NCBI GenBank assembly: GCA_035296445.1 | Contig: DATHAZ010000149.1 | Span: 48,331-72,330 of the forward strand | DNA length: 24,000 nucleotides | Origin: Pyrinomonadaceae bacterium | GTDB lineage: Bacteria; Acidobacteriota; Blastocatellia; Pyrinomonadales; Pyrinomonadaceae | Direction of reading: 5' to 3' | Shown here: positions 1-24,000 of the stretch, one piece after another | Numbering within the stretch: position 1 is the first letter of the stretch | Layout of the letters: the number at the start of each line of letters is the position of its first letter | Notes under the pieces: generated by a model | What the model was told of the DNA's origin: nothing | Databases searched by the model: none | What the model saw: the letters and a program-made list of their open reading frames with translations, nothing else | Program-made: the position numbers and the translations under genes

Positions 1-1
1 C

Positions 2-1123
2 GAGACCCCGGACAAAGACCCTAATACTGCCCTCTTTCGCATCGAAGTGATCAAGGTGCCGTTGGCTGCGCCGCAAAATGCTCAGGTAGTGTCAAGCCCC
101 CGCGTGTTCATGGACCCCAGAACGGGCGCTCTGAACGGCCTGAATAACGGCGGCACACACGGCAAGGACGGATTGGAAAAGCCGTCCCCCACCGACCAGT
201 GCCACGACATTACCGTGTACTCGGCCATCGGACTCGCGGCGGGCGCCTGCTCGGGAAATGGAATTCTGCTGGACATCAAAGACCCGGTCAATCCAAAGCG
301 CGTGGACGCCGTAAACGATCCGAACTATGCCTACTGGCACTCGGCCTCGTTTTCCAATGACGGAAAAAAAGTCGTATTTACAGACGAGTGGGGCGGTGGG
401 TTGGGCGCGCGCTGCCGCGCGAACGACCCGAATGTATGGGGAGCCAACGCAATTTTCCGCCTGACGGGTAACAAGCTGAACTTCGCGAGCTACTACAAGT
501 TGCCGGCCGCGCAGGGCGACAGTGAGAACTGTGTCGCGCACAACGGCTCGCTCCTTCCGGTTCCCGGCCGCGACATCAAGGTACAGGCATGGTATCAGGG
601 CGGCATCTCCCTCATGGACTTCACCGACCCTGCCCGTCCGGTTGAGATTGCCTATTTCGACCGGGGGCCGATTGATCCGAACATGCTCATACTCGGCGGC
701 GCATGGTCTGCCTACTGGTACAACGGCCACATCTACGCGTCGGAGATCGCGCGCGGCCTCGACATCTTAGAGTTGACTCCGACGCAGCACCTGACGCAGA
801 ACGAGATTGACGCCGCGAAGGCGGTTCGGGTGGCGGAATTGAATGTGCAGAACCAGGAGAAGATTGAGTGGCCGCGACGATTGGTCGTAGCGAAGGCATA
901 CGTGGATCAGCTTGAGCGTTCGCAGGCTCTGCCTACGGGACGAATCGCAGACCTGCGGGTGGCGATTAAAAGTGCAGAGTTTTCACGCCTGAGTCGAAGC
1001 GATCTTGGAAAACTCAAAAGCCTCGCGCCGTCGTTGGAGAAAAGCGCCGGCCTGACGAAGAGTGCGGCAGACTCAGCCCGACTACGAGCTTTGGCTGAAA
1101 TCCTGAGACAACCCGCACTTTGA
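2..1123 (+). CDS. LVIVD-repeat / beta-propeller-like protein, 5' end cut off by the window edge
   Basis: The frame is open with no stop from nt 2 up to the listed GTG at 47, so the gene most likely begins left of the window. It has blade-like strings (GILLDIKDPVNP, GGISLMDFTDPARPVEIAYFD, ARGLDILEL, AHNGSLLPVPG) reminiscent of LVIVD / choice-of-anchor-B type proteins. The C-terminal ~100 aa are helical and rich in Ala/Leu/Lys. Confidence 0.55.
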   Translation, partial: ETPDKDPNTALFRIEVIKVPLAAPQNAQVVSSPRVFMDPRTGALNGLNNGGTHGKDGLEKPSPTDQCHDITVYSAIGLAAGACSGNGILLDIKDPVNPKRVDAVNDPNYAYWHSASFSNDGKKVVFTDEWGGGLGARCRANDPNVWGANAIFRLTGNKLNFASYYKLPAAQGDSENCVAHNGSLLPVPGRDIKVQAWYQGGISLMDFTDPARPVEIAYFDRGPIDPNMLILGGAWSAYWYNGHIYASEIARGLDILELTPTQHLTQNEIDAAKAVRVAELNVQNQEKIEWPRRLVVAKAYVDQLERSQALPTGRIADLRVAIKSAEFSRLSRSDLGKLKSLAPSLEKSAGLTKSAADSARLRALAEILRQPAL

Positions 1124-1481
1124 TCCTTTCGAGCGCGGGCTCCGGCGATGTCTGAGAATGCGCGACCCCGTCTCAGTGGGGCGGAGGTTAAATAGGCAGG
1201 CGATCCGATGAGTCGTCGAGCCGACCGGCACAAGCATCCAACGCGTGCGCCGGATCGGAACGCTGCAAGGAATTTCAGTAGCCTCGGCCTGCGAGGCCGA
1301 CCGCAAATCCATCGGCCGTACTTCATCGAAACCAGAACTTCATCTGCCGTGATGAGGTCTTTTCAAAAACTCGGCGATATTCGACATCACTTTATAGAAA
1401 AAGATGTAACAGAAATACAATACACGAATTCTCAAATGTAACGTAAAGTTCATCCTCTCCCTAAGGCAGGCGGTTGGCATC

Positions 1482-2627
1482 GTGAAGACGACGGGTTCCT
1501 GCGCGCCTTCTTTGCCCAACTATAGCCGTAACTCTTCGAAGCAGAAGAATATTCGTACAACTGCTGTCCAGAGGTTAGAGGTGTCGTCCTCTCCAGTTAC
1601 CAAGAGTTCATCGTGGCTCCGTGGCCGTTGGCCTTTCGGGCGTTCCGTTCAGACGGGCGTCGCGGGCGGCGAAGGGGCGTCTTTCCCTGCGACGGATGAA
1701 GGTGGTCAACAGGGGTCAGAACTTAGCAAACAGCAGAAAGCCGAAAAGGTAAGCTGGAATCTCGAAGCCGGGGCGCAGATAGCCGAAGGTCGCTCGATTC
1801 TGAAAAGACTCTCGGGTGGGAATCGTTACGAAGTCTTCCTGACCTGGGACGACCGACTTTTCGCGATTACGGTCACAAAAATCCTGAGACCCGACCAGGC
1901 CGAAGACGCGCACGCGCTCAATGAGCTTCGGCGCGAAGTCGAAGTGCTGCGAGGGCTGGCCCACCCTTGTCTCGTGCGCTGTTTCGACGCCGTGCTCGAA
2001 GGCCCCTATCCGCACGTGATGCTTGAGCATCTGGAAGGCCCCACCCTGCGCCGCCTGATCAAGCAACAAACGACCATACCCTTAGATCAACTGCTGCCGC
2101 TTGCTCTCCACGTTGCGGCCGTCCTCCAATACATGGCAAACGAGGGGTTCGTTCACCTCGACGTTAAGCCCAGTAACATCGTGATGGGAGTTCCGCCCCG
2201 CCTCATTGACCTGAGCATCGCCCAGAGTTTCGAGAGCGCCGCCCAGCTACGCCATTCCATCGGCACCGACCCCTACATGCCGCCTGAGCAATGCGACCCG
2301 GCCGCACACCCCGGCGGCATCGGGCACGCCGCCGACGTGTGGGGACTTGGAGCCACGCTTTATCACGCGGTCACGGGCGAAACCCCCTTTCCACGCGGCG
2401 ACGCGAAGAGCAAAGACCGAACTCTACGTTTCCCTCAATTAGTCGAGGAGCCAAAACCGCTCCCGCGATACGTCCCCCCGGCTTTGCAGGAGTTGATTTC
2501 GAGCATGCTCGCGAAGAATTCGGCCGAGCGACCGGCAGCCTCCGACGTTGCCAGCGCGCTTGAGCCCTTGGTCGCGTTAATTTCGCCCAGGCTTAAAGCC
2601 TCGCGGCGCGGTATACACGTTCGTTGA
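1482..2627 (+). CDS. Ser/Thr protein kinase (Hanks-type, non-RD, variant motifs)
   Basis: Catalytic loop HLDVKPSN, activation segment DLS...GTDPYMPPE, ADVWGLGATLYHAVTGETPF, and probable VTK catalytic Lys. The N-terminal ~100 aa are low-complexity. The GTG start at 1482 is uncertain because no in-frame ATG occurs before the kinase domain. Confidence 0.8.
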   Translation: MKTTGSCAPSLPNYSRNSSKQKNIRTTAVQRLEVSSSPVTKSSSWLRGRWPFGRSVQTGVAGGEGASFPATDEGGQQGSELSKQQKAEKVSWNLEAGAQIAEGRSILKRLSGGNRYEVFLTWDDRLFAITVTKILRPDQAEDAHALNELRREVEVLRGLAHPCLVRCFDAVLEGPYPHVMLEHLEGPTLRRLIKQQTTIPLDQLLPLALHVAAVLQYMANEGFVHLDVKPSNIVMGVPPRLIDLSIAQSFESAAQLRHSIGTDPYMPPEQCDPAAHPGGIGHAADVWGLGATLYHAVTGETPFPRGDAKSKDRTLRFPQLVEEPKPLPRYVPPALQELISSMLAKNSAERPAASDVASALEPLVALISPRLKASRRGIHVR

Positions 2628-2703
2628 CAACCGGAAAGGTCACTTGCCAACAGCTTGACGGAGCACCGAACGCGAAACAGTAGTAAACCACAGGGGGAAT
2701 ATC

Positions 2704-4068
2704 ATGATGCTCAGTGTTAATAGATTACTCGGCCGCCGCTCTCCGGCGGACGCCGACGCGGAAAGTTTATTTGAGAACGCTGACGGCGCGAAAAAATCAC
2801 CGTCCTCGATCTACCTCCGACTCATCGAGGATGAATCGCCCGGCCGGGAGGTGGGTAAGCGCTCGTTCGGCGTCCGGCTCGGCGCTGTGTTCGCGACATT
2901 GATGGTGGGGTTGTCGGCCGGAGCGTCAAATGTATTTGCCGAAGATGATGACGACCTGGCTGCTTCTCCTTCAAAAGCCGGCTCTCACGACGACGATGAC
3001 GACGTAGACAACACGGCGACGGGAACCGGAACGGGCGTTAACACGGCGACGGCCACCGCCACTGATCCGGGCACGAATGACGCGACCGGAACGAACACCG
3101 GCACGGGAGTGGCGACGGCAACCGGCACGGGGACGCTCAACGGTCGCACCGCCACCGGGACGGCAACCGGCACGGGAGGGGTGACGGCGACCAACACGGC
3201 GACCGCCACTAATCTTAAAACCGGCGACCGCACCGCCACCCAGACGGGAACGGGAACGGGCGTCAACACGGCGACAGCCACCGCGACCGCTACGGCCGCC
3301 GGTAATGGCCGCAGGGGCAACAAGGGCAAGCAGGCCGGCAAGAACAAGGGTGGTGATGATAATGACGGCACCGCCACCGGGACGGCAACCGCCACCGGCG
3401 TCAACACCGCGACCAACACCGGCACGGCCACCGACCCCCGCACACAGGACGCGACGGCGACCCGCACCGGCACAGCCACGGGTAACAACACGCTGACAGC
3501 CACCGCGACCAGAACGGCTACGGGCACCAAACTCACAGCCACGGACGGCACGGCCACCAACACGGCGACGGCGACCGGCGTCAATACCGCCACGAACACC
3601 GCCACCGCCACAGACCCGTTGACGCAGGATCGCACCGCGACAGCGACGGCGACCGGAACCGGAGGGGCGACCGGCACGGCCACAAACACGGGCACCGTGA
3701 CCGGCACCCGGACGGCGACCGGCAGGACGCGAACTGCCACGGCGACGGGTACGGGCGGGGTCACGGCCACCAACACGGCGACGGCCACTAACCCTCGGAC
3801 TGTTGACGCTACGGCGACCAACACGGCCACCGCGACGGGCGCACAGACTGCGACTAACACCGCGACCGCGACCGGCACGGCAAACGGCGGAACTGCAACC
3901 GGCACTGCCACTGCGACCGGCGACACTACGGCCACGAACACGGCGACCGCCACCAACCCGGCAACGCTGGATACGACCGGAACGGGAACGGGCACCAAAG
4001 ACACAAAAACGGGAACACGCACCAAGGACACAAAGACGGGAACCGCGACCGGGACGACCGCCGCATAG
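2704..4068 (+). CDS. Secreted or membrane-anchored Thr/Ala/Gly-rich repeat protein (alternating T-X-T-X)
   Basis: AGGGGG RBS at 2692-2697, 6 nt before the ATG. N-terminal hydrophobic signal/anchor (LGAVFATLMVGLSAGASNVFA) followed by acidic runs (EDDDD, HDDDDDVD). About 360 aa of TATNTATAT[DN]PxTxDxTAT-type modules follow. A strong hairpin terminator lies downstream. Confidence 0.7.
   Translation: MMLSVNRLLGRRSPADADAESLFENADGAKKSPSSIYLRLIEDESPGREVGKRSFGVRLGAVFATLMVGLSAGASNVFAEDDDDLAASPSKAGSHDDDDDVDNTATGTGTGVNTATATATDPGTNDATGTNTGTGVATATGTGTLNGRTATGTATGTGGVTATNTATATNLKTGDRTATQTGTGTGVNTATATATATAAGNGRRGNKGKQAGKNKGGDDNDGTATGTATATGVNTATNTGTATDPRTQDATATRTGTATGNNTLTATATRTATGTKLTATDGTATNTATATGVNTATNTATATDPLTQDRTATATATGTGGATGTATNTGTVTGTRTATGRTRTATATGTGGVTATNTATATNPRTVDATATNTATATGAQTATNTATATGTANGGTATGTATATGDTTATNTATATNPATLDTTGTGTGTKDTKTGTRTKDTKTGTATGTTAA
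3004..4062 (+). repeat. Imperfect in-frame tandem codon repeats (ACS-GCS/GGS-ACS) inside the Thr-rich gene
   Basis: Recurring DNA strings such as accaacacggcgacggcc / accgccaccg / ggcgtcaacaccgcgacc. At protein level GVNTATxTxTATDPxTxD occurs about 4 times and GGVTATNTATATN about 2 times. Confidence 0.75.
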
Positions 4069-4146
4069 TTAGGCGAGCGGAGAGCGCGGCCTCGCGCCCA
4101 TCCCTGAAAGTCGTCTCGCCTGCCGGATAGGAGTACAAGTGGAAAA

Positions 4147-4190
4147 GAGGAGGGGCAAGGAATCAACCTTGCCCCTCCTCCTCGTTTGTG
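4147..4190 (+). terminator. Rho-independent terminator-like hairpin after the Thr-rich gene
   Basis: Perfect 14-bp inverted repeat gaggaggggcaagg (4147-4160) / ccttgcccctcctc (4167-4180) with a 6-nt loop, followed by the T-containing tail ctcgtttgtg. Confidence 0.6.
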
Positions 4191-4342
4191 CGCCGGCGCT
4201 AGTGATAGTGCTCCCTCAGTAAGTGTCCTTACTACCTGGACAGGGTCTATAACCTCGCTCCGTTTATCGTAGACGGCGAGCGCGGACGCCGCCGGACAAC
4301 ACGAGAACGGGATCACGCTCTCTCGTAACCCGCCGCCGGCTA

Positions 4343-4372
4343 TTGAATTTTGCTGCTCGGGTTGTTTAGACT
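4343..4372 (+). promoter_or_regulatory. Possible sigma70-type promoter for the first SDR gene
   Basis: TTGAAT (4343-4348), 18-nt spacer, TAGACT (4367-4372), about 90 nt upstream of the ATG at 4463. Motif match only. Confidence 0.3.
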
Positions 4373-4462
4373 CGCCCGTCGTGTAGTCATCCGAATGGAA
4401 GCTTACGCGGGCTGGAAGGGCTGTCTCAGAATGTTAAATAAAGGGGGCTGGCCGAGGCTCTG

Positions 4463-5230
4463 ATGAGTCAACACACATCTCCGCGATGCCTGGTCCTGGG
4501 CGGCGCGGGTTACGTCGGGTCGGCGGTATGCAGGTTGTTATATGAGTGCGGAGCACGCCTCGCGTTTACTTATCACACGGGTGGCGAGACGGCGAGAGTT
4601 TTGGCCGAAGAGTTGAAGGGCAGCTTTCCGCTCCACGCCGATCTGGCGAGTTACGCGGAGACGAGGCGCGTGGTTCGTGAGGCCGGCGGGCTGCTGGGCG
4701 GTCTCGATGCGTTGATCCAGTGTGCGGGCACGGCGGGCGATCCCACTCTCTATACAACCCGCCACGCGGACGATCACGGTAAGTTCCTGGCTATCACGGA
4801 GGCCGAGTGGGACGCGATGTTCGATGTCACCGTTCGCAGCACCTTCGCGGCGTGTCAGGAGGCGACGCTCTTGATGAGTCGGAATCAGAAGAACGGCGGC
4901 AGTATCGTCATCGTCGGCTCGATTGACGGCATCAAGCCTTTGCCCGCGCCCGTTCACTACGCAGCCGGCAAAGGTGCGCTGCGCTCCCTCACGGAAGCCT
5001 TAGCCAAAGAGTTGGGGCGAGACAACATCCGCGTCAATCTGGTCGCCCCCGGAATCCTCGAAGGCGGCATCGCGCGCCACCTGGAAGCGCGGCTGTTGCA
5101 GGATTATTTAGAGCACTGCGCTTTAAAGCGAGCGGGGAAGAGCGACGAAGTGGCCGAAGTTATCGTCCGGCTCGCACTGGATAACACTTACGTGACGGGT
5201 CAATCAATCGTGCTCGACGGGGGTTTGTAG
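4463..5230 (+). CDS. Short-chain dehydrogenase/reductase (FabG-like), SDR no. 1
   Basis: Rossmann motif LVLGGAGYVGSAV, catalytic YAAGKGAL, NIRVNLVAPG, C-terminal GQSIVLDGGL. GAGG RBS 5 nt upstream of the ATG. Confidence 0.85.
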   Translation: MSQHTSPRCLVLGGAGYVGSAVCRLLYECGARLAFTYHTGGETARVLAEELKGSFPLHADLASYAETRRVVREAGGLLGGLDALIQCAGTAGDPTLYTTRHADDHGKFLAITEAEWDAMFDVTVRSTFAACQEATLLMSRNQKNGGSIVIVGSIDGIKPLPAPVHYAAGKGALRSLTEALAKELGRDNIRVNLVAPGILEGGIARHLEARLLQDYLEHCALKRAGKSDEVAEVIVRLALDNTYVTGQSIVLDGGL

Positions 5231-5314
5231 CGAGCGCGGCGACCCGCCCGCGAGCCACGCCGAGCCTGAGACGGCACGCGCTCCGGGGCGGCGGGTTCGG
5301 ATAATTGATCGCCG

Positions 5315-5343
5315 TTGACTTGCCCTGTGCCCTTCCTTATAGT
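5315..5343 (+). promoter_or_regulatory. Near-consensus sigma70-type promoter upstream of the radical-SAM operon
   Basis: TTGACT (5315-5320), exactly 17-nt spacer, TATAGT (5338-5343). It lies about 125 nt upstream of the ATG at 5467. Confidence 0.45.
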
Positions 5344-5466
5344 GTAGCCCGAATTGACGGCGCAGACTTCTCGGGGCGTAGTTCATTCAGCCCGTCTAAC
5401 AAGGGTTTAAGAACCGCCTGCCAGCCACCTCCAGACAAGTTCTTTCGCGCGCAGGAGAAACCCCGG

Positions 5467-6987
5467 ATGCCTACTAACCCCCGCGGAACCCGCCCTTATA
5501 CTTTTTACAAGATGACGCAGAGCACCTGCCCCGAATGCCTGAAAGTGGTGCAGGCGCAGGTCGTCTTCGAGGACAACAAAGTATTCTTCCTTAAGCACTG
5601 CCGCGAACATGGACACAGCAAAGCTCTGGTGAGCGAAGACGCGGAGTACTATCAGAACGCGTTCTCGTTCAGCCGGCCGGGCAGCGTCCCTTTGCAGTTC
5701 TCGACCGAGGTTAAAGAGGGGTGTCCGACCGATTGCGGTCTGTGCCCGTCTCATCAACAGCACACCTGTCTGCCGATCATCGAGGTCACGGACTACTGTA
5801 ATCTTGAGTGTCCGGTCTGCATCGTCAACAACCAGTATTCCAACCACATGTCGCTCGGCGATTTTCAAGAGATCATTGATCTGCTTGTGCGCCACGAGGG
5901 AGTGCTCGACACCGTCACACTGAGCGGCGGCGAGCCGACTTCGCACCCGCAGTTCTGGGAGTTGATTGACATCGCCACGCGCCCCGAGGTCGGGCGCGTC
6001 TCCGTCGTCACGAACGGCATACGCATCGCCCGCTCGAAAGAGTTCTGCGCGCGCCTCAAAGAAAAAAACGTCTACGTGATCCTCCAGTTTGACGGCTTCA
6101 CCGACGATGTGCAGAAAGCGATCCGCGGCGTTGACCTGATGGAGACGAAACACAGGGCGCTCGAACACCTCGGCGAATTCAACATCTCGACGCAGATCGC
6201 TTTCGTCCCGGCGCGCGGGGTGAACGAGCATCAGTTGGGAGACGCCGTGCGGCTGCTGCTCGAACGCGACCACATTCTGTCGCTCCTGATCCAGCCGTTC
6301 GCTGCCACGGGGCACGGCGGCGGCGTCTTTCCGCACGACCCTTTGGATCGCCTGACGACGCCGGGCGTCATCCGTGCCATTGACGAACAGACCGCCGGCC
6401 TCGTCGCGCGCGAAGACTTCATCCCGCTTCCCTGCTCGCACCCGCTCTGCGTTTCGCTGACCTACCTGCTCAAGCTCGACGACGGGAGCTATCTCCCTTT
6501 CCCGCGCTTCGTGGACATGCGCCGCCACCTCGACCTGTTCCAGCAGACGGCGACCCTCGAAGCGAACGAGCAGACGGAGGATGCGCTGCAAGGTGTGATC
6601 GGCGACTTGTGGAGCACCGCCGGTGAGATACCCGACAGCCAGAAGGTCATCAAAGCGCTCAGGCGCGCCCTGCTGGAGATGTTCCCCAACAAAAAAGTTG
6701 ACCGCCGTGAACTCATCCGCATCACGGAAAGGCAGGCCAAGACGATCTTCATCCACCACTACATGGACAGACACGACTTCGACATCGAGCGTCTGATGAA
6801 GTGCTGTCACCACTACCCGCAAGTTGACGGGCGGATCATGCCCGCGTGCGGATTCAACATGTTCCATCGCGGCGCGGCGAAAGGAGCCGGGACGCAGACT
6901 CCGCCGTGGGGGAAAGGGCCGTTCATCAAAGATGATTCGCCCGAACTCAAACTCTACGCAATCGGCCGCGAGCGCAACGTCACGTGA
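5467..6987 (+). CDS. Radical SAM enzyme, COG1964 / tetraether-lipid-synthase (Tes, GDGT-MAS)-like architecture, paralog 1
   Basis: AGGAG RBS at 5453-5457, 9 nt before the ATG; the listed start at 5305 is an upstream extension. N-terminal knuckle CPEC...x19...CREHG, second Cys motif GCPTDCGLCPSH, radical-SAM CNLECPVC (CX3CX2C), SAM-binding LSGGEPTSHP, C-terminal PCSHPLC and KCC...PAC motifs. Clear paralog of 11941-13431. Confidence 0.8.
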   Translation: MPTNPRGTRPYTFYKMTQSTCPECLKVVQAQVVFEDNKVFFLKHCREHGHSKALVSEDAEYYQNAFSFSRPGSVPLQFSTEVKEGCPTDCGLCPSHQQHTCLPIIEVTDYCNLECPVCIVNNQYSNHMSLGDFQEIIDLLVRHEGVLDTVTLSGGEPTSHPQFWELIDIATRPEVGRVSVVTNGIRIARSKEFCARLKEKNVYVILQFDGFTDDVQKAIRGVDLMETKHRALEHLGEFNISTQIAFVPARGVNEHQLGDAVRLLLERDHILSLLIQPFAATGHGGGVFPHDPLDRLTTPGVIRAIDEQTAGLVAREDFIPLPCSHPLCVSLTYLLKLDDGSYLPFPRFVDMRRHLDLFQQTATLEANEQTEDALQGVIGDLWSTAGEIPDSQKVIKALRRALLEMFPNKKVDRRELIRITERQAKTIFIHHYMDRHDFDIERLMKCCHHYPQVDGRIMPACGFNMFHRGAAKGAGTQTPPWGKGPFIKDDSPELKLYAIGRERNVT

Positions 6988-7041
6988 GCGTGCGCCCCGC
7001 AACACCGTCACCGTAGACGCTCTAAGACACCGTCACTCTGT

Positions 7042-8421
7042 ATGAGCAGCCAGCCCGCCACGCCGCATCTCTCGATCTCAAAATACGCGCGCCACGTCAA
7101 CCCCCAGTTCGTCAAACTGCTCGGCGTTTTCGGTTACGGGCGCGTGTTCGAGCGAGCGAGCGACGTGTGGGTGTGGGATCAACAGGGGCGTCTGTATCTG
7201 GACTTCCTCGCCGGTTTCGGGTCGGTCAACGTCGGCCATAATCACCCTCGTCTCGTGGCGCGCCTCCGAGATTTTCTCGCCGCCGAAAGAATGAACTTCT
7301 GCCACGTCGCGCCCTGCGCCGAGGCGGCGGAGTTGGCGGAGGCTTTAGCCGGGGCGGCGGGGACGCCTCTGCGGGTCTCTCTTTTTTCCAACAGCGGAGC
7401 GGAAGCCGTCGAAGCCGGGATGAAGCTGGCGCGAGCGGCGACCGGGCGCAAAGGATTCGTCTATTGCCAACACGGCTTCCACGGCACGACCCTCGGCACG
7501 CTCTCCGTCATGGGCGGCGAGCGTCTGCGCCAGCCCTTCGAGCCTTTGTTAAATGACTGCGACGCCATCCCGTTCGGAGATTTAGACGCGCTCAATCGTG
7601 CGCTGGCGCGCGGGCGTGTGGCGGGCTTCATCGTCGAACCCGTCCAGGGCGAAGGCGGTGTGGTCACGCCTCCGCAAGGTTACTTGAAGGAGGCGCAGGC
7701 ATTATGCCGCCGGCACGGGACGCTCCTCATCCTCGACGAAGTGCAGACGGGGCTGGGGAGAACCGGGACGATGTTCGCCTACGAGGCGGAAGGCTTCACC
7801 CCGGATGTGCTGGTCTTAGCGAAGTCGTTGAGCGGGGGCGTCGCGCCCATCGGCGCGACGCTGATTTCCGAGGATACGTTCGACCGCGCTTACGGCTCAC
7901 TCGCGCGGTTTGATCTGCACGGTTCGACGTTCGGCGGCAATGCGTTCTCGTGCGTCGCCGCGCTGGAGACCCTGCGGATCATCGCCGACGAGAATTTAGT
8001 CGCGGCTGCTGCTGCGCGCGGCGCACAGTTGTTGGCGGGTCTGCGCGAAAAACTTGCAGGCCACCCGCTCGTGCGCGACATACGCGGGCGCGGTTTGTTA
8101 GTGGGCATCGAACTCGGCCCGACCGACTCGGGCTGGATCAACAAAGTCGCGCCGTCGCTGGTGAATCTCGTGTCGAAGAATGTGTTCGGGCAATGGGCGG
8201 CGCTCAAGTTGCTGGAGCGCGGGTTGATCTGCCAACCGGCCTCGCAGGCTTGGAACATCCTGCGGCTGGAGCCGCCATTGACGGTGCGGGAGGCGGAGGT
8301 GGACGCGGCCGTCGAGATGGTGGCCGGCGCTCTGGGGGAGTATCGAGGCATGTCGCCGCTGTTAAAGGATGTCGCCGAGCGTCTGGGCGGACAGTGGCGG
8401 AAAGGTTGGGCGTTTGAATGA
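7042..8421 (+). CDS. Class-III (PLP-dependent) aminotransferase
   Basis: FLAGFGSVNVGHNHP, SNSGAEAVEAGMKLAR, LILDEVQTGLGRTGTMFAYE, and PLP-lysine context VLAKSLSGG. These are typical of the acetylornithine/GABA/ornithine-oxoacid aminotransferase family. Confidence 0.85.
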   Translation: MSSQPATPHLSISKYARHVNPQFVKLLGVFGYGRVFERASDVWVWDQQGRLYLDFLAGFGSVNVGHNHPRLVARLRDFLAAERMNFCHVAPCAEAAELAEALAGAAGTPLRVSLFSNSGAEAVEAGMKLARAATGRKGFVYCQHGFHGTTLGTLSVMGGERLRQPFEPLLNDCDAIPFGDLDALNRALARGRVAGFIVEPVQGEGGVVTPPQGYLKEAQALCRRHGTLLILDEVQTGLGRTGTMFAYEAEGFTPDVLVLAKSLSGGVAPIGATLISEDTFDRAYGSLARFDLHGSTFGGNAFSCVAALETLRIIADENLVAAAAARGAQLLAGLREKLAGHPLVRDIRGRGLLVGIELGPTDSGWINKVAPSLVNLVSKNVFGQWAALKLLERGLICQPASQAWNILRLEPPLTVREAEVDAAVEMVAGALGEYRGMSPLLKDVAERLGGQWRKGWAFE

Positions 8422-9452
8422 ATCTCTCGGAGTTGAGGCGCGACCTCCGGTTCACCACCAATCTGTTGCTGCGTCGCCCGTTCGACGTGCTGGTGCAGGT
8501 CACGAACCGCTGCAACATGAAGTGCAGCTTTTGTGACTTCTGGCCGCACGGCGCGACGGCGCGCGAGGAGTTGCAGGTTGCCGAATACCGGCGCGTGGCC
8601 TCGGAACTGGCGTCGCTCGGCTGCTTCATCGTATCCGTGGAAGGCGGCGAGCCGTTCGTGCGTCCAGACCTCGTGGAGATCGTCGGGGCATTCGCCGAGC
8701 GTGGACACCTGCCGGTCGTTTATACCAACGGCTGGTACGCGGACGCCGACAAGGCGCGCGCTCTGTTCGCCGCCGGACTGACGCAGGTCGGCATCTCCAT
8801 AGACTACCCGGAGGCGCGGCGTCACGACGCCAAACGCGGACTGGACGGAGCGTTCGCGCGCGCATGGGAGGCCGTCGAGGCTTTCCGCGAGGCCGCGCCA
8901 CACGGCGGAAGACAAGTACACGTGATGACCGTTCTGATGAAAGATAACCAGCGCGACATCGAAGAGTTGTTGCGTTTGAGCGCGCGCCGCCGCGTCGGGC
9001 ACTACGTCACCCTGCTCTCGACGGCCGGCTTCCGGCGTGGCCGCAGTAGTAGTAGCGCCGACCGTGCGCCGGAGGGGGCATTCGCAGACGAGTTGCTCGC
9101 GCTGCGACGCCGCTACAAACATTTTCGCGCGCCGAGCGATTACCTGCGGCTGGCCGCCTCCTACGCCGACGGCGGCGCGATGCCGACCTGTCGCGCCGGA
9201 GTACAGACCTTCAACATAGATCATCTGGGCAACGTCTCGGCCTGCATCGAGCGCATAGACAAGCCCGTGGGAAACGTCCGCGAAGAACATCTCGTCAGCC
9301 TGCACGCGAAGCTGCAAGGCGATGAAGAGCGTGCGGAAGTCGGAAGCTGCCAGAAGTGCTGTACGATCTGCCGGGGGATGGGGCAGACGTTCGGCGCGGG
9401 CGGGTCTCTGCGCGGCTGGTGGGAGTTGGCGACGCGTATGAGGTCACATTGA
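8418..9452 (+). CDS. Radical SAM enzyme with C-terminal SPASM/twitch-like Cys cluster
   Basis: VTNRCNMKCSFCDFW (CX3CX2C), VEGGEPF glycine motif. The C-terminus has CRAGVQTFNIDHLGNVSAC (GX4C) and CQKCCTICRG. The start overlaps the aminotransferase stop (ATGA at 8418-8421). Confidence 0.8.
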   Translation: MNLSELRRDLRFTTNLLLRRPFDVLVQVTNRCNMKCSFCDFWPHGATAREELQVAEYRRVASELASLGCFIVSVEGGEPFVRPDLVEIVGAFAERGHLPVVYTNGWYADADKARALFAAGLTQVGISIDYPEARRHDAKRGLDGAFARAWEAVEAFREAAPHGGRQVHVMTVLMKDNQRDIEELLRLSARRRVGHYVTLLSTAGFRRGRSSSSADRAPEGAFADELLALRRRYKHFRAPSDYLRLAASYADGGAMPTCRAGVQTFNIDHLGNVSACIERIDKPVGNVREEHLVSLHAKLQGDEERAEVGSCQKCCTICRGMGQTFGAGGSLRGWWELATRMRSH

Positions 9453-9463
9453 GCGGGGAGACG

Positions 9464-10216
9464 ATGTTGCTGCTGCGGCCACTGTTAAAAGACAAACGCG
9501 TGCTCGTGACGGGCGGGTCGCGCGGTCTGGGACGCGCCTTCTGTGAACGCTTCGCCGCGGAGGGCGCGCACGTCGCCTTCAACTACACGAGCGACGAGAG
9601 CGGCGCGCGCGAAACCCTCGGCCGCGTCGAGACGAGCGGGCAGAGGGCGCTCGCCTTCAGGGCGTCGGTGCTCGACTACGCCGCCCTCGAACAGATGGTC
9701 AGAGAGATCGAGAGCGCATGGGGCGGCATAGACGTTCTGGTTAACAACGCCGGAATAAGTCAGCCACTGCCGTTGGCGTTGATGGAGGAGGAGGACTGGG
9801 ACGCGGTGATGGACACGAACGCGAAGGGGCAGTTTCTCGCTGCGCGCGCGGTGTTGCGGGGCATGATTCGGCGTAAGGGCGGATGTATGCTCAATATCGG
9901 CTCACTGGCCGGGGTGCGCCTGATCGAAGCGCCGATTCATTACTGCGCCAGTAAGGCCGCGGTCAAGGGCTTCACGGAGGCGCTGTCTAAGGAGGTGGCG
10001 CGCTATAATATTCGCGTCAACTGTCTCGCGCCGGGGTTGCTCGATGACGGCGTCTCACAGAATCTACCCGAGTACCGGGTGGAGGAGTTTCTCAAACACG
10101 TCTCGCTGCACCGCAAAGGCACTCTGGAGGAGGTCGCGAGGTTCGCCGCCTTCCTCATCTCCGACAGGAACAGCTACATGAACGGCGCGACGGTCGTGAT
10201 AGATGGCGGCCTGTGA
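9464..10216 (+). CDS. Short-chain dehydrogenase/reductase (FabG-like), SDR no. 2
   Basis: GGGGAG RBS at 9455-9460 followed by the ATG at 9464. VLVTGGSRGLGRAF, NNAG, YCASKAAVKG, NIRVNCLAPG. The listed start at 9356 would overlap the previous gene by ~100 nt and adds non-SDR sequence. Confidence 0.85.
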   Translation: MLLLRPLLKDKRVLVTGGSRGLGRAFCERFAAEGAHVAFNYTSDESGARETLGRVETSGQRALAFRASVLDYAALEQMVREIESAWGGIDVLVNNAGISQPLPLALMEEEDWDAVMDTNAKGQFLAARAVLRGMIRRKGGCMLNIGSLAGVRLIEAPIHYCASKAAVKGFTEALSKEVARYNIRVNCLAPGLLDDGVSQNLPEYRVEEFLKHVSLHRKGTLEEVARFAAFLISDRNSYMNGATVVIDGGL

Positions 10217-10251
10217 GAAGCGTCCGTAATTGTGAAGGGGCTGTGAGGTAA

Positions 10252-11385
10252 ATGGTCGCAACCGCGTACCAGTCAAATCTCTTCGGGTGGATCGTCAGCC
10301 GACGTTATGACACGGCGTTCATCTTCGGCGGGGCGGCGGCGAGTTTGTGCGCGCCGTTGCTGGTCTGGTGGTACCCCGCCCTTTTATCTCCGCTGTTCTG
10401 GCTCTGGCTGTTCCTCTTCGACGGCACCCACAGTTGGGCTACTTACAGCCGCACCTACGCCGACCCGCAGTTCCGCAGAGAGAACCGTCGGCTCTTGTTC
10501 GGCAGTCTTGTCTTGTTCATCCCGGCGGCGGCGGCCATCTATTTATGGCAGGCCAGCGGCTCGCTCGCGCCCGTTTATCTGTTTCTGTTCATCGCGCAGT
10601 GGTGGAGTTATCACCACATCGTCAGGCAGCACTACGGGTTCGCTTCGATCTACGACCGCAAGGCGCGCGCCGACAGTACTTCTCACCAAGTCACCAAGTG
10701 GACTCTCTATCTTGGATTGTGGCTTCCTTACCTTTATTTCCTCCTGACGCACCCGCTGAATCGCCGGATCATGAGCGGCTCGCTCGACGGCGCGGCAGAC
10801 CTCCCGCCGGTCAATTACGGGTGGGTTGACACGCTGCTCGGATACGGCGCGCCAGCCCTCTCCGTCGCCCTCCTGCTCGGCCTCGTCGCGTACCACGTCC
10901 GGCGGTGGGGCGGTCTTCGGCAGAGATTTGAACTCAGCCCGGCGCTCGTCTTCACAGCGGCGTGCGTGCTGTTGTATTCCGTGATCTTTTACGTCATCGC
11001 GCCGCTTGAGCCGCTGCTGCCCGGCGCGCGCACGCCCGTGCAGAGCTTCATGCTCATGCAGGTCATGATCACGCTGTTTCACAACATCCAGTATCACGCC
11101 GTCGTGTGGCATTACAACCGTAACCGTCCGAGCCGCGCGCGTCTCAACCGTAACTTCTTCATCTACGCTCTGGCCGCAATGATCTTCTCTATCGGCTACG
11201 TCGCCGCCGCATGGTACACTACCGAATATCCGTCATGGCAGGGAACGATCCCGGAAAACATACTCGTCCCGGCGGCGTTCTGCGCGTGGTGGGGGTTGTC
11301 GCTGCACCATTACTACCTCGATCAGAAGATATGGCGCGTCAGCAAAACGCAGGAACTGCAACGCCATTTCGGCGTCACGGCCTGA
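10252..11385 (+). CDS. Polytopic integral membrane protein with four His clusters (family not recognised; possible membrane metallo-enzyme)
   Basis: About 8-9 hydrophobic segments. His clusters FDGTHSW, WWSYHHIVRQHYGF, LFHNIQYHAVVWHYN and LSLHHYYLDQKIWR lie at predicted helix ends. Confidence 0.6.
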   Translation: MVATAYQSNLFGWIVSRRYDTAFIFGGAAASLCAPLLVWWYPALLSPLFWLWLFLFDGTHSWATYSRTYADPQFRRENRRLLFGSLVLFIPAAAAIYLWQASGSLAPVYLFLFIAQWWSYHHIVRQHYGFASIYDRKARADSTSHQVTKWTLYLGLWLPYLYFLLTHPLNRRIMSGSLDGAADLPPVNYGWVDTLLGYGAPALSVALLLGLVAYHVRRWGGLRQRFELSPALVFTAACVLLYSVIFYVIAPLEPLLPGARTPVQSFMLMQVMITLFHNIQYHAVVWHYNRNRPSRARLNRNFFIYALAAMIFSIGYVAAAWYTTEYPSWQGTIPENILVPAAFCAWWGLSLHHYYLDQKIWRVSKTQELQRHFGVTA

Positions 11386-11975
11386 CGCCGTCCCTGCGCG
11401 CTCTGGGCGTGGTGCCCCTGGCTTTCTTCGTTCTTCATGCCCGTTACCACATCGGGCAGGGCACGGGCGGACATCTCCTGTGGGTGTGTACGGTCTCGAA
11501 CCTGCTGCTGGCGGCCGGCCTTTTTCTGGACTTGCCGATGTTGATCCGCGTCGCCGTCATGTGGCTCGTCACGGGACTGCCCCTCTGGGCGTGGGACATG
11601 TTTGAGCAGGGTATCGCGCCGGTCTCAAGTTTCCTCACACACTTCGGCGGTCTGGCGGTCGGGCTTATCGGTCTTTCCAGAGTGCGTGCCGCGCGCGGCC
11701 TCTGGGTCTGTGCTTTCATCTGGTATCTCACCTTGCAGCTCGCGGCGCGCCTGCTCACGCGCCCGGAGTTGAACGTCAACCTCGCACACGACATGCACGG
11801 CGGTTGGCGCGATTTATTCAACTCCTACTGGAGGTTCTCGGTCTTCATGAGTCTGGTAGTAGCCGTAGCCCTCTGGCTGACCGGGCTGGTAACGCTGAAA
11901 CTCTTTCCCCCGTCGGTGAATCATCCGAAGCGAGGTGCTTATGACGGCGACGACATCAGCCCGCAAACTGCATGA
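11331..11975 (+). CDS. Small polytopic membrane protein (unknown function)
   Basis: Five to six hydrophobic helices (VVPLAFFVLHA, LLWVCTVSNLLLAAGLFL, VAVMWLVTGLPLWAW, FGGLAVGLIGL, LWVCAFIWYLTLQLAA, FSVFMSLVVAVALWLTGLV). The start is uncertain: ATG 11331 overlaps the upstream gene by 55 nt, and GTG 11409/11412 are alternatives. The 3' end overlaps the next gene by ~35 nt. Confidence 0.5.
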   Translation: MARQQNAGTATPFRRHGLTPSLRALGVVPLAFFVLHARYHIGQGTGGHLLWVCTVSNLLLAAGLFLDLPMLIRVAVMWLVTGLPLWAWDMFEQGIAPVSSFLTHFGGLAVGLIGLSRVRAARGLWVCAFIWYLTLQLAARLLTRPELNVNLAHDMHGGWRDLFNSYWRFSVFMSLVVAVALWLTGLVTLKLFPPSVNHPKRGAYDGDDISPQTA

Positions 11976-13431
11976 CACGACGAGCCTCTGCGCCACCTGC
12001 AAGCGCGGCATCGAGGCGTCGTTGTGGGAGCGGGACGGCCGGATTTCCATGCGCAAGGCATGCCCCGAACACGGCGCGAGCGAGGTCTTGATCTCTTCGG
12101 ACGCCGCCTGGTATCACGAAACGCTGAACTATGCGGCGCGGACGATCCAGCCCCCGTTCGTCAAGAATGCGGTGGACAGGGGCTGTCCCTTCGACTGCGG
12201 CGCATGCGAGGCACACGAGCAGAAGTCATACCTCCCGGTCATCCCCATCACGAGCGCGTGCAACCTTGATTGTCCGGTCTGCTATACGATCAACAAGAAT
12301 GAGGATGCGTTCCACATCTCGCTCGAAGAGTTCGCGGCTATCCTCGATGTCGTGCGCCGCAACGATCCGGGGCTGAAGATAATCAACCTGACGGGCGGCG
12401 AGCCGACACTTCACCCCCAATTGACGAAGATCGTAGAGATGTGTCACGCAGCCGGAATCCACCGCGTCACCATCAGCACGCACGGATTGACCTTCATCAA
12501 CAACGAAGCGTTGCTCGACGAACTGGCCGTCCTCGGCGCGCGCATCGTCCTCTCTTTCAACTCTTTCGACGAGGCGGTCAACTATCGCATGGTCGGCGCG
12601 AGGGCGGCGAAGGGTAAGTTGAAAGTCCTCGAAAAGCTGGCGCGGCACAACGTAGACACGACGCTCATCCCGGTGCTGGCCGTCGGCTACAACGACCGGG
12701 AGATCGGCGATCTCGTGAACCTCGCGCTCTCTCAAGACTTCATCCGCAGTCTGGAAATTCACACGATGACCTTCACGGGTCAGAGCGGCACAGACTTCGA
12801 CCCCGCAGCGCGCCTGACCACGCCCGACGTGCTGCGCCGGATCGAAGAGCAGACCGGCGGCCGCATCCGCATGGGCGACTTCGTGCCCTCGCCGTGCGCC
12901 CACCCGCTCTGTTATCAAACCTGCTACCTGCTCCAGACGCCTGCGAGCGGCTTCATCCCCTTCACACGGTTCATGTCTAAGGAGACGATCCGCCAACTGC
13001 TGACGGACAACCTTTACATGGAGCCCGGCCCGCTCATGGAGTCCGCATTGCAGGACGTAGCCATGCAGTTGTGGGCGTCGGAGTTGGACGACGAGACGGG
13101 GGAAGCCGTCCTGACGACGCTCAAGAACTTAATCAAGCGCCTCTTCCCGGCCGTGCCTCTGCCTTACCACGAGCGGCAGATAATCGCCGAGCGCGCCGCC
13201 AAGACGATCTACATACACTCGCACATGGATGAGGAGAATTTCGACACCGACCGCATCCGTCAATGCTGCGTGGGCGTGCCCTCGGCCGACGGCGGCAACG
13301 TGCCGACGTGCGCCTACAACATCCTATACCGCGAGCGCGACTCGCGATTTTCGGCCAGAGACAGCGCGCCGCTCTCCACCTACGCCGGCGGGCGCAAAGA
13401 GCTGGTGCAGATCAGGCGTCCGGGCAGGTGA
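11941..13431 (+). CDS. Radical SAM enzyme, COG1964 / Tes(GDGT-MAS)-like architecture, paralog 2
   Basis: CATC...x19...CPEHG knuckle, GCPFDCGACEAH, CNLDCPVC, LTGGEPTLHP, PCAHPLC, AKTIYIHSHMDEENFD, QCC...PTC. It is collinear with 5467-6987 in every motif. The start is ATG 11941 or GTG 11935. Confidence 0.8.
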   Translation: MTATTSARKLHDTTSLCATCKRGIEASLWERDGRISMRKACPEHGASEVLISSDAAWYHETLNYAARTIQPPFVKNAVDRGCPFDCGACEAHEQKSYLPVIPITSACNLDCPVCYTINKNEDAFHISLEEFAAILDVVRRNDPGLKIINLTGGEPTLHPQLTKIVEMCHAAGIHRVTISTHGLTFINNEALLDELAVLGARIVLSFNSFDEAVNYRMVGARAAKGKLKVLEKLARHNVDTTLIPVLAVGYNDREIGDLVNLALSQDFIRSLEIHTMTFTGQSGTDFDPAARLTTPDVLRRIEEQTGGRIRMGDFVPSPCAHPLCYQTCYLLQTPASGFIPFTRFMSKETIRQLLTDNLYMEPGPLMESALQDVAMQLWASELDDETGEAVLTTLKNLIKRLFPAVPLPYHERQIIAERAAKTIYIHSHMDEENFDTDRIRQCCVGVPSADGGNVPTCAYNILYRERDSRFSARDSAPLSTYAGGRKELVQIRRPGR

Positions 13432-13433
13432 CG

Positions 13434-13910
13434 ATGCGATTCTTTCTGGTTGACCGCGTGGATGAATTGAAGCCGGGGGAGATGATCCGCGGCGTCAAGA
13501 ACGTGACGCTCAGCGAAGACTTTTTGCAGGATCACTTCCCTTCCCATCCCCTCTTTCCCGGCACATTAATGATCGAGGCGTTGGCGCAGTTGGGCGGATG
13601 CCTCGTCGAGGCCACCTTCAATACCAGCGACGACAACGTCAGGCGCGCGGTGCTCGCGCAGGTTGACCGCGCCAGATTTCACGAGGCCGTGAGGCCGGGC
13701 GATCAACTGAAGATAGTGTGCCGCCTTGTCTCGATGCTCGAAGGCGCGGCGCAGGTTAAGGGCGAAGCCAGCGTGGGCGAACGCGAGGTCGCCCGCGCGA
13801 CGCTGCTCTTCGCGCTGCGCGCCGTGGGGTCGGAACGGATACACCGGCAGCGGAGGGAAATTTACGAGATATGGACGCGCCACTTGAATCTGGACTTCAC
13901 GCTCCGCTAG
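13434..13910 (+). CDS. FabZ/FabA-like 3-hydroxyacyl-ACP dehydratase (hot-dog fold)
   Basis: MRFFLVDRV..., then the signature HFPSHPLFPGTLMIEALAQLGG. The ATG lies 2 nt after the stop of the upstream radical-SAM gene. Confidence 0.8.
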   Translation: MRFFLVDRVDELKPGEMIRGVKNVTLSEDFLQDHFPSHPLFPGTLMIEALAQLGGCLVEATFNTSDDNVRRAVLAQVDRARFHEAVRPGDQLKIVCRLVSMLEGAAQVKGEASVGEREVARATLLFALRAVGSERIHRQRREIYEIWTRHLNLDFTLR

Positions 13911-14812
13911 TTGTCACCGGAGTCGGCTCTCTCGTGCTCGCGCCCGCGCGGGCGGGCGAAGAAGACCCGTCCGTTGACGCCGCGCGCGAAGTCGCGCCGT
14001 GGCTCAAGTCGAAGAAGATGCGCAAGTTCATGGGCAAACAGGATCAACTCGCGGTGGCCGCCGCCGGCCGCGCCGCGAAAGACGCCGCCCTCGACGAGCG
14101 AACCTTGCGTGAACGCACCGGGCTTTACCTGTGCGTCGGTCATATCCCCTTCGAGCGCGCACAGATTGAAGCGATAGCCCGCGGCTCGATTCAAGCGGAC
14201 GAGTTTTGCATGGAGCGGTTTTCCACCACGGCCTTCGAGCGCGTCAACCCTCTGCTCACGTTTCGCTGTCTGCCGAACATGCCCGCCTTCCACGTCTCGC
14301 TCAACCTCGGGATGCGCGGGCCATACTTCGTCACCTACCCTTGCGCGGGACAGTTCTACCTCGCGCTTGAGTGCGCGACGGCCGCACTGGAAAGCGGCGA
14401 GGTTGATGTCGCGCTCGTGGGAGCGGTCGCCGACCAGAACAATTTTCTCGTCGCATACCATTTCCGCCGAACGTCGGATTCGCGAAAACTGACCGCTTGG
14501 GAAGGCATAGACGCGGGCGCGTTCCTGTGTCTGGAGACACGGGACGGGGCGAGGCGACGCAATGCAGAGGTCAAGGCCGAACTGCTCTCGTCGGAGGTTA
14601 GCTACGCCGCGCCGGACTCGTGGGGCGAGTCGCGGCCATTCGCGGAGTCGGTCACTTTCGCGGGCGTGAAAACGGTGGCCGCGAAGCCTACGGCGGCCTC
14701 GCTTCCCGTGAGCCTGAGCCATGCCGCAGGCGGCGCGGGCAAGGGCGAGTTCGTCCATCAACTGTCCACGGCGGGCGGCGTCGAGGCGACGAGCCGTTGG
14801 AGGGTCGTGTGA
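13871..14812 (+). CDS. Truncated beta-ketoacyl synthase-like protein (chain-length-factor-like KS partner)
   Basis: KS N-terminal-like LVVTGVGS, RKFMGKQDQLAV (compare RKMDxF in FabF), LPNMPAFHVSLNLGMRGPYF, and the YPCAGQ segment at the active-site position. It is only 313 aa and lacks a recognisable HGTGT/HGTST His motif. It overlaps the FabZ-like gene by 40 nt and ends in a GTGA overlap with the KS. Confidence 0.65.
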   Translation: MDAPLESGLHAPLVVTGVGSLVLAPARAGEEDPSVDAAREVAPWLKSKKMRKFMGKQDQLAVAAAGRAAKDAALDERTLRERTGLYLCVGHIPFERAQIEAIARGSIQADEFCMERFSTTAFERVNPLLTFRCLPNMPAFHVSLNLGMRGPYFVTYPCAGQFYLALECATAALESGEVDVALVGAVADQNNFLVAYHFRRTSDSRKLTAWEGIDAGAFLCLETRDGARRRNAEVKAELLSSEVSYAAPDSWGESRPFAESVTFAGVKTVAAKPTAASLPVSLSHAAGGAGKGEFVHQLSTAGGVEATSRWRVV

Positions 14813-16053
14813 GTCGCCGTAGACGCGTCGTTATCACAGGCGTCGGCATTGTCTCCCCGCTCGGCCACGAGTTGACCGAGTTTCGCCGCAACCTTCTCTC
14901 CGGCCTATCGGCGGCCGCGCCGATCACCGTGTTCGACCCCGCGCGCCTTCCGACCAGAATCGCGGCGCAGGTGGATGCGTCGTCTCTGCCGACTCAAACC
15001 AGGGATCGCAAAATAGCTTTCGGCCTCGCCGCGACGCGTGCGGCCATCGCCGACGCGGACGGCGGCGATGCCCTGCCCGTGGCGGAATACTACGCCGGAA
15101 CGGGCGGCGGGCTGAGTCTCGGCATCGGACTCGAACTTTTCTCGATGCCCGACATGGTGAAGTTTCTTGAGCGCGAAGAAATTCCGGCGGGCGTCCATGC
15201 GCAGACGTTTTTGCAGACGCCTTCGGACGTGTGCGCCCACTTGATCTGCCGCGAGCACGACTTCTTGCGCGCTCCGCCACTCGTCCACGTCTCCGCATGT
15301 GCGGCGGCGACCGACGCCATTGGCACAGCCTTTCGCATGATCCGCGACGGCAGGCGCAGGTGGATGCTGGCCGGAGGCGCGGATTCCATGATCAACCCGA
15401 TGGGCGTCGGAGGATTTTGCGCCATCGAAGCGACCACGCGCCGCAACCACGAGCCGCGACGCGCATCGCGCCCGTTCGACCGTGACCGCGACGGGTTTCT
15501 ACTGGGAGAAGGCGCGGGGCTGCTCGTGCTCGAAACGCTCGACGATGCACAGGCCAGGGGCGCGCGCATCTACGGCGAGGTGTCGGGCTATGGGAATTCG
15601 TTCGATGCCTACGGCATCAGCGAGCCGCACCCGGAAGGCGAAGGCGCGCTCCTCGCAATGCAACGCGCTCTCGCGGATGCCGGATTGCATCCCGAAGACA
15701 TCTCTTACATCAATGCCCATGGGACATCCACGCCGAAGAACGACGTGGTTGAGACGCGCGCGATTCGCCGCCTGCTCGGTCGCCACGCGGAGCGCGTGCC
15801 CGTCAGTTCGACCAAGTCCATGATCGGCCATCTCATTTCCGCCGCCGGGGCGGTCGAACTGGCCGCCGCCATCCTCTGCGCTGAGACCGGCTGGGTGCAT
15901 CCGACGATCAACCTCGAACGCCCCGACCCCGCCTGTGATCTGGATTACGTCGCGGAGGGCGCGCGCCGGGTGAAGGTGGAAACGATTCTCAAGAACTCAT
16001 TCGCATTCGGGGGGCAGAACGCATCTCTGGTGATACGGATGGCGGGATGTTGA
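14809..16053 (+). CDS. Beta-ketoacyl-ACP synthase II-like (FabF-type KS)
   Basis: GTG start at 14809 overlapping the upstream stop (GTGA). RVVITGVGIVSPLG, active-site HVSACAAATDAIG, RPFDRDRDGFLLGEGAGLLVLE, NAHGTSTPKND, SSTKSMIGHLISAAG, NSFAFGGQNASLV. Confidence 0.9.
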   Translation: MSRRRRVVITGVGIVSPLGHELTEFRRNLLSGLSAAAPITVFDPARLPTRIAAQVDASSLPTQTRDRKIAFGLAATRAAIADADGGDALPVAEYYAGTGGGLSLGIGLELFSMPDMVKFLEREEIPAGVHAQTFLQTPSDVCAHLICREHDFLRAPPLVHVSACAAATDAIGTAFRMIRDGRRRWMLAGGADSMINPMGVGGFCAIEATTRRNHEPRRASRPFDRDRDGFLLGEGAGLLVLETLDDAQARGARIYGEVSGYGNSFDAYGISEPHPEGEGALLAMQRALADAGLHPEDISYINAHGTSTPKNDVVETRAIRRLLGRHAERVPVSSTKSMIGHLISAAGAVELAAAILCAETGWVHPTINLERPDPACDLDYVAEGARRVKVETILKNSFAFGGQNASLVIRMAGC

Positions 16054-16793
16054 GCGGGAAAACCATCGTCGTCACGGGCGCGGCGGGCGGTATCGGGCGC
16101 GCGATTGCGCTGGCGTGCGCGAGAGAAGGCGCGAGCGTGGGCGTCAACTATTTGACGAACTGCGCCGGGGCGGAAAAACTCGTTGACGAATTGAACCGTG
16201 CCTCCGAAGGCCGCGCCTTCGCCTTGCGGTTCGACGTGCGGAAACCCGACTCGATCACCGCCGCGTGTCTCCCGCTGCTCGAAGAGGTCAAGCGCGTAGA
16301 CGGGTGGGTCAATAACGCCGGCGTTAACTTACCGGGCTTATTGATGTCCCAAACCGAAGAGATGATCGAAGAACAGATCGCGGTCAACATCAAAGGCGCG
16401 ATCTACTGTAGCCGTTTCATCCTGCCCTACATGGTGCGGCAGCGGCGCGGCGCTCTGATCAACATCGGGTCGGTGGTCAGCATGCGACCCTCGCCGGGGC
16501 AGGCTGTCTACGCAGCCACGAAAGGCGCGCTCGCCGCGTTGACACGCGCTCTGGCCGCGGAGTACGGACGGAAGGGCATACGCGTCAACTGCGTGGAGCC
16601 CGGCCCCGTCGAAACGAAGATGTTCGGGGGCACGCGGCAACTGGCGGGCGATGAGGTAAAAAATCGAATCCCGTTACGGAAATTTGGCGCGCCCGGAGAG
16701 GTGGCCGAGTTGGTGGCCTTCCTGCTCTCGGAACGCGCCTCCTTCATCACAGGCGGCGTCTTCGCGGCCGACGGCGGTTACTCCGTCGGGTGA
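16047..16793 (+). CDS. 3-oxoacyl-ACP reductase-like SDR (FabG-type), SDR no. 3
   Basis: The ATG overlaps the KS stop (ATGTTGA). IVVTGAAGGIGRAI, NNAG, YAATKGALAALTRALA, IRVNCVEPGPV. Confidence 0.9.
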   Translation: MLSGKTIVVTGAAGGIGRAIALACAREGASVGVNYLTNCAGAEKLVDELNRASEGRAFALRFDVRKPDSITAACLPLLEEVKRVDGWVNNAGVNLPGLLMSQTEEMIEEQIAVNIKGAIYCSRFILPYMVRQRRGALINIGSVVSMRPSPGQAVYAATKGALAALTRALAAEYGRKGIRVNCVEPGPVETKMFGGTRQLAGDEVKNRIPLRKFGAPGEVAELVAFLLSERASFITGGVFAADGGYSVG

Positions 16794-16836
16794 CTGTGGG
16801 AGTTCAGAGACGACGGGTAGAAAGAGACCACAGGCA

Positions 16837-17256
16837 ATGATTGAAAGAGATGAAATCTTCCGCGTCGTGCGCGGCTGCGTCGGCAAAAGCCTTGAGATTG
16901 ACGAAGAGGATGTGAAACTCGATTCACGCCTGATCAGCGAACTGGGGGCGGACTCCCTCGACTTTCTCGACATCGTCTTCAGGCTCGAAGAGAGTTTTGG
17001 GCTTAAGCTGCGCAACGCCGAACTGGATGTGCTGACCCGTGCGGAATTCACCGGCGCAACGAACGAGGACGGTTACATCCCGGCCGAAACCGTGGCGCAA
17101 TTTCGTCAATGGCTGCCCGCGCTCAGACTCGCGGAGCGCGACGACCGCATCAGCCCGCGTGACATCTACTCTTACATCACGACGGAGACGCTGGTGATCC
17201 TGATTGAACGGAAACTCGCCGAATCGGGCGGCGTTCAGAGTTCAACCGACCAGTAA
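16837..17256 (+). CDS. Acyl carrier protein with ~60-aa C-terminal extension
   Basis: Phosphopantetheine attachment motif LGADSLDFLDIVFRLEE. The protein is 139 aa from ATG 16837, whereas canonical ACPs are about 80 aa. Confidence 0.8.
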   Translation: MIERDEIFRVVRGCVGKSLEIDEEDVKLDSRLISELGADSLDFLDIVFRLEESFGLKLRNAELDVLTRAEFTGATNEDGYIPAETVAQFRQWLPALRLAERDDRISPRDIYSYITTETLVILIERKLAESGGVQSSTDQ

Positions 17257-18222
17257 GACTTTACCGCGCCGTCCGGGTCTTTCCGCATGCCGCACGGCTT
17301 CGACGACCTCCTTCAGTTCGTACTCGGCCTCGACCGGCGGCACGACCCTGCCGTTTGCCATGAGACCCAGTAGTTCGCCCCCGATCTTTCTCTGTTCCTC
17401 TACGGGCGTCCTCCTGAACCAATCGTCGAGCCAGAAACCACGGATGCTGGTGGAGCGGAAAATCATCCTCCCGGTATTGAGCGGCATGTGTTCCAACGAG
17501 AGTAAGCCATAAACCAGCATCGTCCCTCCCCGGCCGAGGACGCTCGCGACTTTGCCGCCGACCTTCCCGCCGACGGCGTCAATGGCCGCGCGCACGCCGG
17601 CTTGATTAGTGATGGACATCACCCGCTCAACTAACGATTCGTCCTCCGTGCAAATGACCTCATCCGCACCCAACTCTTTGAGTTCCTCGACCTGTTCGCG
17701 GCGGCGCACGACGTTAATCGTCTTGAAGCCGCGCAGCGCGGAGAGTTGCAGCACGATGCGCCCCAAAGTCGAGCCGGCCGCGGTTTGCAGCAGCCAATCT
17801 CCGGGACGCAACGCCAACTCCTCGGTCGTCATCACCCATGCCGTGAGAGGATTGACAACGAATTGCGCGGCGGTTGAATCGTTAATCGCGTCCGGGCACA
17901 AAATGACTTTGTTGCTCTGCGCGAGGAGGTATTCCTGCCAGGTGCCCGCAACGCCGATGGGAATCACCCGTTGACCGACGTGAAACTCTTCCACATCCGC
18001 CCCGATCTCCTCGATCACCCCGACTCCTTCGACTCCGGGCGAAGCAGGCAGCCTCGGCAGGACACCGTAAAGGCCGCGCACCGTTAACAGGTCGGAAGGG
18101 TTAACGGCACGCGCCCTCATGCGTATCAGCATCTGCCCCCGTCCTGACTCCGGCACGGGCAACTCCTCGATCTTTAATACTTCCGCCGGTTCCCCGAATT
18201 TATCAAACCTCACGCTCCGCAT
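17242..18222 (-). CDS. MDR-family enoyl reductase, MECR/Etr1-like (NADPH:quinone-oxidoreductase superfamily)
   Basis: N-terminal VNPSDLLTVRGLYGVLPRLPASPGVEGVGVIEEIG resembles the 2-enoyl-thioester reductase (MECR/Etr1) signature. Nucleotide-binding AAGSTLGRIVLQL. Its 3' end overlaps the ACP 3' end by 15 nt in convergent orientation. Confidence 0.75.
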   Translation of the reverse strand: MRSVRFDKFGEPAEVLKIEELPVPESGRGQMLIRMRARAVNPSDLLTVRGLYGVLPRLPASPGVEGVGVIEEIGADVEEFHVGQRVIPIGVAGTWQEYLLAQSNKVILCPDAINDSTAAQFVVNPLTAWVMTTEELALRPGDWLLQTAAGSTLGRIVLQLSALRGFKTINVVRRREQVEELKELGADEVICTEDESLVERVMSITNQAGVRAAIDAVGGKVGGKVASVLGRGGTMLVYGLLSLEHMPLNTGRMIFRSTSIRGFWLDDWFRRTPVEEQRKIGGELLGLMANGRVVPPVEAEYELKEVVEAVRHAERPGRRGKVLLVG

Positions 18223-18255
18223 TGTTAAGCTCCTTCGCCCACAGGTATTGATCGG

Positions 18256-18618
18256 CTACTGAGTTTCAGCACTCTTTCCGTGCGCATTCGACAAAAGGCA
18301 TGCGCCGTGAAACCTCAGCACGTCGAAACGCAGTTCTTCTCCCACTCTCACGGCGCGCATCTCCAGCGTGCCCGCGCCGCGCGAACCCGACAGGCGAACG
18401 CGCAGGGAAGCCCGCCTCCCGCCTCCTCTCACCCCTCCGCTCACGAAGAAACCTGCCCGCACAGGCTCGCCGATCAGCGCGACGACCTCCGGGGAACGAC
18501 TCGCAATCTCCACCCCTGCGCGGTAAGCCGCACTCGATCTCAGGGACAGCATGATCGAGAAGGTGAGAATGGCCGCGAAGGCGACGGAGGCGGCAATAAC
18601 GAGTAGCGCAATTATCAT
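18256..18618 (-). CDS. Coa1-like (cytochrome oxidase assembly factor 1 family) small membrane-anchored protein
   Basis: N-terminal TM helix IIALLVIAASVAFAAILTFSIML, then the pattern SxAY..A......PEVV.LIGEPV.AGFFVSG....G...A.L.V.LSGS.GAGTL typical of bacterial Coa1-domain proteins. Competing shadow ORFs exist in this GC-rich stretch. Confidence 0.5.
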   Translation of the reverse strand: MIIALLVIAASVAFAAILTFSIMLSLRSSAAYRAGVEIASRSPEVVALIGEPVRAGFFVSGGVRGGGRRASLRVRLSGSRGAGTLEMRAVRVGEELRFDVLRFHGACLLSNAHGKSAETQ

Positions 18619-18754
18619 ACTTGCATTCCCGGATTATGAAGCCTTGGACGTGAAACCGCCTGACGCCCGACACCCACGCCGCGGCGAAAACGTACCTGAG
18701 AGACTTCGTGGCGGGGCTTCGCGCACGTGCCGTTGTTAGCCCGCGCCGTTGCCG

Positions 18755-19024
18755 CTAACTGACCCGTCGCGCCGCTAAAACCACCCTGTCCGATTCCATG
18801 AAGCTTCGTATCTCTTCACCGGAGAAGCCCCACTTCTCCTCATCATTCCCATACTGTTCCGATAGAAAACTCAACAACTCCTCCAGCGAAAATGGCCCGA
18901 CGGAGGTCATGTAGCTTTCATACTCATCCTGAATCTCTCGCCAATCGGAATATCGCTTCCTGGAAAGAAGCATCCCGTCTGGCCTCAGATAGATGAGGTG
19001 GATGGGGGAGGTTGGACGGCTCAT
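18755..19024 (-). CDS. Hypothetical acidic cytoplasmic protein
   Basis: 89-aa ORF with no recognisable motif. Codon usage looks coding, and there is no better competing frame. Confidence 0.4.
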   Translation of the reverse strand: MSRPTSPIHLIYLRPDGMLLSRKRYSDWREIQDEYESYMTSVGPFSLEELLSFLSEQYGNDEEKWGFSGEEIRSFMESDRVVLAARRVS

Positions 19025-19099
19025 GACATTCGCGCCAAATTCAGTTCTTATCTTTAATCGTTCAGAGGATCGGCGCCGTAAGGGTGCCCGTGCAAAAGA

Positions 19100-19603
19100 T
19101 TATGAATTGCTCGTTATCTCCCATTCCCACACGCGCCCGTCCTCGGGGTCGAAGACCTCTCCCGCGAAACCCATGCCGACCTTCTTCAACACCCTCGTCG
19201 AGGCGTTAGGCTCGGGAAGCGTGCGGGCGGTGATCCGCCTGACCTCGGGCGAACGTCTCGCCGCCTCGATGAGTTTGCCCGCCATCGCCGTGGCATACCC
19301 TTGCCCCTCGTATTCAGGGAAGGTGAAGTAAGCGATCTCGACGGTGGCTGCTACCGCCGGAGGCGATTTGAAACCGCAGGTGCCGATCACCGTCCGCGAG
19401 TCGTCATCAACGGCGAGGTGGCCGCCCCACGGCGATTCGTCGCTTCCGCCGTCAACGTTGGTTAGGGTTTGCTCTACGACCTGGCGCACCAGATCGGCCG
19501 CAGCCCCGAGGTTGGCATCGTAATGCGCCTCGAAGTGTCTGGGATCATTCTCAAGAGTTTCCCTGAGCGCGCTCGTAATCTTGACGAGTCTGATGCTTTT
19601 CAT
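19100..19603 (-). CDS. GNAT-family N-acetyltransferase (RimJ/RimL-like)
   Basis: Acetyl-CoA binding region EYEGQGYATAMAGKLIEAARR, and C-terminal N..S.RVLKKVGMGFAGEV typical of the Acetyltransf_3 type. Confidence 0.8.
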   Translation of the reverse strand: MKSIRLVKITSALRETLENDPRHFEAHYDANLGAAADLVRQVVEQTLTNVDGGSDESPWGGHLAVDDDSRTVIGTCGFKSPPAVAATVEIAYFTFPEYEGQGYATAMAGKLIEAARRSPEVRRITARTLPEPNASTRVLKKVGMGFAGEVFDPEDGRVWEWEITSNS

Positions 19604-19744
19604 ACTATCTCCGGGAGTCGCTCAAGGGTTCGAGCTTGAAGAGTGTCGCCCCTGATGAGCTTCATCCGTGCCGATTGAATTGTTCAACTTTAAACGCCAT
19701 GCTCCAGCCCACCCTGCGACGACTCGCGCCTTTGCCGCCGGTGG

Positions 19745-20131
19745 CTATTTCTGCCTCTTGAAATACAGAGCGTTAGTCGCCCCCGGCCTCACGTCGAGTT
19801 GCCCCTGCCCGACCATCTCCCAGCCCTCTGCGCCGAGTCTGGTGATGGCTTTCGCCATGGAGGCTCCGTGCCCGTCGGTCGCGGAGGATTGCACGTCCAC
19901 TACCTGAGCGCCTGTGTCGCGGAAATAGATGATCCAGTAGCCTTCACGGCTCGCGTTAACGTAAGCCGCCTTAGACAGCGCGCAGTACTCCCACTGCTGG
20001 CGACTGCTCGGCTCATCGGCCTGCCGCGCCAGAACAGGGGTCGCGCTCTGGAGTTTGCTTGAGATTGCCCCGCCCAGTGCCGAACCGACAAGAATCAATG
20101 GAATAATCAGCAGGTGCGGCTTCTTGCTCAT
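19745..20131 (-). CDS. Secreted/anchored DUF4177-like protein
   Basis: N-terminal hydrophobic leader LLIIPLILVGSALGGAI. QWEYC...LGAEGWEMV...ALYFKR matches the DUF4177 pattern. Confidence 0.5.
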   Translation of the reverse strand: MSKKPHLLIIPLILVGSALGGAISSKLQSATPVLARQADEPSSRQQWEYCALSKAAYVNASREGYWIIYFRDTGAQVVDVQSSATDGHGASMAKAITRLGAEGWEMVGQGQLDVRPGATNALYFKRQK

Positions 20132-20560
20132 ACAAAACTCCTCTCCAATTCGGACACACGTGCCCGGAAGTCTGTCTATCTCTTAACGCGAAATTCCCGG
20201 CGGGAATGGATCAGATGATTCCATGGATCACGCGGCTCTTTGGCTCGACACCGCAGCCTTAATTACGGCATTAACATAGTTGACTCACCCGGCGCATATA
20301 TGACAAGTCGAACTTACTAGGGGGCGATGACCTCCGAGTGTCGGGTAAGGCTATTTGTCAGACCAGACCTCTCCGGCTTGTCCTGCGCGGCGTTAAAGGG
20401 CAGAGCGCTAACAGTGTGGCATGCTAAGCTATGAGCGGTTTTTGACACGCATTCCAGCGCGTTATGCCGAACTTGTCGGCTTTGCCTCTCCATCACATGG
20501 TCAGGCCGAATCATTCGGCACAATATGCGTTAGATGCTTACCTCAAGGAGAATGGTAGAT

Positions 20561-20785
20561 ATGTCTCAACCTCACCTTTTACCTTTTAGTGTATGGTGTC
20601 CGCTGTGCAAGAAGCATGTGAAACTTTTACGAGTCGCGCACGCCGCCAAATTTATTGACGTACATAGTCGAACCGTTTACCGGTATATCGACGAGGGATT
20701 AATTCACGCAGTAAAAGTTGTAGGCAAGACGTATCGCGTTTGTGGAGATTGTCTCTTACGGCAGAGAGACCCAAATAACGAGTGA
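20561..20785 (+). CDS. Excisionase-family helix-turn-helix DNA-binding protein flanked by CxxC pairs
   Basis: AAGGAG at 20545-20550. HTH core AAKFIDVHSRTVYRYIDEGLIHAVKVVGKTYRV (AlpA/Xis/MerR-like HTH_17 pattern) bracketed by CPLC and CGDC. ATG 20534 is an alternative start. Confidence 0.6.
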   Translation: MSQPHLLPFSVWCPLCKKHVKLLRVAHAAKFIDVHSRTVYRYIDEGLIHAVKVVGKTYRVCGDCLLRQRDPNNE

Positions 20786-20887
20786 CAAATGTGACATTCT
20801 GTATTGAAGGAATCGCTGAACCGCTTTACAGTGTGCCACCATCCGCCTCAATTTGTAACGCTCAACGCCATAAGGAGGAAAGTTCAA

Positions 20888-21535
20888 ATGGCTAAACTAC
20901 TCGCTTCAAAGCGCAAATCAATTTTAGTCGTATGCTGCTTTGTGTTTTTGCTCTCAACGGTCGCACTTGCCTTGAGCGTAAGAACCCGCAGTCAACTCAC
21001 AAAGGACACCGCCCGCAAAGAAAAGAGTGAATCACTCAAACAAATCGAGGTGTCGCCGGAGCATTCACTAAGGGTTCTCGGAAATGACGACTGTCCTCTG
21101 AGAATTGTTGAAGCAAAGGCAAAAGAAGTTTCCGGCGCTCTTTTTACAAAGCTTACAGGGAAGACGACTAACCTCAAGGTCGTTCCCAGTGTGCCGGAAG
21201 TCAGGTTGGTAAATACTTCGGGGCAAACGATAAAAAAATTCTTCTTGTTTGTCAGAAGCCCGGAAGATCAGTTTACTCGCGGCGTGGGTAGGAAGGTTGA
21301 AATTAAACCTGGAGAATCTTACACCGTAGAGCGTGTGCATTTCGCTGCCCCCGAAAAAATAGCGACAGCGGTGGGAAATGCCCAACTTCGTGAAACGTTG
21401 GCTGCACCGGGAATGGATTCTGAAAAGATGTGGCTGAGCAAAGGGGTGCGGTCGAATTTATATGTAACTGTCGTCAAGGTTGAGTTTGAAGATGGAAGTA
21501 GCTGGACTCTTCAAGAGGGAGGGGATGTGCGATGA
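20888..21535 (+). CDS. N-terminally membrane-anchored protein with beta-rich ectodomain (unknown function)
   Basis: AAGGAGG RBS at 20872-20878, 9 nt before the ATG. Anchor SILVVCCFVFLLSTVALAL. The stop overlaps the start of the next ORF (ATGA at 21532-21535). Confidence 0.6.
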   Translation: MAKLLASKRKSILVVCCFVFLLSTVALALSVRTRSQLTKDTARKEKSESLKQIEVSPEHSLRVLGNDDCPLRIVEAKAKEVSGALFTKLTGKTTNLKVVPSVPEVRLVNTSGQTIKKFFLFVRSPEDQFTRGVGRKVEIKPGESYTVERVHFAAPEKIATAVGNAQLRETLAAPGMDSEKMWLSKGVRSNLYVTVVKVEFEDGSSWTLQEGGDVR

Positions 21536-21735
21536 AAAAGACGATAATCAGATTGACCTTAGTGCTTTTGCTGGCCGTAAGCAGTTTTGGGATTGTGGGT
21601 ACAAGAAATGCTTCCGCAACATGCTATTGTTCTTGTTCACCATATGGTCAAGGACAATGTGCTTTTGCGTGTGAAGGTGATTGTAGCGTCAGGCAAGTGA
21701 TTGATCTGGTCGCTCAATGCTGTAATTCACAGTAA
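21532..21735 (+). CDS. Small secreted Cys-rich peptide (8 Cys in a ~38-aa mature part)
   Basis: Sec-type signal MKKTIIRLTLVLLLAVSSFGIVGTRNASA (AxA cleavage site), then TCYCSCSPYGQGQCAFACEGDCSVRQVIDLVAQCCNSQ. It is translationally coupled to the upstream gene and followed by a very strong hairpin. Confidence 0.6.
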   Translation: MKKTIIRLTLVLLLAVSSFGIVGTRNASATCYCSCSPYGQGQCAFACEGDCSVRQVIDLVAQCCNSQ

Positions 21736-21809
21736 ATTAGGTTCGGAAGGAGTCTGAATATAAATCACTGTGCAGCACGGTAGATTTAATAGACTTCAGG
21801 AATCAGAAG

Positions 21810-21865
21810 AAAATACAGGCAGGAACTGATTCAATATTTATTGAATCAGTTCCTGCCTGTATTTT
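21810..21865 (+). terminator. 27-bp perfect inverted repeat (bidirectional terminator-like hairpin)
   Basis: aaaatacaggcaggaactgattcaata (21810-21836) and its exact reverse complement (21839-21865), 2-nt spacer. An A-tract on the 5' side and a T-tract on the 3' side are part of the arms. Confidence 0.55.
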
Positions 21866-21936
21866 GAGAAGCCCAATGTCGTGGGAATCGCCCAAACTCT
21901 TTGGATGAACCGAGTCGCCTTTATTTACGACGCCGC

Positions 21937-22029
21937 ATCTAACAACAGCATGCACCCGACCGCGAGGAGGTAGTTTTCATCCGCATTGGGTGAGCCAACT
22001 ATATAATTGCCAAATTAGCGTTGGGCGGC
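21937..22029 (+). repeat. attC-like element / shared-motif copy A
   Basis: ATCTAAC (fits RYYYAAC) at 21937-21943, followed by AACAACAGCATGCACCCGACCGCGA. GTTGGGC (fits GTTRRRY) at 22020-22026. Flanks GCCGC (21932-21936) and GCGGC (22025-29) are complementary. Internal L-box pairing is weak. Confidence 0.35.
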
Positions 22030-22106
22030 TATCGTCGAATCCGACGTGGTGATAGACAAACCGTTTAAGTTAGAGCATCATTCGCAAAAGATAAGGAGGC
22101 GTGCTA

Positions 22107-22469
22107 ATGCGAAGTGTTCTACAAGATAAAAGCCTGACGAACAACATCGCCATGAGCCTGAAATGGGCGGCACTCATCGGCCTTATCCTCGTGCTGCCAT
22201 TCGCGATCCTCGAATCCGTGAATCAGACCATAAACAGGCAGAATGCCCCCGGCCTAATCCTGTTATTCGGCCTGTTGTGGCTCTTGCCGACGGCATTCAT
22301 CGTCGCGCTTATGCCGATAGTGCGAACCGTGCGAGCGGGAAACAACGTCACGGCGAGTCCCATCAATCTCTTGCTCAGAATCGCTCTTTTGGCTCTCATC
22401 GCAACGACGTGGGGGGGCTTGCTTATTGATCAGCTTCCTTGTTTCATGGGCGTCCCGAACTGCGATTAG
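22107..22469 (+). CDS. Small three-TM membrane protein (unknown function)
   Basis: AAGGAGG at 22093-22099, 7 nt before ATG 22107. Hydrophobic segments WAALIGLILVLPFAIL, LILLFGLLWLLPTAFIVALMPIV, LLLRIALLALIATTWGGLLI. C-terminal CFMGVPNC. Confidence 0.6.
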   Translation: MRSVLQDKSLTNNIAMSLKWAALIGLILVLPFAILESVNQTINRQNAPGLILLFGLLWLLPTAFIVALMPIVRTVRAGNNVTASPINLLLRIALLALIATTWGGLLIDQLPCFMGVPNCD

Positions 22470-22532
22470 ATGGCTTTACATGACGCGCCATGATATTCAT
22501 CAGATTAAGCATGCAATTACCTCAACCGCGAC

Positions 22533-22578
22533 GGGTAACAACGCCATGCAGCCGACCACGAATCAGCGTTGATTTCAT
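22533..22578 (+). repeat. attC-like element / shared-motif copy B
   Basis: GGGTAAC followed by AACAACGCCATGCAGCCGACCACGA, which is 21/25 identical to copy A (21941-21965). Short bulged hairpin 22537-22544 / 22566-22574. Both copies are followed by a TTTCAT string. Confidence 0.35.
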
Positions 22579-22639
22579 GTGCGAGACATATGCTCGCGAG
22601 CGTATCCTCAAAAAATTAAGATGCTGAAGGTAAATTATT

Positions 22640-23890
22640 ATGCGTAAAACTTTCACCCGTTCGGTTCCCATGCTTTTGATTCTTTTCACCCTGCTTTTTG
22701 TTTCTGCGTCTCCCGGCCTCAGTCAGTCGCCTTTCTCATCGGTCGAGATGGAATTGGCATTGACTCGTGAAGGGACGGGTTGGAAAGCCGAAGCGAAATT
22801 CCATGCCGGCGGACGGGTATTCACAAATCCCGTGCGAAACCTCAAAGTCAGCGACAGCGATATATCTTTCTCGTCGGAAATTGGCGGCGCCGAGGTGCGG
22901 TTCGTCGGGAAACTTGCTGACAATAAACTTGGCGGCACGCTCGAAGCATTAGAAAAAGGTCAAAGAATCGCAACCGGTGCGTGGAGTCTGTCCCAGTCCG
23001 AATCTGCCGCTGTGCATGACGTAGCCGGTATGTGGAAAGGAAGGTTCAGCGCACAAATTATTCCGGCGCAGCAAGCCGACCCCAACTTCGACGCACGCGT
23101 TTCTCATCCCGCATATACCAGGAAGCACCCCAAAGTGCTTTTTGATGAAGCTCATAACAACGTCCACACGGCATCCGGTCTTTACAAACCCTTCGCCGAC
23201 TTGATTACAAACGATGGCTACCTGATTGTTCCTAATAAGGAGAAGTTTCAGCCCGGTACGCTTGCCGGTTATGATGTTTTAGTAATAGTTAACGCGACGG
23301 GTCCTCGCGGACAGCGTGCCAATCCGGCATTCACCGATGAAGAATGTGACACCGTGCGCGATTGGGTGCGTGGGGGTGGAGCATTATTGTTCATCGCCGA
23401 TCACGCCCCGATGGGCGCGTCGGCTGAAATTCTCGCCAGACGATTCGGCGTGGACATGAGCAAAGGATATACGGACGAGCCGTCCAGCACGGATAAGGAA
23501 TTGGGCGACATCTTATTTTCGCGCGATAACAAGCTGCTCGCCAATCATCCGATTACCAACGGGCGAAATTCCCTTGAGCGCGTCAATCGCGTGGTTACTT
23601 TTACCGGTCAATCGCTCAAGGGGGCGAAGGATAGCGTAGCCTTTCTCATCTTACCCGATACCGCGGTTGATACTTTCCCTCCGAATAAAGCGACAACTCC
23701 TGCCGCAGGGCGGACGCAAGGTATCGCAATGAATTTCGGTAAAGGGCGAGTAATTGTTTTAGGCGAGGCGGGCATGCTGTCGGCGCAAATAGATAATAAG
23801 GGACGCGCGTTCGGGATGAATTATCCAAACACAGACAACCGACAGTTAGCACTAAATATCATGCACTGGCTTACCCGGTTGCTGAAATAA
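22640..23890 (+). CDS. Secreted protein with C-terminal GATase1-like/DUF4350-like domain
   Basis: Signal peptide MLLILFTLLFVSASPGLSQS. The C-terminal half (HNNVHTASGLY...YDVLVIVNA...EECDTVRDWVRGGGALLFIADHAPMG...GKGRVIVLGEAGM) resembles DUF4350/ThuA-like folds. The family assignment is tentative. Confidence 0.6.
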   Translation: MRKTFTRSVPMLLILFTLLFVSASPGLSQSPFSSVEMELALTREGTGWKAEAKFHAGGRVFTNPVRNLKVSDSDISFSSEIGGAEVRFVGKLADNKLGGTLEALEKGQRIATGAWSLSQSESAAVHDVAGMWKGRFSAQIIPAQQADPNFDARVSHPAYTRKHPKVLFDEAHNNVHTASGLYKPFADLITNDGYLIVPNKEKFQPGTLAGYDVLVIVNATGPRGQRANPAFTDEECDTVRDWVRGGGALLFIADHAPMGASAEILARRFGVDMSKGYTDEPSSTDKELGDILFSRDNKLLANHPITNGRNSLERVNRVVTFTGQSLKGAKDSVAFLILPDTAVDTFPPNKATTPAAGRTQGIAMNFGKGRVIVLGEAGMLSAQIDNKGRAFGMNYPNTDNRQLALNIMHWLTRLLK

Positions 23891-24000
23891 AAATCCCGGT
23901 AAGTTAGAGGTTAAGACGCAATCCAACCGCCCCTTGCGGGAGCATTCGGAGAGGGGAGCGCGTTTTCGCACGTCCCGCTCAATTCGGCTTGTCAGGGGAT

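Follow-up and report, generated by a model that had tools for sequence, protein, structure and literature searches.

No feature of the locus described here is better supported than the pairing of a soluble Hanks-type Ser/Thr kinase with an exported, Thr-rich protein encoded downstream on the same strand. The kinase/exported Thr-array pairing has no earlier description, and our literature search has returned no report of a bacterial TxTxT protein tied to a kinase. The stretch of DNA analysed (the window) comprises 24,000 nt from a soil bacterium of the Pyrinomonadaceae (Acidobacteriota; GCA_035296445.1, DATHAZ010000149.1, positions 48,331-72,330, forward strand). Its open reading frame 2704-4068 is a real gene and encodes an exported protein, here called the array protein. 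It represents the "TxT" variant within a broader family, so far undescribed, of acidic Thr/Gly-rich proteins that are exported. A preliminary description of this DNA had regarded a functional link to the kinase as speculative; the link has turned out to be the strongest signal of the locus, as a partner gene accompanies the kinase in about 51 of the 53 loci that are informative.

These loci have been retrieved via the kinase alone (30 from GTDB and 80 from metagenomes) and have been taken as informative when the kinase is at least 53% identical to that of the window and at least 450 nt of downstream DNA are available. The count combines an automated screen with three loci that the screen had missed (L008, L019 and L011), and gene callers have overlooked the partner gene in two of four further loci inspected. 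The partner proteins consist of a signal/anchor, a poly-Asp patch, which follows the hydrophobic segment in nearly all of them, and a low-complexity chain rich in T/G/D/S/N. Kinase-adjacent TxT forms have been observed in Pyrinomonadaceae, Vicinamibacterales, Nitrospirota and a 'Deltaproteobacteria' MAG, with Arg being frequent at the x positions in two TxT lineages (L118, L119). The partner in L011 (Actinomycetes) is a Thr/Gly-rich form, and the Actinomycetota partners of the same kinase clade carry acidic D/G/T/S/N-rich repeats. Kinase gene and downstream partner genes are probably co-transcribed. The remaining neighbour genes vary between loci, and in three cases (L018, L036, L039) a gene for an ECF sigma-TM protein is inserted within the unit.

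Common to the partners is not the repeat itself but a cytosolic module of ~20 residues in front of the hydrophobic segment, with the consensus [YF]-x-x-L, an acidic stretch and [ST]-x-x-[RK]-[RK]. Among 46 distinct partners, the aromatic residue and the last basic residue are 17-22 aa apart (median 20), and a Ser/Thr lies no more than 6 aa upstream of the last basic residue in 44 and is absent in two. In the array protein the module runs Y37-L-R-L, acidic IEDES, S54, with K52/R53 and R58 as basic residues, and S34, Y37, L38, L40 and R58 are invariant in alignment A1; in actinobacterial forms, the residues just before the motif are often Ala, not Ser/Thr. A motif HMM has matched only partner genes among 6437 background ORFs, and has uncovered a separate partner gene further downstream in the three loci with the ECF insertion. 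An origin of the module as a remnant of an ECF sigma N-terminus ('SLLRLQSDE' in L018/L036/L039) has been rejected, as the HMM gave no match to those sigma-TM proteins. Downstream of some distant kinases with 43-51% identity (L085, L098, L100, L111), the D/G/T-repeat proteins have an ordinary, short signal peptide but lack the module, which is therefore not universal.

The kinase of the window is of the Hanks type (Pfam Pkinase, E=8e-37) and, having no TM or hydrophobic segment, is soluble. The beta3 Lys, an HLDVKPSN catalytic loop, a DFG-like DLS and GTDxYMPPEQCDP are present, and the catalytic residues are invariant across the family alignment, so that the enzyme is probably active as judged from its motifs. 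Its basic C-terminal tail is conserved (EPLVAxxSPRLKASRRGIHVR), and the nearest solved structures are the kinase domains of PknB and PknA (E about 3e-24). The best 120 relatives from this clade of at least 4394 sequence clusters, most of them of soil origin, are stand-alone proteins of 250-475 aa, and none is a fused kinase-TM-array protein.

In the window, the two genes and the parts of the array protein are arranged as follows:

1581-2627, + strand: kinase gene, 348 aa as called, with an open frame reaching up to 1482
2628-2703, + strand: intergenic spacer of 76 nt, without a terminator-like site in the terminator scan
2692-2698, + strand: Shine-Dalgarno-like ribosome-binding site AGGGGGA, 5 nt before the ATG of the array gene
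2704-4068, + strand: Thr-array protein gene, ATG start, 454 aa plus stop (ORF list)
2812-2877, + strand: cytosolic juxtamembrane module, aa 37-58 (alignment A1, motif HMM)
2878-2940, + strand: hydrophobic signal/anchor, aa 59-79 (LGAVFATLMVGLSAGASNVFA), from the sequence, with a signal-peptidase-I-like site V-F-A / E-D
2941-3012, + strand: acidic head, aa 80-103, 11 D/E per 24 residues
3013-3297, + strand: N-terminal Thr array, aa 104-198, 8 alternating T-x segments (AlphaFold strands E103-197)
3298-3369, + strand: basic Gly/Lys/Arg linker, aa 199-222 (AGNGRRGNKGKQAGKNKGGDDNDG), conserved in orthologues
3370-3975, + strand: C-terminal Thr array, aa 223-424, about 14-16 ten-residue segments
3976-4068, + strand: Lys/Thr-rich tail, aa 425-454 (TRF, orthologue alignment)
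4147-4190, + strand: terminator-like hairpin, 14-bp stem with 10 GC pairs, then a T-rich tail
2985-4316, - strand: antisense open frame, 443 aa, Val/Ala/Pro-rich (ORF list), no Pfam match

The hairpin at 4147-4190 probably marks the end of a two-gene unit of kinase and array gene. The neighbours identified by Pfam/NCBIfam in the window are the kinase, an SDR, radical SAM enzymes and an aminotransferase; a link to the downstream lipid-like cluster has been rejected, since the hairpin lies in between and the cluster is missing from the loci of other phyla. The frame of ~450 aa and its distance of 76 nt to the kinase gene, which stops at 2627, had been given correctly in the preliminary description, as had the dismissal of the antisense frame as a by-product of composition. 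Every orthologue has long antisense open frames, which exist because T is nearly absent from codon position 1 of the array gene; their extents differ among orthologues and the conserved non-repeat N-terminus sits in the sense frame, which speaks against a true antisense gene. Codon usage of the array gene is similar to that of the adjacent genes. An identical copy (100%) is present in Logan SRR5855416, a copy differing by 2 nt in ENA ERZ27286130, and a part in JGI 3300018946, partial because the contig begins within the gene. Collapse or expansion of the repeats during assembly, the caveat attached to the preliminary description, has thus been discarded: three independent assemblies agree, and orthologues are colinear with arrays free of indels. 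Tandem repeats are weak at the DNA level, and a 27-nt tandem duplication (3981-4043, TRF) falls within the Lys/Thr-rich tail.

From residue 101 to 454 the protein is composed of 38.6% T, 19% A, 16% G and 7.6% N, and its order is far from random: 102 T-x-T pairs have been counted against 52.1±4.5 in 2000 shuffles (maximum 70), and 3 adjacent TT pairs against 52.5±4.3. The alternation spans about 300 residues and falls into about 24-25 T-x runs, mostly of exactly 10 residues, with the pattern T-A-T-[N/G]-T-A-T-A-T-[G/D/N], Asn being favoured at one x position (x2) and Arg, Lys and Asp also occurring at x. Connectors alternate between short ones of 2-3 residues (VN, GV, GA, AQ, DT) and long ones of 5-8, typically 6, which in the C-terminal array results in strand-start spacings of 12, 16, 12, 20, 12, 16, 12, 19, 12, 16, 12, 15, 12 and 16. 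The motif [DN]PxTxD occurs at aa 121, 244, 304, 363 and 418 (n=5), and together with the similar connectors NLKTGD (170) and a KLTATD-type (276) the total is about seven; Pro is restricted to these [DN]P turns. Hydrophobic residues make up only 15 of the 297 positions in the arrays, aromatic ones are absent from them, and the single Tyr of the protein lies in the cytosolic tail, leaving the mature part without any. Of the architecture proposed beforehand, the signal/anchor, the two poly-Asp patches (aa 81-84 and 96-100, both within the acidic head), Thr at alternate positions and a basic linker splitting the array have all been recovered, whereas the recurrent DPxTxD/NPxTxD module stands in its about seven occurrences with a higher-order period that is approximate, about 27-32 aa for each strand pair. 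A strict 28-residue periodicity has been rejected, as autocorrelation beyond the Thr pattern is weak and strand pairs spaced 12 + 15-20 describe the unit better. The partner protein of locus L017 is likewise interrupted by a basic, KKKK-containing break.

Because of the positive-inside rule (K52, R53 and R58 on the N-side of the hydrophobic segment, EDDDD on its C-side), the protein is predicted to be oriented N-in, C-out, with a 58-residue cytosolic tail, the hydrophobic segment and about 375 extracytoplasmic residues. The hydrophobic segment appears to work as a signal peptide, and the lipobox-like or AxA-like sites that follow it in many relatives (e.g., VAFGC, VALGC and ALVGC among L116, P0021 and P0037) count in favour of this; the export proposed earlier is in keeping with both observations. 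In a diderm, the array protein may be periplasmic. A Tat signal has been discarded, since there is at most a single Arg and an acidic stretch of ~15 residues separates motif and hydrophobic segment. In outer-membrane beta-barrels, hydrophobic residues alternate, aromatic girdles are present and the chain ends in an aromatic residue; the arrays have no hydrophobic/aromatic alternation and the C-terminus is TGTTAA, so that this fold has been rejected as well.

Within about 6-7 species-level orthologues, which are colinear from the first residues, T positions are conserved to 97.6%, x positions to 84% and connectors to 73.5%, the arrays are free of indels, and length changes are confined to the Lys/Thr-rich tail. 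With dS up to about 1, the dN/dS of the arrays (0.085-0.137) equals that of the kinase (0.07-0.14), and the N-terminus of the array protein itself evolves faster (0.24-0.38). Since Thr is conserved to this degree, indels are absent and dN/dS is kinase-like, the array behaves as a structured element and not as a drifting low-complexity spacer. In homology searches, the whole protein retrieves only T-x-rich linkers of unrelated multidomain proteins, and the N-terminus on its own retrieves no match. Of 600 metagenome stretches matched by the array alignment, tblastn has confirmed none, probably owing to its low-complexity filter. An HMMER search of 1.84 billion representatives has given 29 weak matches, of which about six are truncated true relatives, as told by their N-terminal module. 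The exact sequence is absent from a collection of 15 billion proteins, and neither Pfam (including the profile of ice-nucleation proteins and the Curlin repeat), NCBIfam nor a sequence search of PDB chains (E<=1) has produced a match. A Thr/Pro-rich inter-domain linker has been rejected, given that flanking domains are absent, Pro is found only in the [DN]P turns and length is constant among orthologues.

AlphaFold models built without an alignment contain only beta strands, of 8-10 residues, for the whole protein (pLDDT 49, pTM 0.45) and 14 strands for the C-terminal sub-array (pLDDT 57, pTM 0.55), and the predicted strands coincide with the T-x segments. The top Foldseek neighbours are all beta-solenoids, none of them significant (no match at E<=0.001 for either the whole model or the sub-array). 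Regarding the regular Thr-ladder solenoid proposed in the preliminary description, the all-beta nature and the placement of strands have been reproduced, and the low confidence and the missing fold match leave the solenoid itself in doubt. The array may thus be all-beta and solenoid-like, on the strength of a low-confidence model. With so few hydrophobic residues in the arrays, it is uncertain whether they fold autonomously, and the protein could stay disordered up to its assembly or modification. Arg at x in other TxT lineages suggests that the x face probably points to the solvent, in which case Thr might form the buried face.

Among known proteins, the closest likeness is to insect antifreeze proteins, namely that of the inchworm Campaea perlata, modelled with TxTxTxTxTxT, coils of about 24 aa and a flat Ala/Ser core, and that of Rhagium inquisitor (RiAFP, PDB 4DT5) with TxTxTxT strands (PMC13080227). 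The array protein shares with them TxTxTx strands with small x residues, two strands per 24-28-residue coil and the idea of a flat, silk-like beta-solenoid. However, it shows no detectable sequence or fold relationship to them, is bacterial and kinase-paired, has about 24 strands instead of 8-13 and the Thr pattern on both strands of each unit, carries an extended signal/anchor, a poly-Asp head and a basic hinge, and is without known cold association or ice activity. InaZ-family ice-nucleation proteins are similar as long, beta-solenoid-type tandem arrays with TxT in the bacterial envelope (PMC9418140, PMC13080227), but their repeats have 16 residues (48 at the higher order), a TxT face, an SxT face and Tyr ladders, whereas the array protein is built from 10-residue segments with 2-/6-residue connectors and comes from different taxa. 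Strand-turn-strand repeats are also found in curli CsgA and in FapC. Of the fold neighbours, CsgA (8c50) ranks first for the whole model and FapC (9u4u) fourth for the sub-array; they do not count as matches because the E-values are 0.54 and 1.5. Their Gln/Asn/Ser/Gly composition differs from the Thr/Ala of the array, and there are no csgB/E/F/G-like or fap-like genes in the window.

Ice binding or ice nucleation, in which exposed Thr ladders of a flat beta-solenoid would order water, had been the lead of the preliminary description, and its chance appears to us very slight. The TxTxTxTxT strands with mostly Ala in between and two strands per ~28 aa resemble inchworm AFP and RiAFP (PMC13080227), the model is all-beta and solenoid-like, and the Thr positions are highly conserved. 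Against this stand the lack of any PDB, Pfam, NCBIfam or significant fold match, the Arg, Lys and Asp at x (Arg being frequent in L118 and L119), which suggest a solvent-facing x and possibly a buried Thr, a possible periplasmic location, and a kinase left unexplained. The acidic repeats of the Actinomycetota partners could not form Thr ladders, and the function of the family as a whole is therefore not ice binding. As to the habitats, which the preliminary description had advised to examine, the source records (soil MAG catalogues, Danish habitats, soybean field, lake) nowhere state a cold link. An alternative close to the mucin-like fibre that had been offered beside ice binding, namely a disordered, O-glycosylated spacer of the mucin type or a hydrophilic filler of the envelope, in which Thr accepts glycans or retains water and the kinase is only co-regulated, is in our estimation highly improbable. 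It agrees with the use of alternating T-x stretches as inter-domain linkers in other bacteria (P0002-P0008, P0020-P0043), arrays nearly free of hydrophobic residues, low AlphaFold confidence and repeats that differ widely in sequence between lineages. We disfavour it because array length is invariant and purifying selection strong, with the N-terminus evolving faster than the arrays; moreover, the exactly 10-residue segments, the preference for Asn at one x, the absence of flanking globular domains and a conserved unit without a glycosyltransferase gene are not expected from such a spacer.

Instead, we favour, tentatively and somewhat short of calling it probable, a reading in which the kinase has the precursor of an envelope beta-array protein as its client, and in which docking, phosphorylation, fold and extracellular role are what we infer. 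At the membrane's inner face, the kinase would act on this precursor, docking on the cytosolic module, perhaps via its own basic C-terminal tail, and would phosphorylate juxtamembrane Ser/Thr, and possibly the Thr-rich chain too, ahead of translocation, by which export, processing or modification of the array protein would be controlled. Once exported, the array would adopt a silk-like beta structure, either as stacked hairpins or as a flat solenoid, whose two sides are formed by Thr and by Ala/Gly/Asn, respectively, and would then be a structural or binding element of the envelope or surface. To our knowledge, Sec export of a pre-phosphorylated chain has no bacterial precedent. Heavier phosphorylation, comparable to that by CotH or to that of secreted proteins by Fam20C, with many Thr being modified before export and forming with the poly-Asp head a highly anionic, cation- or mineral-binding matrix protein, strikes us as distinctly unlikely. 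It would suit partner types that are all Thr/Ser-rich beside Asp, Gly or Asn and all have a poly-Asp patch, and a cleavable N-terminal module could be the docking site that recruits the kinase. A precedent is given by CotH of Bacillus subtilis, which polyphosphorylates the Ser-rich repeat coat proteins CotB and CotG, encoded in the same cluster, and thereby patterns a surface layer (PMC7821199). Both systems place a kinase gene beside a gene for a low-complexity protein rich in hydroxy amino acids; yet CotH is an atypical and not a canonical Hanks-type kinase, CotB/CotG repeats are Ser/Lys/Arg-rich and not Thr/Ala/Gly-rich, and CotH acts in a compartment where its substrates remain, whereas the array protein must still cross the membrane. 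In addition, strict 10-residue segments with position-specific x residues (Asn at x2) fit a fold better than a carpet of phospho-acceptors.

A split receptor kinase, PknB-type in two polypeptides, in which an uncleaved anchor and the cytosolic tail tether or regulate the soluble kinase and the ectodomain is the sensor, is rather unlikely in our view. The kinase domain is homologous to PknB/PknA yet lacks the usual TM and ectodomain, the gene order of kinase, then tail, single TM and ectodomain is the one expected from a split in the juxtamembrane linker, the conserved juxtamembrane module bears Ser/Thr, and the ECF sigma-TM insertions suggest signalling. Unlike PknB/PknA, the parts are split over two genes at every locus inspected, with no fusion in the 120 best relatives out of at least 4394 clusters, and the hydrophobic segment might be removed as a signal peptide; cleavage at the lipobox-like or AxA-like sites of many members would part the tail from the ectodomain. 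Where PknB-type ectodomains consist of PASTA or other sensors, low-complexity ectodomains so unlike each other in sequence would be odd ones. Serine-rich repeat proteins (SRRPs) of Gram-positive bacteria also combine alternating Ser-based dipeptide repeats with an unusually long signal peptide bearing a conserved motif of the KxYKxGKxW type, and their hallmarks include adjacent secA2/secY2/asp and glycosyltransferase genes. The array protein resembles them in its hydroxy-amino-acid dipeptide alternation and its long, motif-bearing signal peptide, and SRRP binding regions are among the non-significant fold neighbours of its models; it differs in Thr-based repeats of constant number, a signal motif of [YF]xxL followed by acidic residues, and a neighbourhood without accessory Sec or glycosyltransferase genes. 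That kinase and array protein form a new secretion-control or modification system, the dedicated cytosolic Hanks kinase reading a conserved docking and phospho-acceptor module within the extended signal peptide and so gating the export of, or pre-phosphorylating, a Thr-ladder protein of the envelope with a role in ordering water or ice or in attaching to mineral surfaces, we rate as quite improbable. As such a system, the exported protein would be a two-sheet, silk-like Thr-ladder beta-solenoid present in several Gram-negative phyla.

The array protein is position-specific and functional, yet hidden among sequences that are commonly discarded as low complexity, and the purifying selection on its array matches that on a kinase domain. 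If the predicted fold holds true, it would be a bacterial Thr/Ala silk-like beta-array, which is relevant for designing proteins that bind ice, order water or bind surfaces. Beyond the single protein, an abundant clade of soluble Ser/Thr kinases is paired with exported Thr-rich proteins through a module adjacent to the signal peptide, and this pairing raises the question of which role a cytosolic kinase plays for a protein that is bound for export.

The array protein, in which Thr alternates with other residues over long runs, is encoded directly behind a Hanks-type Ser/Thr kinase, and the gap of 76 nt reported between the two genes in the preliminary description agrees with the end of the kinase ORF at 2627. 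An AGGGGGA ribosome-binding site is located 5 nt 5' of the array-gene ATG, and the pair comprises the following features:

1581 to 2627, + strand, Hanks-type Ser/Thr kinase
2704 to 4068, + strand, array protein of 454 aa (ORF list)
Residues Y37, S54 and K52/R53/R58 of the array protein, cytosolic module ahead of the hydrophobic segment
Residues 81-84 and 96-100 of the array protein, poly-Asp patches
Residues 199-222 of the array protein, basic linker

Within aa 101-454 of the array protein, Thr makes up 38.6% of the residues, and 102 T-x-T pairs have been counted as compared with 52.1 ± 4.5 in shuffled sequences (2000 shuffles, maximum 70), whereas only 3 adjacent TT pairs occur where 52.5 would be expected. 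We have resolved 25 alternating T-x runs, most of them exactly ten residues long (T-A-T-[N/G]-T-A-T-A-T-[G/D/N]) and separated by connectors of two and six residues in alternation, which results in a strand-start spacing of 12, 16, 12, 20, 12, 16, 12, 19, 12, 16, 12, 15, 12 and 16 in the C-terminal array. The [DN]PxTxD motif is found in 5 copies besides two related connectors, so that the features noticed initially (runs, [DN]PxTxD motifs, poly-Asp patches and basic linker) are all present. Beyond the Thr pattern itself, the sequence is only weakly autocorrelated, and its higher-order period is no more than approximate. A 27-nt unit, repeated 2.3 times at 88% identity (window 3981-4043) and coding for the TKDTKTGTR tail, is the sole recent DNA-level duplication in the array gene and also its sole region with indels among orthologues.

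An assembly artefact, raised beforehand as a way in which the array could prove spurious, has been found unlikely: the DNA-level repeats are degenerate, with only short and weak arrays detected by TRF, which makes a collapse improbable, and the gene has been assembled independently three times (Logan SRR5855416, identical to the window; ENA ERZ27286130, 2 nt different; JGI 3300018946, whose contig begins inside the gene). Extended open frames on the antisense strand accompany every orthologue with variable extents and are caused by the near-absence of T at codon position 1, and the earlier view of the antisense frame as a composition artefact therefore holds. The conserved non-repeat N-terminus is present in the sense frame alone, and codon usage is like that of the neighbouring genes; by these signs, the sense strand is the coding one.

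The window kinase is 97% identical to that of a Pyrinomonadaceae (Acidobacteriota) soil MAG, and in six further species-level Pyrinomonadaceae or Acidobacteria genomes the array gene has been found directly downstream of the kinase. The array-protein orthologues are 74-94% identical, tracking a kinase identity of 77-97%, and their arrays align with zero indels. Conservation amounts to 97.6% at Thr positions and 84% at the intervening x positions; the connectors reach 73.5%, and the first 100 residues of the protein 73.7%. The dN/dS of the arrays (0.085-0.137) equals that of the kinase (0.07-0.14) and stays below that of the array protein's own N-terminus (0.24-0.38; dS up to ~1). Such low values in conserved, indel-free arrays argue for a position-specific functional polypeptide and not for a drifting low-complexity spacer; judged from these alignments, the array protein is real and strongly constrained.

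AlphaFold2 models have been calculated without an alignment. For the whole array protein (mean pLDDT 49, pTM 0.45), 24 strands of 8-10 residues matching the T-x segments are predicted, and for aa 219-424 (pLDDT 57, pTM 0.55) 14 strands. No significant fold match to these models has been obtained with Foldseek against the PDB (best E 0.54 and 0.7); the top-ranked, non-significant neighbours are all beta-solenoids or beta-helices and include CsgA, FapC, SufD, pectate lyases, tapirins, TPS domains, RTX and a DUF3494 ice-binding protein. As only 15 of 297 array residues are hydrophobic, any fold would have to be silk-like, with small-residue packing of the kind observed in RiAFP and proposed for the inchworm AFP (PMC13080227). 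Arg, Lys and Asp are found at x positions, with Arg being frequent in two partners on unassigned contigs (L118, L119), and owing to these charges the x side is probably solvent-facing. As for the invariant Thr side, it may be a functional face or else a buried zipper.

The kinase itself is small and soluble, without a TM segment (Pfam Pkinase, E=8e-37), and is closest to the kinase domains of PknB and PknA. Its catalytic Lys and the motifs HLDVKPxN, DLS and GTDxYMPPEQCDP are invariant, and its basic C-terminal tail is conserved. At E<=1e-60, the clade comprises 4394 or more sequence clusters, all of them 250-475 aa long, and no kinase-partner fusions occur among the best 120. We have retrieved loci by the kinase alone, 30 from GTDB species genomes and 80 from metagenomes (the latter out of at least 541 relatives), and ~60 kinase-partner gene pairs have been gathered. 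Of the 53 loci counted (kinase at least 53% identical to that of the window, downstream sequence of 450 nt or more), about 51 have a partner gene downstream on the same strand, which encodes a signal/anchor segment, a poly-Asp patch and a T/G/D/S/N-rich low-complexity region; this count combines an automated screen with three loci (L008, L019, L011) in which the screen had missed a gene that is present. The pairing with one kinase clade is obligate. Most loci whose kinase falls under ~50% identity (Aeromicrobium and others) lack a partner gene. Since other surrounding genes vary between lineages, no terminator separates kinase and array gene in the window, and a 14-bp GC-rich hairpin follows the two (window 4147-4180), the conserved unit is the gene pair.

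Partners with an alternating Thr array (TxT form) adjoin the kinase in Pyrinomonadaceae, Vicinamibacterales (L117), Nitrospirota (L116), a 'Deltaproteobacteria' MAG (L017) and unassigned contigs (L118, L119). An Actinomycetes locus (L011) has a Thr/Gly-rich partner, and the repeats in Thermoleophilia and Solirubrobacterales are quite different, e.g., GNTDxGGQDTGxSTxGETDxxDxTGxTE and DDTSxNGxSTRGTTNDNDTxT, and thus the kinase-linked family is broader, with the TxT array as one of its lineage-specific forms. In Thermoleophilia-type loci (L018:6933-8114, L036, L039), an ECF sigma-factor-like protein with a fused TM segment and a Ser/Gly-rich C-terminal region is encoded between kinase and partner, which may point to a connection with sigma-factor signalling.

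Across 46 distinct partners, the common element of the family is a conserved N-terminal cytosolic module, as delineated by motif comparison. Behind an aromatic residue ([YF]-x-x-L) come 2-5 acidic residues and, 17-22 residues past the aromatic one (median 20), a basic pair. In 44 of the 46, a Ser or Thr precedes the last basic residue by no more than 6 positions; the hydrophobic segment begins at a median of +20. An HMM of this motif matches partner genes only among 6437 background ORFs, and has exposed overlooked partners, such as those located past the ECF sigma-TM insertion in L018 and L036. The charge distribution of the array protein places the N-terminus inside and the arrays outside, and the protein is predicted to be exported. 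Lipobox-like Cys residues follow the hydrophobic segment in three TxT partners (VAFGC, VALGC and ALVGC in L116:4046-4936 of the Nitrospirota MAG and in the protein-search matches P0021 and P0037), and AxA-like sites follow it elsewhere. With such sites behind the hydrophobic segment, the module probably belongs to an extended, cleavable signal peptide; the three Cys-bearing partners are probably lipoprotein versions, in which it would go with the signal peptide.

We tentatively propose that the kinase acts on the array-protein precursor at the membrane, where it would dock on the cytosolic module. Phosphorylation of the juxtamembrane Ser/Thr, of the chain or of both would then control how an envelope beta-array protein is exported, processed or modified. 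A split receptor kinase is one rival reading, weakened by the cleavage sites behind the hydrophobic segment. By analogy to CotH with CotB and CotG (PMC7821199), a secreted polyphosphoprotein is a rival, as is the ice-binding protein suggested by the preliminary description; the latter has a structural analogy in its favour and nothing beyond, with neither homology nor habitat evidence, and leaves the non-TxT relatives and the kinase unexplained. A glycosylated, disordered spacer is disfavoured because of the invariant array length and the dN/dS of ~0.1.

Downstream of the terminator-like hairpin lies a distinct unit:

4463 to 17256, + strand, genes: SDR, two Tes-like radical SAM proteins, class-III aminotransferase
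4463 to 17256, + strand, further genes: radical SAM/SPASM protein, another SDR, two proteins without a family match
4463 to 17256, + strand, further genes: FabA, KS plus KS/CLF-like pair, KR, ACP

This gene content suggests a cluster making an unusual lipid or polyketide in a Pyrinomonadaceae genome; the two Tes-like radical SAM proteins reach 269 and 255 bits against the tetraether lipid synthase Tes model (NF045702), short of its cutoff of 450. Upstream, window 47-1123 (+) encodes the C-terminal part of a 672-aa protein (continued upstream in L002:4643-6661); it has no Pfam match and resembles the 'choice-of-anchor B' family only weakly (TIGR04312, 45 bits where the cutoff is 100). GC content drops to 0.46-0.50 at 20000-22500, as compared with ~0.60-0.65 elsewhere, and this stretch may have been horizontally acquired; the ORFs 20804-21535, 22101-22469 and 22640-23890 have no Pfam match. 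No tRNA or Rfam match has been found in the whole window.

The array protein has no matching entry in Pfam, NCBIfam or PDB, and when 1.84 billion representative proteins were searched exhaustively, only 29 weak matches came up, ~6 of which are truncated relatives. One further protein-search match, P0001 (ENA contig, 641 aa), is an IS21-family transposase ORF (PF00665) extending into a T-A/T-G alternating stretch of 190 aa with IPAT and NPGT breaks, probably a read-through into a repeat region, whose alternation would be unrelated to the array protein. The exact array protein is missing from a 15-billion-protein collection, though called on a Logan contig, and TxT-array ORFs left uncalled in the source annotation directly follow the kinase at L117:4110-4800 and L118:4129-5214 (~230 and 361 aa); accordingly, protein databases under-represent the array family. 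No description of a bacterial TxTxT array or of its kinase pairing has been found in the literature. Two known kinds stand behind the array system, a kinase paired with a cognate protein from the adjacent gene and a TxT beta-array, and there is a modest chance of its being a new kind of system in which a kinase controls export or modification.

Follow-up and report, generated by a model that had tools for sequence, protein, structure and literature searches.

The koreenceine (kec) cluster pairs KS and partial-KS proteins in a type II system and includes a transamination step (PMC6498172), and the acpXL cluster combines a private FAS-II set and a dedicated ACP (PMC11901934). Bacterial Tes homologues have been proposed to couple membrane-spanning lipids of the iso-diabolic-acid/brGDGT type (PMC8941075), and in Ted/Hgs, inert lipid tails are first desaturated by a radical-SAM enzyme and then hydrated (bioRxiv 10.1101/2025.10.20.683597). 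Iso-diabolic acid is made by almost all species of Acidobacteria subdivisions 1, 3, 4, and 6, yet only 3 of 14 producing acidobacteria possess Tes homologues, and Mss homologues have not been found in this group (PMC13159169).

The window, i.e., the whole stretch of 24,000 nucleotides analysed here, comes from a soil acidobacterium of the Pyrinomonadaceae. Its positions 4463–18222 hold 14 genes tightly packed in one operon, which joins a private fatty-acid/polyketide-type chain-building set, two bacterial relatives of GDGT-MAS/Tes, and amine-installing enzymes. A literature search brought up no paper on this gene context or on the product of the operon.

Gene organization and borders

Pfam and NCBIfam scans bear out the 14 genes and their order as given in the original prediction, and so does independent gene calling on the identical locus in three further assemblies (ENA, JGI, and Logan). 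The family assignments hold as well. All genes lie on the forward strand except the last, which is convergent. A terminator-like hairpin (4147–4180, forward strand; 14-bp stem with 10 G-C pairs), located 3′ of an upstream repeat-protein gene, marks the left border of the cluster. The limits at 4463 and 18222, drawn likewise in the original prediction, are where synteny with a second Pyrinomonadaceae species breaks off: there, both flanks are different but the genes from SDR to ACP and the convergent ER are kept. Synteny upstream of SDR0 differs in the related loci L087 and L088, with SDR0 itself kept in L087, and the ER retains the same overlap with the ACP in both although the flanks differ.

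The junctions ATGA (8418–8421), GTGA (14809–14812), and ATGTTGA (16047–16053) and the gaps of 2 nt (13431/13434) and 11 nt (9452/9464) are exact in the sequence; the aminotransferase and the SPASM-like enzyme are translationally coupled via the ATGA. The longer overlaps of 35–55 nt hinge on start-codon choice. That at 11941–11975 is retained in L087. That at 13871–13910 is absent when the KS partner starts at 13934, as the gene callers chose, but the start at 13871 is likely right, since only this one retains the conserved N-terminal VVTGVG strand. The start of Mem2 is ambiguous, with 213 vs 187 aa in two gene calls. A sigma-70-like site, TTGACT-17-TATAGT (5315–5343, forward strand), does exist 124 nt upstream of rSAM-1 and matches the consensus at 10 of 12 positions. 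However, the scan gave 2 such sites against 2.5 expected by chance, so the site is only suggestive and the promoter argument of the original prediction carries no statistical weight. The site also lies downstream of SDR0 and thus cannot drive the whole cluster.

Putative functions of the encoded proteins

rSAM-1 (5467–6987; 506 aa) is the signature gene of the operon family. The protein contains Zn_ribbon_HMPTM and Radical_SAM domains (Pfam) and matches PDB 7TOL (E = 3e-69) in two stretches spanning nearly its whole length. rSAM-2 (11941–13431; 496 aa) is a second enzyme of this family, 34% identical to rSAM-1, with homologues at 56–69% identity in Betaproteobacteria bacterium GR16-43, Janthinobacterium, and Hyalangium minutum. 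In both, the CX3CX2C motif of radical SAM enzymes is retained along with the cysteines of the zinc ribbon and others that align with cysteines of the solved enzyme; these last we take to be auxiliary-cluster ligands. The cluster cysteines of rSAM-1 are invariant in 16 homologues. Judging from these alignments, rSAM-1 and rSAM-2 are both homologous over their full length to GDGT-MAS/Tes, the archaeal tetraether synthase, so that what had been offered as an analogy is a real homology, with matched cysteines in the aligned blocks. Their NCBIfam scores fall under the cutoffs (rSAM-1: 277 bits for TrsS, cutoff 490, and 268 bits for Tes, cutoff 450; rSAM-2: 255 bits for Tes), and being below the Tes equivalog cutoff, both may catalyse a reaction different from tail coupling.

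The third radical SAM enzyme (8418–9452; 344 aa) has a SPASM/twitch-like Cys-rich C-terminus. Its Radical_SAM match is clear (E = 7e-24), its SPASM match is weak (E = 0.005, under the Pfam cutoff), and its best NCBIfam matches, NirJ2, AhbD, and MftC, are all far under cutoff. Pfam and NCBIfam scans detected no B12-binding domain in the radical SAM enzymes. The class-III (omega-type) aminotransferase (7042–8421; 459 aa; Aminotran_3, E = 3e-93) is closest to PigE (466 bits, NCBIfam cutoff 850), with PDB 4PPM (E = 5e-97) as the best structure match and putrescine aminotransferase as the next. PigE aminates an aliphatic aldehyde. SDR0 (4463–5230; 255 aa) is a classical short-chain dehydrogenase/reductase (Pfam adh_short_C2, E = 3e-45) whose homologues in other genomes usually adjoin an aminotransferase and rSAM-2, and SDR2 (9464–10216; 250 aa) is a FabG-like reductase (adh_short_C2, E = 7e-56; FabG models, 221–223 bits).

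Mem1 (10252–11385; 377 aa) is a polytopic His-rich membrane protein with no Pfam or NCBIfam match; it belongs to an undescribed family of which 206 homologues were collected, none annotated. Residues H60, H122, H127, H277, H353, D71, and D357 are invariant. Its AF2 model is all-helical (pLDDT 90.7), and no PDB match was found by fold or sequence. A relationship to FA_hydroxylase was considered, and comparison with that family showed no relation. The conserved His and Asp residues lead us to guess at an oxygenase role. Mem2 (11331–11975; about 214 aa) has about five hydrophobic segments by hydropathy and no family match in profile scans. Its gene overlaps the start of rSAM-2, and in most loci carrying Mem2 it lies directly 5′ of a Tes-like rSAM.

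The remaining genes encode the chain-building set. The DH (13434–13910; 158 aa) is a FabZ/ApeI-like 3-hydroxyacyl-ACP dehydratase (FabA domain, E = 2e-20; FabZ PRK00006, 115.8 bits, just above the cutoff of 113), also listed as ApeI-like in the precomputed Pfam list. The FabF-like KS (14809–16053; 414 aa) has both KS domains and an intact Cys-His-His triad, with the motifs ACAA, HGTST, and GH visible; it scores 423.8 bits for fabF (cutoff 493.75) and 406 bits for PRK07314 (cutoff 387). Its CLF-like partner (13871 or 13934 to 14812) comprises only the N-terminal ketoacyl-synt domain. The C-terminal half with the two His residues is missing, and Ala occupies the catalytic-Cys column. This protein is catalytically dead, and the alignment supports the KS/CLF-type character suggested for the synthase. 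The KR (16047–16793; 248 aa) is FabG-like (adh_short_C2, E = 2e-61). The dedicated ACP (16837–17256; 139 aa; PP-binding, E = 3e-9) carries a DSL serine motif and a C-terminal extension of ~60 aa that is conserved across phyla, with P94, P107, V120, and L122 invariant. The ER (17242–18222, reverse strand; 326 aa) overlaps the 3′ end of the ACP gene by 15 nt; its ADH_N and ADH_zinc_N domains and matches to PDB 7AYC, 2VCY, and 1ZSY (E about 2e-48) bear out a MECR/Etr1-type MDR enoyl-thioester reductase. Together, these proteins, among them an active KS, make up a type II synthase that brings along a carrier protein.

Distribution of the operon family

The rSAM-1 clade has 154 matches among 185,579 species-representative genomes. 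Of the 80 best, which were inspected, most come from Myxococcota and Massilia and just 3 from Acidobacteriota. A near-collinear counterpart of the whole operon, with two aminotransferases and two Tes paralogues, lies in the complete genome of Betaproteobacteria bacterium GR16-43. The cluster is thus not the orphan it had been called. Among the 33 species-representative loci whose rSAM-1 homologue is flanked by 9 kb or more on each side (the well-flanked set), 31 have SDR2 and 29 have KS; DH, KS partner, and KR occur in 27 each, ACP in 25, aminotransferase in 24, rSAM-2 in 13, the aminotransferase–SPASM pair in 10, and SDR0 in 9. A core of a Tes-like rSAM and a FabG-like SDR near DH, KS with inactive partner(s), KR, and long ACP is retained in 29/33, across Myxococcota, Massilia/Janthinobacterium, other Burkholderiales, Turneriella, Vulcanimicrobiota, and Acidobacteriota. 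The universal core is therefore rSAM-1/SDR plus DH/KS/KS-partner/KR/ACP, smaller than the 14-gene unit originally envisaged, and the aminotransferase, SPASM enzyme, rSAM-2, SDR0, Mem1, and Mem2 are variable modules. A MECR-like ER belongs to the cluster only in Pyrinomonadaceae; in other phyla its slot is filled by a nitroreductase-fold flavoprotein (25/33 loci). The original prediction of a saturated chain thus suits Pyrinomonadaceae, but the family overall may produce unsaturated chains.

Could the locus be an assembly artefact, or housekeeping FAS-II genes placed by chance beside radical SAM genes unrelated to them? In favour of this, the score of the KS is above the cutoff of one FabF subfamily, and that of the DH is barely above a FabZ cutoff. 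However, no FabD, FabH, or FabI/AccABCD context exists at the locus, the KS partner is catalytically dead, and the ACP is atypically long. With the identity of independent assemblies, the intact cluster between different flanks in another species, and the co-conservation of the core across phyla, the arrangement is beyond chance; we give this explanation a negligible probability and regard it as ruled out as far as comparative genomics can do so. Synteny-defined borders, co-occurrence of the core in the 33 loci, and the near-collinearity of GR16-43 identify the genes as a functional unit.

The distribution also bears on whether the Tes-like enzymes join the omega ends of two fatty chains, made or elongated by the cluster synthase, to give iso-diabolic-acid/brGDGT-type bolalipids. 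The Tes homology with its conserved cysteines, the role proposed for bacterial homologues (PMC8941075), and the membrane partners Mem2 and, in relatives, LPG_synthase_TM agree with such a product, and the host family falls in subdivision 4 of the Acidobacteria, one of the four subdivisions whose species almost all make iso-diabolic acid with no Mss homologue found (PMC13159169). Nevertheless, the clade is rare and barely represented by Acidobacteriota among its 80 best matches, few producers possess Tes homologues, both rSAMs score under the Tes cutoff, and coupling ordinary iso-C15 membrane chains requires no private KS/ACP set, aminotransferase, or SDRs. To our knowledge, neither Myxococcota nor Massilia has been reported to make such lipids. 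The taxonomic distribution disfavours the rSAM-1 clade as the general iso-diabolic-acid/brGDGT enzyme, and we find this role of the operon very doubtful.

Proposed pathway and product

We hold with moderate confidence that a type II synthase builds an ACP-bound chain, which undergoes Tes-type radical modification, oxidation, and transamination to yield a specialised amino-lipid; the general idea of the original prediction fits, its membrane-spanning product staying hypothetical. We infer every chemical step from sequence. An acetyl starter, or a fatty acyl chain from housekeeping FAS-II, would be elongated on the dedicated ACP by the KS/KS-partner pair with KR, DH, and ER, with use of the housekeeping FabD, to a saturated or partly reduced chain. 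The kec and acpXL clusters offer precedents, the former for a KS/partial-KS system combined with transamination and the latter for a FAS-II set that has an ACP to itself. The Tes-type enzymes would take hydrogen from unactivated sp3 carbons and then form new bonds, by analogy with Tes most likely C-C bonds, coupling tail to tail or closing a ring or macrocycle; rSAM-2 probably acts at the membrane with Mem2. An oxygen function, from Mem1 as a possible metallo-oxygenase or from a retained beta-hydroxyl, may be raised to the carbonyl level by an SDR or the SPASM enzyme. Such oxidations are known from the SPASM-type enzymes BtrN and anSME. The PigE-like transaminase would convert the carbonyl into an amine, and the end product is most likely an amino-functionalised lipid, possibly cross-linked or cyclised. 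As predicted, the window encodes no thioesterase, acyltransferase, adenylating enzyme, transporter, or regulator, and no such family is conserved in related loci. The destination of the product is thus not explained by any conserved thioesterase, acyltransferase, or exporter; with no conserved release enzyme, general lipid-assembly enzymes probably take over the chain from the ACP, or it is released in some other way. Amine-forming genes are missing from about a quarter of loci, which also speaks against the proposed pathway.

SDR2 lies directly downstream of the rSAM-1 homologue in 65/73 loci. This constant pairing hints that, beyond a C-C bond, the radical step yields or depends on an alkene or an oxygen function. 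Accordingly, rSAM + SDR (+ aminotransferase) modules might introduce one or two amines into a long chain with no carbon coupling at all, through radical desaturation or oxidation at an inert position, hydration, SDR oxidation to a ketone, and transamination. A second rSAM-2/SDR/aminotransferase/SDR set recurs among related loci, GR16-43 has its aminotransferase and Tes-like genes in duplicate, the sub-cutoff Tes scores suit a different reaction, and Ted/Hgs offers a precedent. Ted, however, is a B12-dependent enzyme that is not Tes-like, the opposite of rSAM-1 and rSAM-2, and the locus has no dedicated hydratase besides the FabZ-like DH. Moreover, the conserved aligned cysteines are those that, reportedly (Lloyd et al., 2022), are understood to carry the C-C coupling intermediate in Tes. 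This route seems quite unlikely to us.

A diffusible product is unlikely. In such a koreenceine- or prodiginine-MAP-like alkaloid pathway, transamination of a short reduced chain would lead to an N-heterocycle, to which the rSAMs add carbocycles or cross-links. The window and its relatives share KS/partial-KS pairs (two in most relatives), ACP, KR, DH, and an aminotransferase with the kec cluster (PMC6498172), and that aminotransferase is nearest to PigE. The cluster is also patchy and horizontally transferred, with rSAM-1 77–80% identical across phyla, which is typical of secondary metabolism, and TonB-dependent receptors adjoin it in Massilia. On the other hand, KecF and PigE have an acyl-ACP reductase domain that the window aminotransferase lacks, no thioester reductase, exporter, regulator, or resistance gene is conserved, and the aminotransferase is missing in 9/33 loci. 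The amino-lipid is favoured by a lipid/membrane context: polytopic Mem1 and Mem2, the adjacency of Mem2 and a Tes-like rSAM, and the recurrence in or beside the relatives' clusters of LPG_synthase_TM, an OlsE-like lipid hydroxylase, a PlsC-type acyltransferase, or a weak phospholipase-C-like gene.

Collectively, the region 4463–18222 is a member of a widespread, horizontally exchanged biosynthetic operon family. Bacterial Tes homologues with a predicted function were already known, and no published description of the gene context was found. Were membrane-spanning lipids its product after all, the operon would supply the acidobacterial counterpart of Tes/Mss that has been missing.

Gene content and borders of the cluster

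The locus comes from a metagenome-assembled genome of Pyrinomonadaceae (Acidobacteriota). An assembly artefact is excluded, because one and the same class-III aminotransferase protein, with the same neighbouring genes, is encoded in three assemblies made independently (ENA k141_724412, a JGI metagenome contig, and a Logan assembly), and the protein of rSAM-1, the first Tes-like radical SAM enzyme, is 100% identical to the NCBI entry 'Pyrinomonadaceae bacterium'. Pfam and NCBIfam scans upheld every family named in the original prediction. The cluster opens with an SDR (SDR0, 4463–5230), followed by rSAM-1 (5467–6987), the aminotransferase (7042–8421), a second radical SAM enzyme with a Cys-rich tail and a weak SPASM match (8418–9452), and a further SDR (SDR2, 9464–10216). 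Two membrane proteins without a family match, Mem1 (10252–11385) and Mem2 (11331–11975), precede a second Tes-like enzyme (rSAM-2, 11941–13431), a FabZ/ApeI-like dehydratase (13434–13910), a KS partner (ending at 14812), a FabF-like KS (14809–16053), a FabG-like KR (16047–16793), an ACP of 139 aa (16837–17256), and a convergent MDR reductase (17242–18222). Direct reading of the sequence gave exactly the predicted ATGA, GTGA, and ATGTTGA junctions, along with the gaps of 2 nt and 11 nt. For the KS partner, gene callers place the start at 13934 and the original prediction placed it at 13871; the latter is probably correct, as it keeps the conserved VVTGVG N-terminal strand.

The promoter-like site at 5315–5343, from which co-expression had been argued, is present, but the scan total is no higher than chance and the site lies downstream of the first SDR gene. 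Being statistically uninformative, it was dropped as proof of operon structure. Rfam and tRNA scans of the 124-nt leader and the rest of the window revealed no known RNA element and no tRNA. The borders are defined by a second Pyrinomonadaceae species, whose proteins are 71–91% identical to those of the window. Everything from the first SDR through to the ACP is kept there, as are the convergent reductase and its short overlap, whereas the flanks differ (PIG-L and DUF488 upstream; a small ORF and an ATPase downstream). Since, in addition, a strong hairpin (4147–4180) precedes the cluster in the window, the predicted limits of 4463–18222 correspond to a natural unit in this lineage.

Several features lie around this unit. 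Just outside it are genes for a Coa1-like (cytochrome oxidase assembly) membrane protein (18256–18618, minus strand) and a GNAT acetyltransferase (19100–19603, minus strand), neither of which is beside the cluster in the second species (L087). On the other side, a Ser/Thr kinase gene (1581–2627) precedes a plus-strand gene (2704–4068) for a 454-aa Thr/Ala/Gly-rich repeat protein (TATGTGT... and NTATATN... units) with a single N-terminal hydrophobic segment and no family match; this gene is the source of the extreme AT skew (0.66) and the 70% GC at 3–4 kb. Between 20000 and 24000, GC drops from about 0.60 to 0.46–0.53, and an HTH_17 (excisionase/MerR-like) ORF (20534–20785) occurs with several ORFs without a family match; this region may be foreign or mobile DNA.

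Conservation and spread of the family

The cluster had been called orphan, a description that does not hold, as its core recurs across phyla. More than 1,800 rSAM-1 homologues are found at E < 1e-20, and scanning a single genome for each GTDB species located close relatives of rSAM-1 in 154 species. The loci of the best 80 of these 154 were inspected; they belong to Myxococcota (Polyangium, Archangium, Hyalangium, Kofleriaceae, and Haliangiales), Massilia and other Burkholderiales, Turneriella, Vulcanimicrobiota, Bdellovibrionales, and a few Acidobacteriota. Each stretch was assigned to its best-matching window protein, and 33 loci with at least 9 kb on either side of the rSAM-1 homologue were taken as well flanked. 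Among these 33, SDR2 is present in 31, the KS in 29, the dehydratase, KS partner, and KR in 27 each, the ACP and a nitroreductase-fold protein in 25 each, and the aminotransferase in 24. The implied unity of all 14 genes, however, is not borne out: rSAM-2 occurs in 13 of the 33 loci, the SPASM-like enzyme in 10, SDR0 in nine, Mem1 in seven, Mem2 in six, and the MDR reductase in one. Of 73 loci, 65 have SDR2 directly after the rSAM-1 homologue; in 48 of 67, the gene upstream of that homologue and divergent from it is the dehydratase. Four loci gave no KS match; in three of them, the gene order is window-like and the KS genes lie beyond the 10-kb flank, which was confirmed directly for GR16-43. 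Chance juxtaposition and housekeeping FAS-II are rejected as explanations, given the co-conservation of the core and the synteny with the second species.

When the remaining neighbouring ORFs were clustered, leaving out the window's own contigs and duplicate records, no further family (thioesterase, acyltransferase, exporter, or regulator) was found in more than nine related loci; the largest residual families are kinases, TonB receptors, an arginase-like protein, and a PPTase. Thus, the family as a whole lacks a thioesterase, acyltransferase, transporter, and regulator. As side observations, the cluster of Massilia aquatica has genes for two TonB-dependent receptors and a DyP-like peroxidase ORF at its flanks (L044 12189–14396 and 17045–19534), and four myxobacterial loci (L019, L033, L057, and L080) hold three Tes-like paralogues within 20 kb.

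The complete genome of the Betaproteobacteria bacterium GR16-43 contains a near-collinear operon in the order rSAM-1, aminotransferase, SPASM-like enzyme, weak phospholipase-C-like ORF, FMO-like flavoprotein, LPG_synthase_TM, SDR2, second aminotransferase, SDR0, Mem2, rSAM-2, dehydratase, KS partner, KS, KR, nitroreductase-fold protein, and ACP. Its extras relative to the window include the FMO-like flavoprotein and the second aminotransferase. The insertion of a weak zinc-phospholipase-C-like ORF with LPG_synthase_TM (an MprF-type flippase domain) is seen both here (L090 3798–6658) and in Janthinobacterium (L091 11631–13282). Between Pyrinomonadaceae, Vulcanimicrobiota, Burkholderiales, and Bdellovibrionales genomes, rSAM-1 identity is 77–80% (L006–L012 compared with the window), with a gene order in common with GR16-43. 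This cross-phylum identity and shared order indicate a recent horizontal movement of the operon across phyla.

Enzymes of the cluster

rSAM-1 aligns with the solved GDGT-MAS structure 7TOL in two stretches covering residues 13–470 (E 3e-69), and every cysteine of the 7TOL chain in the aligned blocks is matched. The matched cysteines are invariant in 16 homologues with 58–78% identity to the window protein. rSAM-2 shares 34% identity with rSAM-1 over the full length and keeps the same motifs. As in Tes/GDGT-MAS (MJ0619, MA_1486; 7TOL), both full-length proteins combine a zinc-ribbon/rubredoxin-like N-terminus (PF23545), a Radical_SAM core, and a C-terminal Cys-containing domain, with the Tes-family motifs CX3CX2C, GCPxDCGxC, CC...C, and the zinc-ribbon CxxC...C. 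The putative assignment of these cysteines to metal clusters is one that we take from our reading of the solved 7TOL structure.

Yet, the window enzymes are only about 35% identical to the archaeal ones. They score 268 bits (rSAM-1) and 255 bits (rSAM-2) against the 450-bit cutoff of the NCBIfam Tes equivalog NF045702, and 277 and 251 bits against the 490-bit cutoff of TrsS, the top NCBIfam name, which in the literature is a catalogued selenoprotein family with no function given. Because neither cutoff is reached, both are classed, on their scores, as Tes homologues and not as orthologues by the equivalog criterion. Within the Tes superfamily (516 clusters at 50% identity, E 1e-30 or better), they are two deep bacterial branches. 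Their setting differs as well: the host is a bacterium without archaeol, two paralogues share one cluster, and the surrounding operon brings a KS/ACP set of its own along with SDRs and a transaminase. We know of no archaeal tes gene in a KS/ACP-set operon, the loci compared here being bacterial. An isoprenoid (archaeol-type) substrate is unlikely in view of the bacterial host and the acyl-ACP context.

The synthase genes form a private elongation set with a discrete ACP, a KR, and an ApeI/FabZ-type dehydratase. In the alignment, the KS (14809–16053) has the Cys-His-His triad, while in its partner Ala occupies the Cys column and the C-terminal half is missing, which makes the partner CLF-like and catalytically inactive. 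The KS scores 423.8 bits against the fabF equivalog cutoff of 493.75, and the ACP scores 45.7 against 70.45 (acyl_carrier equivalog) and 48.8 against 71 (best ACP subfamily model). No FabD, FabH, or FabI is encoded in the window, which places the set outside housekeeping FAS-II. The ACP (16837–17256) carries a C-terminal extension of about 60 aa that is conserved from Acidobacteriota to Myxococcota with invariant P94, P107, V120, and L122 (alignment A5). This long ACP is an undescribed ACP subtype, and its extension may be a docking element.

The convergent reductase (17242–18222) had been predicted to be MECR-type; indeed, after one unannotated quinone reductase, it is closest to the mitochondrial MECR/Etr1 enoyl-thioester reductases. 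Outside Pyrinomonadaceae, a BluB/FbiB-C-like nitroreductase-fold flavoprotein lies between the KR and the ACP (e.g., L004, L005, L044, and L090) and is a core member of the family, whereas the window contains no such protein and has the MECR-like reductase instead. The C-terminal domain of FbiB reduces an activated C=C bond. By analogy, a non-orthologous replacement at the enoyl-reducing step is plausible.

Among the tailoring enzymes, the aminotransferase (7042–8421), a single Aminotran_3 domain of 459 aa, is closest to PigE (NCBIfam 466 bits; PDB 4PPM, E 5e-97), followed by putrescine aminotransferase. PigE aminates an aliphatic keto-aldehyde in prodigiosin biosynthesis. Judged by these relatives, the predicted substrate is an aliphatic chain bearing an aldehyde or ketone. 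Translational coupling links the aminotransferase to the SPASM-like radical SAM enzyme (8418–9452), and the pair recurs in related loci. The match of the latter to SPASM (PF13186) is weak (E 0.005; 17.5 bits against a cutoff of 21.5), as it is for the Janthinobacterium homologue, although the Cys-rich C-terminus is present. BtrN and anSME are examples of SPASM/twitch enzymes that turn alcohols into carbonyls, and by analogy this coupled pair could convert C–OH to C–NH2. In relatives, an FMO-like flavoprotein lies between the SPASM-like enzyme and SDR2, and at other loci an OlsE-like hydroxylase is found inside the cluster, which suggests a possible oxygenase slot in the cluster family.

Mem1 (10252–11385) belongs to a family of 206 unannotated proteins with invariant His and Asp residues. 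Its AlphaFold model, of high confidence (pLDDT 90.7), is all-helical, and no match was found among PDB folds, PDB sequences, or the FA_hydroxylase family. A homologue with 36% identity in Acanthopleuribacter pedis (L086 10001–11134) stands alone by a TonB-dependent receptor, far from KS or Tes genes; because the family thus occurs outside such clusters, its role appears to be wider than this cluster. In most loci where Mem2 (11331–11975) occurs, the gene directly after it is Tes-like.

Proposed pathway, related systems, and significance

The cluster is a real, well-delimited operon that is conserved across phyla and built from known kinds of enzymes. Within it, two Tes-type enzymes, oxidoreductases, and an omega-transaminase are joined to a complete, dedicated type II elongation set as one conserved unit. 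Using its own ACP, the synthase would extend a starter. Radical C–H activation of the chain would follow, carried out by the Tes-type enzymes and, given their conserved cysteines, most likely ending in C–C bond formation; a carbonyl generated on the chain would be transaminated. The membrane proteins, together with the LPG_synthase_TM, OlsE-like hydroxylase, and PlsC-type acyltransferase of relatives, point to a membrane lipid over a secreted compound. The anatomy given in the original prediction is therefore accurate and its mechanistic sketch reasonable, while the orphan status, the weight placed on the promoter, and the unity of the 14 genes are not retained.

The cluster partly resembles four known systems but departs from each of them in at least one defining feature of that system. 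It shares with aryl-polyene type II PKSs a discrete KS with an inactive partner, an ApeI/FabZ-like dehydratase, a FabG-like KR, and a dedicated ACP. However, whereas a polyene product involves no enoyl reduction, the window encodes the MECR-like enoyl reductase and relatives encode the nitroreductase-fold protein, and the aryl-starter ligase, methyltransferase, LolA/MMPL export, glycosyltransferase, and acyltransferase are absent from the window and not conserved in relatives. To our knowledge, radical SAM enzymes are not part of aryl-polyene clusters. The rhizobial acpXL-lpxXL cluster for VLCFA likewise has FAS-II elongation genes to itself, comprising a separate ACP, a FabZ, a dehydrogenase, and two genes of FabF type, but it ends in the lipid A acyltransferase LpxXL (PMC11901934), whereas no acyltransferase is present in the window or conserved in relatives, and it lacks radical SAM and transaminase genes. 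Candidate ladderane clusters of anammox bacteria, whose function is likewise unproven, combine FAS-II paralogues (ACP, FabZ, and FabF) with radical SAM genes. In those clusters, a B12-dependent radical SAM enzyme and a phytoene-desaturase-like enzyme lie beside amxACP/FabZ/FabF (PMC13459092); the window enzymes are Tes-type, domain scans of the window proteins detected neither a B12-binding nor an amine-oxidase/PDH domain, and anammox planctomycetes are not among the hosts.

A rival reading is a koreenceine-like polyketide alkaloid. The kec cluster of Pseudomonas koreensis has an ACP, KS/partial-KS heterodimer pairs, reductases, and an aminotransferase whose substrate is a reduced polyketide chain (PMC6498172), a set that recalls the present one, and most relatives of the window have two KS pairs, as kec does. 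However, the window has one pair, its aminotransferase stands alone whereas KecF is fused to an acyl-ACP reductase (PMC6498172), and kec lacks radical SAM enzymes, an enoyl reductase, and the membrane proteins. By analogy with Ted/Hgs, a further rival would have modules of radical SAM enzyme, SDR, and aminotransferase functionalise C–H bonds.

An attractive but weakened possibility is the pathway to brGDGTs or iso-diabolic acid. The nearest demonstrated bacterial function is that of Mss (Thermotoga and Thermoanaerobacter), which joins fatty-acid tails by radical SAM chemistry (PMC13159169). Mss works with no dedicated synthase cluster, and it is not a Tes homologue, since the Mss-encoding genomes of T. 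maritima and T. ethanolicus lack one (PMC13159169). Subdivision 4 acidobacteria make such lipids without Mss, although only 3 of 14 producers have Tes homologues (PMC13159169), and the taxonomic spread of the rSAM-1 clade also weakens this reading. An assignment of rSAM-2 to a clade of cultured brGDGT-producing acidobacteria was rejected: Koribacter, Solibacter, and Edaphobacter are absent by name from its best 120 homologues, weak evidence given that most matches are unnamed, and the named entries among its best homologues are GR16-43, Janthinobacterium, and Hyalangium minutum. Returning to the lipid-making pathway outlined here, its boldest version is that Tes-family enzymes were recruited in bacteria for chains from a dedicated type II synthase to make a new class of tail-coupled or macrocyclic amino bolalipids in Pyrinomonadaceae (subdivision 4), with variants in myxobacteria and Massilia, the acidobacterial version being the aerobic iso-diabolic-acid/brGDGT route or its amino derivatives; we regard this as improbable.

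In 2022, 456 bacterial Tes homologues were reported and proposed as brGDGT enzymes (PMC8941075), and as of 2025 they were still experimentally unconfirmed (PMC11868695). They receive only a brief mention, opening the section on Mss, in a review of lipid-modifying radical SAM enzymes from 2026 (PMC13459092). Their counts have since 2022 been a basis for inferring the producers of the brGDGT palaeoclimate biomarkers, none of the homologues having been tested (PMC8941075; PMC11868695). In the full-text literature searched, no description of Tes homologues inside KS/ACP clusters was found, an absence that is no proof. One large bacterial Tes-like clade is not a free-standing membrane enzyme and sits in a conserved operon with a KS pair and a carrier protein, so that caution is needed in inferring a brGDGT producer from a Tes homologue. 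Three undescribed families are also defined, namely the His-rich membrane protein Mem1, the Tes-like enzyme partner Mem2, and the long ACP. Finally, culturable carriers (Massilia aquatica, M. frigida, and M. rubra, Archangium violaceum, Hyalangium minutum, Polyangium fumosum, and GR16-43) offer a system for Tes-type C–H chemistry on fatty or polyketide chains.

Follow-up and report, generated by a model that had tools for sequence, protein, structure and literature searches.

Two diverged Tes/GDGT-MAS-family radical SAM paralogues in a putative lipid or polyketide operon of a Pyrinomonadaceae bacterium

Gene content of the locus

The window analysed here is a stretch of 24,000 nucleotides from a Pyrinomonadaceae metagenome-assembled genome (MAG; contig DATHAZ010000149.1). 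Between 4463 and 17256 it carries thirteen genes on the forward strand, including two, P1 and P2, for radical SAM enzymes of the tetraether lipid synthase (Tes/GDGT-MAS) family. The features are as follows.

4147-4180, + strand: terminator-like hairpin after the upstream gene (14-bp stem, 10 G-C pairs)
4463-5230, + strand: SDR1, classical FabG-like short-chain dehydrogenase (YxxxK), first gene of the proposed operon (Pfam adh_short_C2, E 3.4e-45)
5467-6987, + strand: P1, Tes/GDGT-MAS-family radical SAM enzyme, P1-type (506 aa)
7042-8421, + strand: class-III (omega) aminotransferase (Pfam Aminotran_3, E 2.7e-93)
8418-9452, + strand: radical SAM enzyme of the SPASM/twitch type, the third in the operon (C-terminal Cys cluster and CNMKCSFC motif)
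9464-10216, + strand: SDR2, FabG-like, YxxxK (Pfam and NCBIfam scans, comparison of related loci)
10252-11385, + strand: MEM1, all-alpha, polytopic membrane protein whose family is unannotated, recurring on P1/P2-bearing contigs
11331-11975, + strand: MEM2, small membrane protein upstream of and overlapping P2 (context in relatives)
11941-13431, + strand: P2, Tes/GDGT-MAS-family radical SAM enzyme, P2-type (496 aa)
13434-13910, + strand: FabZ/FabA-fold dehydratase (DH) with an ApeI-like Pfam domain (Pfam FabA; NCBIfam FabZ, 117 bits)
13934-14812, + strand: truncated, degenerate ketosynthase-like (CLF-like) partner (292 aa, N-terminal KS domain only)
14809-16053, + strand: FabF-type ketosynthase (KS) (NCBIfam FabF, 424 bits; PDB 1J3N, 340 bits)
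16047-16793, + strand: FabG-like ketoreductase (KR) (Pfam and NCBIfam scans)
16837-17256, + strand: dedicated acyl carrier protein (ACP), last gene of the proposed operon (139 aa, DSL phosphopantetheine motif GADSLD, C-terminal extension)
17242-18222, - strand: convergent gene of the MDR/quinone-oxidoreductase family (Pfam and NCBIfam scans)

The hairpin at 4147-4180 is the likely upstream operon boundary, and from P1 onward the genes overlap or are separated by gaps of at most 70 bp. P1 starts at an ATG at 5467, inside a longer ORF with a TTG start at 5305, and the boundaries of P1 and P2 are those of independent JGI gene calls on an identical metagenome contig (L001). Taken jointly with the pathway proposed below, we give an even chance to the reading of 4463-17256 as one 13-gene operon for a specialised lipid or polyketide.

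Among the accessory genes, SDR1 scored under the cut-off of all NCBIfam FabG models, and its homologues in related loci are 31-55% identical. The closest matches to the aminotransferase were the transaminase domain of PigE (PDB 4PPM, E 5.4e-97) and putrescine aminotransferase; it reached 466 bits against the NCBIfam PigE model, under its cut-off of 850. The aminotransferase gene and the SPASM gene share 4 nt at the stop codon of the former, and this pair is kept in relatives. MEM1, an accessory component, matched no Pfam or NCBIfam family, all its homologues being labelled 'hypothetical', and its AF2 model (pLDDT 91) found no fold match in the PDB; its invariant residues are D20, H60, R67, T68, D71, H122, Q126, H127, Y128, H277, Q280, Y281, H353 and D357. 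A small unannotated gene weakly similar to MEM2 lies upstream of P2-type genes in relatives.

The genes from 13434 to 17256, on the same strand as P1 and P2 and physically linked to them, compose a reducing type II PKS/FAS-II-like module with an active KS and its degenerate partner, a KR, a hot-dog DH and a stand-alone ACP. The Cys-His-His triad of the FabF-type KS is intact in sequence (SACAAA, NAHGTST, IGHLISAAG), and FabA together with an ApeI-like domain also appears in the precomputed annotation of an identical dehydratase gene. All three SDRs are of the classical YxxxK type with FabG as best match. No enoyl reductase of the FabI, FabK, FabV or FabL type was found among the operon genes by Pfam and NCBIfam scans. 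The convergent MDR gene could serve as one; its membership in the cluster is uncertain because it is not conserved in related clusters. A nitroreductase-family gene present between KR and ACP in relatives is absent from the Pyrinomonadaceae operon, and no off-loading thioesterase, reductase or acyltransferase was recognised in the window. The earlier note had described a private fatty acid synthase set serving two radical enzymes. The dedicated KS, KR, DH and ACP genes are indeed there, but they are better described as a KS/CLF-type reducing type II PKS-like set in which no enoyl reductase can be recognised, and beside it stand genes for an omega-aminotransferase and one more radical SAM enzyme.

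Family, fold and metal sites of P1 and P2

P1 and P2 aligned by BLASTP with 168/491 identities (34%), 16 gap positions and an E value of 7e-104, far above chance, which bears out the paralogy of the two ORFs claimed in the earlier note; its six motif blocks were all found in both translations, collinear along the full length. Both proteins contain the Pfam domains Zn_ribbon_HMPTM (PF23545; E 6.9e-18 for P1, 1.7e-15 for P2) and Radical_SAM (E 2e-20 and 3e-24, respectively), and the top PDB match of both was the GDGT-MAS structure 7TOL (E 2.7e-69 and 3.3e-59). Identity to MJ0619 was 31% for P1 (E 2e-73) and 29% for P2 (E 2e-63). An AF2 model of P1 (pLDDT 90.6) matched the GDGT-MAS crystal structures 7TOM and 7TOL over the full length (TM 0.77-0.78, E 2e-41, 493-497 aligned columns), the next match reaching a TM of only 0.36; the four-domain Tes fold is thus present at full length in the model of P1. 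Together with the conserved ligands described below, these matches place both proteins in the Tes/GDGT-MAS family, as the earlier note had supposed from their architecture.

Four metal-site motifs were located in P1, with the same four in P2, and in the alignment of 69 clade members with MJ0619 all ligand positions were invariant or nearly so. The candidate rubredoxin-like site CxxC...CxxH comprises C21/C24/C45/H48, of which the three cysteines were invariant and H48 at least 90% conserved in alignments including MJ0619. The candidate N-terminal [4Fe-4S] site GCPxDCGxCxxH (Cx3Cx2Cx2H) comprises C86/C90/C93/H96, all invariant in the 69 clade members and MJ0619. The CX3CX2C radical SAM cluster (C111/C115/C118) and the GGEP SAM-binding motif (G154-T158) were invariant as well. 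At the candidate C-terminal site (H325/C328/M433/C446/C447/C461), the putative ligands C328, M433, C446, C447 (at least 90%) and C461 were conserved and aligned with Cys or Met of MJ0619. The proposed auxiliary ligands, which the earlier note had wanted sought in such an alignment, are all kept, and the motifs correspond to the Tes sites as described, namely 3Cys+His, 3Cys+His, radical SAM and 3Cys+Met (PMC13459092). A segment of about 20 residues just before HxxC in MJ0619 is missing from the bacterial proteins, so that the substrate pocket of P1 and P2 may differ from that of MJ0619.

Scores against the NCBIfam equivalog models set P1 and P2 apart from the characterised enzyme. With the Tes model NF045702 (cut-off 450 bits) P1 reached 268.7 and P2 255.2 bits, and relatives from Archangium (273 bits) and Janthinobacterium (241 bits) likewise fell below 450; with the TrsS model NF045646 (cut-off 490 bits), which aligned end to end with P1, the scores were 277.8 and 250.9 bits. 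Judged by sequence, P1 and P2 are full-length Tes/GDGT-MAS homologues and are not Tes orthologues or equivalogs.

At 31 positions the residue was at least 90% conserved inside the P1-type and the P2-type proteins each, yet differed between the types, and several of these positions adjoin ligands. Since the conserved residues around the cluster sites differ, P1 and P2, which are old paralogues, most likely carry out two different steps and are not redundant. The separate subclades described below, each with 100% bootstrap, agree with the old duplication and functional divergence suggested earlier.

Related clusters and their distribution

Genomes were scanned with the patterns CNL[DET]CP[IV]C[IY] and GCP[TFY]DCG[LAP]C; this search is pattern-biased, and distribution is given among the matches listed. 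In a neighbour-joining tree, which leaves out the near-archaeal acidobacterial Tes homologues of Koribacter and Solibacter, P1, P2 and their bacterial relatives formed a separate clade A with 98% bootstrap, inside which the P1 core and the P2 core were distinct subclades supported at 100% each. Among the matches listed, clade A was carried by at least Myxococcota, Burkholderiales, Turneriella (Leptospirae), Planctomycetota, Syntrophomonadaceae and Muiribacteriota, and the cluster itself recurred in Archangium violaceum (CP069396, near 6.83 Mb), a Turneriella MAG, betaproteobacterium GR16-43 (CP019169, near 2.89-2.91 Mb), Janthinobacterium CG23_2 and further MAGs.

The gene neighbourhood was highly consistent. 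All sampled clade A loci with enough flanking sequence were clustered with KS/CLF, a FabZ/ApeI-like dehydratase, KR, ACP and SDR genes. Of all partners of the Tes-like genes, SDR2 was conserved best, with 44-73% identity in each clade A locus that has flanking sequence. Among the matches listed from GTDB genomes, it lay beside 16 of the 17 Tes-like genes at least 40% identical to P1 or P2, the lone exception (L031) being a sequence that ends about 600 bp downstream of the gene; KS, DH, KR and ACP genes were also found beside these Tes-like genes wherever the flank sufficed. Many clade A clusters also contained an omega-aminotransferase resembling PigE and a radical SAM enzyme of the SPASM type. 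Relatives carry up to three Tes-like paralogues per cluster, each with an SDR behind it and frequently an aminotransferase too, and the module Tes-like enzyme, SDR, class-III aminotransferase, SDR is repeated up to three times. Minimal clusters such as that of Archangium have a Tes-like gene and an SDR, without an aminotransferase, and P1-type or P2-type genes can occur alone (L003, L006).

A second group, clade B, was found among the matches listed in Flavobacteriia, Chitinophagia, Paenibacillus, cyanobacteria, Chloroflexota, Planctomycetota and others. It shares family and length class with P1 and P2, is 35-39% identical to P1 and also scored below the Tes and TrsS cut-offs. Unlike clade A, it had a KS/ACP/SDR context in none of about 60 loci among the matches listed, and a gene for an Lgt-like membrane protein (PF01790) lay directly upstream in 36 of the 48 loci listed. 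The patchy spread of clade A resembles that of a biosynthetic cluster and does not track known producers of iso-diabolic acid or brGDGTs.

Proposed pathway and alternative readings

The reading we prefer, and to which we give even odds, is that P1, P2 and their neighbours form a pathway of their own: an acyl or polyketide chain would be made privately and then tailored by radical chemistry of the Tes type, the product being amino-lipid-like. We infer its substrate, bond and product as follows. The FabF-type KS with its CLF-like partner, KR, FabZ/ApeI-like DH and ACP would assemble an acyl or (poly)enoyl/hydroxyacyl chain private to the pathway, on which P1 and P2 would act while it is ACP-bound or lipid-linked. 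Each of the two enzymes would cleave SAM reductively and abstract hydrogen from poorly activated carbons; the C-terminal [4Fe-4S] cluster probably holds the first radical equivalent, as in GDGT-MAS, and the held radical would go on to a C-C bond (ring closure or cross-link) or to a related two-electron radical oxidation. Interconversion of hydroxyl, keto and amine groups would fall to the SDRs together with the omega-aminotransferase resembling PigE and the SPASM-type radical SAM enzyme, and a modified amino-lipid-like molecule would result. The physical linkage does not prove that P1 and P2 act on an ACP-bound chain, and their chemistry is extrapolated from one archaeal enzyme of about 30% identity; bacterial Tes homologues are biochemically uncharacterised (PMC8941075, PMC11868695).

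More boldly, the clusters may represent an unrecognised and widespread system in which one to three Tes-type paralogues forge C(sp3)-C bonds on a private KS/CLF-KR-DH-ACP chain to give carbocyclic, cross-linked or dimeric amino-lipids, a class undescribed in bacteria; this is possible, but we hold it tentatively and would sooner expect a different outcome. No description of a cluster combining a Tes-like radical SAM enzyme with KS/ACP genes was found in the searchable literature.

The closest known enzyme, Tes/GDGT-MAS (MJ0619; 7TOL, 7TOM; NF045702), shares with P1 and P2 an architecture of four domains, namely the rubredoxin-like ribbon, the N-terminal [4Fe-4S] domain, the radical SAM core and the C-terminal domain with its candidate [4Fe-4S] site. 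P1 and P2 differ from it in being bacterial, in scoring under the equivalog cut-off and in lacking the segment before HxxC, and genes of their type occur as two or three diverged paralogues in a KS/CLF-KR-DH-ACP-aminotransferase cluster, not with isoprenoid ether-lipid genes. In aryl-polyene and ishigamide reducing type II PKS clusters we recognised the same KS and CLF-like pair, FabG-like KR, ApeI-like FabZ-fold DH and stand-alone ACP, again with no obvious enoyl reductase. Aryl-starter genes, in contrast, are absent from the Pyrinomonadaceae operon, and we know of no described aryl-polyene or ishigamide cluster with a Tes-family radical SAM enzyme, an omega-aminotransferase or a SPASM radical SAM enzyme. 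Mss of Thermotoga and Thermoanaerobacter (Sahonero-Canavesi 2022) is also a radical SAM enzyme for which a Tes-like C(sp3)-C(sp3) tail coupling is postulated, but it is described as only remotely related to Tes and has so far been found only in anaerobes (PMC13159169). The anammox ladderane Cluster I (KustE3603-3608) follows a similar logic, with an ACP of its own, an unusual FabZ, two FabF proteins of which one is active and the other inactive and CLF-like, and at least one radical SAM enzyme for which C-C bond formation on the lengthening chain has been proposed. In Cluster I the radical SAM enzyme depends on B12 and is not of the Tes type, the cluster has a phytoene-desaturase-like (PDH-like) gene, and it lacks an aminotransferase; Pfam and NCBIfam scans of the operon genes found neither a B12-binding radical SAM nor a PDH-like gene, so that membership was rejected and the likeness is one of analogy. 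Two further candidates were discarded: a cispentacin (Amc)-type system, whose AmcE, AmcF and AmcB models matched far under cut-off and well below the FabZ and FabF scores, and biotin-like BioA/BioB chemistry, for which the aminotransferase scored lower with BioA than with PigE or ArgD and the radical SAM enzyme is of the SPASM type.

The repeated module of radical SAM enzyme, SDR and aminotransferase is as compatible with C-H functionalisation leading to amination as it is with C-C coupling. Each module would then functionalise an unactivated or allylic C-H bond without C-C coupling, by desaturation, dehydrogenation or auxiliary-cluster C-S chemistry, and the SDR and transaminase would add keto and amino groups to yield a polyamino or amino-hydroxy lipid. 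The repetition of the module in relatives up to three times, the position of SDR2 as the most conserved neighbour and an aminotransferase of the omega type, acting on aliphatic carbonyls, all speak for this reading. We nevertheless think it unlikely. To our knowledge, Tes/GDGT-MAS is the sole characterised enzyme of its family, and it makes C-C bonds; strict conservation is seen in the candidate ligands of the C-terminal cluster, which have been implicated in coupling, the minimal Archangium-like clusters have no aminotransferase, and a hydratase is not evident. For Tes itself, the literature discusses both a route through an olefin and an adduct of substrate and sulfur (PMC13459092), in keeping with C-H functionalisation.

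The earlier note had also raised bacterial membrane-spanning lipid synthesis, in which P1 and/or P2 would join two acyl tails (for example iso-C15 to iso-diabolic acid or brGDGT precursors) and KS, KR, DH and ACP would supply the chains. The same role has been proposed for bacterial Tes homologues (PMC8941075, PMC10087280), and the proposed Tes metal ligands and, in the P1 model, the Tes fold are all kept. The host is moreover an acidobacterium of subdivision 4, a group that makes iso-diabolic acid, and Mss was not detected in Acidobacteria, so that an alternative pathway to iso-diabolic acid is needed there (PMC13159169). Against this, Tes homologues occur in only 3 of 14 iso-diabolic-acid-producing acidobacteria (PMC13159169), and the homologues of Koribacter (42%) and Solibacter (40%) are closer to MA_1486 (PMC8941075) than P1 (31%) and P2 (29%) are to MJ0619. 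P1 and P2 both fall under the Tes equivalog cut-off, P1-type and P2-type genes can each occur alone, and tail-to-tail dimerisation does not account for having two or three diverged paralogues, nor for the presence of omega-aminotransferases, a SPASM enzyme and a KS/CLF pair. Clade A is found in Myxococcota, Burkholderiales (and Janthinobacterium), Turneriella, Planctomycetota, Syntrophomonadaceae and Muiribacteriota, and we know of no report of membrane-spanning lipids from these groups. Membrane-spanning lipid or brGDGT synthesis is thus disfavoured by context and distribution, to the point of being quite improbable, and the other option left by the earlier note, a different radical tailoring of the tail, is favoured.

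Least of all do we expect P1 and P2 to be pterin or cofactor methyl-transfer enzymes, or TrsS orthologues unrelated to the neighbouring lipid genes: the JGI name '7,8-dihydro-6-hydroxymethylpterin dimethyltransferase' carried by many homologues is a legacy MJ0619 annotation superseded by structural and biochemical proof of GDGT-MAS/Tes (7TOL), no pterin or methanopterin genes lie nearby, the end-to-end TrsS alignment stays well under 490 bits with no in-frame UGA in either ORF, and it is with KS/ACP genes that both are tightly linked across phyla. TrsS itself appears in the literature searched just as an entry for a selenoprotein of unknown function.

The Tes/GDGT-MAS reaction, which joins two inert methyl groups, is among the hardest in lipid biochemistry. 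Clade A, with every metal-site motif kept and set inside a polyketide/fatty-acid-type cluster, offers, through the cultured candidate hosts Archangium, Janthinobacterium and betaproteobacterium GR16-43, a tractable way into novel radical chemistry at C-C or C-H bonds as well as into an unknown lipid class. The repeated radical SAM-SDR-aminotransferase module suggests a general means of alkyl-chain decoration without O2-dependent C-H activation. Metagenomic surveys use Tes BLAST matches (E <1e-50, identity >20-30%) as markers of potential brGDGT producers. Compared with MJ0619, P1 (31%, E 2e-73) lies within these thresholds and P2 (29%, E 2e-63) at their edge, so that clade A and the Lgt-linked clade B may inflate or mislead such inferences; a division of the 'bacterial Tes homologues' according to clade and gene context would give a sharper test of who makes brGDGTs.

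Family membership, fold and metal sites of P1 and P2

The two Tes/GDGT-MAS-like radical SAM proteins, P1 and P2, are encoded by full-length ORFs whose boundaries were matched by independent gene calls on two identical metagenome contigs (L001, L002):

5467-6987, plus strand: P1, 506 aa
11941-13431, plus strand: P2, 496 aa

An identical P1 sequence is recorded in a Pyrinomonadaceae bacterium MAG (Acidobacteriota, subdivision 4), in one JGI metagenome and in one SRA run. P1 and P2 align end to end by BLASTP (34% identity, 16 gap positions, E 7e-104), and the six motif blocks listed in an earlier note are all found in both, confirming them as collinear paralogues.

In Pfam, both proteins contain Zn_ribbon_HMPTM and Radical_SAM. 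When they were searched against all PDB sequences, the archaeal tetraether lipid synthase GDGT-MAS (MJ0619; 7TOL/7TOM) was the sole strong match (E 2.7e-69 for P1 and 3.3e-59 for P2), the remaining radical SAM structures all being worse than 1e-7. Pairwise identity to MJ0619 is 31% for P1 and 29% for P2, measured on an MJ0619 sequence rebuilt from HMMER alignments and lacking residues 1-20, 342-346 and the C-terminus. The AlphaFold2 model of P1 (69-sequence alignment; pLDDT 90.6, pTM 0.91) superposed on 7TOM/7TOL with a TM of 0.77-0.78 (E 2e-41, 493-497 columns), and the second-best structural match, SkfB, reached a TM of 0.36 over the radical SAM core only. The comparisons with MJ0619 and with the GDGT-MAS structure that had been proposed earlier thus yielded a full-length match.

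According to a recent review, Tes holds four metal centres, namely a rubredoxin-like Fe (three Cys and one His), [4Fe-4S]N (three Cys and one His), the radical SAM cluster and [4Fe-4S]C (three Cys and one Met), at the last of which the first substrate radical is held transiently via a C-S bond (PMC13459092). We compared these ligands in an alignment of P1, P2, relatives and MJ0619, and in a separate alignment of 69 clade members. The putative metal-site positions are invariant or almost so in both (P1 numbering):

C21, C24, C45, H48: candidate ligands of the rubredoxin-like site
C86, C90, C93, H96: candidate ligands of the [4Fe-4S]N site
C111, C115, C118 and the GGEPT motif: radical SAM cluster
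H325, C328, M433, C446, C447, C461: candidate ligands of the C-terminal site

Candidates for the auxiliary Cys ligands, whose absence the earlier note would have counted against its proposal, are therefore present in P1, P2, their relatives and MJ0619, and because these positions are kept the Tes-family assignment stands. The family part of the Tes/GDGT-MAS-like claim is carried by Pfam, the PDB matches, the P1 model and the metal-site residues; the orthology part is not, since both proteins score below the cut-offs of the curated NCBIfam equivalog models for Tes (P1 268.7 and P2 255.2 bits, cut-off 450) and for the uncharacterised (seleno)protein TrsS (277.8 and 250.9 bits, cut-off 490). P1 and P2 are not Tes orthologues. 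A segment of about 20 residues just before HxxC in MJ0619 is absent from the bacterial proteins.

Operon organisation and flanking genes

Thirteen plus-strand genes, overlapping or separated by short gaps, extend from a hairpin at 4147-4180 to the ACP stop at 17256, and three convergent genes follow:

genes 1-4, plus strand: SDR1; P1; class-III aminotransferase; SPASM-type radical SAM enzyme
genes 5-8, plus strand: SDR2; MEM1; MEM2; P2
genes 9-13, plus strand: FabZ/ApeI-like DH; truncated KS-like (CLF-like) protein; FabF-type KS; FabG-like KR; ACP
17242-18222, minus strand: MDR/quinone-oxidoreductase-family gene, overlapping the ACP 3' end by 15 nt, not conserved in relatives
18256-18618, minus strand: Coa1-family gene
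19100-19603, minus strand: GNAT acetyltransferase

The SPASM-type radical SAM gene overlaps the aminotransferase gene by 4 nt, the Cys-His-His triad of the FabF-type KS is intact, the classical YxxxK motif is found in all three SDRs, and the ACP has 139 aa (start ATG 16837). The nearest matches of the aminotransferase are the PigE transaminase domain (NCBIfam 466 bits; PDB 4PPM, E 5e-97) and putrescine aminotransferase, two omega-transaminases whose substrates are aliphatic carbonyls or amines. The earlier description of a private FAS set is correct as to dedicated KS, KR, DH and ACP genes, but the term reducing type II PKS/FAS-like module, of the KS/CLF kind, suits these genes better, because no FabI/K/V/L-type enoyl reductase is found among the operon genes, the nitroreductase-family flavoprotein gene lying between KR and ACP in most relatives (L003, L004, L005, L006, L088, L089) is absent from the window, and the MDR gene is not conserved.

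MEM1 (10252-11385; 377 aa), a polytopic membrane protein whose family is unannotated, recurs on contigs bearing P1/P2-type genes; its homologues are all labelled hypothetical, and it has no match in Pfam or NCBIfam. Its AF2 model is confident (pLDDT 91), with no significant PDB match, and D20, H60, R67, T68, D71, H122, Q126, H127, Y128, H277, Q280, Y281, H353 and D357 are invariant. MEM1 may be a new membrane enzyme.

Upstream of the operon, a 454-aa ORF (2704-4068; local GC 0.70, AT skew 0.66) encodes an extreme low-complexity Thr/Ala/Gly/Asn-rich repeat protein with runs such as TATGTGT and NTATATN, whose N-terminal hydrophobic segment suggests that it is secreted or anchored; the hairpin that follows it is very strong and terminator-like. 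GC is 0.59-0.65 across the operon and 0.46-0.53 beyond 20 kb, and the region 20000-24000, in which ORFs 20804-21535 and 22640-23890 have no confident family match, may be a foreign island.

Distribution of the gene set and divergence of the two types

Each operon protein was searched by tblastn against at least 80 loci from named GTDB genomes, collected by motif patterns that MJ0619-like 'CNLNCPICF' proteins would escape. Among the matches listed, the loci fell into two clean groups by identity of the Tes-like protein and by gene context. An SDR2 homologue (44-73% identity) was found in 16 of the 17 listed loci whose Tes-like protein shares at least about 40% identity with P1 or P2, the sole exception (L031) being a sequence that stops about 600 bp downstream of the Tes-like gene; where the flank sufficed, a FabZ-like DH, a KS with or without a CLF-like partner, a KR and an ACP were always present. 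This group, clade A, spans Burkholderiales, Turneriella, Kofleriaceae, Archangiaceae, Polyangiaceae, other Myxococcota, Planctomycetaceae, Syntrophomonadaceae and Muiribacteriota among the matches listed, so the gene set is conserved across phyla. None of the SDR2, DH, KS, KR and ACP genes was found by tblastn in the approximately 60 listed loci at 35-39% identity (Flavobacteriia, Chitinophagia, Paenibacillus, cyanobacteria, Chloroflexota, Dormibacterota, Planctomycetota, Kitasatospora).

In a neighbour-joining tree rooted on MJ0619 as the one outgroup, clade A had a bootstrap of 98/100 and its P1-type and P2-type subclades 100/100 each; monophyly of the other group, clade B, was weak (55%). 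Mean identity is 0.64 within P1-type, 0.59 within P2-type and 0.34 between them, and at 31 positions each type is at least 90% conserved with residues differing between types. These include (P1/P2) I119/Y115 and V120/T116, which follow the radical SAM motif; S324/A320 and V329/Y325, on either side of HxxC; Y432/H428 and R435/E431, which flank the conserved Met; and K445/Q441 and H448/V444, which flank the CC pair. Both the low between-type identity and the type-specific positions, several of which adjoin ligands, support the old duplication with sub-functionalisation suggested earlier.

Existing gene calls for complete genomes and long contigs located the same cluster in several organisms. P1-type and P2-type proteins occur together on many metagenome contigs and in Betaproteobacterium GR16-43 (with two aminotransferases), and a 4.8-Mb Turneriella MAG also carries the cluster. 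The Archangium violaceum cluster has only a P1-type gene, two KS/CLF pairs and no aminotransferase, and Janthinobacterium sp. CG23_2 has only a P2-type gene; since either type occurs alone, they are not obligate partners. In several MAGs there are three Tes-like paralogues, with an SDR gene after each and often a class-III aminotransferase gene as well. Relatives with three paralogues include L087, L089, L012, L013 and L020, where the third type precedes an SDR, a class-III aminotransferase and another SDR, giving a repeated rSAM-SDR-aminotransferase module.

P1 shares 80% identity with a protein from a MAG binned as Burkholderiales (L007) and 78-81% with proteins assigned to Acidobacteriota and Eremiobacterota, suggesting that either the cluster was recently transferred horizontally across phyla or the bins contain errors. 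Myxococcota P1-type proteins (e.g., P0069, L003:10001-11710; many of 560-640 aa) bear an N-terminal extension of about 80 residues that looks like a second zinc-ribbon copy (CPTC...CNTCG) ahead of the canonical one.

In clade B (L017-L086; Flavobacteriia, Chitinophagia, Paenibacillus, cyanobacteria, Chloroflexota, Planctomycetota and others), a gene for a membrane protein of about 244 aa (e.g., L040:9180-9914) immediately precedes the Tes-like gene in 36 of 48 listed loci, and this protein has a match to Pfam LGT (prolipoprotein diacylglyceryl transferase) at E 9.5e-18. As that enzyme family handles phosphatidylglycerol, the conserved pairing hints that clade B acts on glycerolipids.

Proposed product and alternative readings

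Bacterial Tes homologues have been proposed as brGDGT makers without experimental test (PMC8941075, PMC11868695, PMC10087280), the enzyme with experimental support being Mss (PMC13159169). Our literature search found no paper describing a Tes-family enzyme inside a KS/ACP cluster; a known enzyme family is thus placed here in an undescribed, conserved biosynthetic context. A striking architectural analogue is the anammox ladderane Cluster I, with its dedicated ACP, unusual FabZ, KS/CLF-like FabF heterodimer and radical SAM enzymes. A PDH-like gene and the B12 dependence of its radical SAM enzyme set it apart, so the likeness is one of analogy and not of membership.

We see about an even chance for the following overall picture. 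The KS/CLF-KR-DH-ACP module would build a dedicated chain, on which P1 and P2, using 5'-deoxyadenosyl radicals and the C-terminal cluster by analogy with GDGT-MAS, would each carry out a distinct step that forms a C-C bond (or a related two-electron radical step). The oxidation state would be set and nitrogen added by the SDRs together with the omega-aminotransferase and the SPASM radical SAM enzyme, to give an amino-lipid-like product. C-C bond formation by P1 and P2 specifically is less certain than this overall picture. In a credible, if rather unlikely, rival reading, no C-C bond is formed, and every rSAM-SDR-aminotransferase module instead functionalises a C-H bond to allow amination.

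Synthesis of membrane-spanning lipids or brGDGTs by P1 and P2 is quite improbable, as among the matches listed clade A is distributed like a horizontally moving biosynthetic cluster, dimerisation leaves the multiple paralogues, the aminotransferases and the KS/CLF pair unexplained, and for some clade A taxa we know of no reports of membrane-spanning lipids. The host lineage does produce iso-diabolic acid, and Mss was not detected in Acidobacteria (PMC13159169), but Tes homologues were found in only 3 of 14 iso-DA-producing acidobacteria (PMC13159169), and archaeal Tes has closer acidobacterial relatives, at 40-42% identity, in the homologues highlighted for brGDGT synthesis (PMC8941075). These near-archaeal homologues are absent from our tree because the scan patterns would miss MJ0619-like 'CNLNCPICF' proteins.

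The window also lacks genes that several related clusters have for a membrane protein of the LPG_synthase_TM family (PF03706), for an FAD oxidoreductase, for a fatty-acid hydroxylase or for a PlsC-type acyltransferase. GNAT genes neighbour the cluster in L087, L088 and the window alike, making N-acylation of an amine product conceivable.

What the first reader, a model, noticed from the sequence alone, without database searches (positions are those of the whole stretch)
7042..9452. Class-III aminotransferase translationally coupled (ATGA) to a SPASM/twitch radical-SAM enzyme inside a fatty-acid-type cluster
The aminotransferase stop and the rSAM start share ATGA at 8418-8421, and an SDR follows 11 nt later. 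An rSAM plus SDR plus transaminase trio suggests C-H activation or oxidation to a carbonyl followed by amination. SPASM/twitch rSAMs include radical dehydrogenases such as BtrN, and class-III aminotransferases install amines on lipids, for example HpnO in aminobacteriohopanetriol. Nitrogen insertion is not part of ordinary FAS or known tetraether pathways. An amino-lipid or amino-polyol head or tail is therefore a plausible and unusual product feature.
Basis: partly seen in the sequence, partly recalled or inferred. Interest (0 to 1): 0.62.

Follow-up and report, generated by a model that had tools for sequence, protein, structure and literature searches.

The report
Conserved aminotransferase–radical SAM gene pair
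A lipid-type aminotransferase gene and a small radical-SAM enzyme gene overlap by four bases, and this pair recurs across at least seven bacterial phyla inside an uncharacterised fatty-acid/polyketide-like cluster that also carries relatives of the archaeal tetraether synthase, which points to an unknown nitrogen-bearing lipid or alkaloid.

Summary
The class-III aminotransferase (AT1) is at 7042-8421 and the radical-SAM enzyme (rSAM) at 8418-9452. They share ATGA at 8418-8421, and a FabG-like SDR starts 11 nt after the rSAM stop.

The window comes from a Pyrinomonadaceae MAG (Acidobacteriota). The AT1-rSAM pair is a real conserved unit:
- AT1 lies directly upstream on the same strand in at least 56 of 71 species-level loci.
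- A 4-nt NTGA overlap is kept in 35 of 64 pairs.
- The identities of the two proteins co-vary (r = 0.78).

AT1 is not a primary-metabolism enzyme. Its best matches are the PigE aminotransferase domain (about 50% identity) and putrescine aminotransferase. It carries a conserved 28-residue C-terminal tail that the second cluster aminotransferase lacks.

The rSAM has the CX3CX2C motif plus five invariant C-terminal cysteines. That pattern fits a twitch or partial SPASM domain, and no characterised enzyme is close.

The SDR position is not conserved, so the "triad" is not a fixed unit. What is conserved is a 13-16-gene cluster: one to three Tes/GDGT-MAS-like rSAMs, two SDRs, AT1-rSAM, KS/CLF/DH/KR/ACP, and two unknown membrane proteins.

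The product and the rSAM chemistry remain inferred. I found no paper on this cluster.

The parts
4463..5230 (+). SDR_a, a divergent FabG-like short-chain dehydrogenase and the first gene of the cluster
   Evidence: Pfam adh_short_C2 at 155 bits. Homologues are present in most related loci.
5305..6987 (+). TesL1, a Tes/GDGT-MAS-like radical SAM enzyme with an N-terminal zinc ribbon. The probable true start is the ATG at 5467.
   Evidence: Pfam Zn_ribbon_HMPTM plus Radical_SAM. NCBIfam Tes 268 bits and TrsS 277 bits, both below cut-off. It aligns over residues 13-470 to GDGT-MAS 7tol, E = 2.7e-69.
7042..8421 (+). AT1, a PigE-like class-III aminotransferase with a conserved C-terminal tail (residues 431-458)
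   Evidence: Pfam Aminotran_3 at 313 bits. NCBIfam PigE 466 bits against ArgD 321 bits. Best PDB matches are 4ppm (PigE), then YgjG. The catalytic Lys lies in the motif LAKSLSGG. Tail conservation is shown.
8418..8421 (+). ATGA stop/start overlap (translational coupling of AT1 and the rSAM)
   Evidence: Read directly. An NTGA overlap is conserved in 35 of 64 loci.
8418..9452 (+). Small radical SAM enzyme with a twitch or partial SPASM C-terminal domain; uncharacterised family
   Evidence: Pfam Radical_SAM at 85 bits and SPASM at 17.5 bits, sub-threshold. Invariant C32, C36, C39, C258, C276, C311, C314 and C318. AF2 pLDDT 93.5. Nearest folds are BlsE, SkfB, MoaA, SuiB, PqqE, DesII, BtrN and anSME.
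9464..10216 (+). SDR_b, a FabG-like ketoreductase starting 11 nt after the rSAM stop
   Evidence: Pfam adh_short at 184 bits. NCBIfam FabG subfamily 221.6 bits against a cut-off of 222.
10252..11385 (+). mem1, a polytopic membrane protein of unknown family with invariant His and Asp residues
   Evidence: No Pfam or NCBIfam hit. Invariant H60, H122, H127, H277, H353, D20, D71 and D357. AF2 pLDDT 91.7, all-helical. No PDB fold match. It lies directly upstream of AT1 in Massilia and Haliangium loci.
11331..11975 (+). mem2, a small membrane protein of unknown family
   Evidence: No Pfam hit. Homologous to the 184-aa ORF in L001. A homologue is present in 32 of 80 loci.
11935..13431 (+). TesL2, a second Tes/GDGT-MAS-like radical SAM enzyme
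   Evidence: Pfam Zn_ribbon_HMPTM plus Radical_SAM. NCBIfam Tes at 255 bits against a cut-off of 450.
13434..13910 (+). FabZ/ApeI-like dehydratase
   Evidence: Pfam FabA at 74 bits. NCBIfam FabZ at 117 bits. Homologues carry the precomputed label PF22818 ApeI-like.
13871..14812 (+). CLF-like half-ketosynthase
   Evidence: Pfam ketoacyl-synt N-terminal domain only, 46 bits.
14797..16053 (+). Ketosynthase (the start coordinate is approximate)
   Evidence: Pfam ketoacyl-synt plus Ketoacyl-synt_C.
16047..16793 (+). SDR_c, a ketoreductase
   Evidence: Pfam adh_short_C2 at 208 bits.
16852..17256 (+). Acyl carrier protein (the start coordinate is approximate)
   Evidence: Pfam PP-binding at 36 bits. 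Homologous to the Massilia cluster ACP.

Best explanation
AT1 (7042-8421) and the small rSAM (8418-9452) form a conserved, translationally coupled two-enzyme module. The module belongs to a self-contained 13-16-gene operon built around its own type-II FAS/PKS set (KS, CLF, ApeI-like DH, KR, ACP). The operon also carries two extra SDRs, one to three Tes/GDGT-MAS-like rSAMs and two unknown membrane proteins.

Most likely working model:
1. The KS/CLF system builds an ACP-bound acyl or polyene chain.
2. AT1 is a PigE-type, PLP-dependent aminotransferase of the kind that acts on fatty aldehydes and ketones. It converts a carbonyl on that chain into an amine.
3. The rSAM, using one auxiliary Fe-S cluster, carries out the radical step on the same carbon centre. 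The likeliest version is anaerobic, BtrN/anSME-style two-electron oxidation of a C-OH to the C=O that AT1 consumes.
4. The Tes-like enzymes then make C-C bonds at unactivated alkyl carbons.

The outcome would be a nitrogen-bearing lipid or alkaloid, possibly bipolar.

Shown: gene identities, family placement, conservation of the pair and of the cluster, intact catalytic motifs.
Inferred: substrate, order of steps, the rSAM's chemistry, and the product.
For: Pair conservation. AT1 is directly upstream on the same strand in at least 56 of 71 loci. A 4-nt overlap is kept in 35 of 64 pairs and some overlap in 48 of 64. The identities of AT1 and the rSAM to the window proteins correlate at r = 0.78. 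The pair also occurs on its own in five loci.

Distribution. 154 species-level genomes carry a relative, spread over Acidobacteriota, Myxococcota, Burkholderiales (including cultured Massilia), Planctomycetota, Rokubacteria, Vulcanimicrobiota and Turneriella.

AT1. The PigE aminotransferase domain is the best hit both in NCBIfam (466 bits, against 321 for ArgD) and in the PDB (4ppm, about 50% identity over 363 residues), followed by putrescine aminotransferase. The catalytic Lys and the DEVQTG motif are intact. A conserved C-terminal tail (Y434, D443, R447, Q451, W456, F458) is specific to the rSAM-linked aminotransferase. The second cluster aminotransferase is 427-439 aa long and ends right after the fold.

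rSAM. CX3CX2C plus C258-x17-C276...C311-x2-C314-x3-C318 are invariant in 81 sequences. The spacing resembles the BtrN twitch pattern as I recall it (my own knowledge). The structural neighbours include enzymes that work alongside aminotransferases: BtrN and DesII.

Cluster. Of 34 fully flanked loci, 28 have a Tes-like gene, 24 have KS/CLF and 27 have an SDR. A clean 16-gene operon is seen in L090. An MprF-type LPG_synthase_TM gene occurs in 16 of 80 loci; MprF flips cationic aminoacyl lipids, so this would fit a cationic membrane lipid.

Precedent for a type-II PKS plus aminotransferase giving an alkaloid: koreenceine, with two KS-CLF pairs as in Massilia (PMC6498172).
Against: No member of the rSAM family or of the AT1 subfamily is characterised, and I found no paper on the cluster. 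Similarity to BtrN is marginal (E = 5e-4, core domain only). The best full-length profile matches are NirJ2 and MftC, which do C-C cleavage and decarboxylation chemistry. The cluster already has three SDRs that could make or reduce carbonyls, so a radical dehydrogenase is not obviously needed. The many invariant Arg and His residues in the rSAM (R82, R140, R206, R207, H97, H136, H168, H195) suggest an anionic substrate such as a carboxylate or a phosphopantetheine/ACP, which a plain hydrocarbon is not. No thioesterase or reductase is present to release an aldehyde. Aminotransferases are reversible, so nitrogen may be removed, not installed.
Confidence: 0.45

Rival explanations
1. DesI/DesII-type logic. 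AT1 first aminates a keto group. The rSAM then abstracts a hydrogen next to the amine and eliminates or migrates it (radical deamination or a 1,2-shift). The pair would then act as a deoxygenation or carbonyl-transposition device, and the final product need not contain nitrogen from AT1.
For: DesII is among the structural neighbours (rank 10, E = 4e-11). The gene order is AT first, rSAM second, with translational coupling. AT plus rSAM is a known pairing in desosamine biosynthesis (my own knowledge).
Against: The TM-score to DesII is only about 0.44-0.6 and identity about 16%. As I recall, DesII is not a twitch or SPASM enzyme. Many clusters carry a second PigE-like aminotransferase flanked by SDRs and with no rSAM, which fits genuine amine installation better.
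Confidence: 0.15
2. The rSAM is a NirJ/AhbD/BlsE/MftC-type radical decarboxylase or C-C lyase. It trims a carboxylate-bearing intermediate, for example by oxidative decarboxylation or side-chain cleavage, and thereby generates or releases the aldehyde or ketone that AT1 then aminates.
For: The best full-length NCBIfam alignments are to NirJ2 (105 bits, residues 27-320), AhbD, NirJ, AhbC and MftC. The top structural hit is the decarboxylase BlsE. Invariant Arg and His residues fit a carboxylate substrate. The operon has no thioesterase or reductase to release the chain.
Against: All scores are far below family cut-offs (105 against 500). No tetrapyrrole or peptide substrate genes are present. 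The idea remains speculative.
Confidence: 0.15
3. The rSAM is a protein or peptide maturase. It would modify AT1 itself (for example its conserved C-terminal tail), the ACP, or a RiPP-like peptide, and would not act on the lipid.
For: Strict 1:1 adjacency and co-variation. The pair exists on its own in some genomes. AT1 has a conserved C-terminal tail encoded right at the junction. Many SPASM and twitch enzymes are maturases (NCBIfam hits to WgkB, StsB and the W-cofactor maturase).
Against: There is no room for a precursor gene: the gaps are 54 nt, an overlap, and 11 nt. No flanking small ORF is conserved among the stand-alone loci. Class-III aminotransferases are not known to need maturation. 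The tail contains no conserved Cys, Ser or Thr crosslink motif.
Confidence: 0.05
4. This is ordinary polyamine or amino-acid catabolism: a putrescine or ornithine aminotransferase that happens to sit in a lipid operon, as JGI's automatic label suggests.
For: JGI names many homologues 'putrescine aminotransferase'. YgjG is the second-best PDB hit.
Against: It scores 308 bits against a cut-off of 612 for the putrescine-AT model, and all ArgD and OAT models are also below cut-off. Its conserved neighbours are an rSAM, Tes-like enzymes and KS/CLF/ACP, with no polyamine genes among them.
Confidence: 0.03

Closest known systems
PigE, the aminotransferase of the prodigiosin 2-methyl-3-amylpyrrole pathway (PDB 4ppm, NCBIfam NF053554)
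   Same: It is the best sequence and profile match to AT1, at about 50% identity over the catalytic domain. The Lys/PLP motifs are the same. It acts on a fatty aldehyde derived from fatty-acid metabolism (the substrate is from my own knowledge).
   Different: PigE has an N-terminal domain of about 370 aa that is absent here. AT1 scores 466 bits against a cut-off of 850. AT1 has a unique conserved C-terminal tail and an obligatory rSAM neighbour. No PigD or PigB genes are present.
Koreenceine (kec) cluster of Pseudomonas koreensis: a type-II PKS with two KS-CLF pairs plus the aminotransferase-reductase KecF, giving tetrahydropyridine alkaloids
   Same: A type-II KS/CLF/ACP/KR system is combined with an aminotransferase to put nitrogen on a polyketide or fatty chain. 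The Massilia version of the present cluster also has two KS-CLF pairs (PMC6498172).
   Different: KecF carries its own reductase domain to release an aldehyde. The kec cluster has no radical SAM enzymes and no Tes-like genes.
BtrN with BtrS/BtrR in 2-deoxystreptamine biosynthesis (a twitch rSAM dehydrogenase plus an aminotransferase)
   Same: The logic is rSAM oxidation of C-OH to C=O followed by transamination. A single auxiliary cluster is held by a Cys...Cys...CxxC pattern similar to C258, C276, C311 and C314 (BtrN ligands are from my own knowledge).
   Different: Sequence similarity is marginal (E = 5e-4, core domain only). BtrN is 250 aa long and acts on an aminocyclitol. Its partner aminotransferase is DegT-type, a different class from the class-III AT1.
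Tes / GDGT-MAS, the archaeal tetraether synthase (PDB 7tol)
   Same: The two neighbouring rSAMs align over nearly their full length to GDGT-MAS. The shared features are the zinc ribbon, the GCPxDCGLCPxH motif, the CNLxCPxC motif and the C-terminal CC..HY...P.C motif.
   Different: They score below the Tes equivalog cut-off (268 and 255 bits against 450). They sit in a bacterial ACP-based cluster with aminotransferases, whereas Tes works on isoprenoid ether lipids. Their function is untested.
HpnH/HpnO, the hopanoid side-chain rSAM and class-III aminotransferase
   Same: An rSAM and a class-III aminotransferase cooperate to give an amino-lipid.
   Different: HpnH is not among the 25 best NCBIfam matches of the rSAM, the weakest of which scores 52.8 bits. 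No hopanoid genes are in the window.

Membership tests
Class-III (fold-type I) aminotransferases, PF00202 | Profile match above the gathering score over the whole fold | tested here: met
   313.3 bits against a cut-off of 30.5; residues 35-430 match profile positions 12-402 of 403.
Class-III (fold-type I) aminotransferases, PF00202 | Schiff-base Lys and the PLP-binding Asp motif | tested here: met
   LAKSLSGG aligns with PigE LSKSLSGG and YgjG LAKALGGG, and ILDEVQTG is conserved.
PigE (NF053554 equivalog) | Score at or above 850 bits and the two-domain architecture of about 837 aa | tested here: not met
   466 bits. Only profile positions 378-756 are matched, and the N-terminal domain is absent.
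ArgD / ornithine / putrescine / GABA aminotransferases (primary metabolism) | Score above the curated equivalog or subfamily cut-offs | tested here: not met
   NF002874: 321 against 457. TIGR00707: 310 against 410. NF008570: 308 against 612. TIGR01885: 277 against 378.
Radical SAM superfamily, PF04055 | CX3CX2C motif and a profile match | tested here: met
   C32-x3-C36-x2-C39 is invariant in 81 sequences. Pfam score 85.3 bits against a cut-off of 29.5.
SPASM domain (PF13186; two auxiliary clusters) | Seven-Cys motif CX9-15GX4C ... CX2CX5CX3C ... C, and a profile match above the cut-off | tested here: not met
   17.5 bits against a cut-off of 21.5 for the window protein. Only five Cys are invariant: C258, C276, C311, C314 and C318. 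The later motif is CX2CX3C. About half of the homologues do carry a precomputed PF13186 label.
Twitch domain (one auxiliary cluster; BtrN, MoaA, SkfB, BlsE type) | Beta-hairpin Cys...GX4C followed by downstream Cys ligands, and structural similarity to twitch enzymes | tested here: inconclusive
   C258-x17-(G271-x4-)C276 and C311-x2-C314 are present. The top Foldseek hits are BlsE, SkfB and MoaA at TM about 0.6. Cluster number and type cannot be determined in silico.
BtrN/anSME-type rSAM dehydrogenases | Specific sequence relationship and alcohol-to-carbonyl activity | not testable with these tools
   BtrN matches at E = 5e-4 over residues 24-123 only. Foldseek ranks BtrN 21st and anSME 23rd. 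Activity needs an assay.
Tes / GDGT-MAS (the neighbouring genes 5305-6987 and 11935-13431) | NCBIfam NF045702 score at or above 450; zinc ribbon plus three Fe-S motifs | tested here: inconclusive
   268 and 255 bits, below the cut-off. However, there is a full-length alignment to 7tol with the zinc ribbon and Cys motifs conserved.
Type-II FAS/PKS-like cluster | Discrete KS, CLF-like partner, DH, KR and ACP in one operon | tested here: met
   The same set is found in 24 of 34 fully flanked loci and in L090.

The most novel reading that the evidence does not exclude
The AT1-rSAM pair is a new two-enzyme device for net amination of a lipid carbon. A twitch-type radical SAM enzyme creates the carbonyl on an ACP- or membrane-bound chain, from an alcohol or through C-C cleavage, and hands it directly to a docked PigE-like aminotransferase; the conserved AT1 C-terminal tail would serve as the docking element. 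Working with the Tes-like C-C coupling enzymes, it would produce a previously unknown class of bipolar (two-headed) amino lipids or macrocyclic alkaloids. That class would be widespread in soil Acidobacteriota, Myxococcota, Planctomycetota and Burkholderiales. It would also mean that many 'bacterial Tes homologues' are not brGDGT synthases.
Probability: 0.2. Interest if true: 0.85.

Novelty: new variant of a known kind. Interest (0 to 1): 0.62.

Why it matters
Bacterial homologues of the archaeal tetraether synthase have been proposed as the long-sought brGDGT synthases, and they are used as such when reading metagenomes (PMC8941075). Here, Tes-like genes sit in 28 of 34 fully flanked loci of a cluster whose most conserved core is a PigE-like aminotransferase coupled to an unknown rSAM. 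This implies that a sizeable subset of these homologues makes something else, probably a nitrogen-containing product.

The cluster is present in at least 154 species-level genomes across at least seven phyla. These include cultured, genetically approachable Massilia strains, so the product and the rSAM chemistry are directly testable. A positive result would add a new rSAM reaction, a new aminotransferase-rSAM partnership and possibly a new lipid class.

Tried and rejected
- Literature. Eight full-text searches combined tetraether synthase, Tes-like, GDGT-MAS, radical SAM, aminotransferase, ketosynthase, CLF, Massilia, ladderane, TrsS, tail-to-tail and brGDGT. None found a paper on this cluster. 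TrsS turned out to belong to an unrelated organometallic selenoprotein neighbourhood.
- Primary-metabolism aminotransferase. Rejected on curated cut-offs and on genomic context.
- RiPP or maturase reading. There is no space for a precursor gene in the window, and no flanking ORF is conserved among the five stand-alone loci. I kept it as a low-probability rival.
- HpnH/HpnO membership. HpnH is not among the rSAM's 25 best NCBIfam matches.
- Hyalangium stand-alone locus L011. Its neighbours are an RHS-repeat protein, DUF6081 and a styrene-monooxygenase-like gene, which are unrelated to the cluster.
Full report
1. CHECKING THE OBSERVATION

The ORF table and the raw sequence confirm every coordinate in the finding.
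- A 459-aa ORF runs from 7042 to 8421 and a 344-aa ORF from 8418 to 9452, both on the + strand.
- The junction reads ...TTTGAATGAATC.... The ATG of the second ORF is at 8418-8420 and the TGA of the first is at 8419-8421.
- The second ORF stops at 9450-9452. The next gene's ATG is at 9464, 11 nt later, behind a GGGGAG motif.
- Pfam calls the three proteins Aminotran_3 (313 bits), Radical_SAM (85 bits, plus a sub-threshold SPASM hit of 17.5 against 21.5 bits) and adh_short (184 bits).

All three lie in a single + strand operon:
- SDR_a, 4463-5230
- Tes-like rSAM 1, 5305-6987
- AT1
- rSAM
- SDR_b
- two membrane proteins without any Pfam or NCBIfam match, 10252-11385 and about 11331-11975
- Tes-like rSAM 2, 11935-13431
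- FabZ/ApeI-like dehydratase, 13434-13910
- CLF-like half-KS, 13871-14812
- KS, to 16053
- KR, 16047-16793
- ACP, about 16852-17256
.

The rSAM is 100% identical to a protein of a Pyrinomonadaceae MAG, so the window is from Acidobacteriota.

2. IS THE COUPLING MORE THAN CHANCE?

A 4-nt overlap is ordinary in operons, so I tested conservation.

A pattern scan of one genome per GTDB species found 154 genomes encoding a relative of the rSAM. I fetched 80 loci. They come from Acidobacteriota, many Myxococcota, Burkholderiales (including cultured Massilia rubra, aquatica, frigida, mucilaginosa and atriviolacea, and strain GR16-43), Planctomycetota, Rokubacteria, Vulcanimicrobiota and Turneriella.

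I ran tblastn with all window cluster proteins against these loci:
- AT1 lies immediately upstream on the same strand in at least 56 of 71 loci with enough upstream sequence. A few more were missed by my strict gap threshold.
- The stop/start junction is a 4-nt NTGA overlap in 35 of 64 pairs. Some overlap occurs in 48 of 64, and the rest are at most 41 nt apart.
- The identities of AT1 and the rSAM to the window proteins co-vary across loci (Pearson r = 0.78, Spearman p = 3e-14).
- The best AT1 homologues in the 5.8-billion-protein collection sit on the same contigs as the best rSAM homologues.

The pair is therefore a genuine, co-inherited, translationally coupled unit.

An SDR directly follows the rSAM in only 13 of 61 loci, and a FabZ-like gene follows it in 19 of 61.

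3. THE WIDER CLUSTER

Among 34 loci with at least 9 kb on both sides, 28 contain a Tes-like rSAM, 24 contain KS/CLF and 27 contain an SDR.

Independent gene calls with precomputed Pfam labels show the same content in a Burkholderiales MAG, in Haliangium and in several metagenome contigs.

L090 is a clean 16-gene operon bounded by unrelated genes: TesL-TesL-unknown-SDR-AT2-SDR-mem2-AT1-rSAM-DH-CLF-KS-KR-nitroreductase-ACP. It has no thioesterase, ligase or reductase domain.

Massilia atriviolacea has DH-KS-CLF-KS-CLF-KR-nitroreductase-ACP-mem1-AT1-rSAM-SDR-AT2-SDR...TesL.

Accessory genes vary across the 80 loci:
- ACP: 35
- nitroreductase: 33
- mem2: 32
- an unknown 273-aa protein: 24
- an MprF-type LPG_synthase_TM protein: 16
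- ABC transporter: about 10
- FAD oxidoreductase: 7

The window carries a compact version that lacks the nitroreductase, the 273-aa protein and the LPG_synthase_TM gene.

In five loci (Archangiaceae/Hyalangium and two other Myxococcota) AT1-rSAM stands without any other cluster gene within 3-10 kb, and these loci share no flanking ORFs. So the pair can be separated from the FAS genes. Whether the rest of the cluster lies elsewhere in those genomes could not be checked.

4. THE AMINOTRANSFERASE

AT1 fails every curated cut-off for ArgD, ornithine, putrescine, GABA, DABA and BioA aminotransferases. Its best NCBIfam match by a wide margin is the aminotransferase domain of PigE, at 466 bits against 321 for the best ArgD model. 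Its best solved relative is PigE (4ppm, E = 5e-97, about 50% identity over 363 residues), followed by putrescine aminotransferase YgjG.

The Schiff-base lysine (LAKSLSGG) and the DEVQTG motif are intact. From my own knowledge, PigE transaminates a fatty aldehyde (3-acetyloctanal) in prodigiosin biosynthesis. AT1 lacks PigE's N-terminal domain, so it is PigE-like but not a PigE.

The optional second aminotransferase of the cluster (AT2, flanked by two SDRs) is also PigE-like.

In 119 AT1 homologues the 28 residues beyond the end of the aminotransferase fold (431-458) are strongly conserved: Y434 and Q451 at 100%; D443, R447 and F458 at 97% or more; W456 at 86%. AT2 proteins are 427-439 aa long and end right after the fold. 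This tail is specific to the rSAM-linked aminotransferase. I read it as a candidate docking element. That is an inference.

5. THE RADICAL SAM ENZYME

In 81 homologues (about 57-90% identity) the invariant cysteines are C32, C36 and C39 (the SAM cluster) and C258, C276, C311, C314 and C318. That makes five C-terminal Cys, arranged C-x17-(G-x4-)C ... C-x2-C-x3-C.

The canonical seven-Cys SPASM motif is not present. The Pfam SPASM score is below threshold for this protein, although about half of the homologues carry the precomputed label. A single twitch-type auxiliary cluster (compare BtrN's Cys...Cys...CxxC, from my own knowledge) or a partial SPASM domain is the best reading.

The AF2 model is confident (pLDDT 93.5, pTM 0.92). 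Foldseek places it among BlsE, SkfB, MoaA, SuiB, CteB, PqqE, DesII, BtrN and anSME. TM-scores are only about 0.45-0.66 and identities 14-22%.

By profile, the best full-length matches are NirJ2 (105 bits against a cut-off of 500), AhbD, NirJ, AhbC and MftC. No characterised enzyme is close.

The family also has many invariant polar residues: R31, R82, H97, D129, H136, R140, H168, R206, R207, Y242, D268, H269, E278 and R319 (H195 is nearly invariant, at 90% or more). This hints at an anionic or polar substrate handle.

6. THE NEIGHBOURS

Both large rSAMs carry the Zn_ribbon_HMPTM domain and hit the Tes and TrsS models below cut-off. TesL1 aligns over residues 13-470 with GDGT-MAS (7tol, E = 2.7e-69), and all Cys motifs are conserved.

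Zeng et al. 2022 catalogued 456 bacterial Tes homologues and proposed a role in brGDGT synthesis without testing it (PMC8941075).

mem1 is a roughly 11-helix membrane protein with invariant H60, H122, H127, H277, H353, D20, D71 and D357. It has no Pfam family and no similar solved fold. It is possibly a new metal-dependent membrane enzyme, but its function is unknown.

7. HOW IT MOST LIKELY WORKS

Shown:
- There is a dedicated type-II KS/CLF/DH/KR/ACP system.
- There are one or two PigE-like aminotransferases.
- A twitch-like rSAM is welded to one of them.
- Tes-like rSAMs are present.

Inferred:
1. The chain is built on the ACP.
2. A carbonyl on it is transaminated by AT1.
3. The rSAM performs the radical step at the same centre.
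4. The Tes-like enzymes form C-C bonds at unactivated carbons.
5. The product is a membrane-associated, nitrogen-bearing lipid or alkaloid.

The MprF-type flippase-like gene in 16 loci would fit a cationic lipid.

I favour the BtrN/anSME-type alcohol-to-carbonyl role for the rSAM, at a confidence of about 0.45 for the overall model. It gives the aminotransferase its substrate, and the Cys pattern fits.

The data do not exclude these alternatives:
- A DesI/DesII-type sequence in which the rSAM acts after the aminotransferase (0.15).
- A NirJ/BlsE-type decarboxylase or C-C lyase that generates or releases the carbonyl (0.15). This is attractive because no thioesterase or reductase is present and the profile hits point that way.
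- A maturase role (0.05).
- Ordinary polyamine catabolism (0.03).

8. COMPARISON WITH KNOWN SYSTEMS, AND NOVELTY

The closest known analogies are:
- PigE, for the enzyme.
- The koreenceine kec cluster (type-II PKS with two KS-CLF pairs plus an aminotransferase, giving an alkaloid; PMC6498172).
- BtrN/BtrS and DesI/DesII, as rSAM-aminotransferase partnerships.
- Tes/GDGT-MAS, for the neighbours.

None contains the combination seen here, and eight literature searches found no description of it.

I rate it a new variant of a known kind: a type-II FAS/PKS-like cluster with amine installation, extended by an uncharacterised rSAM family and by Tes-like enzymes.

Interest is 0.62. It bears on the open question of what bacterial Tes homologues do. 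The chemistry and the product remain inferred.

Noticed in passing
window 8332-8418 (AT1 residues 431-458): AT1 has a 28-residue C-terminal tail beyond the class-III fold that is strongly conserved in 119 homologues (Y434 and Q451 at 100%; D443, R447 and F458 at 97% or more). It is absent from the cluster's second aminotransferase and largely absent from PigE. It may be a docking element for the rSAM or the ACP.
   Followed up: partly
window 10252-11385: mem1 is an all-helical membrane protein of about 11 helices with invariant H60, H122, H127, H277, H353, D20, D71 and D357. It has no Pfam or NCBIfam family, and no solved structure has a similar fold (best Foldseek E = 0.19). It often sits directly upstream of AT1 in Massilia and Haliangium. 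Distant homologues occur in unrelated contexts.
   Followed up: partly
window 5305-6987 and 11935-13431: Two paralogous Tes/GDGT-MAS-like rSAMs are present. They align full-length to 7tol but score below the Tes equivalog cut-off. They would be counted as 'bacterial Tes homologues' in brGDGT surveys although they sit in an aminotransferase-containing cluster.
   Followed up: partly
window 2704-4068: A 454-aa ORF consists almost entirely of Thr/Ala/Gly/Asn repeats (TATGTGT..., NTATATN...). The region shows an extreme AT skew (0.66) and 70% GC. The antisense ORF (2985-4316) is equally long. It could be a low-complexity surface protein or a non-coding repeat.
   Followed up: no
window about 20000-24000: GC content drops from about 0.60-0.65 to 0.46-0.53 downstream of the cluster. 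This may be a boundary with horizontally acquired or otherwise different DNA.
   Followed up: no
L011, L015, L020, L057, L058: In Archangiaceae/Hyalangium and two other Myxococcota loci, the AT1-rSAM pair stands alone with no FAS, Tes-like or SDR genes within 3-10 kb, and these loci share no flanking ORFs. L057 and L058 do keep a mem2 homologue nearby.
   Followed up: partly
L001/L036, L029 and other Burkholderiales loci; L092: Burkholderiales versions add an SDR-AT2-SDR module containing a second PigE-like aminotransferase, an MprF-type LPG_synthase_TM gene (16 of 80 loci), a nitroreductase-family gene (33 of 80) and an unknown 273-aa protein placed right after the rSAM (24 of 80).
   Followed up: partly
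window 17242-18222 (- strand): A convergent MDR-type zinc-ADH/quinone-oxidoreductase gene abuts the ACP gene. It is conserved only in the closest Pyrinomonadaceae relative (L008). It may serve as an enoyl reductase in place of the nitroreductase-family gene seen in other clusters.
   Followed up: no

Follow-up and report, generated by a model that had tools for sequence, protein, structure and literature searches.

The open reading frame at positions 10252 to 11385 of a 24,000-nucleotide stretch of a Pyrinomonadaceae contig (hereinafter, the window) encodes a membrane protein from a bacterial family that is large, has no name and is characterised by ten helices. In our best explanation, the target is an integral-membrane metalloenzyme built on a new ten-helix scaffold, with a cytoplasm-facing histidine/carboxylate site that is probably redox-active; we assign this reading a probability of about 0.45. 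The gene and the four motifs that would form the site are as follows.

10252-11385, + strand: target gene, an open reading frame with an ATG start encoding a 377-amino-acid membrane protein, which founds a family absent from Pfam and NCBIfam
10420-10431, + strand: TM2 motif (D/E)57-G-x-H60, a pair of the ExxH kind located at the end of TM2 that faces the cytoplasm, identified by conservation and coupling
10612-10635, + strand: TM4 motif H121-H122-x3-Q126-H127-Y128, with H122 and Q126 invariant, H127 near-invariant and H121 unconserved
11080-11112, + strand: TM8 motif H277-N278-x-Q280-Y281-H282...H287, with H277 and Y281 invariant, Q280 nearly so, H282 variable and H287 unconserved
11305-11322, + strand: TM10 motif H352-H353-Y-Y-L-D357 (H-x3-D; codons read directly), with H353 invariant, D357 near-invariant and H352 unconserved

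A Shine-Dalgarno-like GAGG lies about 5 nucleotides 5' of the start of the target ORF. The characterization of the product in a preliminary description as an unrecognised polytopic membrane protein is upheld: the AlphaFold2 model (pLDDT 93.2, pTM 0.92) consists of ten long helices, and the target had no match in Pfam at E ≤ 10, a single, noise-level match in NCBIfam (E = 1.2), and none among PDB sequences, either with the single sequence or with a 116-sequence profile (profile search at E ≤ 10). Foldseek against the PDB found no match either, despite the confidence of the model (pLDDT 93). Across 116 family members, the Pfam matches were noise (NCE101 in 10, DUF3040 in 6 and EBP in 3). The relatives are all named 'hypothetical protein' in the databases, except for one likely spurious DUF805 label, and a full-text literature search found no description of the family or of its cluster type. 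Assignment to a non-enzymatic transporter or structural family, which had been named beforehand as an outcome that would speak against an enzyme, did not occur, because nothing at all was assigned.

The membrane topology follows from the positive-inside rule combined with the AlphaFold2 helices: the protein has ten TM helices and is N-in/C-in. In the 116-sequence alignment, the family-wide mean number of K+R is 3.3-4.7 in loops 2-3, 4-5, 6-7 and 8-9 and the C-terminal tail, compared to 0.2-1.8 in the alternate loops; thus, each conserved histidine falls within a helix running from outside to inside, in its cytoplasmic half. By the same rule applied to the 116 sequences, the conserved polar residues all fall in the cytoplasmic halves of TM2, TM4, TM8 and TM10 and, being one-sided, do not line a trans-membrane polar pathway. 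No internal repeat was detected in the target when its N-terminal and C-terminal halves were compared (hhalign, probability < 6%).

All four histidine-bearing segments previously quoted for this ORF are present (T59-H60-S-W; H121-H122-IVRQ-H127; H277-NIQY-H282-AVVW-H287; H352-H353-YYLD357); they contain nine histidines (1+3+3+2), not ten as had been claimed, and the whole protein has 13. Conservation was assessed in two alignments, one of 116 sequences (34% mean column identity) and a wider set of 361 sequences, up to 344 of which, about 30-35% identical, cover a given position. H60, H122, H277 and H353 are invariant in every covering sequence (342-344 of the 361-sequence set), H127 is near-invariant (328/344), and all five were found in 116 of 116 sequences of the smaller alignment. 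Position 57 is acidic (D/E) in 116/116 sequences and nearly invariant overall, D357 is near-invariant (341/343), as is Q280 (335/344), and D20, Q126 and Y281 are invariant, as are R67, D71 and Y134, which, along with D20, flank the ligand-type set. Conserved positions in the cytoplasmic loops include R67, T68, D71, Y134 and K137; R362 is conserved too. For alignments of this divergence, the invariance of the histidines is far beyond chance.

The remaining histidines of the clusters are unconserved (H121 in 10/116, H287 in 41/116, H352 in 66/116 and H282 in 221/344 sequences, position 282 being naturally Leu in 65 relatives), so that the candidate ligand set comprises 4-5 histidines and two carboxylates rather than the 8-9 histidines of desaturase-type boxes. 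Thus, of the checks that the preliminary description proposed, conservation of the histidines among homologues was borne out for five residues and failed for these four, whereas the location on one membrane face was confirmed, by the positive-inside rule, as the cytoplasmic halves of the four helices. To our knowledge, every membrane di-iron enzyme described so far has more than 4-5 conserved histidines, which counts against the metalloenzyme reading. The resulting family signature is (D/E)GxH in TM2, HxxxQHYG in TM4, HNxQY in TM8 and HxxLDxxxW in TM10, in an N-in/C-in protein of ~340-400 amino acids; all these motifs are found in the target and are kept across 116-361 relatives.

Co-evolution was analyzed by mean-field DCA in the zero-sum gauge, with a helical-periodicity sanity check; with Meff of ~250, this analysis is supportive only. 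Couplings were observed between TM2 and TM8 (A63-V285, z = 9.8; T59-H282, 6.1), TM2 and TM10 (T68-I360, 7.9; S61-S350, 5.7; D57-Y354, 4.7), TM4 and TM10 (A115-W347, 8.0; I123-S350, 5.1), and TM2 and TM4 (D57-I123, 4.5). H282 of the TM8 motif covaries with Y305. The couplings among TM2, TM4, TM8 and TM10 place the four helices in register at the level of the ligands, which indicates that the four histidine helices make up one core.

The family consists of 3,467 clusters at 50% identity and is represented in at least 566 of about 185,000 species genomes, including those of the cultivable genera Myxococcus, Corallococcus and Archangium; MAGs labelled Brocadiaceae, Thermoanaerobaculia and Clostridia also contribute members. 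For most members the gene stands alone, radical SAM genes being absent from its surroundings; the shared synteny around stand-alone genes is lineage-specific and includes no recurring redox partner. Beside the bacterial members, genes for a ferredoxin, a cytochrome b5 or a reductase are not a recurring feature. In Acanthopleuribacter, the family gene precedes that for a TonB-dependent receptor. One member (P0222) is a continuous 677-amino-acid ORF that carries the entire domain, none of its motifs being lost, joined to a homologue of NADH-cytochrome b5 reductase (Pfam FAD_binding_6 and NAD_binding_1; PDB 2eix, E = 1.1 × 10−30). This fusion may be taken as a hint at a redox function for the target, a reading that the single core indicated by the co-evolution analysis also favours. 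It is the only reductase fusion found, a singleton on a eukaryote-like contig, and no adjacent reductase gene was found in its bacterial relatives. Four other members checked as possible further fusions (P0249, P0155, P0159 and P0264) contain no recognisable extra domains; the tail of P0249 looks like out-of-frame sequence.

Within the window, the target gene is embedded in a cluster, at 4463-17256, that appears to build a lipid.

4463-5230, + strand: first SDR of the cluster
5467-6987, + strand: first Tes-like radical SAM enzyme, with a rubredoxin-like or Zn-ribbon N-terminus (Pfam Zn_ribbon_HMPTM and Radical_SAM; PDB 7TOL, GDGT-MAS, E = 2.7 × 10−69)
7042-8421, + strand: class-III aminotransferase, closest to the PigE aminotransferase domain (Pfam Aminotran_3; NCBIfam PigE, 466 bits, the match covering the aminotransferase portion of that model)
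8418-9452, + strand: SPASM/twitch-type radical SAM enzyme (Pfam; PDB matches to PqqE and SkfB; NCBIfam NirJ/AhbD-like matches, all below cut-offs)
9464-10216, + strand: second SDR (FabG/FlxB-like ketoreductase), immediately upstream of the target
11331-11975, + strand: memb2, a second, small, uncharacterised membrane protein of 214 amino acids (gene call; 55-nucleotide overlap with the 3' end of the target gene)
11941-13431, + strand: second Tes-like radical SAM enzyme (Pfam; PDB 7TOL, E = 3.3 × 10−59)
13434-17256, + strand: type II FAS/PKS-like block, comprising an ApeI/FabZ-like dehydratase, a CLF-like KS, a KS, FabG and ACP

The target is flanked by two Zn-ribbon radical SAM genes that both match archaeal Tes/GDGT-MAS (PDB 7TOL), which is thus a relative of the neighbours and not of the target. 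The KS/CLF/ACP and aminotransferase cluster around them has no archaeal counterpart, and both enzymes score under the 450-bit cut-off of the NCBIfam Tes equivalog model, the first with 268.7 bits. The memb2 gene is a conserved partner in the cluster, co-located at seven loci (L011, L012, L014, L025, L028, L047 and L059); C53, H104, Q136, R140 and N148-V-N150 are invariant in the alignment of its family, and its AlphaFold2 model (pLDDT 85) has a weakly TMEM164-like fold. No obvious release or lipid-attachment enzyme was found in the cluster by Pfam and NCBIfam annotation. The target gene stays beside genes for Tes-like radical SAM enzymes, SDRs and aminotransferases in Acidobacteriota, Rokubacteria, Planctomycetota and Myxococcota, with the gene order shuffled. 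The lipid context pointed out in the preliminary description is real, but it is limited to a sub-lineage: of the 80 loci from species genomes (L012-L091), ~11 have it. A different type of cluster is the anammox 'ladderane' Cluster I, which combines a B12-radical SAM enzyme with a phytoene-desaturase homologue. The Tes homologues of bacteria still await characterisation (PMC8941075; PMC13459092), and the question of their function is tied to the source of the brGDGT palaeoclimate proxies (PMC8941075).

The desaturase-like, di-metal reading originally offered for the target survives in part: the conserved histidine core on one membrane face and the reductase fusion agree with it, whereas the ligand set of 4-5 histidines and two carboxylates does not, and membership in the desaturase/hydroxylase/AlkB/PEDS1 superfamily is rejected, given that PF00487, PF04116 and PF10520 are absent both from the Pfam search with the target (E ≤ 10) and from the weak matches listed for the 116 members, and that there is no fold match and there are no canonical boxes. 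The target does resemble the fatty-acid desaturases (including SCD1), AlkB/XylM, FA2H/Scs7 and PEDS1/CarF in having a cluster of histidines on TM helices at the cytoplasmic membrane interface and in its genomic context of lipid metabolism. Its H-x4-H spacing also occurs in the first desaturase box (HRLWSH in SCD1), and eukaryotic desaturases are fed by the same type of donor, NADH-cytochrome b5 reductase, that is fused to one relative of the target. However, there is no sequence or profile similarity and no Foldseek match to the solved structures of SCD1, AlkB and Scs7. Desaturase-type enzymes have 4-6 TM helices, compared to ten in the target, and 8-9 conserved histidines, compared to 4-5 (H60, H122, H127, H277 and H353). 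Their boxes are HX3-4H, HX2-3HH and (H/Q)X2-3HH, whereas the target has H-x4-H twice and no conserved HxxHH; and carboxylates are not known to be among their primary ligands, whereas the target family has the nearly invariant D/E57 and near-invariant D357.

Parallels in ligand composition are seen in the dinuclear metal sites of four-helix bundles, namely in hemerythrin, with five histidines, a glutamate and an aspartate in the motif H...HxxxE...HxxxH...HxxxxD, and in type-3 copper proteins, with six histidines distributed 1+2+2+1. There, as in the target (E/D-x-x-H in TM2, H-x4-H in TM4, H in TM8 and H-x3-D in TM10), the ligands come from four helices, one or two from each; these proteins, however, are soluble and show no sequence similarity to the target, so that the resemblance is confined to ligand count and helix logic. 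In the beta-carotene 15,15'-dioxygenases of the Brp/Blh type, which are membrane proteins, four conserved histidines bind Fe(II). By analogy, the target, likewise polytopic with four invariant histidines on TM helices, would hold mononuclear non-heme iron acting on a hydrophobic substrate; nevertheless, no member of the family has a corresponding Pfam or NCBIfam match, and size and helix number differ.

Under the metalloenzyme reading, TM2, TM4, TM8 and TM10, all running from the outer face to the cytoplasm, would pack together and present candidate ligands at the cytoplasmic membrane-water interface, namely D/E57 and H60; H122, Q126 and H127; H277, N278 and Q280; and H353 and D357. These residues would bind one or two transition-metal ions, most likely as non-heme iron, and the centre would receive its electrons from the cytoplasmic side, by way of an NAD(P)H-dependent flavoprotein or a ferredoxin chain. 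The redox step, conceivably a hydroxylation, desaturation or related oxidation, would be performed on a membrane-embedded, lipid-like substrate. In the sub-lineage of the window, this substrate may be made by the adjacent pathway, either as an intermediate or as its product; in that pathway, the KS, CLF, DH, KR and ACP would build chains, the Tes-like radical SAM enzymes would couple them through C-C bonds and the PigE-like enzyme would carry out a transamination. A putative reaction with an obligate need for O2 sits uneasily with the MAGs labelled Brocadiaceae, Thermoanaerobaculia and Clostridia, and with the three O2-labile radical SAM enzymes of the cluster.

The same residues might instead serve a non-redox membrane enzyme, an unlikely reading although far from a negligible one, in which the His/Asp/Gln cluster would be a catalytic base, a nucleophile or a Zn site, and the chemistry would be transfer, hydrolysis or cyclisation of an acyl or head group, such as the loading of an ACP-bound product onto a membrane lipid. 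Models for such chemistry are the ELO-type HxxHH elongases, the PlsC H-x4-D acyltransferases and the 3His+Asp zinc hydrolases of the PAQR/alkaline-ceramidase type. The lack of an obvious release or attachment enzyme would be accounted for in this way, the cytoplasmic interface is where acyl-ACP or acyl-CoA meets lipid head groups, the conserved R67, K137 and R362 are potential contacts for a phosphate or CoA group, and the occurrence of members in apparently anaerobic lineages would pose no difficulty. However, the fused NADH-cytochrome b5 reductase would have no role in a non-redox reaction; the MBOAT, PlsC, ELO, PAP2, TLC and CREST profiles were not matched by any of the 116 members; and memb2, with its invariant Cys and His and weakly TMEM164-like fold, could fill the transferase role in place of the target. 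As for a CREST/PAQR/alkaline-ceramidase zinc hydrolase in particular (7-TM core, 3His+Asp), the target has ten TM helices and lacks a Pfam, PDB-profile or Foldseek match, and this candidate was rejected.

An improbable reading is that of an electron-transfer or cofactor-binding (e.g. heme b) subunit that relays reducing equivalents to partners such as the Tes-like radical SAM proteins and is no catalyst itself. With four invariant histidines spread over four helices, two bis-His heme sites would be feasible, P0222 combines the domain with an NADH-dependent flavoreductase in one chain, and radical SAM enzymes, to which the gene is linked, need a reductant; but all the histidines are in one leaflet, unlike those of trans-membrane di-heme proteins, the invariant carboxylates and amides (D/E57, D357, Q126, Q280 and N278) are typical of non-heme sites, most family members lack a radical SAM neighbour, and Foldseek found no match to any cytochrome b fold. 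A trans-membrane di-heme cytochrome b or ferric-reductase-type domain was accordingly rejected, the invariant histidines being in the cytoplasmic leaflet rather than in both, with no profile or fold match. A transporter of metal ions or small molecules, with the His/Asp residues as the binding site, is very improbable. Conserved His and Asp within ten TM helices, and the TonB-dependent receptor gene in Acanthopleuribacter, would be compatible with transport; yet no transporter family was matched by the 116 members (E ≤ 10), in which the one Cation_efflux match (E = 0.01, 1/116) is at noise level and nothing recurs, nor was any matched by Foldseek, there is no internal structural repeat, no polar pathway crosses the membrane and a cytochrome b5 reductase fusion is not expected. 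NiCoT, ZIP, CDF and other metal transporters were therefore rejected as candidates, with no recurring profile match, no repeat and one-sided polar residues. At the level of sequence, the conserved polar residues, which include cytoplasmic loop positions and are not spread along a trans-membrane path, favour an enzyme-like over a transporter-like protein.

Metal oxygenases and desaturases that reside within the membrane are small in number and difficult to recognise, and they play a central part in lipid diversity. The target represents a large family without a Pfam or NCBIfam model, a name or a structural relative and, if the metalloenzyme reading is true, an independent solution for a metal centre at the membrane interface. 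It is possible, if doubtful, that the family constitutes a new fold class, with 4-5 histidines and two carboxylates on a four-helix core within a ten-helix bundle, independent of the desaturase/AlkB superfamily, and that in one sub-lineage it is the obligatory partner of bacterial Tes-like radical SAM enzymes making an amino-functionalised, C-C-cross-linked lipid in Acidobacteriota, Myxococcota, Planctomycetota and Rokubacteria. The cluster, with the target as its main polytopic membrane component, combines, across phyla, a type II FAS/PKS module and a PigE-like aminotransferase with enzymes that are bacterial homologues of archaeal tetraether synthase, and the partnership with the Tes-like enzymes, if true, could bear on the origin of bacterial membrane-spanning lipids.

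The open reading frame at 10252-11385 (+) begins with ATG, carries a GAGG element about 5 nt 5' of the start, and encodes a 377-aa protein with 13 His residues. The four His segments quoted in the preliminary description, THSW (59-62), HHIVRQH (121-127), HNIQYHAVVWH (277-287) and HHYYLD (352-357), are all found in the sequence; they contain nine His, not the ten claimed. The AlphaFold2 model, built with a 116-sequence alignment as input, is all-helical, with ten long helices (TM1 to TM10; pLDDT 93.2, pTM 0.92), and no internal repeat was detected in the protein. Averaged over the family, the mean number of Lys plus Arg alternates between loops (4.6 in 2-3, 3.3 in 4-5, 3.8 in 6-7, 4.7 in 8-9 and 4.5 in the C-tail vs. 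0.2 in 1-2, 0.6 in 3-4, 1.8 in 5-6, 0.8 in 7-8 and 0.7 in 9-10), which indicates an N-in/C-in topology with ten transmembrane helices.

In the 116-sequence alignment (34% mean column identity), D20, W50, W52, H60, R67, H122, Q126, H127, G129, Y134, H277, Q280, Y281, H353, L356, D357 and W361 are invariant, and position 57 is Asp or Glu throughout. When the set was widened to 361 sequences, D20, H60, H122, Q126, H277, Y281, H353 and W361 remained invariant wherever covered, and H127 (328/344), D357 (341/343) and D/E57 (326/342) were nearly so. Every conserved polar residue lies either in a cytoplasmic loop or in the cytoplasmic half of TM2, TM4, TM8 or TM10, four helices that run from outside to inside. 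The other His are poorly conserved: H121 in 10/116, H287 in 41/116, H352 in 66/116 and H282 in 221/344 sequences. H282 (nt 11095-11097) covaries strongly with Y305 (nt 11164-11166; z = 9.2 in the direct-coupling analysis, DCA). The clade of the protein itself retains H282/Y305; among the ten alignment-covered, cluster-linked members outside the Pyrinomonadaceae clade, position 282 is Leu in nine and Val in one (the Planctomycetota locus L025), and position 305 is Ala in five Myxococcota and Tyr or Phe in the rest. Thus, H282 is not an essential ligand, and 282/305 may be a specificity-determining pair. Judged from conservation, the predicted functional set is four to five His, two carboxylates, Gln and Asn, so that the desaturase-like picture with 8-10 His was too generous.

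Mean-field DCA (316 non-identical sequences, Meff ~250, zero-sum gauge) recovered helical periodicity in its top short-range pairs (i+4, then i+3, then i+7). Among the strongest long-range couplings are those between TM2 and TM8 (A63-V285, z = 9.8; F56-L275, 6.3; T59-H282, 6.1; S66-N289, 5.7); others connect TM2 with TM10 (T68-I360, 7.9; Y69-H352, 6.4; S61-S350, 5.7; D57-Y354, 4.7), TM4 with TM10 (A115-W347, 8.0; I123-S350, 5.1) and TM2 with TM4 (D57-I123, 4.5). These couplings suggest that the four His-bearing helices pack in register precisely where the conserved residues sit; given the shallow alignment, the couplings are supportive rather than decisive.

The gene lies within a co-directional cluster (4463-17256):

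4463-5230, SDR
5467-6987, Tes-like radical SAM protein
7042-8421, class-III aminotransferase, nearest to the PigE aminotransferase domain
8418-9452, SPASM-type radical SAM protein
9464-10216, SDR/ketoreductase
10252-11385 (+), the ten-helix protein
11331-11975 (+), second unknown membrane protein (memb2), 55-nt overlap with the preceding gene
11941-13431, Tes-like radical SAM protein
13434-13910, ApeI/FabZ-like dehydratase
13934-14812, CLF-like KS
14809-16053, KS
16047-16793, FabG
16837-17256, ACP

In total, the cluster holds two homologues of the archaeal tetraether synthase (Tes), one SPASM radical SAM protein, one PigE-like aminotransferase, three SDRs, a dehydratase, KS/CLF and an ACP; neither an enoyl reductase nor a release enzyme is evident in it. 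Compared with the archaeal GDGT-MAS/Tes structure 7TOL, its two Zn-ribbon radical SAM proteins give matches of E = 2.7 × 10−69 and 3.3 × 10−59, and both fall under the NCBIfam Tes equivalog cut-off. Bacterial Tes homologues have been recognised bioinformatically and are still uncharacterised (PMC8941075; PMC13459092); no description of this cluster was found in the literature searched. The 'ladderane' Cluster I of anammox bacteria differs in its type of radical SAM protein and in having a phytoene-desaturase homologue, and is therefore not the same cluster.

The memb2 family, likewise uncharacterised, comprises small membrane proteins of about 190 aa with invariant C53, H104, Q136, R140 and an ELNVN motif, and has no Pfam or NCBIfam match. 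The sole fold resemblance of its AlphaFold2 model (pLDDT 85), to the acyltransferase TMEM164 (9lw1_A, TMq 0.49, E = 2.4), is non-significant; the 55-nt overlap may reflect translational coupling. Elsewhere in the window, ORF 2704-4068 (+) lies just past a Ser/Thr kinase gene (1482-2627) and encodes 454 aa, in which a hydrophobic anchor at the N-terminus precedes about 350 aa of quasi-repeats rich in Thr, Ala and Gly (TATGTG, NTATATN). This ORF is the source of the extreme AT skew (0.66) and 70% GC at 3001-4000; it has no family match. Positions 20001-24000 (GC 0.46-0.53 vs. 0.60-0.65 in the rest) may be foreign DNA; ORFs 20804-21535 and 22640-23890 there lack a Pfam match, and the boundary carries no tRNA gene.

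The ten-helix protein belongs to a large family that is unnamed in any database. A word-indexed search returned 206 relatives. When 1.84 billion cluster representatives were searched exhaustively with a profile, 3,467 clusters passed E ≤ 1e-3 and 340 passed E ≤ 1e-30; among genomes taken one per species, at least 566 loci were detected. The nearest relatives (77-88% identity) come from Pyrinomonadaceae MAGs and soil metagenomes. Hosts include Acidobacteriota (Pyrinomonadaceae, Blastocatellia, Thermoanaerobaculia, Holophagae, Bryobacteraceae), Myxococcota, many of them cultured (Myxococcus, Corallococcus, Pyxidicoccus, Archangium), Bdellovibrionota, Planctomycetota, Bacteroidota, Marinimicrobia and Rokubacteria, as well as MAGs labelled Brocadiaceae, Thermoanaerobaculia and Clostridia.

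One of the 150 best representatives, P0222 (677 aa), has the family domain complete, every motif included, and after it FAD_binding_6 and NAD_binding_1; this C-terminal part matches NADH-cytochrome b5 reductases (2eix, E = 1.1 × 10−30). It is a single uninterrupted ORF (locus L092, 8001-10034) on a 26-kb contig with eukaryote-type neighbours (BAR/Vps5, CAF-1 WD40, histone H4-binding), and appears to be the sole eukaryotic member of the family. NADH-cytochrome b5 reductase is the electron input for eukaryotic membrane desaturases and hydroxylases, so the fusion, as a single observation, points to a redox role of the membrane domain. P0222 is a singleton, no other such fusion having been seen, and the genomic contexts of its closest bacterial relatives contain no reductase.

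The best-supported reading is that the protein would be an integral-membrane metalloenzyme with a new scaffold, in which TM2, TM4, TM8 and TM10 presumably form a His/carboxylate centre that faces the cytoplasm. Its candidate ligands (E/D-x-x-H, H-x3-Q-H, H-N-x-Q, H-x3-D) recall either a mononuclear Fe(II) site with four His or the dinuclear sites of four-helix bundles such as hemerythrin, which has five His and two carboxylates. The protein resembles the membrane di-iron His-box superfamily in having its predicted ligands at the cytoplasmic face, but it lacks HxxHH boxes, conserves only 4-5 His and has ten rather than 4-6 transmembrane helices; membership was rejected, with neither a profile nor a fold match. 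Most likely, it is a membrane-interface metal enzyme with a scaffold unrelated to known ones. The preliminary description, which proposed a new membrane metal enzyme, is thus partly supported: this idea withstood all three of its own refutation tests (His conservation, a common membrane face, no assignment to a non-enzymatic family) and gained two independent supports.

The proposal that the protein hydroxylates, desaturates or similarly oxidises a lipid-like substrate in a redox reaction accounts most economically for the reductase fusion, the position of the site and the setting within the cluster, and we favour it tentatively, at a confidence of roughly 0.45. Obligate O2 chemistry is disfavoured by the three O2-labile radical SAM enzymes of the cluster and by the members in Brocadiaceae, Thermoanaerobaculia and Clostridia MAGs. 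A membrane transferase or hydrolase that works with His/Asp or Zn and without redox chemistry is unlikely, a cofactor-binding electron-relay subunit improbable, and a transporter very improbable.

When the proteins of the window were compared with 91 loci by tblastn, the gene set was found adjoining a family member in Pyrinomonadaceae (L012), another Acidobacteria MAG (L014), Thermoanaerobaculia (L031), Rokubacteria (L028), Planctomycetota (L025), two metagenome contigs (L010, L011) and the myxobacterial Polyangiaceae (L032), Archangium/Archangiaceae (L047, L074), Myxococcaceae (L059) and Haliangium (L073). Gene order varies among these loci, and a linkage that outlasts rearrangement across four phyla speaks for a functional tie. 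Three versions contain two class-III aminotransferase copies (L014 15057-19097, L028 15326-19215, L073 11147-17193), L073 also having a third Tes-like gene; the compound they make may carry two amino groups or be cross-linked more heavily.

Of the 80 species-genome loci, about 69 stand alone and show no more than lineage-specific synteny. In a neighbour-joining tree the cluster-linked members form three groups, outside the large Myxococcaceae and Blastocatellia clades of stand-alone members. The Myxococcaceae MAG SMAG_U10721 has two paralogues, one in the stand-alone clade (L057) and the other beside a Tes-like radical SAM gene and memb2 (L059), which suggests divergence of the family into sub-functions. 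These observations suggest a general function of the family that one lineage recruited into the cluster pathway. Here, a member of this unnamed family is embedded in an uncharacterised cluster with Tes homologues.
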